Source: Mobula hypostoma (Eukaryota). Taken from it: DNA of 64,000 bases. Both the position numbers and the translations under genes were made by a program. Shown here piece after piece: positions 1 to 64,000 of this stretch (the stretch's first letter is position 1; every line of letters starts with the position of its first letter). The notes beneath the pieces were generated by a model. It had not been told where the DNA came from and did no database searches. It worked only from the letters and a program-made list of their open reading frames with translations. The stretch lies in NCBI RefSeq assembly GCF_963921235.1, contig NC_086108.1:46440001-46504000 (forward strand), written 5' to 3'.

Positions 1-2490
1 AGTTTTCCAAAATTTTAGAAATCATGCCAATCCTTTGCAAACTTCTAAGGAAGTAGAAGCGTTGCCGTGCTTTCTTCGTAATTTCACTTACATGCTGGAC
101 CCAGGACAGATCCTCTGAAATGGTAACAGACTGGAATTTAAAGTAGCTGACCCTCTCCACCTCTGATCCTCTGATGAGGACTGGCTCATGGACTTCTGGT
201 TTCCTCCTCCTGAAGTCAATAATCAACTCCTTGGTCTTGCTGACATTGAGTGAGAGGTTGTTCTGGCACCACTCGGCCAGGTTTTCAATCTCCCTCCTAT
301 AATCTACTGCCAGATGATGACGCCACACTGCCTGATGTCCTAAACCAGTTCTTTGCCCACTTTGATACTCAGAGGGAGGAGGCTGCTCCACTCATCAACC
401 CACCTGATGACAAGTCCACACTGGTCCTTAAGCAACATCAGATGAGATCCACCCTGAGGAAAGTGAATGCAAGTAAGGTAGCTGGCCCAGACGGAGTGCC
501 CGGCCGGGTACTGAAAGCATGTGCCGACCAGCTTGCTGAGGTGTTTAAATATATATTTAACCTCCCACTGCAACGAGCTGTTGTTCCAACATGCCTTAAA
601 ACCTCCACCATCATCCCAGTGCCCAAAATATCAGCTGTGAAGTGCCTGAATGACTATGGCCCTGTAGCGCTGACACCCACAGCCATGAAGTGCTTTGAGA
701 GACTTGTGCTCTCACACATTAAGGCTATAATCCCACCTGATCTGGACAAACACCAGATTGCCTACTGGGCAAACTGCTCCACAAAGGATGCAATCACAAC
801 AGCCCTCCGTATTGCTCTGACTCACTTAGAGGAACCGAACACTTATGTGAGGATGTTATTTGTGGACTTCAGTTCTGCACTTAACACAGTCTTCCCCCAT
901 AAACTGGTCAGCAAACTGAACACTCTTGGCTTTGGTTCCTCCCTGTGCTCATGGGTCATGGACTTTCTCACAGACCGACCACAGCAAGTCAGAATTGGTA
1001 AGCACACCTCCACCACCCTCATCTTAAAAACAGGCACCCCGCAGGGCTGTGTGCTGAGCCCTATGCTCTATACACTCTTCACACATGACTGCACCCCCCT
1101 CTACACCTCCAACTCCATAATTAAATTTGAGGAGGATACTACAGTGGTTGGCCTGATCTCGGACGAGGATGAAACAGCCTACAGGCTTGAGGTGGATCAT
1201 CTGACGGAGTGCTGTAAGGACAACGACCTGGTCCTTAACACTTCTAAAACAAAAGAGATGATCATTGACTTCAGGAGACCGAAGGACAGAGTACACACCC
1301 CCTTCCATATACATGGAGAGGTAGTGGACAGTGTGGAAAACCTAAAGGTCCTTGGAGTTACGTTGTCAAAACAGCTGACATGGACCACCAACACCTCGCT
1401 GCTTGTAAAAAAGGCACAACAAAGAATCTTCTTCCTCAGAAAGCTGAAACAGGCCAAACTTCCACAAAAGCTGTTGCTTAACTTCTACAGAAGCACAATT
1501 GAAACCATCCTGACCAACAACACCACAGTGTGGTATGCCAGCTGCACAGCCGCTGAGCAACAAGACCTGCATGGCGTGGTGAAGGCGGCCCAGCGAATTG
1601 TCAGGATGCAGCTCCCAGGACTGGACACCATCTATTCCAGCAGACTCAGGAGGAAAGCAATCAGCATAACCAGAGACACCACACACCCCGGCCACTCCCT
1701 GTTTGACCCGCTGCCATTCAGCAAAAAGTTCAGGACACTAAAAACCAGAACAAATAGACTGAGGAACAGCTTCTATCCCAGAGCTGTGGCCTCCATCACA
1801 GCACTCCCACAGAACAATGACTGAAACTGTGAGCACAGACATGCACACACGGGGACTCAAATACTGGCACTAACGGCACTTTGTGCATTACTGTGACATT
1901 CTGGTGCTGCTGCAACTTATTTTCTGCTACTTATCTATTTAATACTGTTTTTCTATTATTGTCTTGTTTTTAGCGACTGCTTTATTTAATTGCCTGAGAG
2001 GAAGCCAAACAGAGTTTCATTGTACCTATGTATAATGATAATAAATATCATTCAATTCAACATGCTGATTCGTCCCCACCTTTGATTCAGCCAGTGTGTA
2101 GGCAGCAGTGTATACGACATTGGAGATGTGCTTAGCCTCACAGTTGTAAGTATAAAGTGAGCAGAGCAGAAGGCTAAGCTCACAGTCCTGTGATGCACCA
2201 GTGCTGATGGACATCATGGAGGAGATGTTGTTGCCAATCTGAACTGACTGACACCTGGAAGTGAGGAAATCAAGGATCCAATTGCAGGAGGAGGTATTGA
2301 AGGCAAGGTCTTGAAAGTTATTGGTTAGTTTCAAGGGAATAATAGTATTGAATGCCAAGCTGTGTTCGATAAAGAGCATTCTGATGTAGGCATCTTTGCT
2401 GCCCAGATATTCCAGGCCAATGAAACAGCATCTGCTGTGGCCCTGTTGTGCCGGTAGGCAAATTGCAGCAGATCCAAATCGTTTCTCCCA
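1..2490 (-). mobile_element. Rex1/Babar-type LINE RT fragment, split by the + strand LINE at 302-2060
   Basis: LQFAYRHNRATADAVS / YIRMLFI...AFNTIIP / WILDFLT motifs at 2061-2490; 1-301 continues the same RT. Confidence 0.8.
302..2060 (+). mobile_element. 5'-truncated Rex1/Babar-type LINE with long open RT ORF (to 1824)
   Basis: ORF has KVAGPDG, LFVDFSSA, GTPQGCVLSP and FEEDT (mutated FADD); 3' end AATAAA plus ttcaattcaa tail at 2040-2060. Confidence 0.92.
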
Positions 2491-3722
2491 CAAGTTGGAC
2501 ATTTTACCTGCTCTTTGTTTCGCTTGTCTGTTTTGTTTGAGCTGTGCTCTACTGTCTCCTCATTCTGTAGTCTTTCTGACTGCACCTTATTTGTACCTTT
2601 CTTTTTGTACAGCTTCTAGCTTTACCTCAGCATCGTTTTGTGCCTGAGTCCTGCCTGTTGCAGATGGAAGTTCTCATTCTGCCTGACTATTGTAATAGCT
2701 TTCTCTAGTGTGAGATTTGCACACTAGAGAGGTCGCTCTGACAATTTGGCGCCTAGAAGCCCGACAACAATCCTGTCTCTAATGAGCTCATCTACCAGAT
2801 TTCCATTTGCACAGTTGTCTGACGGGACATACGATGCTGTGATTAAGTCAATTACACTATCATCTGACTCCTTTTGCTGAAGTTAAACTTTGCCTTCTCA
2901 TATATCACATTTCTTTTTCCTGTGAAATATTCTTTGAATTTGTCCTGCACTGTTTTGTACTCCTTTTTCTGAGCATCTTTCAGTCCTATGATGTCATCTG
3001 CTTTGTCATCCATGCAGTATATCAGTGTGTTTACTTGATGCTCTTCTGAAGCCTGAGTGAGATTGTTTGCAACTCTAAATCTCTCAAAGTGTCTGAGCCA
3101 CCACTCAAAGTGTCTCAGTTTAAAGAAATCAAATGTCTTGTGGAGCTTTATTACATAAGTAAATGTCGATACTGCAGATATTTGCTCCATTTTCCTGTTT
3201 GTTTATATATTATTTTATTTATTTGAACTACAAAAATCTTCTTTTTTTCTCTTCCTGAGAGTTTAACTGACTCCTCTGCTGTGTCTGTGGCTCTGTTCAC
3301 TTCCCCAAACTAGTAGCCCATAGATTATTACAACTTATCTACTCTTGGGTGTAGCTGAAAGGTGTTGCCTAGCCACCATGGCCAGGTCTCAGCTGTGTCT
3401 CATGGTGCGTACAATTAGCAACTAGCATAAGCAGTGGATATTTTTCATAGATATACTGTATGCAAACTAAAACAGTCTTACTGTAAATTCTTTCTTGTTG
3501 GGAATCTCCTTTGGCGTGTAGCCCAGATTCATCGACAATCAACCATTTCTGACACCATGTTGTGTTTGCAATGAGGGGAGAGTGCAGAGCACACCCACAC
3601 AGCAGCGTGCAGGCTACACAACTGAACTTTATTGATACCGCTGCTTGCACAATATGTGAGCTCCTCCCATGAGGGAGCAGCTTACTGAGTGGCACAGGAT
3701 TAACCCACTGAATACCACAACA
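2490..3722 (-). mobile_element. 5' part of a Gypsy LTR element: 165-bp LTR (3558-3722), PBS, decayed gag
   Basis: LTR with TGTTGTG...CACAACA termini and minus-strand AATAAA; PBS TGGTGTCAGAA (tRNA-Leu type); gag-like WLRHFERFRVA...QVNTLIYCM...RNVIYEKAKFN. Confidence 0.82.
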
Positions 3723-6700
3723 ATGCTGTTGCCAATATGAGCTGACTGGCATCGCAAGTGAGGAGTCTGAGGATCCAATTGCAGAAGGGGGTATTGAGGC
3801 TGAGGTCTTAAAGCTTATTGATTAGTTTTGAGGGGATGTTAGTGTTGAATGCCAAGCTGTAGTCAATAAAGAGCATTCCGATATATGTATCTTTGCTGTC
3901 CAGATGTTCCAGAGTTGAGTGAAGAGCTGGTGAAATGGCATCTGTTACGGACCTGTTGTGCTGGTAGGCAAATTGGAGTTTATCAAGTTGCTTCTTAAGC
4001 AAGAGTTAATATGTTTCATCACCAATCTCTCAAAGCACTTCATCACAGTGGATGTAAGTGCCACTGAACAATAGCAGGTTACCATGTTCTTCTTAGGCAC
4101 TAGTATAATTGAAGCCTGCTTGAAGTAGCTGGGTACTGCAGAGCGCCAAAGCGAGAGGTTAAAGATATCGGTGAACACTCCAGCCAGTTGATCCACACAG
4201 ATCTCTAGTACTCGGCCAGTTACCCCATCTGGGTCCAACGCTTCTCATGGGTTCGGTCCCCTGAAGGATACTCTCACGTCAGCTTCGGAGACTGAAATTA
4301 CAGGATCATCAGGAACTGTGTGAGTTTGTAAAGATTCCTCCATGTTTTGATATTCAAAGTGTGTCATGGTCTGGTCCGTGATATCTGCGTTCCGGTTCAC
4401 GGTCCGGTCCGTGGACTCCGGACTCCAGCTGTCCAGCTGTCCCTTGTTTTTGTTAGGCTTAATCATAAGCACCTGATGCTCGTCTTGGAGCTGGGAATAT
4501 AAGTGACCCTGGGTTCAAGTGTAGGTGCTGGTTCGTCTCGTCAGTATCCTGTCCTCGCCTCTGTGGGGTAAGTCAGGCCGTCTTTGTCATTACCCTGCAG
4601 TTGGATCTGTCCCTTCCTGTCCTTGCCTCCATTGGGTAAGCCAGGCCGTCTTTGCCATTACCCTGAGGCTGGACTGTTCCTTTCCCATTCCCTTCCTTCT
4701 GGACCCTTGCCTGCAACCTGTGTCTGGAGCCTTGCTGCGTCTAGATAAGGAACTGTCTATCGTTGTTTTGAACTGTCTCTGTGCCCACGCCTTCGCTAGG
4801 TAGGTCCGGCCATTTGCCGCTACCTAGTGTTAGGAACCATCTCGTCGTGTTCAGCATTCTGTGTAGAGCCCCAGCCCCACTCCCGCTCCCAAGGAGGGGT
4901 CCTGGCTCTGTGTTCCATGTCCCTGTGTTCCTGTCTCTCAAGTCCAAGGCTCCGTGTTTCTGTGCTCTAGACCCAGGCTCTGTGTTCCTGTCCTCCCCAA
5001 GACTAAGGTTCTGTGTACTGCATTCCAGTCGTCCCAAGTCCAAGGTTCTGAGGTTTCTGTCATCCCAAGTCCAAGGTTCCGAGGTTTCTGTCAACCCAAG
5101 TCCAAGGCACAGCTGTTCCTGAGTACCAAGTCAAGGCTTTGTGTTCTCGTCCTGTCCATGTGTTTCGTCCTGTACTGGAGTTCCCTTATCTTGCCCAGGA
5201 GTCTCTCGTTCTGTCCTGTAATCTTGCCTAGTCCTGTCTCCCAAGACCACGTCATGTCTTTGCCTAGTTCCGGAGTCCGAGCCCGAGTCAAGACCCAGGT
5301 TCTGGGTCCTTGTCCAGTCCCTGGCTCGGAGTCCAAACCCAAGCTATGTCCAGTCCTGTAGCCATGTCATGTCCGAGCCTAATTCCGGGGTCCAAGCCCG
5401 AGTCAAGACCCAGGTTCTGGGTCCTTGTCCAGTCTCCGGCTCGGAGTCCAAGCCCAGGCTCCTAGTTCCCAGTTCCTTGTCCTGGTCCCGCTCGCCTAGC
5501 CGATCTCTGTGCCCAAGTCTGTGTTCTTGTCCCAGCTCTCTAGTCTAGTCCTGTTCCTAGTACTTCAGTGTCTGTGTCTTGCATTTGGGTCTGCTTCCAG
5601 TGCCCCCACGAATGACAAAGTGAGCATAGTGAACTCATCTAGGAGTGAAGCCTTGTCGCTTGGTTTCACTTTGTAAGATGTAATACCATTCATGCCCTGT
5701 CATAACTGTTGAGCATCCCCCAGTGGATGACTCAAGTTTGGTCTGAAATTGGCATTTCATATGTGAAATGGCTTTCCGGAGATCATACATGGACCTCTTG
5801 TGTCTTACTCGGCTGCCAGACCTGAATGCCTCTGGCCTGGACCTCAGGAGATTGCGGATCTCATGGTTCATCCAGGGCTTCTGGTTTGGGAAGACTCGGA
5901 ATGATCTTGTGGACTCAGACTCAATCACGCCTGTTTAAAAAAGACTGTGACAGCCGTGGTGTATTCATTCAGATCCTATGATGAGTCCTTGAATACAACC
6001 CAGACCACTGACTCAAAGCAATCCCGTAGCTGTTCCTCTGCCTCCCATGACCACCTTTTTGTTGTCCTTATCTCTGGAATTTGCCTCTTTAGTCTCTGCC
6101 TGTATACAGGTAGAAGAAAGATAGCCAAGTGATCAGATTTCCCAAAATGCGGCCTTGGTATGGAATAGTATGCATTCCCAATTGTGGCACAGCAGTGGTT
6201 TAGAGCATTGGGAACCCTGGTGCTGCACGTTATATGCTGATGATAATTGGGCAGAATCCAATTGAAGTCTCTGACTAGATCTGAAATGCGTTAGGGTGGG
6301 TAGTTTCTTATTTGATGGTGGGAGCATTTAGTATCTCGATTCCCTGGTTAACGTTGGCTTTTGGGGTCAGGATCATGGAGGAGATCTCCCTCGGTAAGTA
6401 GAATGGTCAGCACTTAATTATTAGAGGTTCCACATTGGGGGAATGAGTGAGACCATTGTGGCTGAGCACCACAGAGAGTTTATCATGAAATACTGATAAC
6501 TATATTTTGCCTTCTCCAACTCAGCAGTTCAGTCCATCTGGTGTATCAAGAAGCCCTCGGATCTGATCTCTGAATCCCGGGGTGTGTGGAGTGGGCCATT
6601 TCTCTGTGAAACACAGAACACAGCGATTTCTCATTTCCCTCCAGTACAACAAACCTGCCCTTAGTTCTTCGGTCTTGTTCTTCAGCGACTGTACATTTGC

Positions 6701-6915
6701 TAACAAGATGCTGGGTAGAGCGAGTCTCATTCCTCTATGTCAGCCTGGCTTGGAGCCCTCTCCCCCTCCCTCTCTTCCAGCTGTGTCAATGTACCTTCAA
6801 ATGCTCAAAGATGCTGTACCTGTATGCTTGAGAGTTCAGTCTGCCAAGTCCTTCAGAAGATCGTGAAATCGCTAGTTCATTAAGATGGTTCAAAAGTGCA
6901 CTGCTCAAAAGGAAA
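3723..6915 (-). mobile_element. Decayed Rex1/Babar-type LINE (endonuclease + RT), interrupted by a solo LTR
   Basis: ILLANVQSLKNK..CVLCFTE.W (APE start, about 6700), [31 protein letters not shown]; many frameshifts. Confidence 0.85.
4362..5617. mobile_element. Solo LTR (1256 bp) with internal tandem repeats
   Basis: TGTCAT...ATGACA termini; perfect 5-bp TSD AAGTG (4357-4361, 5618-5622); host LINE resumes on both sides. Confidence 0.88.
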
Positions 6916-7043
6916 TTATAGGCTGCAGATTGCAGTGAGCGTAATTCATAAGAGGTATATTTGGAAGATTTGTTAGCAGCCTGCAACATGTTTCCTTGGT
7001 ACACCAGTGCCATCTTGGCTGAAAAGGTTGAAATGTTTTCCAT

Positions 7044-10000
7044 TGTAGTTGTGCTGATACGTGACGAGCAAAAACAACCATTGAGTCGAGCAGGGTCCGG
7101 TTGAAAAACCTTTACTGTTTGAATCGGCGCGCGCTTATGTAACCCACCTCCAGCAACCCCCGCCCTTTGTGGGGCGGAAGTGACGTCGGCTTCCAGGCCA
7201 AGGTCTGCCCCGCACTCAGAGTCCTCTCGGTTTCCGTTGGCTGCGGGCTCGCCGGTGACTGCTGGAGCCGGTTCGCTTGCTGCATGGGTGAACTGCTGCA
7301 TGACCCCGCCCCCCCACCCCAGAACCGGTGATAGGAGACGAGAGTTCGCAGCCTGCACACTCTCAGCTCTTTTAGGTGGCTGCACATCGTGGGGGTGGGG
7401 ATGGCACCACAACCGGGCGTTCAATGTCCAGATGTGCCGGTTTGAGACGGTCAATGGTAAAAGTCTCTTCACGACCATAGGTCAAGAATGCAAGTTGCTC
7501 CATTATGGCGCACCACCTTGTAGGGCCCCTTGTATGGTCGCTGTAGGGGTGGTCTGTGCACGCCTCGGCGAACAAAAACATACTTGCTCTGTTGTAGGTC
7601 CCTGGGCACGAAAGAGGGTGTTGCTCCGTGGTGGGACATCGGGACTGGAGCAAGTGTTCCAAGCCGCTCCTGGAGTTTAGTTAGGACCCCAGTAGATGCG
7701 TCCTCCGGGCCAAGGGGTGCTGGCACAAACTCACCGGGAACTGTGAGTGGGGCACCATAAACCAGTTCAGCCGATGATGCGGCCAGGTCCTCCTTGGGTG
7801 CCGTGCGGAGATACCAAGCAGCGCCCAGGGGAGTTCGTCCACCCAGTCTGGCTCTCGGAGGCGTGCCATCAGGGCCAACTTCAAGTGCCTGTGGAAATGT
7901 TCCACCAGGCCGTTAGACTGCGGGTGGTAAGCAGTTGTTCAGTGGAGCTGGGTTCCGAGCAGTTGTGCCAGTGCAGACCACAAAGCCAATGTGAACTGCA
8001 CAACCCTGTCTGAAGTGACGTGGGCTGGGAGTCTGAACCGTGCCACCCAGGTGGTAATCAGGGCTCTGGCGCATGTCTCCGTGGCCGTGTCAGCAAGTGG
8101 GACAGCTTCCGGCCACCTTGTGAACCTGTCCACCATGGTGAACAGGTATCTCGCTCCTCTCAAAACCGGCAGTGGGCCGACGATGTCCACGTGGACATGT
8201 TCAAACCTCCTATGTGTCGGCTGGAAGGGTTGCAGTGGGGCCCTCACGTGCCTCTGGATTTTGGAGGTTTGACAGTGCGTGCATGTCCGGGCCCAATGGC
8301 CGACCTCCTTGCGTAGGCCGTGCCACGCAAACCTGTCTGCGATCAGCCGGATGGTCGCCCCGATGGAAGGGTGGGCTAAACCGTGCAAGGTGTCAAAAAC
8401 GCGGCGCCTCCAAGCGGTCGGGACAATGGGTCGAGGTTGCCCGGTGGACACATCGCAAAGGAGCTTCTTATCTTCGGGCCCAATGGGTATGTCTTTGAGG
8501 CGGGGTCCTGAGACTGCGGTCCGGTACGCCGACATCTCGCTGCCCAGCCATTGCGCTTCAGCTAACGCTGCATAATCCAGCCCTGGAGACAGAGAGTGCA
8601 CTGATTGGACGGAGGTTTGTGACAGCGCATCTGCCACCACATTGTTCTTCCCGGAGATGTGCTTGATCGTGGTGGTAAACTCCGAGATGTACGACAGGTG
8701 GCGTTGCTGGCAGCCCAACCACGGGTCCAACACTTTGGCAAACGTGAAAGTGAGGGGCTTGTGGTCTGTGAAGACCGTGAACTCTCTCCCTTCCAGGAAA
8801 TACCTGAAGTGCCGGATGGCAAGGTACAGGGCCAGCAGCTCCCTGTCGAAAGCGCTGTACTTAAGTTCCGGGGGTCGTAGGTGCCGGCTGAAGAAGGTGA
8901 GCGGCTTCCACTGACCTTCGATGAGCTGCTCGAGCATGCCGCCAACTGTCACGTCGGAAGCGTCCACAGTGAGGGCAGTGGGGACATCAACCCAGGGGTG
9001 GACTAGAAGGTGGTGCTTGCTAGTGCGTTCTTAGCTTGTTCGAAAGCCGCCTTCGCCTCCTCTGTCCAGGTGACCTCTTTGACCTTGCTGGACATCAAGC
9101 CGAAAAGGGGCCACATGATCCAAGCCGCTAAGGGCAGGAAATGGTGGTAAAAGTTAACCATCCCAACAAATTCCTGCAGGCCTTTAACAGTGCTGGGCCT
9201 GGCGAATTGTCGGATGGCCTCAACTTTCGCCGGCAGAGGAACAGCTCCATGGCAGTCGATCCGGTGTCCCAAGAAGTCGATGGCGGGTAGGCTGAATTGG
9301 CACTTGGCGGGGTTGACAACCAGGCTATAGTTGCTTGGGCAGCGGCAGAGCAGGCGTAGGTGTGCTAGATGTGTCTGTCGGGAGCGGCTGGCGATAAGTA
9401 TGTCATCCAGGTAGATGAACAAAGTCCAGACCTTGCCCTACTGCATCCATCAGGCGCTGGAAAGTCTGCGCCGCGTTTTTGAGCCTGAACGGCATCCTGA
9501 GGAACTCGAACAGGCCAAAGGGGGTAACGAGGGCCATCTTGGGTACATCATCTGGGTGGACTGGGATCTGATGATACCCTCGGACCAGGTCAATCTTCGA
9601 AAAGATGTGCGCCCCATGCAGGTTGGCCGTAGAGTCCTGGATGTGTGTTATTGGATAGCGATCGGACGTGGTGGCGTCGTTCAGCCTCCAATAGTCGTCG
9701 CACAGTCTCCACCCTCCCGCGGACTTGGGCACCATATGGAGTGGGGAGGCCCACGGGCTGTCGGAACGCTGTATAATCCCCATCTCCTCCATCTTCTTGA
9801 ATTTCTCCTTCATAAGGCGAAGCTTGTCGGGCAGTAGCCTGCGGGCCCGGGCATGAAGGGGACGTCCCTGTAGGGGGATGTGGTGCATCACGCCGTGCTT
9901 GGGGTCCATTGAGGAAAACTGTGGTGTGATGATAGATGGGAACTCCAATAGCACTCTGGCGAACTCGTTGTCGGAATAAGTGACTGAGTCCAGGTGCGGG

Positions 10001-11353
10001 GCCGGTAACCTGGCCTCACCGAGAGAGAAAGACTGGAACGTCTTCGCATCGACCAATCGTCGTCCCTTCAAATCCACGAGCAGGCAGTGTGCGCGGAGGA
10101 AGTTCACACCCAGCAATGGCTGTCCATGTAAAGCGGCTGGAACCGAACTGCAAGGGGATGGTTCTTGTGCCGTAGGTGCGGATGGTGCTGCTGTTGGCTG
10201 CCATAAGTTCCGGTCCTGTTCTTCTAGTTCGGGTATCGTGGCTCGAGGGGGGTAGGACATTGATTTCCGCCCCCGTGTCCACCAGGAATCTACACCCAGA
10301 GGGCTTGTCCCAAACGTAGAGGAGGCTATCACGGTGACCAGCCACCGTAGCCATTAGTGACGGCTGGTCCTGGCGTTTCCCTGGAACGAGAATGGTGGCC
10401 GGCATTGGCGGGCCCCGGAACCCCACCTTTGACGATAAAAACACCAAGACTCAGAAGTGGTGCCGACCCTTGGTGTGGGTGTTCAGTGCTCTGCTGCTGG
10501 GGTGTGGGAGGGCTGGGCTTTCGGCCGTGCCACAGCACCAATTTCGATGGTGGTTCTGCCAATTTTTTTGGCGCGCCAAAGCACGTCCGCGCGGGCAACC
10601 ACCCTGCGCAGGTCCCCGAATTCTTCATCTGCTAGCAGGAGGCAGATGTCTTCTGGCATCTGTTCCAAGAAGATCTGTTCAAACAGCAGGCAAGGCTTAT
10701 GGCCGTCTGCCACTGCTAGCATGTCGCTCATCAGGGCTGATGGCGCGCGGTCGCCCAGGCCATCCATATGTAGTAACCGCGCAGCCCGTTCGCGATGGGA
10801 GAGGCCAAATGTGCGGATTAACAGGACCTTGAGTGTCTCATACCTGTCTGTTGCCTGGGGCTGATGCAGAAAGTCGATAATGCGGCCCACTGTCTCTTGG
10901 TCGAGGGCATCCACCACGTAGTAATACCTGGTGGCGTCTGAGACAACTGGCCTGACCTGGAACTGGGCCTCTGCTTGCTCAAACCAGACCAGGGGTTGAG
11001 TGGTCCAGAAGGTTGGCAGTTTAAGGGAAACTGCATTCTGCAGAGCCGAGTTGTTCATGCTGGGTCCAAATGCCGTTGGACCGTCAGGGTCACCAATGTA
11101 GTCGCGCTGATACATGACGAGCAAAATCAACCACAGAGTCGAGCAGGCTCTGGTTGAAAAACCTTTACTGTTTGAGTTGGCGTGCGCTTGAGTAACCTGC
11201 TCCCAGCAACCCCTGCTCTTTGCGGGGCGGAAGTGACGTCGGCTTCCGGGCCGAGGTCTGCCCCACACACAGAGCCCTCTCGGTTGCCGCTGGCTGCGGG
11301 CTCGCCGGCGACTGCTGAAGCCGGTTCGCTTGTTGTGTGGGCGAGCCACCACA
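7044..11353 (-). mobile_element. Structurally complete Ty3/Gypsy LTR retrotransposon (frameshifted gag-pol)
   Basis: 257-bp LTRs at 7044-7300 and 11097-11353; TSD CCAT; PBS TGGTGACCC (tRNA-Trp type); G-rich PPT about 7301-7320; gag LKLPTFW, protease FLVDTGA, RT YLDD, RNase H DAS..ELLA..TDHKPL, integrase HVDIVGPLP. Confidence 0.96.
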
Positions 11354-11804
11354 CCATAATTATATTTACCATGATAATCTTCATCAGTCTCCTTTATAAA
11401 ACAACGGCAAGTGCTTCCTTAAGCACATAAACATGAAGAGGTCAAAGAAAAATGCCTCCAAGAGAAATTAGACTGGGTAATAGTAATGGGGGTCAAGGAG
11501 ATTTTAGTTACACAGATATTTTGATCTTTGACTTAATTATGGAAGATATTACTTAAATCCCATTAATACTAGAAAAAATACAGGGGAGCAATTAAATCTC
11601 CTGGACTTGAAGGTTTGCTAGGATAACCCTGAATATGGAGGCAATGTCTTATGAGAAAACTTTAGAGTTTAGAAGCATGAAATTTTGTCTTATTGAAATA
11701 TAAGAATCACTGAGGTTTAACAGAATAAATGCTTGAAAGATTTCTTCTCTAATGATGTGGATCTTCAGAAGTCCTTGCCCTGGTCATTCCCTGCTATTTG
11801 ACCA

Positions 11805-12373
11805 AGGAGCTGATTATTGAATTCAGAGGAGGAAATCAGAGGTCCATGAATCAGTCATCATCAGGGGATCAGAGATGGAGAAGATTAGCAACTTTAAATT
11901 CCTTGATGTTATCACTTCAGAAGAGCTGCCCTGGGTCCAGCACACAAGTGCCTTCATGAAGGAAGCACAACAAAGATTCAGCATGTATCTAAAACTTCGA
12001 CAAACTTCTGCTGATGTCTGGTGCAGAGTATATTGACAGGTTGCATCATGTCCTGGTATTGATAATCTAATGCTGTCAGATTCACTTGCCCCATCAGTGA
12101 ACTGTTCCCACAATCTATAGACTCACTTTTAAGGACTCTTCATTTCATGTTCTCGATATTTATTGCTTATTTATTTATTATGATTTCTTTTTGTATTTGC
12201 AGTCTGTTTGTCTTTTGCACATTGGTTATTTGTCTGTCCTTTTGGGTTTGGTCTTTCATTGATTCTGTTGTATTTCTTGTACTTACTGTAAATGCCTGCA
12301 AGAAAATGAATGTCAGGGTTGTATATGGTGACGTACAGTATATGCACTTTGATAAATTTACTTTGAACTTTGA
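11805..12373 (+). mobile_element. Rex/Babar LINE 3' fragment
   Basis: KELIIEFRR..FKFL.V remnant; ends in a tttgaactttga tail. Confidence 0.7.
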
Positions 12374-12934
12374 TATTTGTCATTCTTTTATTAGCAAACT
12401 CTTAATCCTTTGTTGATCTGGTTTCTTCTGTGTCTCAGAATCTAGTAACAGGTAACAACAGTAATGCATTTTGTCTAGCTCATCCATCAAAGGCCTGGTT
12501 ATAACTTGAAACCAATAATTCTGTTGTCCAACATAGGGGCACTCTTAGGCACATGTCTACTAGTTTATATTGTAAGAATAGGAGATGTTGTTTCACAGAT
12601 GCAGAATGCAAAAAAAAAGTCTGCTGTTGTGTCAAATCTTTCACCATGTGGCCAAATATCTTTACCTCTTTAAAATACTCTATCCAGCTTCAGAAGATAT
12701 ACATGAATTCATTTTTCTCCTTTTACAGAGTTCTAAAGCACTTGCAATCAGCAAAATATTTAGGAGTATTCAATGTTGTGGTGTAGGTAGCTGAGGGCAC
12801 ATTGAGTATTCACTGGTACAATTTCATCATTGAATACGAGGTGCAGACTTAACTGAGAACGGTTGAAATGTCACCCCTGAATCCCAACATTCTCATACCT
12901 GCTTTGAGTGTGTTTGCTATCTGTTTTAAGCTAT

Positions 12935-13143
12935 AGTTAGTTCCTCTCCATGCCTTGTGGCGTATTGGGCAGCAACATTGGCATTTCTTTAGCATTTGTC
13001 TCTTTTTTTTTAAAACAAGGCCAAGTTGCTAGTTTGACACTCAACCCAGCACAGGTGGAAAGTGGGCAAGGAGCCAGCTGGATTCAAGCCAGGGACCATT
13101 CGCCTGCAAGTCCCGCGCAGATGCTGCTACACAACCGGCTAGT
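12935..13143 (-). mobile_element. tRNA-derived SINE
   Basis: Dispersed copy of 46975-47175; minus-strand head has A-box-like (TGTGTAGCAG) and B-box-like (GCTTGAATCC) motifs. Confidence 0.6.
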
Positions 13144-15065
13144 TTAAACCATAGTTCAACAAAATATGGTTTGTGCTGTGGAGTGGTTACATACCATGAC
13201 AGAGATAATTAAATTGTTGATAGAATAAGCCGTGAACATAAGCACAACAAGATCTGCTTGTTTAGCAGTTTTAGAGTTTTGAAATGATAGTACCTTCTTT
13301 AAATTCAATGTTATTGAATTTAATTGATTATTTCCTTACCCTCTATGGTATAGGTTTTGTAAATATTTTATTGCATGATTTGCTTCAAAGACAATATAGT
13401 TATGCTGGTTTGACATTTCAAACTTCCACTGAAGGTAGGAAAACTATAATGAAGACCAAGCCCTGGTTAACCATTCAAATATACGGAAATCCATTTACAA
13501 CTTACACACCCATATATTGTTTGCTCAAAAAAGCAAACTTTAGACTGTTATGCATAGTCAGAATCATTACATACTAGAGATACATGAAGCAAAACCATGA
13601 AAGTACCAGCGAGCAGGAATTTAGTGGAGAAGCTGTAGGCTGGGTAAATGAAGAATAAGCCATTCGGCAGAATGTACATTAATGGCACTTGAATGGAAAT
13701 TAATGGAAATAATTAATGAAAAAAGGTGAGCATGCTGAGGGGATTTACTAGAATGGTTCTAAGGATGAAGGAGTACGGATAGGGAAGCTGGGGACATCTC
13801 CTTAGAGCAAGAGAGGTTGAAAACAGATCTGACAGAGGTGTATGGATGAGAGGTTTAGGTAAGGAAGACAGAAAAGCTGTTTCCATTAACTCATGGTACA
13901 AGGATTAGGTGTATATTTAAAGATTTGGCGGGGGAGGGGGGGAGAGGCTGCAATACCCTTCTTATACAGTAGATGGCAATGACCTAGAACTTGCTACACA
14001 CAAAGGTGGTGGAAGTGGAGGTTAATTGGATCAGCATTTGAGGGAAATTAACATCCAGTGCAATTGAGAGAGAGTAGGGGAATGAATGGAACTAACTGGA
14101 TTCCAGTGCAGAGAACAAACATGGTTCAATGGACTGGTATTTTGCTTATGCCATTAAGGTTCCAAGATGGTTCTCAGGAACACAAAATACCTGTGGATCT
14201 TGGCCGGGATAGGGGTAAGTATTTTATTGGGTGTCATAACAGGAATAAAATGTGCATTATGGATGAGACATAGGGTATTGAGAAGTGGAATGTTACAAAG
14301 TTGAACAACAATGGAAAAGTGCTATGGAGAATGCCCAGCTTGGTACACCAAGTTATTGAATTTCTCTTTCCAGTTCAAGAAAAGAAAATAATGATCCAAG
14401 TATTTCCAGGGGCAAAACGATTGTCTTTGGTTTTTCCTGGGAACTTGCTGGAGGAGGTTTACCACATCCAGGATTTAATGTCAGAAAATAAGGCAAAATC
14501 TCTGGACGCAATGAAGACAAATGGTCATGGTCAAAGTAAAACATTCGCTGGCCCTGTGTCCTTTTCACATTTGTACGGATTTTGTCTTAATCACATGGAT
14601 CCTATAGGGAGAAAAAGATTTATCATAAAGTTATGAACTTCATACTCGTGGAAGATTATTTTTAAGCATTTTTCCAATGATTTAAAGGTCCTACAGAGAC
14701 TGGTAGTCACACGTCATTCCACTCCATCTACTCCATGGCAACGTGCCCACAATTGTACTTTCTCATGGCATTTTTATATTCCTTTGCTCTAAGAAGGTGA
14801 AATGCATGGTTTATGCACAGGGCATGGAAGTACACTGCGAAGACACAAAGTGACTAACTGTTGCCTTGTAAAAGGTGAAAAAAGTATGTGTCATCCCATT
14901 TAAGCATTGGAGTTTCATAGTTGTGCTGAGACTTTGGGCCATTTTTGAAATATTTTGTGGGGTTTCATACCAAGAACAAAAGGAGCATAATAAATGAGGT
15001 ACAGTGTATTGAAAATGGGACATCTAGACTTTTTCCCAGTCTTCACAAGATAACGGTTAGATTAG

Positions 15066-15135
15066 TCACTTTCCGGCTTCATAGTGTATCTCCATGCCCT
15101 GCTGGGATCCGGTAGTGGAATATTTGTGACAGCTG
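15066..15135 (-). CDS. Candidate selectin terminal coding exon 2
   Basis: Phase-2 reading (S)SCHKYSTTGSQQGMEIHYEAGK* resembles the mammalian E-selectin tail SCQSLESDGSYQ as I recall it; the acceptor is A-rich and weak. Confidence 0.3.
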
Positions 15136-15829
15136 CTATAATTTTTTCCAATGTCATCCAAACAGGTTGCTGATTTGTAGTGGATGTTTGGAGATTAAGA
15201 AATAAAGATTTATTCTAACTGAACAAAAGGCTCCAAGACTGAAAAGCATAGAGCTGCTTTATCAAAAAGAATTTGTACTATGATACGTTAAAAGGAAGGG
15301 GATAGCTTTAGAAATTCTTTTACCTATAGAAACACACATTGCTGAGGTGATGAACATAGTTTGTTGCTAGCTTTACGTTCCAAACTCCAATATTTCAATG
15401 CCAAATGAGCCCAGAAAGTGGTTGGCATTACACAATTACAGCTTGGGGCGTAAGTTAAATGGGCATTGTATATTGTCCTGTGATTACGCTAGTGTTAAAT
15501 AGGTGGGGGTGCCAGCTGGCGTGGCTCATGGGCCAGAAGGGCTTGTTCCGGATTTAATGGTCACAGGCCTACTTTTCACACGACATCAAAGTACATATCT
15601 GGTATTGCATTACAAGGTTCGTGCTGACATTACTGTTCAGAGAAGCCTAACCAAATAACCTGAAATTTGCTGTGCATGCGTGAAGTTTTTGATCTTCTTT
15701 AGCAAATTGATTTCGAGACCAATATCTTTACTCTGAGAGCACTCTCAGTGTTTCCAAAGTATGCAGTGCTGTTGCTCCTGGATAGTGGAGGAAAGTAATC
15801 ATAATTTATACTCTAGGCACTATCTAGTT

Positions 15830-16441
15830 ATCAGCATCAGAATCAGAATCCTTTATTATCGCCAAGTATGTGGACACATACAGGGAATTTGATGCCGGTT
15901 TCCCGAGCTCTCACTGTACAGACTCAAAAAGCAAACAAAACAATAGTGGAAATAATCGTGAACTATATACAATGAGGTTTACCTGTGTATGTACAGGTGG
16001 ACTTGGTTTATAATAGACTAAAATTCAAGTGTTCATAAGACTGATGGCATACGGAAAGAAACCGTTCTTGTACCTATTTGTCCTGGCATAGTGATCTAAA
16101 GCGCCTACCAGAAGGAAGGAGTTGGAACAGGTGATGTCCGGGGTGTGATGGGTCTACAGTGATGCTGCTTGCTCACTTCCTGACTCTAGATGTATATAAG
16201 TCCTGGATCGAGGGCAGCTTCACACCAATAATCCTTTCCACAGCCCTGATGGTTCTTTGGAGTCTATTCTTGTCTTGTTTGGTAGCTGATCCAAACCAGA
16301 CAGTGATGGACAAACAGAGAACAGACTGGATTATTCCTGAATAGAATTGAATCAGCAGCTCCTGAGGCAGGTTGTACTTCCTGAGTTGACGTAGGAAATA
16401 CAACCTCTGCTGAACCTTTTTGATAAGAGTGTCCGCGTTAA
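15830..16441 (-). mobile_element. Rex/Babar LINE 3' end
   Basis: KKVQQRLYFLRQLRK..FYSGIIQSVL..ITVWFG; AATAAA and (ttctga)n tail. Confidence 0.88.
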
Positions 16442-18464
16442 TTAGACAATGAATATTGGTAGTTTTCACTTATCAGGAGAACCCATGCCTGAGCTCTCTG
16501 CTATCCACACAGACATATTTTACATAGCATCAAAACGGTATTGAACAGATACAGAATGTTAAACGCCAACTGCAAAGGCTATTCACACTCAGTTAGGGAG
16601 TGTATTTGACACAAGATATGCATCATATCAAAATGACCCTTCTAAACCTGCATTTGTAGACCAAATTTGATCTCCTCTTCCTTCCAATATGTCCCACAAA
16701 ATTGAAGCATTATTATTTCCCACGATGTTGTTAAGGTTTATAATCTTACCTTAAATATTATTCATGAATGTAGGATTTTCGAACGTATCTTGTTTAACTT
16801 CAGCACTGGAAGACAAATATGGCAGTTTAATTTGTTTCTGAGATGACTCCCACTGTAGTTTTTCTGAGCGCTAACAAAAAATTAGTCTATCTCAGAATGA
16901 ACATATTCAATTGCATGTGAAAAATATCAGCCCAGATATTTCAGAGTAAGTGCTCAAACATGAATTGCTTTCATTCTTTCCTGCAATAAATAACAGTAAT
17001 GGAGCAAATCATTGTCAAATGCATCTTCTCCAGTGTGTTACAGAATGATTACGCCGAGTGTGCCTGTGGAAATACATTGGTTTGGAACAGCGGTGGAGGG
17101 AATAGTTTGTGGTTAAATCCCTGGACCAATAATCCGGAGTCTTAAGTTCAAATCCTACAGAAACCGTGTGGGAGTTGACATTTAGTTATCAGTCTGGATT
17201 GATTAAAGGATCTAGTCGCAGCATGATCAGTGGGAAGATGGTGCTCAGAGAATCAACCCTCTTGAACAAACTTGTTTGATTGGCTTGCTTCAAGGGAGGA
17301 AACTGTTGTCCATCAAGACTCACATCAATGTAGTTGAAACAAAACAGCCTCTGAAATTGTCCAGCAAACCATTTAACTGTGTCAAAGTCATTATGTTAAA
17401 AAGACTAATAACAAAACCTAATGGACTTCCAGGCATTGAGTAAGGCACAAAATGCAGTCAGCACATTATGATTCCTGCCAAGATGGCCTTGCAAAGTCCA
17501 CTTAACAAATACCTGGTGTCTGGTGTCTGGTGCCTAAAATGAAAGAGATTTACCACAGGCTCATCAAGCAACAGCCCAATAGAGTCATAATCAGAATCAC
17601 ATTGCTCAGCCAGTGGGTGATTCCTCCTTCACCTTTTGAAGAGACCCTACTAAGAGTGATGAGGGTGCATGATAACAGGAGGGCTCAACATCAACTTTGA
17701 TTGTTGAAGTTTCATGGCACTGGGTCAAGCACTCGCAAGGAAACCCATTGGTAATCGCCCCACAGATGAACCAGCACTAAACCACTGTATGTCTTACAAC
17801 ACTTGAAAGAAGAATTGGGACAAGCAAAGATACAGAAAGTACTCTGGGTGGGGGGAATCTAACTGTTTATCACCAACAATGACATACTACTTTCAACATT
17901 GAACTAGCCTCAAAGATAAAGCTGCCAGATTTGGTCAGCAATGATTGGTGAACCAATAAAATAATTTTTAAAATCTTTACTTGATATCATCCTCACCAAT
18001 GTTCCTTAAGTAAATCATCTGTGTATAACATTATTTGATAAGAGGCCAGTGCAGTGTCCCTGTAAAGACTAGATCATATCTTTACACCAAGGACTGTCAT
18101 TCTAGGAGGGATAGTCTGAGAAAAGATAAATTGGGGGATATATCACCTTGGCCCCATGACACTTGGATACGGCCCTGGGCCCTAGCTTCTTCAGCTGTAT
18201 GGTCAATCATAAGAAGTGGACATGCTTGTTGTTGACAATGTTCATTAGCAATTTAAAACAAAAGAGAAAAACCATGCTACATGCAGTAAAATCTAGATGC
18301 CAAGTATGTGTAGATAAGGGACAAGTTATATTTTTGCCATACCAGTGCTGGACAATGACAGTTTCTGGCAATATAGAACCCAACCACTTGCACTTGACCC
18401 GCAACAGCACAACCATTGCTGTCCCCCATCTCCAGAAACTTGCTCATTACTTTTAACCAGAAGC

Positions 18465-18845
18465 TCAGACTTGTTTATTTGTTATGTGCCATGTTGTATG
18501 ATGTGGGTGATCATGGTCTTTCCATGCCCATGGTTGCTCTTGGCAAATTTTTCTACAGAAGTGGTTTGCCATTGCCTTCTGGTCAGTGTCTCTGCAAGGC
18601 GGGTGACCCAAGCCATTATCAATACTCCTCAGAAATTGCCTGGCATCCGTGGCTGAGCAATCAGGACTTGTGAAATGCACCAGCTGCTCATGCAATCATC
18701 CACAACCTACAGCCATGGCTTCACATGACCCTGACTGGGGGGCTAAGCAGGTGCGACACCTTTCTCCAGGGTGGCATGCAGGCTTACGGAGGGAAGGAGC
18801 ACCTTATATCTCTTTGGTAGAGATGTATCTTCACCCCAACACCAA
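18465..18845 (-). mobile_element. RTE-tailed SINE or RTE fragment
   Basis: Contains aagtggtttgccattgccttc, the reverse complement of a conserved RTE 3' UTR motif. Confidence 0.45.
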
Positions 18846-18917
18846 ACATGAATACTGTGGCAAAAGCACAGATCAGAAGCAGATTATTCTGCGAAGAGTA
18901 ACTTAACAAATTCTTAT

Positions 18918-18970
18918 TTATCCAGGCAAGTCCATTTATCAATAAAGCACTAATGGACTTGCCTGGATAA
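18918..18970. repeat. Perfect 19-bp inverted repeat with 15-nt loop
   Basis: ttatccaggcaagtccatt (18918-18936) / aatggacttgcctggataa (18952-18970). Confidence 0.9.
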
Positions 18971-19689
18971 GAATGCCTTCAATAACATTCCAGAAGCTGG
19001 ACACCATCCATGATGAACACTCTCAGTGGTTAAAACTTCTCCCAACACAACCGAGTTTCACTCTTCCCCATCACAAATATGTGGTGGTTGTTTCTGACTC
19101 ATTTCTAAATTGCATTGCAATTATCCGTCAAGCTATTCAAATTACAAATTCCAGACTTGTGATCCTTACCAACTAGACAGACAAGTCGGCAGATGCGCCT
19201 GGAAAACAACTTCCTGCAAATTCCCTTCAAAATTGGACCCTATTAGGACTAGGAATTATCTCAATGTCTCTGGATCTTATTCCTTGAACCCTCTATGCAT
19301 TAGTACTACAGAGGTGTCTGCATTAGAGTTCACTATTTGCTTCACAGAAGATAATTAAGATTGGCAATCGATACTAATTTTGCTGTTGATACTCTCATTC
19401 CCTACTTGAAGTTTTAAAGTGCCACACTGTACATGCTAGTGGATCAAACAAGGCAAATTAATAGGCTATGTTGTTATATTCATCCCTTAATAATAGGTTA
19501 CAAGGGTCATATCCCTTGCCTCTCCAGTGAGAAATTCCTCCATTTTAGTGATAGAAATTTGAACTCCATTTGCCTAATCTTCTCCTTTAAATTCAGCATC
19601 CTCCTGTTTTATTGAAACCTCTCCTTCCTATGTACACTCTTCTGATGATATTCATGCTCACATGCTCAATTTTTGGCTTTCATTCAATA

Positions 19690-20310
19690 CCTCCCAGGTA
19701 GACAGTGTGGTGAAGGCTTTCTTCACACTGGCATTTATCAGAACAGTTGGGGTGTTACTTTGCGGTTGTACAAGATGTTGGTGGGACCCTATTTGGAATA
19801 CTATGTTCAGTTTTATGTTATTCTCCTAGAGGAGAGATGCCATTAAGTTGGAAATAATGCAGAAAATATTTACAAGAATGTTGCCAGGACTTAGGGGACA
19901 GAGTTACAGAGAAAAGTTCAGTGGGCTATGACTGAATTCATTGGCGAGCAGGTGAATGAGGGTGACCTTACAGAGGTGTATAAAATCATCAGCGGCACCG
20001 ATAGCGAGAATGGATGCAGTTTTTATTCTCCAGGTTTGAGGAATCTAGAACTATGGGGCATTGGTTTAAGGTAAATGCACACGATTTAATAAAAATCTGA
20101 GGGGCAATTATTTCACCCGGAGGGCAGTGTGTGTATAGAATGAGCTGTGAGCAGAAGTGGTTAAGGCAGGTACATTAATAAAGTTAAAAGGCACTTGGGC
20201 TAGTACATGAATAGGAGAGGGATGTTGATCAAATGAAGGTAAATGAGATTAGCTCGACATGACCCAGTTGGGCTGAAGGGCCTTTTTCTCAGTTGTATGA
20301 CTCTATGACT
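19690..20310 (+). mobile_element. CR1 LINE 3' fragment
   Basis: Decayed [17 protein letters not shown] and MRGDLxEVYK-like segments; (ctatgact)n tail. Confidence 0.8.
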
Positions 20311-20459
20311 TTCCCTTGTTAGTGATCTACCAGAGGTAATATGTGGTCCAATGGAATTGAAAGACTTCTTCTGTCATCATATTGTGTTAAAGGAATAACT
20401 TCAATATCCTGAGATTAACATGCTGAAGTGAGGCTAGGGTGTAGAAAGGATATGTGGGT

Positions 20460-20655
20460 AAACACACAAAATGCTTAGGCCACTCAGTGATTCATGTAGC
20501 ATCTTTCAAAAGAGAAAGAACTGATGTTTCCGATCTGGGACCTTTCATTAGAACAATTCTGAAATCCTAATGTCTTTTCCTTTAACAGATATGGTCCGAT
20601 TTGCTGAGTGTTCCAGCATTTTCTGTCTTTACTTCAGGTTTACAGCATCTGCAGT
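20460..20655. mobile_element. Fold-back repeat, probably Penelope-like-element derived
   Basis: Inverted arms (aaaatgct...ctcag / ctgag...agcatttt); degenerate CTAATGA...GAAA core on the minus strand at about 20520-20554. Confidence 0.55.
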
Positions 20656-20669
20656 TTAGAAAATAATAC

Positions 20670-20700
20670 TTATAATCCTAGATTTGCACTTGATACCAAT
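20670..20700 (-). CDS. Candidate selectin terminal coding exon 1
   Basis: Strong acceptor ccctttccacAG; phase-2 reading gives (R)LVSSANLGL*, with GT right after the stop. Confidence 0.45.
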
Positions 20701-20992
20701 CTGTGGAAAGGGGATGAAATTCTGGTCACTGCTAGCCTTGTGTACTATCATCTATTACATGAAACTAATTGGCACTTTATCAGAAAAGCTACATGGATCA
20801 TTTATTTGTACAAGTTGTAACAATAGCATTATTGTTACTACACTTTCAAGACAGAGGAAAAGTTACGTTTAAGGACTGAAGAACCAACGAGTTACATTTT
20901 GATGTCCTATGTATGACTTTTATTCTAGGAACACGATACTGGGCAGACAAAATTAAAATACTTTTCACTTCTCATTGTTAATATCCCCGCTT

Positions 20993-22531
20993 CTCACCTT
21001 CAAAAAACCAAACAGAATGGAGGATTTGCCTTACCCAATTTTAGGTTATATTATTGGGCAGTTAATATACGAAATAGTACATTATGGATATATTACATTA
21101 ACCATGAGAATTGCCCTACATGGGTTTCTTGGGAAGTCAACTCTGTTATAAAAAATTTCCATTATTTCTCTACTTGGATCCTCGCTTCCTTTACCTTTAA
21201 ATAAACCAATTGACAATGTGGTGGTTAAACATACATTGAGGATTTGGTTACTGTTTAGAAAACATTTTGGTTTATTGAGATTCTCCCTCTCAAGTCCTAT
21301 ATTTTCTAATTTTCTTAAACCATCTTTAATTGACTTACCTTTTAAAGAATGGGATAGATTGGGTATTAAGTGATTTCAGGATTTGTTTGATGGAGGGAAT
21401 CTCTCTTCTTTTGTGCAACTTTCAACGAAATTTAACCTTTCCAACACTCACTTTTTTCGATACTTACAGATTAGAGATTTTTTTAAGATCTCAATTACTT
21501 ACATTTCCTACAAGTCCAGATAAGAATATAATAGATACAATTTTAAATCTGAAAACCTTTGATAACAGTTCAATATCTTACATTTATGGTCTACTGTTGA
21601 GACTGAAAAAGGCCTCTTTAGCTAAAATTAAAGGAGATTGGGAAAAGGATTTACAGGTTTTCATATCCAAAGAGAGCTGGAAGATTATTTTAAAATTGAT
21701 TAATTCTTCATCATTATGTGCTCATCATTCTTTATTACAATTCAAAGTGGTACGTAGAGTTCATGTGTCTAAAGACAAGCTCTCCTGTTTCTACGCAGAT
21801 ATTTCCCCTTACTGTGATAGACATACTAATGGAGCGGCCACACTAATTCATGTGTTTTGGACATGTCCGAGCCTTTAAAAATTCTGGAAAGATGCATTTC
21901 AAACTTTTTCAGCACTTTTCAATGTCAGCTTTAAGCCCAATCCTTTGACTGCCTTGTTTGGTATTATTGAGGATAGTGCTACAAAATTGAAGCCATCTAA
22001 TTTGCAGGTATTGGCCTTTGTGTCTCTTATGGTCAGGAGGGCGATCTTGCTCAAGTGGAAGGAGGTCGCCCCGCCCACTCACGTTCAATGGCTATCTGAT
22101 GTTATGTTGTGCCTTGATCTAGAAAGATTTGTTATTTGATTTCTGATTCTAAACATGATTTTCTATTGTTACGGGGACCATTTCTAAATTATTATCATAA
22201 TCTTTGAACTGTTATTAAAGTATGGATCTGAGCCATTATTATTATAATATCATATGGTAAGGTATTTTTCTTTTTTCTTCTTAATTTTACCAACCAGCTC
22301 ATTTTGGTTGTGGGGGTAGATTTCTTTTTAAATAAAATACAATGATTTTATTCTATTTTATTTCATAATTCAATCTTTTTTTTCTATATGATTGATTTGG
22401 AATATGGGATACTGTGAATACTGCAATTTAAATGTAATGTAATTCATATTATTTACTTGTATCCTTATGAATTTTGTATTTGTATTCATGCAATTTATAT
22501 AATATCAATAAAAATATTGAAAAAGAAAAAG
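20993..22531 (+). mobile_element. 5'-truncated L1 LINE
   Basis: GGFALPNFRLYYWA, QFKVV.R.H, CDR..H.FWTCP; AATAAA plus A-rich tail; imperfect 13-bp TSD aatatccccgctt / aacatccccactt. Confidence 0.9.
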
Positions 22532-22594
22532 AACATCCCCACTTTGACAAACACAAATAGTGAAAGAAAGGCGATGTGGAAAAGTTGAAGTTAC

Positions 22595-22628
22595 CTTTCA
22601 GAGGTTAGCTTTTGTGATTCATCTGAAG
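22595..22628 (-). CDS. Selectin first cytoplasmic exon
   Basis: 34 bp, tttttttgttAG acceptor, AG/GTAACT donor, phase 1-2; (A)SDESQKLTSE(S/R). An in-frame AG 6 nt inside is an alternative acceptor. Confidence 0.7.
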
Positions 22629-22962
22629 CTAACAAAAAAATGTGGAATATTAAGACTTGCATCTTAAAGCATTAAATTTTAAAGAGACTTAAAATTATAA
22701 AAAGATATTCAAATCATCAAGTGATTTTAGACAGGGGCAAAGCAGAAAGGCTATAATTAGCCACAGTGCTTCTGCACATGGAAGATAGCTTAATGAACGT
22801 GCTTATCTCATTGGCGTCTATTGTCTACAGATTTTTGCCAGATAAAGCACATAGATGGACAGGAACGGTATACTGGTGGTATCATCTTGGTCAAACAGTA
22901 GTTAACAGTCTGTACTTGCACAAGATGATAAGAATTCAGTTCATCAATTGCAGGCATTAGAT

Positions 22963-23041
22963 CAGGGGTTCCCAACTGGGGGTCCAGGACCCCTTGGTTA
23001 ATGGAATGGGTCCATGGCATTAAAAAAGTTGGGAATGCCTG
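22963..23041. mobile_element. hAT-type MITE (about 80 bp)
   Basis: TIRs CAGGGGTTCCCAAC ... GTTGGGAATGCCTG. Confidence 0.7.
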
Positions 23042-23550
23042 ATTTACACTGATACCTTGCTTAGCACTCATGATACCTCCCCAGTAACAAGGGTGCTAAT
23101 GGAATCAGTATTAAAAGGGGTCATTTTAGCATAGTACACAGAGAAAAATGCATCTCCAATGGCACTGCTGTGTGGCGAACTTGGTGTCCCTGATCTCCAC
23201 TGACAAGGAAACTCACTGTGGAATGTGCAGAGGCTCCTGTGAGGGCTGATGCTGAACAGGTTGCAGTCACGAGATGTGGGGTTCAAGCTGCATCCTGGCC
23301 AGCACAGGTGAGAGCGTGCCATTGCTGTGGGGACCAGCAGCACATGCACCATGCATTGATACACAGTCTGGATCTTGCCATCACCCTCAACATCTACTGT
23401 TGGACGTCATGGAACCTGCTATCTCCCCTTCTCTTTGATTTGCTGCATAGCTCTTCCCAACCCAGGGATTTCACCATGTTAACCAGGCACGGGTTCACTT
23501 CAGCTTCCTGGCATAGACACGATCAGAAACAGGGGCAGTAGGGATTTGCA

Positions 23551-23690
23551 CCAAGTTCCCAGCACAGCAGCGCACAGCAGTTGGGAATAGAGAAGCTTGT
23601 GCCAGATTTCCAGCACAGTAGAACGTAGCAGTGGGAAGTAGAGGAGCTCAGTCCAAATTCCCAGCACAGCAACACAGAGTAGCAGATAAG
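23551..23690. repeat. Degenerate 51-bp minisatellite, about 3 units
   Basis: cca(a/g)(g/a)tt(c/t)ccagcacag anchors recur at 23551, 23602 and 23653. Confidence 0.75.
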
Positions 23691-25199
23691 GCAAAGGTTC
23701 TTGCCTGGGCAGTGTGCAGCCCAAGCAGAGATCTTCAGTGGGATACATACCTGGGAGTGTTGGGTCAGCAGGACTAAGAGCACTATAATGTATCAGTGAT
23801 CTGTGTGGTAGCATTAAGTGGGGTAACGGTGTAAGAGGGGAGGTGGAGGAGTGATGAGGTGGAACTGGAACAAAGCACAATAGGAATCAGACTTTGCAAA
23901 ATAATTATTACAGGTTTGAGCCCTTACGAATCCATTTAGCCATTAAACACAAGCAACAGTATTCAGTCACATTGACATACAACACCAAAATGTAAAACTT
24001 TGATTTTCTCACCTCAAGTATTCATACATCAGCATTTACTTTCACTTTTTATTTAAATAGTGAAATATCTGGTAGATCCCTTGGACTAAACCATTGAATT
24101 ATTTAAGATGAATAAATGGCACTTTTAACCATAAGTGCAGAATGCAATGGTTATGATTTCACAACAAGTGTGTAAGATAGGGTGGTGTTTCAGTGGAGTA
24201 AAGCCAGTGCAACATTGTGGAGCAGGCTGATTTTTCTCATTGAAGGTCTGTATGCTGTCTTAGAATGTGAAATGATTCAAGGAAGAGTGGGCTGATCCTT
24301 CTAGGGAGGTTCATCAATAATGATCTGACAACCAAAGATAATGTAGATTCAACCAGAGTCAGCATGGATTTATGAAAGGGAAATGTTTAGACCTTCAGAA
24401 GCTCTTGAATAACATGACACACAAGGGGTAATTACATTACATAAAATTGGACACTTTGTTGTTATGGTGTTATACTGGTGTGGAATGTGTATTAGTTAAC
24501 AGACAGAAAATGTAGCAAGAATAAAACAGATTGGGGTTTCTGATCAGAGTTGTGCCACAGATGTAAAGGACAGCTCGCTGCAGGTTGTGCACTTACCTTA
24601 CGGCTCCTGTGAACTGGGTTCAATTCTGACCTCTGGTGGTGTCTGAGTGAATTTGCACGTTCTTTTCCGGTGCTCCACTTTCCTCCCACAACCCTGGCAT
24701 CTACGCATTGTTGTTAAGTTATTTGGCCACTGGAAAACGAACTCTCATGTAGGTGATTGGATCGGCAGAATCAGAGGAGTGTTATTAGGCAGAGGTGAGA
24801 GAAAAGCTTACAGGAAAATGGAGGAGTGAAATTGCTCGGAGAGGTGGGCCAATTGCCCCTTCTATGTTGTTGTGAGTTATGAAGCCAGGTAATTAATTTG
24901 AATGACGGGTGTAGTATGTTCAAGTATTCTCTGATGGTACCAATCTAGGGGGCTGTGAGAGGATGCTGAAGTGCTTTAGGGATAGGAGGCAGGCAAACTG
25001 AAGGAGCAAGGATAGAATGTGGAAAAAATGACAGCATTCAAAGAAAAAGGTGGTGGTGGAGAATTCTTTTTATGACAAGAAATTGAAGGATGTGAATTCA
25101 GAGGGACTGCTTGTCCTTGTGCAAGAATCACTAAAAGTTCAAAGAATTGTAGCGATTGTAGTGCCAAAGACCGTAGTGGCTCTCTACCAGTGAACTCAC

Positions 25200-26210
25200 T
25201 AGTTCCACTTCACTGGCCCCACATCTGTGGTCTGACAATATTTTTCTCTTTCAAATGTTCATCCAGTTCTTTCATGAAGGCCACAAATAGAACCTGTCTC
25301 CTCTATATGTGCAAGCAATGCATTCCATATTTCAAAGACATGCCATAGCAAACAGTATTTTTCTATATCAGCTTAATTCCTCTTTGCTTTACTTTATGCC
25401 TGTGACATCTAGTCCTTGACAAAAGGAGTCATCTTCCACTAGCTTCTCTACCCAGACTGCTAAGCATCCTATATACTTCTACGAGATATCTCCTCGGGCT
25501 TCTCCTTGAAGAAATCTGTCCAAATCCCTCTAATGTCTCATTGTAACTATAGTTCTTCATCCTAGGAACCATTCTCTTAAATCTTCGGTGGATCTGTTTT
25601 AAACCTCTTCCTTCTTTAATCTGTCAATCTCAGTGAAATGCAACACATTGGTTTTCAGAAATCTGTTGATAAAGTCCAATATAAAAGGTTAGTATGCAAA
25701 ATTAAAGCATGCAGAATTTGGGATTTGCATTTTTAATTATAAAACAATTATATAGGGTTTTTGTGAGGCCACAATTAGAAAACCATGCAGATTTGATCTC
25801 CTCATTGAAGAAAACACAAAGAGTGCAAACAAGATTCGCTAGACAGATTCTTGGGATAGAAGGCCTGTATTTACTAGAGACTAAAAGAGTGAGAGGTGAT
25901 CTCATTAAACACACAAAAAAATCTTACGGGTGCAGACAGATGGAATGCAAGCTCTGGGAGTCATAAGACAAGCTGAGAGGAGATACCTCTTCACTCAAAA
26001 TGTGGAATCATAGAACTTGTGGAATTTTCAACACCAGATGGTTGCAGAAGCCAAGTCAATGAATGTTTTTAAGGAGGAGAAATATAGATTTTCAAGGAAT
26101 GGGCAGAGAGCAGGAATGTGCTATTAAGGTAAGTGATCTTCCATGAATGGATTGAATGATTCAGAGGTCCAATGGCCTCTGGCCTATGTCCAATGGCCTA
26201 TTCCTGCTTC
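25200..26210. mobile_element. Old CR1 LINE fragments (both orientations)
   Basis: LYRVFVRPQLE..RVQTRFAR..RVRGDLIK on +; similar remnant on - at 25200-25620. Confidence 0.65.
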
Positions 26211-26334
26211 TATGCGCCATACTTCTGTGCAAGGATGTTCTTGCAATGGAGGGTGTGCATTACTGGGACTGTGAGTTTGTGACCAAAGAAGAGATTGAGC
26301 AGAGAGTGGTTCTTTACCCTCTGAAATTATTTAC

Positions 26335-26630
26335 TTATTTAGAGATACTGCATGGAACAGGGCTTTCTGGCCCTTCGGACTGCGCTGTTGAGCAACCCCA
26401 ATTTAACCCTAGCCTAATCAGAGGGCAATTTACAATGACCAGTCAATCTACTAACCAGAACATCTTTGGACTGTGGGAGGAAACCAGAGAATCCACTCAG
26501 TCCACGGGGAGGATGTACTGACTCCTTACAGGTAACATCGGAATTGAACTCCGAACTGCGCCCCCCCCCCCCCGCTCCGCCAGGCCTGTAATAGCATCAT
26601 GCTAACCGCCATACTATTGTGGCAGCCAGT
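26335..26630 (-). mobile_element. tRNA-derived SINE
   Basis: Same family as 47230-47520 (tctttggactgtgggaggaaacc core; minus-strand B-box GTTCAATTCC). Confidence 0.7.
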
Positions 26631-26744
26631 TAAAAAGATTGCTGATCTCATTGAAACATACCAAATTCTAACCAAGTAAATGTGGAGTTGGTGTTCCCTG
26701 TAGCAGGTTGTCCTGAAATGGTGATCACTATCTCAAGAGGCAAA

Positions 26745-26910
26745 CAATCTGCTGGAGAAATTCTGCAGGCTGAACAGCATTGGTTGGTGGGGGGGGGGGG
26801 GAGGAATTGTTGGTGTTTCATGTGGAAGCCCTGTAACATTCCTGATGCATAGTTTTGACCTGGAATATTGCCAGCTCCTTTCCCCGGTCAGATGCTGAGT
26901 CAGTTTCCTG
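26745..26910. mobile_element. Fold-back repeat, probably Penelope-like-element derived
   Basis: Related to 20460-20655 and 50910-51225; degenerate CTGATG...GGAA core at about 26842-26865. Confidence 0.45.
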
Positions 26911-27557
26911 TGTTACTATTTCAAAATAACCGGCGAGTTATCCAGTGTTGAAATGAGGTTGATCTCCTTGATCCAGAGTGGCCAATCTTTAGAATTCTTA
27001 ACCCAAGAGATGCATTACCTTAGGTTATGAAAGACAGAAACTGACAGATATTTGGATACCAAGCGGGTCAAAGGATATAAAATAAGTGCTGGAAAGTGGC
27101 ATTGAAGTAAATGATTAGCCACAATGGAAGAGAAGGCACAAAGAGCTGAGTTGGTTTCTGTTCTTGCATTTTATATTTATTAGAGATACAATGTTGAAGT
27201 CTCTCTTTATATGATGATGTCTCTTAATTTTCATTCAATTGAAGGAGGTAATTTGCCCAATGCCATCTCTCAGGGCATTGCCCCCAGTCCCATCACTCGA
27301 CCTCTAATTCATAATCCATCCACCTATGCAAGGGTCAATATCAAGTGGCCAATTACCCACCAGCACATTTTGAAATGTGGGGGAAGAACCAGAGTGCTTG
27401 GAGGAAAAGCAAAGGTCACAGGGGAAAACGTGCAAATTCCACACATCTTTCCGAAAGGTACGTCAGGTTTTGATATTAGCAGGTATGTGAAAAATGGACA
27501 TAACGCACTGCAATTACTGTTTATACTCAGCTCCTAGAGAAACAAAGAGCTAATTAC

Positions 27558-27680
27558 CTTGTGACTTCATTTTCCTTCTAATCCAGATCATTATCATGGC
27601 GATAATGAGACCGAGAACAGCTGCTGCAGCAACCACACCCACATAAAGCAAAAAATCCGACGCACGAAATTGTTGCGTAG
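27558..27680 (-). CDS. Selectin transmembrane exon
   Basis: 123 bp, phase 1-1, ttttgcAG...G/GTAATT; (A)TQQFRASDFLLYVGVVAAAAVLGLIIAMIMIWIRRKMKSQ is a hydrophobic helix plus basic stop-transfer; absent from the ORF track. Confidence 0.9.
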
Positions 27681-29179
27681 CTGCAAAACATAAGGCGGCA
27701 ACATGGTGTCAAAGGTAAACTATGTGGTACAAAGTTTAACTAGCTACACATTATCATTACATGCATCTGCAAAGCTTAAAGTGGGACTTTTTGAGCCCCT
27801 GTTCATGTCGGCACCAATTTGTTTCATGTTAATGTAGACATATTGCACTTTGTCACTCCCCAAAGGTTTCACTGAAGCTGCCATGTCACTTCGTCAATGC
27901 AACATGTGTATCAGGAGTTGGAAATTACACAGACATTGAAGTTATTTACAAATTGACTATAGGTAAGATTCTGACAATCAGTCTTTAAATATGTAGCTTA
28001 TAAAACAGGGATTACCCTCATCAAGGAATGAGATTCCCTTCCCCCAACAAAAGCCACACTGAACAGACCCAAAAACAAATAGGAAGAGGTTATGTTATTG
28101 GAACACATTCACCGAATACAGGTGTGGAAGAATACAGGTGTACCCGGTACTTCTAGTGAATGTCTGAGAGAAATAAAACAGCTGCAGAAGAGTCGATGGT
28201 AAGTATACTCATATAGTGCTCCAGACTTCCATTTGTTAGAGCTTGTGAGGCCATTTAAAATGAAGACATGACTTTCAAGCAGAAGATCAAACAGGGTGAT
28301 CAGTAAAGAGGTAAATAAGCAATTGCTGGGAATCATTGGAGAAACAGAGTAGAGCAGAATCTTCAAATTCAGAAAGGACATTGTTTTAATCCATTGTTCA
28401 TACACAGTACACACACAGAAGTGTGTGACATTTGCAGACAAGGTTGTCTCTAGGCCTAGGGAGCAAATAGTATTTAACTGGAGGGGTGGATGCAAGAACA
28501 GAGAGACCAAAAGGTAGCAGAGTACTTTGATTAGACTACTAACAATGCTAACAGGATACTTGGTTTTGTAAATAAAGGGTTCAAGGTAAAAAATGAGAAA
28601 GTCACGGTAATTTATTTAAACATCACTATTTAAGCCTTATTAAAAGCTTCATGAATGATGAGAGTATAATACTCAAAACTGGGAGGGTTTTCCAGAGTTC
28701 AGAGTTCCTTTGTTAAGCATGTCAATGACTAGAGGTCAGATTGAAAGTAACTAATAAAGAATTAGAGGGAAAAAAATGAGGAAAACCTTCCATAGAGGAA
28801 GGTTAGGAATTGATGAAGACAAAATGAAAGAATGGTATAAGTAGGTCCTAAAAGGGCACCAGAAGGCAAACGTAACTGCAAGGTCATGGGGTATGGGAGC
28901 AAATCAGATAACCTCTTCAAAGAGCTGGGGAGGCACAAAGAATAGCAATGCCTCCTTTTCCTCTGAAAGATTCCAAGTTTCTGGTCTTGTGTGACTGATG
29001 CGCTATGAGAACGTGGGAAGTTGAGAGTGGACCAAGCAAATGACTGACACGCACACCTTTGGGAGCATGAAGGATCATGGAGAATTCAGTTTAGGAATTG
29101 TATTATGTTCACTTGTGTGAAGCACGCAACATTCATTGGATGCACGATAGCTTCTTAATAAGCTATCACAGTACATTTG

Positions 29180-29870
29180 GACAGTCTAGTTTGTTGTTGC
29201 AGATCTGGGAATGCAGATCAATAATTGCCTGAAAGTGTCGTCACAGGTAGATAGTATTGTAAAGAGAGCTTTTGGCACATTGGCCTTCATAAAATCAGAG
29301 TATTGAGTACAGGAGTGTTGTGTGCAGTTCTCGTCACCTACCTACAGGCAAGGTAACAATAAGATTGGAAGAGTACAAAGAAAATCTATAAGGTTGTTGC
29401 TGGGACTTGAGGACCCGAGTTATAGTTAAGGCCGAATAGATTAGAATTTTATTCCCTGGAGTTTAGGGGAATGAGGGGAAATTTGATAGAGGTATACAAA
29501 ATTAAGAGGAATATAGATAGAGGAAGTACATGCAGGCCTTTTCCCCTGAGGTTGGGTGAGACTAGAACTAGAGTTCATAGGTTTAGAGTGAAAGATGAAA
29601 TACTTCAGGAGAACCTGAGGGGGGAGATCATAAATCAAGAGATTCTGCAGATGCTGAAATATGAGGGGGAACCTCTTCACTCAGAGAGTGGTTTGAGTGG
29701 GGAATAAGCTGACAGTGGAAATGGTACGGGTGGGTTTGACTGAAATATTTAAGACAAGTTTGGATAAGTACATGGATGGGAGGGTTATGGTGCAGGTGAA
29801 GGTCAATGGGACACCACAGACTAGATGGGCTGAAGGGCCCGTTTCTCTGTTGTAGTGCTCTTCGACTTTA
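29180..29870 (+). mobile_element. CR1 LINE 3' fragment
   Basis: MRGNLIEVYKI..FPLRLGETRTR.HRF; CR1 3' UTR. Confidence 0.8.
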
Positions 29871-29902
29871 AGATGAAACCCAATCCTGTACAGAATTCAT
29901 AC

Positions 29903-30095
29903 ATCCACTTTATGTGTGGGATCTGTGACCAGCTGCCAACAGTAGAATTTTTTTTCATGGGGACTCACTGGCCCTTTCAACTTAGGATTCCCAGTGCAGT
30001 CAAAGTTGCACTCTGAGCAGTAGCTAAAGTTGCCAGAGGTTATGAACAGTTCGTAATCCCTGGGGAGTGAGTATACATTTCCTGACATTTCACTA
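29903..30095 (-). pseudogene. Decayed membrane-proximal CCP pseudo-exon (L)
   Basis: VKCQEMYTHSPGITNCS*P/GNFSYCSECNFDCTGNPKLKG../GSWSQIP; in-frame stop and frameshifts. Confidence 0.72.
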
Positions 30096-30357
30096 CCACA
30101 TTGTATTGCAAAGAACGGCAGCATTATGATTATAGTCTGTTACTAGTTATGGAAATGAGTACTTTTTTTAAGCAACTACTACTTCACAAAAATATTAAAG
30201 TAGGAGTTATACAATACAAATAACTATATGAAAAATCTTTTGCTATTTGTATCAAATGCCTTTTAAGAATGCTATCAAGTTAAGTTCAACACTCAATGGC
30301 GATCAGCTTGAATGGAGCAAACAGCGGTACTGTATGCCTACAACTCTGATGACTGTT

Positions 30358-30710
30358 CAGAAACATAGAAAATCTACAGCACATTACATGTTCTTCAGCC
30401 CACAATATTGTGCCAACCGTGTAACCTACTCTAGTAGCTGCCTAGAATTTCCCTACTGCACAGCCCTCTATTTTCCTAAGCTCCATACGCCTATCTGAGA
30501 GTCTCTTAAAAGATCCTATTGTATCCACCTCTACCACCTTCGTTGGCAGTGCATTCCAAGCACCCACTGGTCTCTGTGTGAAAAACTTACCTCTGACATC
30601 CCCCTTGTACCTACTTCCAAACATCTTAATACTATGCGCCCTCGTGTAGGCCACTTCAGCCCTGGGGAAAAAGCCTCTGGCTATCCACACGATAAATGCC
30701 TCTCATCCTT
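30358..30710 (-). mobile_element. CR1 LINE 3' end
   Basis: RGKFFTQR.VGAWNALP; same family as 35965-36670. Confidence 0.85.
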
Positions 30711-31044
30711 TCATTCCTTTCAAACAGAACTTTATGTTTAGACTGCAGAATCACGATTTTTATTCTATTTCTGCATAGTTAGAAAGTGCATTTATAACAA
30801 TGTTTTGCAATATTCTAAAGGGAACTTAATTGTGAATAATTATTGCTGAGGCAAGATCCCCACCCGATTTTGGGGAATTTTTATCATTTGCTTGATCTGA
30901 GTTTAATACTGTTGCTACAAGATTAGAAGGTGTTAGCTGGTTTCAATAACAATCCATTCTAAAAGTGAGCTCTGATAGTCCTTGGAAGCTACAGTTCTCC
31001 CCCCACCCCCCCGCCCATTTGTTCATTGGCAGGGTTCACTTCAA

Positions 31045-31555
31045 ACATTTGAAGAAGTTTGGCATGAGTCCCCAAGTACTAAGAACTTTCTACAGGGGCA
31101 CAATTGAGAGCATCCTGACTGGCTGCATCACTGCCTGGTATGGGAACCGTACTTCCCTCAATCGCAGGACTCTGCAGAGAGTGGTGCAGACAGCCCAATG
31201 CGTCTGTAGATGTGAACTTCACACTATTCAGGACATTTACAGAGACAGGTGCGTAAAAAGGGCTCGAAGGGTCATTGGAGACCCGAGTCACCCCAACCCC
31301 AAACTGTTCCAGCTGCTACCATCTGGGAAACGGTACCGCAGCATAAAAGCCAGGACCGACAGGCTCCGGGACAGCTTCCTCCACCAGGCCATCAGACTGA
31401 TTAATTCACGCTGATACAATTGTGTTTCTATGCTATATTGACTGTCCTTCTGTACATACTATTTATTACAAATTGCACCTTTAAACAGACGTAATGTAAA
31501 GATTTTTACTCAAGTATGTGAAGAATGTATGAAATAAAGTCAATTCAATTCAATC
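31045..31555 (+). mobile_element. Rex/Babar LINE 3' end
   Basis: FYRGTIESILTGCITAWYG..LLPSGKRYRSI; AATAAA plus (caatt)n tail. Confidence 0.88.
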
Positions 31556-32039
31556 ATCAATTGTGCAGTTCCAACGAGAAAGTGAAAGTTGTTGAACTGC
31601 ACCATGATCCTGTGATGAATACCCTCCCTGCTGTTTAATAGCAAGTTCAGGCATGATAACTAAGCAATCTCAGAGGAGTGACGTTATATCTCCAAAGGAA
31701 GAAGGTGTGTGTGTTGAGGTAACGGTGCAACTCAGAATGTCACCATGTGTCTCAATCCAGATAATGAAGGCCATGGGTTTAGGAAGGTCTTGTTGAAATA
31801 AATCTTGGCAGTGTGTTGCATCTTGTAGATGGCACACATTGTATCCAATGTTGGTGATGGAGGAGTGAATGTTTAAGCATAAGAATGGTCACTTTAAAAG
31901 CAGTTTAAAAATAGATAAATTTGCATTGTTGAAATTCAAATCTACCTTTTGATTGAACTGTACAATGAATATGCAAGAGGAGGGATTGAGAGGAAGGTGG
32001 ATGTCATGACCAGTAAGAACGGGTAGGAGCATGGTAATA

Positions 32040-34790
32040 GACACAATGGGATGAATAGTTTGAAATGCGTGTATTTTAATGCTGCAAGTATTATGGGTAA
32101 AGGTGATGAATTTAGAGCATGGATCAGTACATGGAACTATGAGGTTGTGACCATTACAGAGACTTGGTTGAGAGAGGAACAGGAATGGGTCCTCAATATC
32201 ACAGGGTTTTGAAGTTTTAGAAAAGTTCGAGGAGGAGGTAAAAAGAGATGGGGAAGTGGACTACTAGTCAGGGACAATATCACAGCTGCACACAGAGGGG
32301 ACATAATAGAGGACTCACCCACTGAGTCTACTTGGATAGAATTTAAAAAAAAATAGGAAAGATAAAATCACTCTGATGTGATCTACAGATCTCCATTTAG
32401 CCACAGGATATCAAGGAACAGATATGCAGGCAGATTAGGGAAAGATATAAAAACAACAGGCCTTGTTCTAGGTAATTTCAACTTGCCTAATATAGACTGA
32501 GACATCGTTAGTGTAGGAGGTTTAGATGGAGCAGATAGTCTAACAAGAAGAGATGTCATACTGGGCCTGGTATTGGAGAATAAGCCTTGCCAAGTAACTG
32601 ACCTCTTCAGTGGGTGGAACAGAGATTACAATTCCTTAAGTTTTAAGATACCTATAGGCAAGGTCTGAATTTGGAGCTGGACAAATTATGAGAGCATTAA
32701 GCAGGAACTAGGGACTGTAAATGGGGAACAGCTGTTATTGAGTATGTCCTCATCTGGCATGTGGGGGATGTTTAAAGACCAACTGCACAGAATACAGGGT
32801 GGATGTGTTCCCTCAAGAAGGAAGGACAAGGGTGGCAAGGTAAGGGAACTGTGGATGTTGAGAGAGGTGGTGAATTTAGTTATGAAGGAAACAGAAATGT
32901 ATGTAAGGTTTAGGAAGGTAAAATCAAACATAACCGTTGAGGATCATTAAAAAGCTAGGAAAAAAACTCAAGAAGGGAATTAGGAAAGCCAGGAGAGATC
33001 ATGGGAAGTCCTTGGCAAGAGGATTAAACAGAATCCCAAGACATTCTATATAGATGTTAAGAGCAACAGTACAAATAGGAAGAGGGTAGGACCACTCAAA
33101 GATAAGGAGGGAACATGCTGACACAAGGATGTGTATTAAATGAGTACTTTGCATTGGTATTTACCAAGGAAAAGGACATGGAGGATAGGGAGATCAGTGT
33201 GGAGTGTACTAAATTGCTGGGGCATTTTGAGATAAAGAAGAATGTAAAGTTGCGTCTCGTAAAGAACATTAAGGTGGATAAGTCCTGATGTGATATATCC
33301 CAGGTTATTGAGAGGGGTAAGCGATAAGATTGCTGGTGCCATGACCAATATCTTTGTATCCTCTCTAGCTACTGCCAAAGGCCCAGAGCTCTTCTAATAA
33401 GCAAATGTTATTCTACTATTCAAGAAGGGAACAGGTATTATCTTGGAAACAGTTGATCGGTGAGTCTTACATCAGTGATAGGGAAAGTACTGGTAAAGAT
33501 TCTCAGGGATAGAATTTATCAATATTTGGCCTCATTAGGGGCAGTCTATGGCCAGTTGTGTCTTACAAACCTGATTAAGTTTTAAGGAGATAATGAACGT
33601 GTTTGATGATGGATGTTGTCAACATGGATTTTAGTAAGGCATCTGACAAGATCCTCAATTAAGACTCATCCAAAAGATGAAGATGCGTGGGATCCACATT
33701 GAATCAGCCATTTGGATTCAGTATCAGTTTGCCCATAGTAGAGAGCAGGTAGTGGTCGATGGGACTTTTTCTGGCTGGAGGCTGAGATTAGTGGTGTTCT
33801 GTGGGGATCAGTACTGTTTGTAATATAGTTAAATTACCTGGATAAAAACATAGATAGGTGAGTTGTAAGCTTGCAGACATTATGAAGATTGGTAGTGTTG
33901 TGGCTAATACAGACTGACAAAGGATATAGTGGGATAAAGCTCAGTTGCAGATATGGTCGGACAAATAGCAGCTGGAGTTTCAGCTGTTCAGATGCGAAGT
34001 GCCGAGTTTTGGGAGATCAAACTTAAAGAAAGAGTACACTTAGTGGCAAGACCATTAACTGCATTGATGTGCAGAGAGATCTTGGGGTCCAAGTCCTTAA
34101 CTCCCTAAAAGTAGCTACTTAGGGTTGTAAAGAACGCATATGGCATGCTTGCCTTTATAAGTTAAGGAACTGAATTCAGGAGTTGGGAAGTTATGTTGTA
34201 ACCTTATAAAAGTCTAGTTTGGCCACATCTGGACTACTGCATTCAGTTCCGGTCACCCCGTCATTAGGAAAAACGTCGAGGCTTTGGATAGAATGTGAAA
34301 AGGTTTACCAGGCTGCTGTCTGGATCAGAAGGTGAATGTTATAAGGGTAGGCTGGACAAACTTGGGTTGTTTTGACCGGCACAGCAGAGGGGAGATCTGA
34401 TAGAATTTATAAGATTATGAGTGGCACAGATACAGTAGACAGCCAATATCTTCTGATTACAGGGTTAAAACGTCCAATACCAGAGGCCATGCGTTTAAAG
34501 TGAGAGAGGCTAAGTTCAAAGGAGGTGCACAGGTCAGGTTTTTTTTTATATACAATCATAGAAAGTAATGGGTACCTGGAATGTCTGGGATGGTTGTGAA
34601 GACAAATGCAATCCAGGTATTCTGGAGGCTCTCGGGTAGACACATGAATGTGCAAGAAACATGAGGATACAGGCATCTCACAGATAGAAGAGGTTAGTTT
34701 AGTTGGGCATTTGATTACTAATTAATTAGTTCAGCACAACATTGGGGACCTAAGGGGCTGTTCGGGTTCTGGACTAGTTCTGTGATTCAT
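32040..34790 (+). mobile_element. Decayed CR1 LINE ORF2 (endonuclease through RT and 3' UTR)
   Basis: LKCVYFNA.SI..K.DE..VVTITETW start; later VWPHLDYCIQF and GDLIEFIRL remnants; many stops. Confidence 0.85.
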
Positions 34791-35300
34791 CTTTTTAATA
34801 CAATTATCATGTTAGATAATGTAAGCATGAATATTTGTCTTTCAAATAATCCATGCTATAGATTTTTGTCAGTAGTAGAGGACAGACCAGTTGGTAATAG
34901 TATTGTTGTGAGTAATAAGCCATTAATTAGACAAAACTAAAAGCCTCGGTTATGTCCATTTCAAAGTACTTTGCATAGTTACAGGGGGAACAGCACCTTG
35001 TACTACCCCTGTAACAAACTGTTAATTAAGATATTTATTATTTTCTAGAACAAAAGCATGAGCAGCTTAATTGCCAGATTAAGGATATGAGGTATAAAGC
35101 CTGATGCAATCTAATTTCCCTTCCGTCTCTTGGAAAAGGTATGTCCCAACTCACAGGTGGATCTAATGATTAACCTTAGGAACAATTTGCTTCATTTGTC
35201 TTCCTAAAAAAGCATTTGTACAAAAATATTTTAAAAGATTCAAAGCAAAATGACTAAAAACAATTTTTTGGATTTGGGTAGTCAAAAGGAAATCAACTAC

Positions 35301-35486
35301 CTTTGCAAAATGGCAACGTATTTGTCCAGTTTCCTGAGTTTGTACATTCGATTTCTACTGCTCGTTTCAAAACAGAACCTTCCAGACAGCTCACTTCACA
35401 CTTTGAACTGTAACTAAACTTTCCGAACGGATGGGTGCAGTTCATCGAGACATAATCTGGTGTCTTCAGTGCATCACATTTCACAG
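35301..35486 (-). CDS. Selectin membrane-proximal sushi/CCP exon (K)
   Basis: 186 bp, ttttccAG/GT bounded; VKCDALKTPDYVSMNCTHPFGKFSYSSKCEVSCLEGSVLKRAVEIECTNSGNWTNTLPFCK; six Cys. Confidence 0.9.
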
Positions 35487-35964
35487 CTGGAAAAATGCAG
35501 ACCTCTATTAGTTGTTTTGTGTGACAGCCCTTATTAGGAAATCTCCACTGATGATTATATTGCAGTACCTTATTATTAACAGATTTCCTATTCAATTCAC
35601 ATCATTTCAATCACACTTCCATTTCATTAACATGAAAATTATTGGAGAAATACTTAAACATAATGTATATTTTTGGAATAAAATAAAAGTGTTAAATCCA
35701 AGAAGATGGTTCATTTTTATACAAGGATTTTCTTCTCAACAGATGCCATCAATATGCGCTGTTCACAGCAATAAGACAACTGGCAAAGAAAGGAGGCTCA
35801 GTCTCCTGAAAACCAGAGACACTTGTGAGTGAAGTGCTCCTCTTTGTACCTCTCATTGTTCACTCCTCCTTATTGGGAATAACTTGAAATCCATCCATAA
35901 AGCTGATTATTGCAAATCAGTTACCTTATATCATTGCAAATCACTACAAATGAGACCTGCCATA

Positions 35965-36670
35965 ATAGAAACAGAAACATAAAAAGCATATAAATCTACA
36001 GCACATTACAGGCCCGTTGGCCCACAATGTTGTGCCGACCATGTAGCTACTTTAGAAGCTGCCTAGAACTTCCCTACCCCATAGCCCTCTATTTTTCTAA
36101 GCTCCATGTACCTATCTAAGAGTCTCTTAAAAGACCCTATTGTATCTGCTTCCACCACTGCCACTGGCAGTGCATTCTACGCATCCACCACTCTGTGTGT
36201 GAAAAACTTACCTTTGACATCCCCCTTGTACCTACATCCAAGCACCTTAAGACTATGCCCTCTTATGTTAGTTATTTCAGCCCTGGGGAAAACCCTCTGG
36301 CTATCCACACGATCAATGTCCCTCATCATCTTATACACCTCTATCAGGTCACCTCTCATCCTCCATGGCTCCAAGGAGAAAAAGCCAAGTTCACTCAACC
36401 TATTCTCACAAGGTATGCCCTCCAATCCAGGCAACATCCTTGTAAATCTCCTCTGCACTCTCTCTATAGTATCCACATTCTTCCTGTAGTGAGGTGACCA
36501 GAATTGAACATTCTCCAAGTGGGGTCTAACTAAGGTCTTTAATAACTGTAACATTACCTCATGACTCTGGAACTCAATCCCACAGTTGATGAAGGCCAAC
36601 ACACCATACGCCTTCTTAACAACACTGTTAACCTGCACAGCAGCTTTGAGTGTCCTATGGACACGGACCC
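35965..36670 (-). mobile_element. CR1 LINE 3' fragment
   Basis: VKKAYGVLAFI..LVRPHLE..RVQRRFTRMLPG..MRGDLIEVYK. Confidence 0.9.
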
Positions 36671-37176
36671 TAACATCTAGCTGATTTGTTTTTCACAGGA
36701 ACCTTGGCAATATTTGGAAACACCACATTAGGACAAATGGTCATCAATATTCGTCTAGTTCGCTTCAATTTTGTAAAAGAACAAACTCCCAATCTCTGAG
36801 GTTGCACTTGGATAATCTCGAAAAAGTATGTCAAACTGTGATGATAATCACAACTACAGCATTCTCCCTCTCCCCCTTCTATCCCCCTACCCCCCAGCAG
36901 CAGCACTACCATTAAACTTCCTGAATCACCTCATTTCAATTTCCCAGTATTATACTTTCAACTTATTTCTTTCTCAGCAGAATTTGTTTTCATATTATCT
37001 GAGACCTCTGCAACTGTCCTAATAATAGATCCAGTCTTAATCATAAATCCGCCCAGCACGACCAATGCTATGTATTGTCCAGAGGCTGATTAAAATATTT
37101 TTAAAAGCTTGGCAGTTATATATGGCTTTTCACCTCCCATTTGTAAATTTAGGCACTTTTGCCTTACGTACAAATA

Positions 37177-37436
37177 CAACAAAACTCCATTAACTACCAG
37201 GCTAAGAACAGTGGGGTGCCAGAATGGCATCTTTTTCCACACTATTAGAATATTTTCCAATTATTACTCTAACATTTTAATTCACTTTAACATTGTAACA
37301 CAGCACTGTCTAAATGAAGAATGGGAATTGTGAATCTCTGTGTTAGACAGAGCATAGGAATCAGCACCCAATGAGCCAAATGCTGAATCATCAGGATTTC
37401 TGAATAATCTGATAGCAGATTATCAGAGTTTTGCTG
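37177..37436. mobile_element. Possible Tigger/pogo-like MITE relic
   Basis: TA-caacaaaactc ... gagttttgctg imperfect TIRs. Confidence 0.4.
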
Positions 37437-39052
37437 ACAATTTTTCTTCAATATCACTCATATTATTGACCAATTAATCTTTTCTGTGGGTGCAGAGCAT
37501 GTACTCAGGGAAGGGAACCTCAGATAATATACAGTTCACATATTTATTTCTAGCCCTGTATAACCTGCTGCAACTGTAATTGGGCAGTCGTGCTATTGTT
37601 AATGTCTCCTTCAGTGCACAAGATTTCATGCATTTTTCTATTCATACTGTGTCCTCTTTTCCCTCTCCCTCACTTACACTGATCTCAATGGAACAGATCC
37701 AGGAGCTTGCTCCAAAAACAGAAAGGCAAATGAGTGAATACAATGGGCCACAGCGTGCTGGATCTAGCCTTGTTGTCTGCCCGTTAGCACTTCCCTTCTG
37801 AATGTAGGTCAGATAAAGTGACCTCTGCATCCGACAGCAAGGAGGAAACAGGCTCTGATCATTGAGTCTCTCTTGAGCCTTCGTGGAGAGAGGCAGCACA
37901 GAATGTTGGTGCAGCCAACTTTCTTAAATGAAGATTCATGTTCAGTAGTGCACTTAGTGTTTCAGTAATTTTTAAGTAATATTGTAAACATAAGTATTGT
38001 TTCATTAAGCCATCTTTGTTGTTTACATAATTCATTATGATTTATATGAATGTCATACATCATTACTTCACCACGTCATACGCTGATACTTTACTAAGAA
38101 AAACTAAGTAGGCAAACATATCTCAGCTCCTGTGGTTTTCTTTCTATTTGAATTTGGAGTTACAAAACATAACAGTGGTGATGAGGAAGTTCTAAAATGA
38201 AGCTGAGATGACTACCTGTTGAAAGCAGCGAGATGTTAGAGTTAAAAATGAAGTGCAGCACGTGGTTCTTCAGAAGGGGTGAGAGACAGAGAGAAGACAA
38301 TATTCTCGGGTTCATAAACAGTGGTAACTGGGCGATAATAGTCATAAGTTTAGAACAAAAAAGCAGAAGTAGCTGACTGAAATAGCTATCAGAAAGATAG
38401 AGGCATTCAATTGCACAACAGATGACTGGAAAATGTATACTGAAAGAATTGAGCAGTACTCTGAAGCAAAGGAAATAGCCAAATGAGTGCCAAAAGGTGG
38501 AAAAGCGTAGAGTTTGTTTAGAAGTTTAATTAGTCCAACCAAACCAGTGAAAATGAGCTTTGCTGATGTCCTGAATATAATTCGGGAACATTTAGTATCA
38601 AAACCTTGTTGATTGCATTACACTTTTGGTTTCATAAGCAGAATTGAAAGGAAGAGGAGTCTATTACAGCTTATGTGGCTGAAATGAAGAGGTTGTCTGA
38701 GCATTGTCAGTTCAGTGTTGGTTTAATGATGCAATGATTGTTTATTTAACTTGTGAAATCTTATTTGAAAGTATTCAAAAGCATTCAAAAACAGCTCCAA
38801 ACTGAAGAACAACTTATATTTAAAAGAGCAGTTGAAATCACTGTGTCAATGGAAACAGCAGCCAGAGATGCAATTGAGTTGTAGATGGTAATGAAAGTGA
38901 GCGCCAACAAAATTGCAATGTCTGAACAGAAACCTGCCTGGCTGAACAAATTGTGTTACTGTTGTGGCAGGGGCTCGCATACACAATACCAATATAGGTT
39001 TAAAGGTGAAACTTGCAGAAAATGCCACAAAGTAGAACACATACAAAGAACA

Positions 39053-41321
39053 AATATGATAAGTTTTAATCTACAATTTGAGAGGGAGAAGGGAAACTCA
39101 GAAGTATCAGTATTACAGTTGAACAAAGGGAACTATGGTGCTATGAGGGAGGAGCTGGCCAAAGTTCAATGGAACAATACCCTAGCAGGGATGACAGTGG
39201 AACAGCAATGGCAAGTGTTTCTGGGAATAATGCAGAAGGTGCAGGATCAGTTCGTTCCAAAGAGGAAGAAAGATCCTAAGGGGAGTAAGAGGAGGCTGTG
39301 GCTGACAAGGGAAGTAATGGATAGTATAAAAATAAGAGATGAAGTATAACATAGCAAAGACGAGTGGGAAGCCGGAGGATTGGGAAAGTTTTAAAGAGCA
39401 ACAGACGGTAACTAAAAAGGCAATACGTGGTGAAAAAATGAGGTACGAAGGTAAACTAGACAGGAATATAAAGGAGGATAGTAAGAGCTTCTTTAGGTAT
39501 GTGAAAAGGGAAAAAAATAGTTAAGACCAAAATTGGGCCCTCGAAGACAGGAACGGGTGAATTTATTATGGGGAACAAGGAAATGGCAGACGAGTTGAAT
39601 GGGTACTTTGGATCCGTCTTCACTAGGGAAGACGCAAACAATCTCCCAGATATAATAGCGGCCAAAGGACCTGGGCAATGGATGAACTGAAGGAAATTTA
39701 TATTAGGCAGGAAATGGTGTTGGATAGGCTGTTGGGTCTGAAGGCTGATAAGTCCCCGGGACCTGGTTGTCTGCATCCCAGGGTACTTAAGGAGGTGGCT
39801 TTAGAAATCATGGACGCATTGGTAATCATTTTCCAATGTTCTATAGATTCAGGATCAGTTCCTGTGGATTGGAGGGTGGCTAATCTTGTCCTTCTCTTCA
39901 AGAAGGGAGGAAGAGAGAAAACAGGGAATTAAAGACCGGTTAGCCTGGTGTCGGTGGTGGAAAAGATGCTGGAGTCAATTATAAAAGATGAAATTACGAC
40001 ACACCTGGATAGCAGTAACAGGATCGGTCCGAGTCAGCATGGATTTACGAAGGGGAAATCGTGCTTGACTAATCTTCTGGAATTTTTTGAGGATGTAACT
40101 ATGAAAATGGATAAGGGAGAGCCAGTGGATTAAGCGTACCTGGACTTTCAGAAAGCCTTTGATAAAGTCCCACATGGGAGATTAGTAGGCAAAATTAGGG
40201 CACATGGTATTGGGGGCAGAGTACTGACATGGATTGAAAATTGGCTGGCTGACAGAAAACAAAGAGTAGCGATTAATGGGTCCCCTTTGGAATGGCAGGC
40301 AGTGACCAGTGGGGTACCGCAGGGTTCAGTGCTGGGACCGCAGCTGTTTACAATACATATTAATGATTTAGATGAGGGAATTAAAAGTAACATTAGCAAA
40401 TTTGCCGATGACACAAAGCTGGGTGGCAGTGTGAAATGTGAGTAGGATGTTATGAGAATGTAGGGTGACTTGGACAGGCTGGGTGAGTGGGCAGATGCAC
40501 AGCAGATGCAGTTTAATGTGGATAAATGTGAGGTTATCCACTTTGGTGGTAAGAACAGGAAGGCAGATTATTATCTAAATGGAGTCAAGTTAGGAAAAGG
40601 GGAAGTACAATGAGATCTAGGTGTTCTTGTACATCAGTCACTGAAAGCAAGCATGCAAGTACAGCAGGCAGTGAAGAAAGTTAATGGCATGCTGGCCTTC
40701 ATAACAAGGGGAATTGAGTATAAGAGCAAAGAGGTTCTTCTGCAGGGCCCTGGTGAGACCACACCTGGAGTACTGTGTGCAGTTTTGGTCTCCAAATTTG
40801 AGGAAGAACATTCTTGCTATTGAGGGAGTGCAGCGTAGGTTCACAAGGTTAATTCCTGGGATGGCGGGACTGTCATAAGTCGAAAGATTGGAGCAACTGG
40901 GCTTGTATACTCTGGAATTTAGAAGGCTGAGAGGGGATCTTATTGAAACATATAAGATTATTAAGGGATTGGACACGCTGGAGGCAGGAACCATGTTCCT
41001 GCTGATGGGTGAGTCCAGAACCAGAGGCCACAATTTAAGAATAAGGGGTAGGCCATTTAGAACGGAGTTGAGGAAAAACTTTTTCACCCAGAGAGTGTTG
41101 GATGTATGGAATGCTCTGCCCCAGAAGGCTGTGGAGGCCAAGTCCCTGGATGCTTTCAAGAAAGAGATGGATAGAGCTCTTAAAGATAGCGGAATCAAAG
41201 GTTATGGGGTAAGGCAGGAACTGGATACTAATTGTGGATGATCTGCCATGATCACAGTGAATGGCGGTGCTGGCTCAAAGGGCCGAATGGCCTACTCTTG
41301 CACCTATTGTCTATTGTCTAT
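39053..41321 (+). mobile_element. 5'-truncated CR1 LINE inserted into Gypsy gag
   Basis: [43 protein letters not shown]; (ctattgt)n tail; TSD AACA; several stops. Confidence 0.93.
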
Positions 41322-41933
41322 AACATGTTGGGCAGACAAAAATAAATGGACTGCCCATGGAGAAGATAAAAAGTCAAGTTGCATTTTCAAAAAGAGTACT
41401 AATCTGCACGCTGTTGATGAAAAAGTCTGATAAAGATGCTGAACTGAAGCCTGCAGATATCCAATTAAGAACTTGTACTGGAGAAAGCATAACTCCCTTG
41501 GGAATGACATTTGCAACTTTGAAATACAACAACCAACAAGTCACATTAAGCTTGTATGTGGAAGGAAGAGAAGGGCCAGCATTGTGGGGCCAGGATTGGG
41601 TAAGACAATTATAATTTGATGGCAGACCCATCCACCATTTGCATGCCACATCCCCCTAAAATAGAGTCAACTGAAAGCAAACTAAGAAAGGTATTGGATG
41701 ACACCACAGCATTATTCAAGGGTACCATTGGAAAACTCAAACATACAAAGGGTAAAATAGCGTTAAATGAAAATGCCACACCCAAATTTCACTCAGCCAC
41801 AGTCCGGTTCCTGGTACCATCCATGATAAAGTAGCCAGTGAGCTAGGTCGCATGGAGGCTGAAGGATTTCTTTACAAGTTGGAGTGGAGCTCATGGGCAA
41901 CACTAATGTTTCCAGGAGCCAACAAGAATAGGT

Positions 41934-43060
41934 CACAAAATCACACAAGACAAAGGAGCAGAAGTAGGCCATTTGGCCCATCGAGTCTGCTCCGCAGCTC
42001 CCCATGAGCTAAACTATTCATCGATCTAGTTCCAATTTCCGGCTTTTTCCCCATATCCCTTGATACCCTGACTAATTAGATACCTGTCAATCTCCTCCTT
42101 AAACACCCTCAATGATCGGGCCTCCACAGCCGTATGTGGCAATGAATTCCACAAATCCATGACCCTCTGGCTAAAATAATTTCTCCTCGTCACTGTTTTA
42201 ACTGGGTACCCACTAATTCCAAGACTATGGCCTCTTGTCCTGGACTCACCCACCAAGGGAAACAACCTTTCCACATCTACTCTGTCCAACCCTTTCAACA
42301 TTCGAAACGTTTCTATGAGATCCCCTCTCATTCTTCTATACTCTAATGAATACAATCCAAGAGCCGACAGACGCTCCTCATATGTTAGCCCCTGCATTCC
42401 AGGAATCATCCTCGTAAATCTTCTCTGAACTCTTTCCAACATCAGTATATCCTTTCTAAGATAGGGGGCCCAAAACTGCACACAGTATTCCAAATGAGGT
42501 CTCACTAATGCCCCATACAGCCTCATCAACACCTCCTTACTCTTATACACTATTCCTCTTGAAATGAATGCCAACATAGCATTCACTTTCCTTACCACCA
42601 ATCCAACTTGGTGGTTAACCTTTAGGGTATCTTGCACGAGGACCCCCAAGTCCCTTTGCACTTCTGATTTTTGAATTTTCTCCCCATCTAAATAATAATC
42701 TGCCCGATTATTTCTTCTTCCGAAATGTACAACCATACATTTGTCAACGTTGTATCTCATCTGCCATTTCTTTGCCCACTCTCCTAAACTGACTAAGTCT
42801 CTCTGCAACCTTTCCGTTTCTTCAACATTTCCTGCTCCTCCACCTATCTTGGTGTCATCCGCAAACTTGGCCACAAAACCATTTAATCCATAATCCAAAT
42901 CATCGATATACATTGTAAAAAGAAGCGGCCCCAACACCGACCCCTGCGGAACACCACTAGTAACCGGCAACCAATCAGAATAGGATCCCTTTATTCCCAC
43001 CCTTTGCTTTCTGCCTATCAGCCAATGCTCCACCCATTTCAATATCTTTCCCATAATTCC
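41934..43060 (-). mobile_element. 5'-truncated CR1 LINE with uninterrupted RT C-terminal ORF, inserted into Gypsy pol
   Basis: [30 protein letters not shown] open to the stop at 42026; the Gypsy RT reading resumes on both sides. Confidence 0.93.
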
Positions 43061-44879
43061 ATGGGCTGTCAGGATCTGTGATGATTTTAAAGTCACCCTC
43101 AACCCAGTACTGAAAGTTGATCAAGTCCCTCTGCCCGGGATAGAGGATATCTTTGAAAACCTTCCTGGAGGAAAACACTTCAGCAAAATGTATTTAACTG
43201 AGGCCTACCTCGTGGAGATGGAAGAAGAGTCCAAAGTGTTTCTCACCATAAACTCTCACAAGGGGCTTTATTGCTGTAATAGGCCTAGTTTTTGACTAGC
43301 ATCTGCAGTACATTCTGGCAGAAAGCTATGGACCAGATACTGCAAGACTGCCGAGCCACTCAGTGTTACCTGGAGGACATCATTGTTACCAGTGAGGATG
43401 ACAAGGAACATCTCCAATATCTCAAGACAATTAACAAGATTAGAAGATTTTGGGCCCAGGGCCCAAAGTAACAAGTGTGACTTCTTTAAACCAAGCATCT
43501 CCTACGGTGGTCACACCATTGACACTCAAGCATTACATAGGTGTACTGACAAGATCCAAGCAGTGGTGAATGCCCCAAGGCCAAATGATGCATCACAGTT
43601 GTGCTCCTTCTTAGGGTTTGTTAATTACTGTAACAGGTTCCTGCCAAACCAGGCTTTTGAGCTCCACCCTTTGAACTCATTGCCATTTCTTCCTGAATTG
43701 TAGTAATGGACAAAGCAGTGTGCGGTGGTTCTCTAAAAGACAAAGGAAGTGCTGATGCACACACTGTACTTGCACGTTATGAACATCGTCCACTGAAGCT
43801 TGCCTGAGATGCCTCGCCTTATGGTACAGGTGTAGTCATGTCACATGTTATGAGTGAGGAAAGTGAATGTCCCATAACCTTTGCATCATATTTCCTTATT
43901 GCGGCAGAGAAAAGTTACACATGGATTAACAGAGAGGATTTGGGTGTAAAATGTTTCAACCAGTACTTGTATGGGAGAGAGTTTACCCTCACTACTGATC
44001 ATCTACCTCTAGTGTCCATTTTCAATCAGCAGAAGCCTGAATCAGAGATGGGCTCTGTTTCTTGGGGGACACAATCACAAGGTTGAATTCAAGAGGACAT
44101 CTAATCATGGAAATGCTGATGGATTGTCCTGTTTACCCTTGGAAAATGAAATGCTTGAAAATTTACAAAAGAGGACACTCCTCTTGACGTATTATTCTGA
44201 ATGCAAGTTGAAAATTTCTCTATTATGGCAGAGATGATCCAAAATCCCACACTGTCTCAGGCCTGCATGGCCACCCAAAGTGGCAGAAAGGTGCAGCAGA
44301 AATTCCAGTTTTTCCATTTTTACCAACATCATCATGAAATTGCCCTTGACGGGGGTTGCCTTAAGTGGGAATTGAGAGCTGTAGTATGTACCATCCAAGC
44401 TGAGAACTAAAGTGTTGGAGGAGCTACTGTACGTGGTCAACCATACACGTTCAAAATAAAAACGCTGGCTCGAAGCTTTGTCTGGTGCCCTGGGATAGAT
44501 CAGATTGACCAGCTTGTAATGCATTGTTTAGGATGCCTATACATCTAGAAGATGCCAAGAGCAACATCTCTCTATTCCTGAGAATGGCCTGCATTGCCCT
44601 GGCAGAAGATCCATGTCGATTTTGCTAAATCATTCAGAGCCACTTCCAGGGTCTTGTAACCACCATGGAGAAGGCCCAAATCCTGAGATTGTTTCACAAC
44701 CTCAAGCCTCGCCTTTCAAGCAGAGTGACACCCCCGCCCCACACCTCCTCATCAGAAAGACTATGTCCCGCGTGAGTGAGAAATCCGCCACAGCGGTTAA
44801 ATCTCTATGCCTGAAAGTGACAATTTAAAATTTATTTAGCTGTGGGTATCTATATAGTAGTTGTATTAGAGTATACAGT

Positions 44880-44897
44880 TGTGTGTGTATGTGTATT

Positions 44898-44931
<34 letters not shown>

Positions 44932-45035
44932 TAATATACACTCACACATACTGCATATACATACATATACACACACATCCTGTATATGCATGCATGTACA
45001 CACACATACATATGCACACACATATATATGTATAT
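44880..45035. repeat. Compound (TG)/(TA)/(CA) microsatellite
   Basis: Visible dinucleotide tracts. Confidence 0.95.
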
Positions 45036-45679
45036 AAAAATATGACTGAAGAACAATGCATTACATATGAGTTGAGATGCATCCTATAGTGAGTTGGTGT
45101 TTATAGCTAAGCAACAAGGAGTGCAGTGTATTTAATATTTCAGTAATATTTAAATAATATTGTAAATATTGTTTTCTTAAGCTTTCTTTGGTGTTTATGT
45201 GTTTCATTACTATACGACATGTTTTTCTTTCAATTAGTTTCTGAGTAACAAAACATGACAGGCTCAAGGGACAAATTGACCTGTACCTGCTCCTTACATT
45301 ACATTTCTCTGGAATACCCTGACAGCTTGCCAACTGCAAAGCCATTAAAATTGTTTTCAAAAACAACTTAAGGGTAATTGAAATGCATTTAATTTGTTTA
45401 AATTATTTAATTAATTAAAAAAATAGAAATCTTAAATTAAAACTACATATCTACACTTACTTTTTTCTCCCAGCAGTCATATGCTAACCTTCCTCGTCCT
45501 AAACCAGAAGGATGAAGAGAAGTAAACTCATCTCCTCTCTCCATGGTGCACTTCTAAAAGTTTGAATGGCGAGCCTAGTAACAGAAATCTTTATGTCCTT
45601 TCTATCACCTCTTAGAGTCAGAGAGACAAGTTGTATAGAAAGAGTTTTTATTCCATCAATTCCATACTGACCATGAACC

Positions 45680-45960
45680 ACCTATTTATACTAATCCCAC
45701 AATAATCCCATTTTCTCCTCTCATTTTCAGCATCTCCTCCCAGATTCTACCATTCGCCTACACACTATGGGCAATTCAGAGTGGTGAATTAACCTCCACC
45801 CACATTTCTTTGGGATGGAGGGAGGGAACTGGAGCAACTGGGAGCAACCAACATACTGACAGGAAAAACATGCAAATTCCACATAAACAGTGACCCAGTT
45901 CAGAATTAGACTCTGTTCCGTGGCACAGCGAGACAGCAGCTCGCCAAGCTGTACCACTGA
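45680..45960 (-). mobile_element. SINE remnant
   Basis: Minus strand tggtacagcttg..tgtggaatttgcatgttttt, related to the + strand copy at about 24570-24860. Confidence 0.5.
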
Positions 45961-46519
45961 GGTGGCCCCATTACAGAACTACCTATCCCTCAGTCAGCTC
46001 ATTTTGGCTCATTAAAGATTCCAAAGCACAGCTCTGTATTTTCACTATCCACTTAATAACCAGAGTAAAAGGAGAAATAGACACAGGAAGAAAATCCTAA
46101 ATGTCACAAAAATTGCTTAAAAGAATTACCAATTAAGTTATTTTGTCTGGTATTAAAGTGAGGGCTGGGGTGGGGGAGGTGGAAGGCTCAATATACAGTA
46201 TATGACATTGCATAATTAATGCCTATTCTTGGAGCTTGCGCTATCCGTTGTCCACCAAAGCCTGCCCGACTCCCAGTATAAACTATTCAATACAACTAAA
46301 GCCATGTGTTGAGCTATATGGGAAGTCTGCAGTAAGGTGGGAGATGTTCATTGACCTTGCTAAGAGTGTGTGGGTGCCCATCTGGTTGGGTGGATACAGC
46401 ATGCATTTATTCTGGTATGTGTGTCACTTCACAAGCCAGATTAGGAAAGAGTACAGCAAATATAACTTAACAGAAATAAGAAATTTTAAAATGTTCAAGT
46501 GATTTTGTGTGATGCGCCT

Positions 46520-46690
46520 CATTACTCTGCTGTCCACTGTCCATTGCCCTGACACTGTTTGACTCTCACAGTGCAAACCCTACCGCACAGCTGAAGCTTG
46601 CCTGTGGAACTGTAATGGAAGTCTTTAATACGATGGGAACATTTCATTGCCCCTTTCACTGGCACCCTCAAAACATGCTATATAGTTGAC
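46520..46690 (-). pseudogene. Decayed CCP pseudo-exon (J)
   Basis: VPVKGAMKCSHRIKDFHYSST../FSCAVGFAL../QCQGNGQWTAE*; frameshifts and stop. Confidence 0.75.
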
Positions 46691-46974
46691 AGGCAAGAGC
46701 ATGATTTCAACTTTTTTTTTCCTAGTCACAGGCACAGTATATACATGCGTTAATTTATGTATCATAAAGAATGTGAAGAATTTAAATTTACAAGTGAGAA
46801 TTTATTAAGTAAATGATAGTTAAAGTAGAGACGTTCTCGGTTCATTGGTACACAATGGTTATCCAGAATTTTTAAACCAATGTTGTCTCATATTAAGTTG
46901 TAAATGAAGTTTCAATCAGTGGTTCTCTGCTGATTTTCAGTTGATTTGAGCAAATGACTAATATTGTTATTTTG

Positions 46975-47175
46975 TTGTTCCTCTCCACACCTTGTGGTGC
47001 ATTGGGTGACAACCTTCCTGTTTCTTTAGCATTTATTTATTTTTAGTGAGGCTGATTTGCTAGCTCGACACTCAACCCAGCATGGATGGAAAGCATGCAA
47101 GGGACCAGCTGGATTCAAAGCCAGGACCACTTGCCTTGAAGTCTGGTGAGGATGCCTCTACACCACCGGTTGGCC
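46975..47175 (-). mobile_element. tRNA-derived SINE
   Basis: Copy of 12935-13143; head ccggtggtgtagagg...ctttgaatcc. Confidence 0.6.
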
Positions 47176-47229
47176 TAAATGATTGAAATACAATCCCACA
47201 ATTTCAATGAAGGGTTTATCCATGTTTGT

Positions 47230-47520
47230 TTATTTATTTATTTATTGGGATACAGCCCAGAATAGGCCCTTTCGGCCCTTCGAGCCATGCCAACCAGCGA
47301 CCACCAATCTAACCCCAGTCTAATCACAGGATAATTTACAATGGCCTATTAGCCTACTAACCCATACGTCTTTGGACTGTGGGAGGAAACCAGAGCACCT
47401 GGAGAAAACCCACACATTCCATGGGGAAGATGTACAGACTCCTTACAGACAACACCGGAATTGAACACTGAACTCCGACACTCCAAGCTGTCGTGCTGAC
47501 CGCTATGCTACCCTGGCACT
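47230..47520 (-). mobile_element. tRNA-derived SINE
   Basis: Head tagcatagcgg (A box) and gttcaattcc (B box); (taaa)n tail. Confidence 0.7.
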
Positions 47521-47606
47521 GATGCTGAGAAAGTCTTTGGATAATACAAAAAGATTTGTGCAAATGATTTCAACAATTTCAAGCCTTGGCAAATTTTCTC
47601 TGGTAC

Positions 47607-47790
47607 ATTTGCATTTGGTGATTTGGGCCAACCACTGTCCATTAGCTTGACACTGTAACCTGTCCAACCCACTCAGAGTAAACCCATTGCACCCCGATAA
47701 TCACATGTTGAGCTATAGCTGAAATTTCCAATGGAATGACGGCAGTTCATTGTCCCTTGTTTCAGGTTTTCAGTTTTGGACACCTTATGG
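47607..47790 (-). pseudogene. Frameshifted CCP pseudo-exon (I)
   Basis: 184 bp between AG and GT (two 1-bp deletions relative to 186); IRCPKL../KQGTMNCRHSIGNFSYSSTCDY../TLSGLDRLQCQANGQWLAQITKCK. Confidence 0.82.
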
Positions 47791-47809
47791 CTGGAATGCA
47801 AGATGTTAA

Positions 47810-47944
47810 GCACATCTAACCCTTGCGGTACAGACTCTTCTGTGGAGTCAAAGATGCATGCTGAGCTGTAACTGAAGTTTCTAATGGGATGGATACAGTT
47901 CATCATCCCTTGTTCTGGTTGTGTTATCACCTGGCAGGTTACAT
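47810..47944 (-). pseudogene. Truncated CCP pseudo-exon (H; D/E type)
   Basis: AG acceptor then VTCQVITQPEQGMMNCIHPIRNFSYSSACIFDSTEESVPQGLDVL; fourth Cys lost, 3' third and donor deleted. Confidence 0.8.
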
Positions 47945-48090
47945 CTGAAATGTCACTTTGACTTTCACCACTCAATTGTGAATACACAGCATACTATTTT
48001 GAATGAACGAGCATAAGTAACTATAGTTATAGAAACTGAAAGTTTTATATAAGAGTTCAATAGCTAGCTTTGTTTTGATAAACACAATAC

Positions 48091-48276
48091 CTCTACATGT
48101 GGGCTTTTCTGCTGTCCACCGACCAGAGGCTCTGCATTCAAGTCTGTGTGATCCCATTAACGTGAACCCCTCAGCACAGCTGAAGTCGCATGTTGAGTTG
48201 AAACTGAAGCTTCCGATGGGATGGGAACAGTTCATTGCACCGTGTTCAGGTTGCATCATTTTCTCGCAGATTAGAA
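48091..48276 (-). CDS. Selectin sushi/CCP exon (G)
   Basis: 186 bp, AG/GT bounded; LICEKMMQPEHGAMNCSHPIGSFSFNSTCDFSCAEGFTLMGSHRLECRASGRWTAEKPTCR; 115-bp intron separates it from exon F. Confidence 0.92.
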
Positions 48277-48391
48277 CTGTAAGAGAAGAGTAGTATTTTC
48301 TCAGCTTTAAATTTTGCAGATATAATACCAATATTTTATAGGAAATTTTAATATAATTGAAGGCTAATGTTAAAATGAAGTTTTCTAGTAC

Positions 48392-48577
48392 CTTCACAGT
48401 TGGGGTTTTGTGCAGTCCATTGCCCATTGCTTTGACACTGTAGATTTTTTGACCCTTTCAGTGCAAACCCTTCAACACAGCTGAAGTCACACATTGAGCT
48501 ATAACTGAAGTCCCCAATAGGATGTGAGCAGTTCATCGCCCCATTTTCAGGGTCTGTCAATATTTGACAAGATGCAG
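48392..48577 (-). CDS. Selectin sushi/CCP exon (F)
   Basis: 186 bp, AG/GT bounded; ASCQILTDPENGAMNCSHPIGDFSYSSMCDFSCVEGFALKGSKNLQCQSNGQWTAQNPNCE; paralogue of exon A. Confidence 0.92.
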
Positions 48578-48746
48578 CTAAAATATAGAATTTAAATTCC
48601 TTTAGCATTTGGAAAAATAAGTAAGGCATGGCATATTCATGAATTTGTAATATGTATAATATCAAAAAGCAAATCAGCAACAAGAATCTAACATCTGTTA
48701 TTATTAACAAACATCCAAAGTTAAGACAGGGTAATTAGCTTAGTAC

Positions 48747-48932
48747 CTTTACAGTTGGGAATGGGTGCTGTCCATTGTCCATTGGCTTCACACTGAAGCA
48801 CTTCTGACCCCTGCAGCAGAAATCCTTCTGTGCAGTCAAAGGAGCACGTTGAGCTGTAGCTGAAGTCTCCGATGGGATGGGTGCAGTTTACTATCCCTCG
48901 TTCTGGCTGTGTTATTGTCTGGCAGGTTACAG
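48747..48932 (-). CDS. Selectin sushi/CCP exon (E)
   Basis: 186 bp, AG/GT bounded; VTCQTITQPERGIVNCTHPIGDFSYSSTCSFDCTEGFLLQGSEVLQCEANGQWTAPIPNCK (3 aa differ from exon D). Confidence 0.92.
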
Positions 48933-49090
48933 CTGTAATGCAATTTTGACTTTCACCATTCAATTGTGAACACACAACTTTTTTTCCAAAGAAACAGGCT
49001 AAAGTAGCAATTGTTGTTATAGAAATTGAACAAAATTTTACCAAGTTCAGTACATAACACAAGCTAGTTTTTCTCTGATGAATACAACAC

Positions 49091-49142
49091 ATCCACATGT
49101 GGGCATTTTTGCTGTCTACAGTCCAGAAGCTCTACATTCAAC
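49091..49142 (-). pseudogene. 3' fragment of a deleted CCP exon (paralogue of exon C)
   Basis: Matches the ECRASGRWTAE.PTC-coding end of exons C/G; flanking intron 49170-49400 resembles 54340-54560. Confidence 0.7.
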
Positions 49143-50334
49143 TCCTATCACCAAAACAGCTTCATGATCATGTTAAGCAAAATTGCAAATCCATCCAAAG
49201 GGACTGATGATTTGAACATTTATCTTCCAGCACACATGCTTCTCTACCATCTCCAAGATTTATTACTCATATTCTGATCCTCAATCTTCACCAAATAATA
49301 TTCTCCCAATCTTAATGAGAATTGCTTATGCAAAGTGTTTTTGGTCACAAGCCAAGGCATTGAAGGTGCTAAAGTGCTTTCGTCTAAGAAGGTATTATTT
49401 AAATTAAGGAAGTATTATATTAATGTAATTTGCCTTCTGACTAAAGAGATGGAGTTATTAATTAAAGAAGAAAGTAGGCATAATTTGAATGTGTTCTTGT
49501 ATTTCTTAAATCTTTATTTAAGAAAATAACGTTCCTACTACTGTCTCTTTAATCTGACAGCAGTTATAAGGATCCTGCACTGACCTGACCTTCCACGGGA
49601 CCTGTGAAAACAGCCTCACATTAAAATACTGGATGAAAACCATTATGTATTCCATAGAAAATATTATCATCTTGTTAAGGCAATGATATAGATGACTTGG
49701 TAAGTTACAAAATATCAAACGCAGTGAGTTTAATCTGCTGATGCTTGTGCTTTGTTGCTCACTGAGCAAGATGTTAAGTGTGAGAAAGTTGTTTTTGGGG
49801 TACTTATTGCTTGGATTTTGTCATCAATGTGGTGTCAAAATGTTACAGAGTTTTTCCAGTGGTTGAGAATCAACTTCACAAAGCGCTACCAACAGATCTG
49901 CCAAATTCCTTGCATACATGTTTACAAATGAAATTAAATATGGGGAGGGATGATAATCCTGGAGAATGCATTGCAGCTGCAGTACACAGCGACAGTGTGA
50001 ACATTTGCAGACAATTCCCATGACTAAATGTAGGCAATATTAATTAGATCAGAATCTTCCCAAAAATAAAAATTCAAAAACAATAAGTAACATAAGAGGT
50101 AAAGATTAAAAAGTTCAGTTTGCCTTAGATTAATAGGTGATTTTGTATTCAAAATTTCCAGAATCATCCACCACAAATCATTTTGCTGACCTTATTTCAT
50201 AGAGTCATAGAACATTACAGCTGAGAAACTGGCCATTTGGCCCATCTAGTCTGTGCCAAACCATTAATCTGCCTAGGCCCATTGATCTGTACCGGGTTCG
50301 TAGCCCCCCATATCCCTTGCACTCATGTATTGAA

Positions 50335-50910
50335 GGATGTATGCTTAAGCTGCTGCTCTCCTCCTTCTACACCCATGACTGAGTGAGTAGGCACAGCCCA
50401 AATGCCATCTACAAATTTGCCATTTACACAACAGTTTTTGGCAGAATCTCAGATGGTGATGAGCAGGTGTACAAAAGTGAGATAGATCAGCTAGTTAAGT
50501 GGTGTTCAACAAAAACTTTGCACTCAACATCAGTAAGACCAAGGAATCGATTGTGGATTTGAGGAGAAGGAAGGCAGAGGGACACACACCAGTTCTCACC
50601 GAGGGGACAGCAATGGAAAGGGTGAGCAGTTTCACGTTCCCGGGTGTCAACATCTCTGAAGATCTATCCTGGGTCCAACATATTGATGCAATCATGAAGA
50701 AAGCATGTCAGCAGCTGTATTTAGTTATGTTTGAGGGAATTTGGTATGCCACCAAAGACACTAACAAATTTCTACAGAAATACTGTGGAGAGAACTCTAA
50801 CTGGTTGCATCACTGTCTGGTATGGAGGGGCCACTGAACAGAACTGGAAAACACTGCAGAGGTTTGCAAACTCTACCATGGGCACCAGCCTCCACAGTAT
50901 CAAGGACATC
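50335..50910 (+). mobile_element. Rex/Babar LINE RT fragment
   Basis: LNISKTKESIVD.RR..ERVSSF.F.GV.ISEDLSW; FYRNTVE.TLTGCITVWYG. Confidence 0.82.
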
Positions 50911-51725
50911 AGGGGTTATGAAGTAAGAAACTGGGAGGTGATAGGTGGAACAGGTAAAGGGCTGAAGAAGGAATCCAATAGGAGAGGATGGAGAACCCAT
51001 GGGAGAAAGGGGAGGAGGAGGGTGAACCTCCCACATTCTTACTTCATACCTACACCCACACCCACACACCCTCCCCCTTACTTGGTTTCACCTATCACCT
51101 GCCAGCTTATACTTCTCTCCTTCCCCTCCCCATCTTCTTGTGCAGGCTTCGACTCCTTCCCCTCCAGTCCTGATGAAAGGTTTCATCCAGAAATGTTGAT
51201 TGTTCATCCTCTCCATAGATGCTACTTGGACTATTGTGTCAGTTCCAGACACGTCAGTATAGAAATGTGGAAGCTTTGGAGAGGGAGCAGGGAAGATTTA
51301 CCAGGATGCTGTTTGGTTTAGAGAACATGTCTTCTGAAGGAAGATTCCACAAGCTATCTCCATTTCCTTTGAAGTGAAGGAGGATGAGAAGCAACTTGAT
51401 AGAGGAGTAGAAGATGATGAGAGGCAGAGACAGTGGCCAGCCAGCACCTTTTCTCAGGGCAGCAACTGTTAATACCAGAAAAAATAATGTCGAGGTGAAT
51501 GGATGAAAGATTAGGGGAGATGACAGGATTTTTTTTGCACGGAGTGGCAAATGACTGGAATGCACGGTGGAAGGCGGAGGCTGATACATTAAAGACATTT
51601 AAGACATTTTTAGATAGAAAATAAATGAAAGGTTATGAGCTCTGTAGAAGGAAAGGGTTAGATTGATCATAGGGTAGGTTAAAAATTCAACAAAAGATTG
51701 TGGGTCAAATACCATTCTAAGTTCT
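50910..51725 (+). mobile_element. Penelope-derived fold-back repeat fused to a CR1 3' end (copy 1)
   Basis: Inverted arms gaggtgataggtggaac / gtttcacctatcacct; CTGATGA..GAAA at 51170-51193; CR1 sequence from about 51225. Confidence 0.65.
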
Positions 51726-51829
51726 ATGCATTCCTAAATTGAAGAACATAGCCCCATAAACTCAAACCCAAACATGTTAAAAGCAGAACAGACTGCTCTT
51801 ACAGAACTGACACATGAAATACCTACAGC

Positions 51830-52510
51830 ATGCCCTTTCCTACTCACTTACCTTCCCCCTCACCTGGTTTCATCTATCACCTGCCAAGCTGTTCCCCTCG
51901 CCTCTTCCCTCACCTTCTTATTCTGGCTTCTGCCCCCTTCCTTTCCAGCCCTAATGAAGGCTCTTTGCCTGAAAGGTCAATTGTTTATTCCTCTCCATAG
52001 GTGCTACTTGGAGTATTGGTTTCAGTTCTAGTCACCCCATTATAGGAAGGATATGGAGGTGCAGAGGAGATTTACTAGCATGCTGCCTAGATTGGAGAAC
52101 ATGTCTTATGAAGAAAGCTTGATCAAATTAGCGCATTTCCCTTTGGAACGAAGAAGGATGGGAGGCAATTTGATAGAGGTGTATATGATAAGAGACACTG
52201 ATAGTGGCCCGACAGTACCTTCCTCAGGGCGGCAATTGCTCATACCAGAAGACATCATTTTAAGGTGTGTGGAGGAAAGTTTAGGACAAACGTCGGAGGT
52301 AAGTGTCTGGATTGCACAGCAGGGGGTTGTGGTGAAGGCTGATACTTTAAAGATACCCAAGAGATTTTTAAATAAGCACACAAATGAAAGAAAAATTCAG
52401 AGTTAAAGGCTAAGTAGGAGGGAGGGGTCAGATTGATTGTGGAATAGATTACGAAGTTGGCACAGCACTGTGGGCAAAGTGGATCTGCACTGTACTGTAC
52501 CGTTGTGCAT
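51830..52510 (+). mobile_element. Penelope-derived repeat fused to a CR1 3' end (copy 2)
   Basis: Same junction ctccata(g/a)..gctacttgga.tat as at about 51215 and 63935. Confidence 0.65.
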
Positions 52511-52620
52511 TGTGATGAGCACAGTTTTCATAAAGCAGATTAGCAATAGAAATCTGACATTTGTTTTGATACTTAATAATAAAAATTCAAAGTGAAAACT
52601 AGTGGAAATTAGCTCAGTAC

Positions 52621-52806
52621 CTTTACAGTTGGGAATGGGTGCTGTCCATTGTCCATTGGCTTCACACTGAAGCACTTCTGACCCCTGCAGCAGAAACCCT
52701 TCTGTGCAGTCAAAGCTGCAGGTTGAGCTGTAACTGAAGTCTCCAAAGGGATGGGTGCAGTTTACCATCCCTCGTGTTGGCTGTGTTATTGTCTGGCAGG
52801 TTACAG
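52621..52806 (-). CDS. Selectin sushi/CCP exon (D)
   Basis: 186 bp, AG/GT bounded; VTCQTITQPTRGMVNCTHPFGDFSYSSTCSFDCTEGFLLQGSEVLQCEANGQWTAPIPNCK. Confidence 0.92.
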
Positions 52807-52894
52807 CTGAAATACAATTTGGATTTCACCATTCAATTTTCAATACACAGAATATTATTTTTAAGGAATGGGCATAAATAACTATCGTTATAAA

Positions 52895-53707
52895 TGTAAT
52901 GTCCTGGTTAAGATTTTTACTGCTATGTTGCAGGTATTTCATTTCAGCAGTTCTGTAAGAGCAGTCTCTTCTGCCTTTAGTGTGTCTGGGTTTGAGCTAA
53001 AGGTAAGGGGCTATGTTGTTCAGCTTAGGAATGTTGTACCAGCCAATCAGGATGGTGGAATTGGGAGAAGGTTCAAGGGAATGCTGGGTGTAGAGATTTT
53101 TGTGGGTTGAGGTCTTTTTGGTGGGAGCTGAGAGAAGACAGGCGGGAAGATGGGTAGGGATGTTATCCCAGTTGCAAAAGGAGTTTGTACAGATGAATGG
53201 TTTCAAGGGGGAAGGACTAATATTCCCATGGGGGAGACCGTTTACTAGAGATGAATTTTGAGCAACACTCGGAAGGTTGTGTGCATGAAGACCTAGGATC
53301 CAATGTGTGAGTTAAAGACAACTTGAAGATGAGCTCCAACTTACGTGCACATTTGGACTGGGTTACAGTAGTGGGCCCTTTTATTTATTTTTTTCTTTTT
53401 TCTACTAACTGCTCAATAAAGATGAAATTTGTAAATATACTTTCTTTATATTTGTATGCAGTGTACAATCTGTTATTTCTTGCCGATGACTAATTGCACG
53501 AAGGCAGTAATTACACAATATTCACACAGATTGGGATTCAGGTGGTCAAGACAGCCCAACTTGCCAGTCTGGTGGGACACCCAAGCACTCTGACCTTAGA
53601 TATCAGAGTTAGAGAAAGGCGATTTTCTCACCGCTGAGTCTAGTGGCTGTTAGTGAGGGGCTAATGAGCTGCATCTCTAGAGATTACCGGTAAAAAGGGA
53701 CTTCACA
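52895..53707 (+). mobile_element. Solo LTR (813 bp) in the C-D intron
   Basis: TGTAATGTCC...GGGACTTCACA termini; AATAAA at about 53415; absent from the paralogous intron at 48020-48040, which shows the empty site. Confidence 0.75.
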
Positions 53708-53776
53708 GAAATTGAAAGTGTTATAGAAGAGTTGAACGCATATCACAAGCTCGATTTCCTTTGATGAATACAATAC

Positions 53777-53962
53777 CTCTACAGGTGGGTATTTCTGCTG
53801 TCCAACGTCCAGAGGCTCTACATTCAAGTCTGTGTGATCCCATTAATGTGAACCCTTCAGCACAGCTAAAATCACACCACGACCGGTAACCGAAGTGATC
53901 GATGGGATGGGTGCAGTTATAGGTTCCTCTGTCTGGACTTCTCAGCATGTCACATTTCATGG
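53777..53962 (-). CDS. Selectin sushi/CCP exon (C)
   Basis: 186 bp, AG/GT bounded; MKCDMLRSPDRGTYNCTHPIDHFGYRSWCDFSCAEGFTLMGSHRLECRASGRWTAEIPTCR. Confidence 0.92.
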
Positions 53963-54609
53963 CTGAAACATTAGTGATAGTATTCTCATTGATTCTGTTA
54001 ACGTGCATATCACCTGATTTTTCTTGATTTCTAACATGCCAAATAGTAGAAGGGACAGAAGGACGAATTTCTTAACATCAACGGTTGAAAATAATTGGAA
54101 TCCATTGTCCCCAGAAAACTTGCAGATGATTATCAGCTCTGTGATTTTAAGGCTGCAGTTATGGGCACGCAGGAATCAGGGGATGTGGACTTCCACTGGA
54201 ATAATCACCCATGCTCTTACTGAATGCAGAGCAGATGTGAAGAGCGGAGTAGCCACTCTTGTTCCTATTTGTTATTTATCCATACTTCATTTTAATCACT
54301 TCTTCCTCTCTTCCCACCAAAAATACTTTGCGATGTCATACTAAGCAAAATTGCAAATCCATCCAAAAGAAAAGGATTGATGATTTGAAGACATTTTCCA
54401 TTATCTCCAGTATTTTTTTTTGGGTGTTCTGATCCTCATTCTTCACTTAAATATTATCATCAAAGAGTTGATCACATCCCAATCTTATAAAATTGCTTAT
54501 GCAAATTGCTTTTGTTCATAACTGATGACATTGAAGGTGCTCAGATGTTCCAGCCCGATTTAGTATTATATACAGCAGAAGCAACTTGTCATATGATAAC
54601 AGAGCTTTA

Positions 54610-55400
54610 TAATTTTGAAAGATAAGAGTAAATTGGATGTGATCTCAACTATGCATCTGGGGAAGGATGTGAGTAGTGATGTATATAGTCCATCTCTTTT
54701 TCAGCCTCTTCAGAAAGTAGAGGTGTTGGTGAACTGTGGAGGATGTGTTCTGTGACCATGAGAGGTTGTACAAGATGAGCACTGACAGGAGTTCAAAACT
54801 GCTCACAGATTCCACTGCTGTGCAGCCAAAGTGGTGGTGGTTGGGGGTGGTGAGTGTGTAGGTTTTCCTGAAGTTAATAACCATCCCTTTGGCTTGTTGA
54901 CATTGAGCAAGAGATTGTTTGCCTGGCACCAGGCCTTGAGCTCTTCCACCTCCCCTCTGTAGGCCATCTCATTGTTGATGGTGATGAGTCTCACCACTGT
55001 TGTGTCATTGGCAAACTTGATAATGTGGTTGCTTGGATGTTTGTCTGTGCAGTCATATGTGAGCAGTGTGTACAACAGGGGACTCAGCACACAGTCCTGG
55101 GGGGCACTCATGTTGGATGGTGGGGAGGAAGGAGTGGTTGTGCATCCTAACAATCTGAGGTCTGTTGGTTAGCAAGTCCAACACATTGGGTATTTAGATT
55201 GAAGAGTAGGAGTCTGTTCAAAGTCTGTGGGAAAGTAGAGTTGAATGCCGAACTGAAGTTCAGAAACAGCATTCTGAAAGAAGTGTCTGTTTTCTGGGCT
55301 AGGTGTATGACAGACACTATGGCATCTTTGTAGAGTGGTTCTGATGGTAAGTGTATTGGTGAGTGCCCAGAGTAGCAGGAATGTACTCATCATTATGTTT
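54610..55400 (-). mobile_element. Rex/Babar LINE RT fragment
   Basis: APQDCVLSPLLYTLLTYDC..IIKFANDTTVV..WCQANNLLLNV. Confidence 0.85.
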
Positions 55401-55479
55401 CTGTTTTGTTTTACTGAGTTCTTAAATCATTTTTCTGACCTTATTTCTGACAATCTATTGATGGAGGTTGTTTAAAAAT

Positions 55480-55636
55480 TGGCATGACGCAGTAGCCTGT
55501 TTGACCCACTCAATATATGGTATAAATTCCCTTCCTCAGAGATAAAGTTGCATGTTGAGCTGTAACTAAAGTATCAAGGGATGGGAGCCATTCATTTCTT
55601 CCTGTTCAATCTTTATCGGTTTTGGGCAACTTATGA
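55480..55636 (-). pseudogene. Decayed selectin CCP pseudo-exon
   Basis: Remnant ISCPK...MN.SHP..FSYSSTCNF..EEG...LSGSNRL; acceptor AG changed to AT; indels and a truncated 3' end. Confidence 0.75.
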
Positions 55637-55666
55637 ATGGAATGCAAGATTTTAGGTTAGAATTAG

Positions 55667-56419
55667 AAATATGTTACGGAGCTGATTCGTGCGGAAATTT
55701 CAACCTCTGTTACGGAGCTGATTCGTGCGGAAATTTCAATTAATTTCCAGAAAATTGCCGATTCAATCGATAAGATACAAACATCTATTACGGAACATCA
55801 GTCGGCTATATCTGATCTTCAAAAATCCACGCAACAAAGTGAGCTTAAGATGGGGAAAATCGAAGAAACAATTAATGTAATGAAGAAGAAACTTGACTTT
55901 CTGACCTTTAAAAACTCTGACTTAGAATCTAGAATGCGACGGCAGAATCTACGAATGATCGGGGTGCGTGAAGCTGTTGAATCTGATAACCCTATGAAGT
56001 ATTTTTCTCAACTTTTAAAAGATGCATTTCCTACTGTATTTCCTGACCAACCACCGCTATTGGATCGCGTTCACAGAGTTCCATCATACTCGCCTAGGTC
56101 AGATAAACCTAGACATGTCATTTTACGGTTTCATTACTTTCAAGACAAGGAGAAACTGTTTCGATTCGTTCGATCTAAAGGTTTCATTGGTTTTTTGGAT
56201 CTTAAGTTCCGATTCGTGGAAGATTTCAGTAAACCAATCCGGGATCAACGGGTTCGTTACAGATCTGTGATGTCGGAACTCTACAAGATGGATTTAAAAC
56301 CAGCGCTGCTTTACCCTGCACGTCTAAGGATTTGTACGCTGGATGGAGCCCTCCGTTTTTTTGACTCTCCATCGGATGCCCAGAGTTATCTGGATCAATT
56401 TTCACCTTCAACATCGTAA
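55667..56419 (+). CDS. L1 ORF1p (N-terminally truncated, open frame)
   Basis: Frame open from 55667 (VTELIRAEISTSVTELIRAEIS...) through coiled-coil, RRM and CTD motifs. Confidence 0.85.
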   Translation, partial: KYVTELIRAEISTSVTELIRAEISINFQKIADSIDKIQTSITEHQSAISDLQKSTQQSELKMGKIEETINVMKKKLDFLTFKNSDLESRMRRQNLRMIGVREAVESDNPMKYFSQLLKDAFPTVFPDQPPLLDRVHRVPSYSPRSDKPRHVILRFHYFQDKEKLFRFVRSKGFIGFLDLKFRFVEDFSKPIRDQRVRYRSVMSELYKMDLKPALLYPARLRICTLDGALRFFDSPSDAQSYLDQFSPSTS

Positions 56420-59400
56420 TTGTAATTTTTTAACTATCTCTGTTGATCGGAGGCTGTGAATTTGTCGGTCTTAATTTTTTTTTGCCCTATTTGGGCAGAA
56501 AAGTTTATTTTTGATTACTTAATATGGTTGCTAAACTTTCTTTTTAACTGCGTCATTTCTTTCTTTTTCCTAGGGGATTCTGGGTGGTTATTTCCTCATC
56601 GTCATTTTACGTATTTCCTTTGTGGCCTTAAATTTTGTAGTTTTTTTAAAAATCTATTTTGTTTTGTAGGTTTTTATAACTAGTTTATGTTAATAATCTC
56701 TTTTTTTTTGTTGTTTTGTTTATTCATGGGTCTGGGGTTTATTGCGGTTTTTTTAATATATTTTCTGACTTTTATTCTGTTATGTGTTTATTTTAATTGA
56801 GTTATTTTTTATTCTTTTACTGTTTTATAATCAGCTGATCTTTTTTATATTTACACTTTTTTTTAGGGAGCGTATACCGGAAGTCATGGGGTTAGTTTTA
56901 GTGCTTGCTTCTTTGGGGCTGGTCTGCGTTAGATTTAGCCTTGGGGTCATGGGGTGAGGGTGGTGGGAGGGGCTTCACGTTTTAGTTTTTTTCTTCTTGG
57001 GCTATATACATTATTGAAGTATTGGTTGCGTTCTTCTTCCCGGTATCTCTTGTATGTTCTGTTCCCTCTCCGGGTTCGTGGGTCGAGCCTATTGTCAATC
57101 CTCCTTGTTGTGGGTTGACTTTAGGGTTTATGGAGTCTATTATTAATTTTGTCTCCTGGAATACTAATGGTCTTAATCATCCTATTAAAAGGAAAAAAGT
57201 TTTTAAAGTGTTCCGGAGACTTAAAGCACAAATTTTATTCTTACAAGAGACCCATGTGCGGAGGGGGGGACAGTCTAAGTTTTTTTAAAATTCTGTAAGG
57301 GACAACAGTTTCATTCGAACTCCAATGCTAAGATTCGAGGCGTCTCTATTTTTATAGACTCCTCAGTTACTTTTATACAACATGATATTATTTCTGATCC
57401 GAATGGTAGATTTCTATTGGTTAGTGGTTTACTATTTAATAAAAAAGTAGTTTTGGTTAATGTTTATGCTCCTAATATGGACTGTCCGGAATTTTATAAA
57501 TCATTATTTAATCAGTTTCCGAATTTGAATGAGTTTTCATTCATCTGGGGCGGAGATCTTAATACCTGTTTGTCTCCAGCTTTGGACCGTTTGGCTCCTT
57601 TACGGACCTTACCTAATAAATCTGCAACTTTGATTAATTCATTCCTTTCTGATTCTGGGTCGACGGACATTTGGCACTTTTTGCATCCTCAGGAAAAAGA
57701 TTTTTCTTTTTTTTCCACATGTTCATCATTCCTATTCAAGAATTGATTATTTCTTTATTGATTCTCGTCTTATTTCCTCAGTGATTAAATGTGATTATGA
57801 CTCTATAACCATTTCGGATCATGCTCCACTTAAGCTTTCTATTAAAATTCTGGCCAATATACAAAATAATAGACAATGGCGTTTTAATTCGCTGTTGCTT
57901 CAGGACTCGGACTTTGTTAACTTTATGAATGAACAGATTGAGCTTTTTTTTACAATTAACCATACAGAGGATATTTCTGTTAACACTCTTTGGGACACTT
58001 TTAAAGCTTATATTCGTGGTCAGATTATCTCGTATTCTGCTGCTTTGAGGAAGAAGCAGAAGCAGGAGGAGTTGGTAATTGTGGACAAGATTAAGGAAAT
58101 TGATAAGAAATATGTTATAGCTCCTTCTGAGGAGTTATATAAACAAAGAACTGAACTTCAAATGGAACACAGTTTATTACTCTCGTCCTCGATTGTAAAC
58201 CAATTAAAGAAAACAAGAAGTGAATTTTATGTACACAGTGACAAAATTGGCAAACTGTTGGCTAATCAATTGAAGTCTAATTATGCTAAATCTCAAATTA
58301 ATCAGATTTATAACCAAAATGATTGACTGATACTTGATCATGTGGGGATTAATCAAACCTTCTGTGATTTTTACTCTTCCTTATATCAATCAGAGTCTCC
58401 TCGAGATTCTAAATATATGAATGATTTTTTAGATAATTTAGACTTCCCTGAGATTTCACAGGATATGGCTTCTATGTTAGATACTCCCATTACCATGGAT
58501 GAGATTAAGAATGTTATTTTCTCTATGAATTTGGGGAAAGCTCCTGGCCCTGATGGGTTTACCGTAGAATTTTATAAATGTTTTGCTCCTTCATTAATCC
58601 CTTGGCTCTGTAGGGTTTTTGAGGCTTCATTGAAACTTTGTAAACTTCCTGAATCTTTTAATAGAGCGTCAATTTCTTTAATATTAAAGAAGGATAAAGA
58701 TCCTGCTCAATGTGCATCTTATAGACCAATATCTTTATTAAATGTTGATTCTAAAGTTTTTTCTAAGTTATTAGCAAATAGATTAGAAAAAGTACTTCCC
58801 TCTATTATTTCAGAAGACCAAACGGGTTTTATTAAAGGTTGTTACTCTTTTTATAATATTCGTACACTGTTAAATATCGTTTATACTCCCTCACAAAATG
58901 TTCCTGAGTGTGTTATCTCTTTAGATGCCGAGAAAGCTTTTGATAGAGTAGAATGGCCTTATTTATTTAAGGTGCTTGAAATGTTTAATTTTAGCTCGAA
59001 ATTTATATCCTGGATTAAACTCTTATATTATTCTCCTGTGGCCTCGGTCCGTACTAACTCTTTAAGTTCACCTTTTTTCCCTCTTTTTCGAGGTACTCGA
59101 CAAGGCTGTCCTCTTAGTCCCTTATTATTTGATATTGCATTAGAACCTCTTGCAATTGCCATTCGGGAATCTCCAAATATTACTGGGATAACTCGGGGCT
59201 TAAAGTCCCATAAATTATCACTCTATGCTGATGATTTACTTTTATATATTTCTAATCCTCAAAAATCCATCTCGGCTGTTTTAGAGTTATTAGCACAATT
59301 TGGTCTTTTTTCAGGTTATAAATTAAATCTTAGTAAGAGTGAACTCTTTCCGATTAATAAACAACTTCCCTTATATTATAAATTTCCATTTAAATTGATT

Positions 59401-61252
59401 AATAATTATTTTTCATACCTTGGGATTAAAATTACTTGTAAATACAAAGATTTATTTAAGACTAACTTTGTACCATTAATAGACCATATTACTCAACTTT
59501 CATCTAAATGGTTTCCTTTATATTTAACTTTGGTCGTATTAATGCAGTTAAGATGTTTTTTTTGCCAAAATTTTTATATATGTTTCAGGCATTACCAATC
59601 TTTGTTCCAAAATCTTTTTTTGACAAAGTTGACTCTAAAATTTCTTCATTTATTTGGCAGAATAAAAACCCGAGACTGGGTAAAATACATTTACAGAAAG
59701 CTAAGAGAGATGGAGGCTTAGCATTACCTAACTTTAGATTTTATTATTGGGCAATTAATATTCGACATATGAAATTCTGGTTACTGGACCAGGATATACT
59801 ATCCATTCCTAAATGGGTAGTATTGGAATTACAATCTGTTCAGGGTTTTACACTTGGCTCTATTTTAGGTTCCTCTCTTCCTTTTGATTGGAAACGCCTT
59901 AAACAGGTGTCTAACCCGATAGTTAAATATATCTTGCGTATTTGGTTTCAATTCAGAAAATTTTTTGATCTTAATCAATTTGGGTTAGCGATTCCTATTT
60001 TAGGTAACATATTTTTTCCTCCCTCTTTTACGGATCGTGCTTTTCAAACTTGGAAGACTAAGGGTATTTCACGGTTTTTGGATTTATTTTTAGATGGTTC
60101 CCTTATGTCTTTTGAACAATTATCTAATAAATATAACTTATCAAGAATACATTTTTTTAGATATCTACAAGTTAGAGATTTCCTAAGTACTATACTTTCT
60201 TCCTTTCCGATGCTTCCTCCTACATACATTTTAGATACTATAATTAACCTTAATCCATGTCAGAAAGGTGCATCGGCTATGATTTATAATATTATTATGA
60301 AACTTAGGAAAGCTCCATTTGATAAGTTTAGGGTAGATTGGGAACAGGAATTGGGGTTTACCATTTCCGTGGATGACTGGGGGCAGATTTTACAATTAGT
60401 CAATACTTCCTCTATCTGTGCTAAACATTCCCTAATACAATTTAAAGTTGTTCATAGAGCACATATGTCCAAAGATAAGTTAGCGCGCTTTTATTCTCAT
60501 AGTAATCCTTTTTGTGATAGATGTCCGGGGCAGATAGCCTCTTTAACTCATATGTTTTGGTCTTGCCCTACTTTGGAAACTTTTTGGAGAGACATTTTTA
60601 ATATTATCTCCAAGGTATTGAATATAGATATCTCTCCACACCCTATTACTGCTATCTTTGGACTACCTAAAATTTCCAGTAATCTCTCCCCTTCAGCCCG
60701 TAGAATGATTGCATTTCTTACTTTAATGGCGAAAAGATGTATCTTACAACATTGGAAAGAGCTTAATGCTCCAACTACCTTTTTTTTGGTTTTCTCAGAC
60801 GATATTATGCTTGAATCTGGAGAAAATTAGAAACAATCTTTATGACTCATTTTAATTTGAACAGACTTGGAGATCTTTTATTCAATATTTTCATTTAATG
60901 TAATATATACCCTTCTTGTTTTTTTTTTACTGTTTTTAATGGAGGTCGGGTTTGAGGACGTGATTTTAAGTTTAACTCTGTTTGGTTTCAAGTTAGCCCA
61001 TTGCTTTGCTTTGCTTTTAGTTAGTTGCATGGTGGTTTTTTTTTGGGGGGGGGTTTCCTTTTCTCTATTGATATATATATATATAATTAGTATACTATTA
61101 TGTTACCTTGGTATGTTATGTTTAAATTACATTGTTTGTAGTATCTTTTTTGTATTAATATCTTCTGTAATTTTATTATATTCTAACAGTGTATTAGTGT
61201 CTATATGGCTTACCTTTTTGTATACTTATTTAATAAAAAGATTTAAAAAGAA
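55669..61252 (+). mobile_element. Near-full-length L1 LINE (5'-truncated within ORF1)
   Basis: ORF1 (DLESRMRRQNLR..DRVHR..PRHVILRF..LLYPARL), T-rich spacer, ORF2 APE-RT-CCHC, AATAAA/A-rich tail; TSD agaattagaa at 55659-55668 and 61253-61262. Confidence 0.96.
57130..60900 (+). pseudogene. L1 ORF2p (APE endonuclease, RT, CCHC), disrupted
   Basis: SWNTNGL, LQETH, NVYAPN, GGDLN, SDH, KAPGPDG, LDAEKAFD, GTRQGCPLSP, LYADD; a few frameshifts and a TGA at 58324. Confidence 0.92.
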
Positions 61253-61372
61253 AGAATTAGAAGTATGTACAATTGAATATATTCTAAAATAGTCTCAACT
61301 TTAAAGATGATCGAGTTATAACTATCATATTTTGCATATCATTTTAAACATTAACGCCGAATTCCTTAGTAC

Positions 61373-61558
61373 CTGTGCATTTGGGGCTCTGTGCTGTCCA
61401 CTGCCCATTAGCTTCACATTGTAAATGGTCTGAACCATTCAGTATAAACCCCTCAGCACAGCTGAAGTCGCATGTTGAGTTGAAACTGAAGTGTCCGATG
61501 GGATGGGAACAGTTCATTGCACCTTGTTCAGGTTGCACCAGTCTTGCACAGATTAGAA
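61373..61558 (-). CDS. Selectin sushi/CCP exon (B)
   Basis: 186 bp, AG/GT bounded; LICARLVQPEQGAMNCSHPIGHFSFNSTCDFSCAEGFILNGSDHLQCEANGQWTAQSPKCT; 115-bp intron separates it from exon A. Confidence 0.93.
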
Positions 61559-61673
61559 CTGAAGTACAAGAGTAGAATTTTCTCAGTCTTAAATTTTGCA
61601 GATATAATACCAATATTTTATTGCAAATTTTGATATAATTGAAGTCTAACATTAAAATGAAGTTTTCTTGTAC

Positions 61674-61859
61674 CTTCACAGTTGGGGTTTTGTGCAGTCC
61701 ATTGCCCATTGCTTTGACACTGCAGACTTTTTGACCCTTTCAGTGCAAACCCTTCAACACAGCTGAAGTCACACATTGAGCTATAACTGAAGTCCCCAAT
61801 AGGATGTGAGCAGTTCATCACCCCTTGTTCAGGGTCTGTCAGCGCCTGACAGGTTACAG
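61674..61859 (-). CDS. Selectin sushi/CCP exon (A), first in window
   Basis: 186 bp, AG/GT bounded, phase 1-1; VTCQALTDPEQGVMNCSHPIGDFSYSSMCDFSCVEGFALKGSKSLQCQSNGQWTAQNPNCE has the six-Cys selectin-type CCP pattern. Confidence 0.93.
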
Positions 61860-61896
61860 CTAAAATATAGAATTTAAAGTTCTTTAGCATTTGGAA

Positions 61897-64000
61897 GGAT
61901 CAGGCAAGTCACATTTGTACATGAAACTAGAGTGCTTTGGCCATTATCAAGACTTGCTTGTCGAAAGAGGATAATTCATATGGGTGGAAGTCAGAAACAG
62001 GAAGGGAACAATCACTCTATTGGGAACATTCTGGAGGCCCACCATTAGCAATTGAGAGGAGCAGATAAGTAGACAGATTTTAGAAAGGTTAATAACAAGA
62101 AGATAGCTGCCATGGGTGGCTTCAACTTCCCTAAAATTGTTTGGCACCTCCTTAGTGAAAAAGGTTTCGATGGGGCAGAATTTCTTAAGTATATCCAGCA
62201 AGGGTTCCTGGCAGAGTATGTGGATGAGCCGACTAGAGGAGAGGGCATACTGGATCTAATACAAGACAATTAGCCTGGTCAGGTGACAGATCTCTCAGTG
62301 GGTGAGCATTTCAGAGATAGTGATCACAACTCCCTGACCTTTAGCATAGCCATGGATAAAGATAACGGTAGGTGGTACTGGGAATTATTTCATTGAGGGA
62401 AGACTAATTGCAAGCATATTAGGCAGGAACATGAGAATGTAAATTGGGAGCAGATATTCTCATGGAAATGTGGAGGTTGTCTAATGAGCACTTGCTAGGA
62501 TAGGATTGTCCCATTCCAAAAGGGTAACAACGGTAGGGTGAAGGAAGCATGGTTGACTGAAGAGGTGAAACATTTAGTTAAGAGAAAGAAGAAAACAAAA
62601 GTCAGTTACAAGGTATCTAGGAAATATCTTAGGAGATTTCGAAGTGGATATGACAAGGCTTTGGCAAGTAGGATTAAGAAAATTCCAAAAGGCATTCTAT
62701 ATGTATGAGAAGAACAGGAGGATGACTAGAATGAAGGTAGAAATGCTCAGGGATAAAGGCAGAAACACACTTGGAGTCAGAGGAGGTCCTTAGTGAACAC
62801 TTGCTTCAGAGTTCACCAGAGAGAAGGACCCTGTCAAATATGCAGTCAGTGTAGAAGAGACTAAAGTTCTGGAGTGTGTTGAGGTTAAAAAAAGAGGCAG
62901 TGTTGTAAAGCATTAGGATAGATAAATCCCTGGGGATGGATGGGAAAAGCCCTAGGTTACTAAGTGAAATAGGAGAAGAGATTGCTAGGGTGTTAATGAT
63001 CTTTGCATTCTGACTGGCCACAAAAAGATTGGAGGATGGCAAGCATTATCCTTTTGCTCAAGAAAGGTAACATGGATAATGCTAGGAATCATAGACCAAC
63101 GAGTCTTGCATCAGTGATAGTCAAACTGATGGAGAGGATTCTTACAGACATAACTTATAAGCATTTTGAGAAGCACAGTCTTATTAGGGATAATCGGCTT
63201 GGCTTTGTATGGTGTAGGTTGTGTCGCACAAGCCTTATTGACATTTTTGGGAAGGGATGAAGATGGACCACTGGGAGTAGTGCATATTGATTTGAGTAAG
63301 GCTCAAAGAAACTTAGCAGTGTGGATTTGGAATTTCATGCTCACAGAAAGCTGAGGGTAGTAGTAAAATAAGTGTAATCTGCCTGGATGTCCGTGGCCAA
63401 TGGTTTGCTGCAGAGATCTGTTCTGAGAACCCCATTCTTCAGGAATTATAAATAATATGGATGAGAAAGGGGAAGAGTGGATTAGTAAATCTGCAGATGA
63501 TACTGAGGTCGGTGTTGTAGTATATAGTGAAGAAGATTGTTGTCGTTTACAATGTGACATTGATAGGATGCAGAGCTGGGAAGAGAAGTGGCAGGTGGTG
63601 GTCAATCTGGAAAAATGTGAAGTGATATACTTTGGAAGAGTGAATGTGAATGCAGAGTACAAGATTTGAATGCAGACTACAAGAAAGCACTGAAGGAGGA
63701 GTCTGATAGGAGGGGACAGTAGACCATGGAAGAAAGGGAAAGTGGAGGGAGAACTTCCATTATTTTTAAACACCCTCCCCTACTCACTTACCTTATCCCT
63801 CACCTAGTTTCATCTAACACCTGCCAGCTTGCACCCTTTACCCTCTCCCCGCTTCTTATTCCGGCTTTTTCCACTTTCCTTTCTGATCATAATGAAGGTT
63901 CTTCTGCCCATAAAGTCAATTGTTTATTCCTCTCCATAGATGCTACTTGGAGTATCATGGTCAGTTCCAGTCACCTCACTACAGGAAGGATGTGAAGGTG
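61897..64000 (+). mobile_element. Decayed CR1 LINE ORF2 interrupted by a Penelope-derived repeat (about 63690-63943)
   Basis: SDHNSL, WRMASII.L.KKG..NHRPTSLAS, ISKSADDT..LQCDID; same repeat/CR1 junction as at 51215 and 51995. Confidence 0.82.

Follow-up and report, generated by a model that had tools for sequence, protein, structure and literature searches.

Intact and decayed CCP exons in a Mobula hypostoma selectin gene and the probable rebuilding of its stalk

The 64,000-nucleotide stretch of Mobula hypostoma DNA analysed here (the window) holds the 3' half of a ray selectin gene that had been annotated before and encodes a lectin domain, an EGF domain, 16 CCPs, a transmembrane (TM) segment and a tail. 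All its CCP exons here are minus-strand; downstream of them come the TM and tail exons at 27.7–16.8 kb, encoding a single TM segment and a short cytoplasmic tail (Table 1). Eight CCP exons are intact, each exactly 186 bp, phase 1-1, open, bounded by AG and GT, and coding for six Cys, a hallmark of selectin CCPs. All eight pass the Pfam Sushi cut-off and correspond to CCP9–16 of the RefSeq P-selectin-like protein XP_062920053 at 61 of 61 residues each. The initial annotation had described these eight exons as part of one selectin gene with more CCP exons probably upstream, and both the single gene and the upstream exons are borne out, as eight further units complete the 16-CCP stalk of the RefSeq model XP_062920053.1.

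In this protein, the C-type lectin domain (PF00059) occupies residues 53–162 and is followed by one EGF domain (PF00008, residues 166–195), both coded outside the window. The lectin domain carries EPN and WND motifs, and the lectin-EGF portion aligns without gaps to the E-selectin structure 4c16. Six of the eight adhesion residues of PMC6331844, renumbered here to mature human positions, are kept (N82, N83, E92, Y94, K111 and K113), and the other two are changed (Y48 to H, R97 to V). RefSeq labels isoforms of one Hypanus gene both P- and E-selectin-like. Among the 24 sequencing runs listed, window words were found at 0.92–0.94 in four DNA runs of one sample and at 0.49–0.54 in four runs of a second organism; no RNA run among those listed holds them, and expression of the gene is presumed.

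Table 1. Features of the window, from high to low coordinates.
Feature	Position	Strand	Basis
CCP9 exon, type C, intact	61674..61859	-	61/61 aa; Pfam Sushi
CCP10 exon, type D, intact	61373..61558	-	61/61 aa; Pfam Sushi
L1-type LINE, ~5.6 kb, antisense to gene, between CCP10 and d1	55667..61292 (ends approximate)	+	ORFs; Transposase_22, RVT_1 and zf-RVT matches
d1, dead CCP exon, skate E/F class	55478..55636	-	54.5 bits; skate E/F clade, SH-aLRT 82
CCP11 exon, type A, intact	53777..53962	-	61/61 aa; Pfam Sushi
CCP12 exon, type B, intact	52621..52806	-	61/61 aa; Pfam Sushi
d2, 3' fragment of type A exon	49092..49144	-	76/92 nt identity to CCP11 and its downstream intron
CCP13 exon, type B, intact	48747..48932	-	95% identity to CCP12
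CCP14 exon, type C, intact	48392..48577	-	93% identity to CCP9
CCP15 exon, intact; chimera of a D-type 5' half and an A-type 3' half	48091..48276	-	half-exon identities
d3, shortened type B exon, deletion-fused to d4 acceptor	47808..47944	-	141/175 nt to CCP13; B clade, SH-aLRT 95
d4, dead 184-bp CCP exon, skate E/F class, d1 paralogue	47607..47790	-	unit ranking and tree
d5, dead CCP exon, probably skate G class	46520..46692	-	best match G unit in 3/3 skates
d6, CCP exon in heavy decay; uncertain type, position points to E	46228..46379	-	26.9 bits
CCP16 exon, penultimate 'Y' type, intact but degenerate	35301..35486	-	Y clade, SH-aLRT 88
d7, dead copy of terminal membrane-proximal CCP 'Z'	29903..30095	-	top-ranked domains are terminal units
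Transmembrane exon, 123 bp	27558..27680	-	100% to XP_062920053.1 residues 1194-1234; splice sites
Optional 114-bp cytoplasmic exon	23751..23864	-	model X1 only
34-bp cytoplasmic exon	22595..22628	-	protein match and splice sites
Last coding exon; donor site after stop codon	16750..16805	-	protein match and splice sites

Besides the live exons, seven decayed CCP copies (d1–d7), where at least six had been counted before, were located by running a DNA profile of the eight intact exons on the window. They lie on the same strand inside the gene and score 26.3–87.5 bits (E 1e-7 or better), with the next match reaching only 4.9 bits; as controls, 20 locally shuffled windows gave at most 5.8 bits and the reversed window at most 2.8 bits. 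No further CCP remnant was detected in the window by a profile of all chondrichthyan CCPs. Whereas the eight intact exons, the TM segment and the tail match XP_062920053.1 and its isoforms, the seven dead exons are in none of these models, which are silent on their origin. All are at least 17% diverged from their closest live relatives. In d1 the acceptor AG has become AT, and a 2-bp deletion, an insertion and loss of the 3' end are found; d2 has lost its acceptor and 5' two thirds, leaving the last ~53 bp with a stop and no donor, although intron homology persists upstream of it (49168–49370 versus 54336–54541). The acceptor is missing from d5, which also carries indels and stops, while d7 has GG where the acceptor is expected (with an in-frame TAG 3 nt on), a stop at codon 18, frameshifts and no last Cys.

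The pair d3 and d4 bears on whether some of these exons could be regulated poison or truncating exons, for instance with d3 read into d4 to give decay or a secreted selectin. The d3 acceptor is kept, d4 retains both splice dinucleotides, and the read-through from d3, which is cut at nt 137 and joined to the d4 acceptor, meets its first stop only after 89 open codons; d4 itself is 184 bp long with a stop at codon 9. However, d3 has lost one Cys, and none of the five M. hypostoma models includes them; moreover, d3 shows dN of 0.21–0.22 with dS of 0.27–0.43 (a weak dN/dS test), against dN of 0.06 in the corresponding stretch of the live pair. Regulated use of such exons is thus considered highly improbable.

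The kinship of the dead exons was assessed by ranking against units of other species, a scoring by which all eight live exons map to the expected Amblyraja unit, and by a domain tree, a quick search on 61 columns that covered 13 of the 22 species and all dead exons but d2, and in which d5, d6 and d7 are unplaced. Because the cross-species data are predicted protein models only, 'absent' here means absent from models. The best match of d1 is the E unit in all three skates, and both d1 and d4 score best with E while their position suggests F; by ranking and tree, they group with skate E/F units that are missing from stingray models. For d5, the G unit leads the best non-G unit by 5, 6 and 14 points across three skates, and d6 is closest to E in one skate and to C in two, so that the assignments of d5 and d6 are uncertain. 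For d7, each of the seven best-scoring domains out of 152 is a terminal unit, with a lead for the terminal unit of 28 in Amblyraja and 38 in Rhinoraja. This Z unit, the terminal membrane-proximal CCP of sharks, chimaera, skates and electric ray, occurs in 17 of the 18 non-myliobatiform models, the one without it being truncated, and in none of four myliobatiform species; the best Z-like domain among 20 myliobatiform models reaches 32–35/61 identity, versus 45/61 for the true Narcine Z.

Alternatively, every dead copy could be a side product of duplication that at no time coded for protein in this lineage, in which case the stalk only grew. Such an origin agrees with d2 and d3, which by sequence comparison are truncated copies of live types, duplicates clipped by deletion that may never have been functional, and also with d1 and d4, paralogues of which one was possibly copied already dead. 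It is contradicted by d7, for which the gene has no live paralogue and whose matching unit is found in 17 of 22 species models, and by the E/F and G types, of which the models of all four myliobatiforms lack a live unit. Unit types still live in skates or sharks are matched by at least three dead copies. A stalk that only grew is very unlikely.

Besides these points and the homogenisation described below, the initial annotation missed that units were duplicated as multi-exon cassettes, with a crossover inside an exon. The homology of the cassette copies takes in introns (61370–61896 versus 48088–48614, 87%), and CCP15 is composite: its nt 1–93 match CCP10 at 84/93 and CCP11 at 49/93, its nt 94–186 match CCP10 at 63/93 and CCP11 at 84/93, and an A-type intron comes after it. 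An assembly artefact that falsely duplicated the exons has next to no probability and is ruled out, since the copies are too different: the closest differ by 5–7% in exons and 12–30% in introns. The same order recurs in models of three other species, and nothing was found in favour of an artefact.

Taken together, an ancestral-type stalk was quite probably rebuilt by cassette duplication, chimera formation, exon death in place and homogenisation. The batoid ancestor was probably similar to Amblyraja, with the order 1–6 A B C D F G E Y Z, and its A-B-C-D cassette would have been copied several times by unequal crossing-over before the Mobula/stingray split. One crossover inside exons would have produced the D:A chimera CCP15, and deletions may have clipped d2 and d3. 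Inactivation in place along this lineage would have struck the F-G-E run, leaving d1, d4 and probably d5 and d6, as well as the terminal Z exon, leaving d7; with five units gained and four lost, the total came to 16. Each step preserved the reading frame, all units being phase-1 exons of 186 bp, in line with the earlier proposal that phase symmetry permits gain and loss. Births and deaths of exons have both occurred, with eight live and seven dead exons in the window and lineage-specific unit orders among the models. The 16-unit order, including the chimeric CCP15, is common to Mobula hypostoma, Hemitrygon and Hypanus; because the two stingrays share it, the births and most of the deaths are old.

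A later step concerns the B type. B units 8, 12 and 13 have 7 species-diagnostic and 0 position-diagnostic sites versus Hemitrygon, and 3 and 0 versus Hypanus, whereas A units have 0 species-diagnostic and 9–10 position-diagnostic sites and C units no diagnostic sites either way. Across species, A and D units cluster by position, B units by species, and C units give no signal. The dS between CCP12 and CCP13 is 0.11, while their flanking introns align at about 70%. By these patterns, B-type exons were homogenised within species, probably by gene conversion, which parallel re-duplication could mimic. Concerted evolution of one unit type is not predicted by pure birth-and-death.

The proposed comparison with related chondrichthyans, run on models of 22 species, gave 11–22 CCPs with a median of 15.5, and 15–16 in 14 of the 22. 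The stalk, which had been suspected to be unusually long, is long only relative to mammals and normal for sharks and rays. CCP1–6 and the two membrane-proximal units are position-specific across chondrichthyans, and the middle has been reworked lineage by lineage. In the long skate selectin of Amblyraja (XP_032884022.1), units 1–10 are collinear with Mobula, but its 15 units are distinct, with no repeated cassette and with live F, G, E, Y and Z; of these, Mobula either lacks all but Y or keeps them as dead exons. Relative to an Amblyraja-like ancestor, losses and gains are -6/+6 units in Narcine, -4/+4 in Rhinoraja and -4/+5 in the stingray lineage, and since the lost Mobula units are still in introns, gain and loss would have been separate events that cancelled. 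It is conceivable, but doubtful, that stabilising selection holds the batoid stalk near 15–16 units while its content turns over: the permutation of gains versus losses is not significant (p 0.2 for five lineages, 0.08 without Leucoraja), and the Leucoraja model with at least 19 units and the shark span of 11–22 count against it. If true, chondrichthyan selectins would form a natural series on what sets selectin length.

It is also unlikely that the stalk is gaining and losing exons now, with length differing among haplotypes and close species, as implied by the suggestion that the gene may be length-variable; that part of the claim is weakly supported. Scyliorhinus canicula has 19 units and S. 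torazame 22, with near-identical middle units, and models of most species examined skip middle units. These skips are not taken as evidence of real splicing; mis-mapping of reads among near-identical exons could produce them. Against ongoing change stand the 16-unit order identical in three genera, the divergence of the dead copies, and the lack of any exact repeat of at least 25 bp in 29.7–49.4 kb to drive unequal crossing-over today. CCP16 is the sole unit that looks unstable. It is skipped in two of five M. hypostoma models and missing in 7/7 M. birostris models examined, which have 15 units, and it has Ser where 326 of 332 domains have F/Y. Its Y identity was picked out by the tree and the Amblyraja ranking, and not by its average similarity to the Y units of sharks. 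In Mobula this exon may at present be in the course of dying, a candidate for the next unit lost.

Selectin repeat number is known to vary, with loss normally inferred from absence. Here the introns keep seven dead exons, several matchable to live skate or shark units, so the gene records the rebuilding of its stalk; the lost set includes a membrane-proximal CCP that chondrichthyans from chimaera through to electric ray otherwise retain. A single gene clearly displays how symmetric-phase exons are gained, combined into chimeras, homogenised and lost. The gene, its length included, had been annotated before, and the new part is the nature and origin of the dead exons, so that the gain is evolutionary detail and no new system. 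A literature search, with most subscription journals outside its scope, listed nothing on how many repeats chondrichthyan selectins have or on dead exons in selectin genes.

Among known systems, CR1 is the top PDB match by summed CCP similarity. Its CCP arrays change by unequal crossing-over of multi-exon cassettes (long homologous repeats), as proposed here, but four-Cys CCPs and living length alleles are features of CR1. Human P-, E- and L-selectin share the layout of lectin, EGF, CCP array, TM segment and tail, and the Mobula protein differs from them in its 16 CCPs and in His for Tyr48 and Val for Arg97. By analogy with human P-selectin, the stalk would act as a spacer raising the lectin head above the glycocalyx. 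According to PMC2120654, stalk length matters for rolling in human P-selectin, and six repeats already equal the wild type, which leaves the need for 16 unexplained by that paper. For selectins of the human kind, the review PMC7355470 gives 2–9 repeats. The accessible portion of PMC6331844, which makes no mention of dead exons or cartilaginous fish selectins, gives 10 repeats for zebrafish E-selectin and states that repeat number varies among species. The range of 2–10 in these excerpts is widened to 11–22 by the database models, and zebrafish E-selectin, as there described, is like that of Mobula a fish selectin with more repeats than those of mammals.

The eight intact exons correspond to CCP9-16 of the Mobula hypostoma P-selectin-like protein XP_062920053.1, with 61 of 61 residues identical in each, and as this protein model has a lectin, an EGF and 16 CCPs, it bears out the additional CCP exons that the initial annotation expected upstream. 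All 21 proteins retrieved by a query with the first exon are selectin-like by name, and 19 of them come from cartilaginous fish. The lectin-EGF region aligns gap-free to human E-selectin and retains six of the eight listed adhesion residues, the exceptions being Tyr48 (His) and Arg97 (Val). Judged by predicted architecture, the gene is a selectin; it is already known, and the feature is real.

Of 22 long chondrichthyan selectins, 19 have His at lectin position 48, which lies outside the window, and two skates have Gln there; in none of the 22 is the His shifted one residue in register. Callorhinchus likewise has His, and all three of the sharks' shorter or second selectins that were checked keep Tyr. 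The EPN motif is missing from the three skate proteins. This suggests altered sugar or calcium binding. At the other end, the models carry three alternative cytoplasmic tails (108, 70 and 55 residues past the last CCP), common to both Mobula species and Hemitrygon. The initial residues of the TM exon are sharply unlike between M. hypostoma and M. birostris, the latter being nearer Hemitrygon, despite which the CCP exons of the two species are identical at 57-61 of 61 residues.

CCP-like frames are confined to the minus strand in a six-frame motif scan of the window. Each intact exon is exactly 186 bp long, with AG/GT borders, phase 1-1 and six Cys, and all eight pass Pfam Sushi. Eight intact and at least six dead exons had been proposed; both are real, and a DNA profile search of the window raises the dead count to seven (d1-d7; 26.3-87.5 bits, against a background of at most 5.8 bits across 20 shuffled windows), with lesions that include acceptor loss, indels, stops and truncations.

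The dead exons were scored with a frameshift-aware aligner against the selectin of the skate Amblyraja, which has 15 distinct units in the order 1-6 A B C D F G E Y Z; as a control, all eight live exons picked the expected unit. Type A was assigned to d2 (76/92 nt to CCP11) and type B to d3 (clade support 95); both are deletion-clipped and may never have been functional. Both d1 and d4 score highest with E in three of three skates, and the tree groups them with skate E/F units at support 82. The best match of d5 is G in three of three, by small margins, and d6 is ambiguous. For d7, Z is best by 28 and 38 points and terminal units fill the top seven places among 152 domains, though the tree leaves it unplaced. 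The genomic order, dead units in brackets, is 1-6 A B C D [E/F] A B [A] B C D:A [B] [E/F] [G?] [?] Y [Z] TM, in which the d4-d5-d6 run sits where skates carry F-G-E, immediately before Y. Of the 22 species models, 17 have a stalk ending in Z; the other five come from the four myliobatiforms and from Leucoraja, whose model ends before the TM, and no Z-like domain occurs in the 20 myliobatiform models examined. The literature searched contained no such record of fossil exons linked to units still live in skates and sharks.

An assembly artefact was ruled out: the two most similar pairs of exons share 95% and 93% identity, and their introns 70-88%. No exact repeat of 25 bp occurs within 29.7-49.4 kb, and the unit order matches in M. 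birostris, Hemitrygon and Hypanus models. Self-comparison revealed duplicated cassettes, introns included, with CCP9-intron-CCP10 resembling CCP14-intron-CCP15 at 87% over 527 bp. The first half of CCP15 tracks CCP10 and the second CCP11 (84/93 nt each), and downstream of it come an intron of type A and a remnant of type B; this pattern, a D:A chimera, is the mark of unequal crossing-over inside exons. It is found in both stingrays too and is therefore older than the stingray-Mobula split. From an Amblyraja-like ancestor, the stingray lineage would have gained five units and lost four. Cassette duplication, phase-symmetric exons, the chimera, the lesions and the unit orders in models are directly observed; "ongoing" change is mostly unsupported.

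CCP16 may be decaying. Its identity to Hypanus (46/61) is the lowest among the 16 units and that to Hemitrygon (50/61) the second lowest; no other of 332 domains has its Ser at position 37, and Gly41 is replaced by Arg. It is skipped in two of five M. hypostoma models and missing from the seven M. birostris models examined, of at least eight numbered isoforms, although absence from models is no proof of loss.

The B units 8, 12 and 13 share seven residues within Mobula versus seven different ones within Hemitrygon, with zero position-specific sites between the two, whereas the A units show the reverse (zero species-diagnostic, nine position-specific) and the C units no diagnostic signal either way. 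The dS of CCP12/CCP13 is 0.11, and their flanking introns are near 70%. Gene conversion among B exons is the simplest reading, with parallel re-duplication of B units a conceivable alternative.

Transposable elements also populate the locus. The LTR element contains broken frames matching DUF7041, RVT_1, RNase H and integrase, in a domain order that we take to be Ty3/Gypsy-like.

Coordinates of transposable elements and terminal selectin exons in the window
Feature	Position	Strand	Details
Decayed LTR retrotransposon	7040-11344	minus	LTRs 7040-7291 and 11093-11344, 86.5% identical
Near full-length L1-type LINE	55667-61292	plus	CCP10-CCP11 intron, directly upstream of d1; short duplicated stretch at 5' edge, near 55670-55750
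LINE relic	21005-21779		63% similar to the L1-type LINE (self-comparison)
Further LINE remnants	250-1824, 31.9-34.7 kb, 39-43 kb		RVT_1 matches 250-1821 and 42029-43120
TM and tail exons	27680-16750
TM exon	27680-27558
Exon of alternative tails	23864-23751		with the tail exons, site of the three alternative cytoplasmic tails in the models

The suggestion of an unusually long stalk fails: in a survey of one long model per species in 22 species, chondrichthyan selectins have 11-22 CCPs (median 15.5; 15 or 16 in 14 of 22), and 16 units are ordinary for cartilaginous fish. Turnover in Narcine, Rhinoraja and the stingray lineage amounted to 4-6 units apiece, yet all three ended at 15-16, which suggests that selection acts on stalk length, not content; we offer this as a hypothesis because a permutation test of gains against losses gave p 0.2 (0.08 without Leucoraja). 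In Scyliorhinus models (P0001, P0047), one unit is amplified to 9 and 11 near-identical copies, and this amplification is much more recent than that in Mobula.

Nothing was found in the literature searched on repeat number in cartilaginous fish selectins or on dead selectin exons. Elsewhere, long selectin models have 13 CCPs in axolotl, 20 in a caecilian and 16 in a teleost. In published sources, mammalian selectins have 2-9 repeats (PMC7355470), zebrafish selectin has 10, with repeat number said to vary (PMC6331844), and repeat number is termed "variable" (PMC13358205). The stalk would serve as a spacer: in PMC2120654, rolling depends on stalk length, six repeats matching wild type and two or three failing, and, if nine repeats span about 40 nm (PMC7355470), the 16-CCP protein would by scaling reach an estimated 65-70 nm or so.
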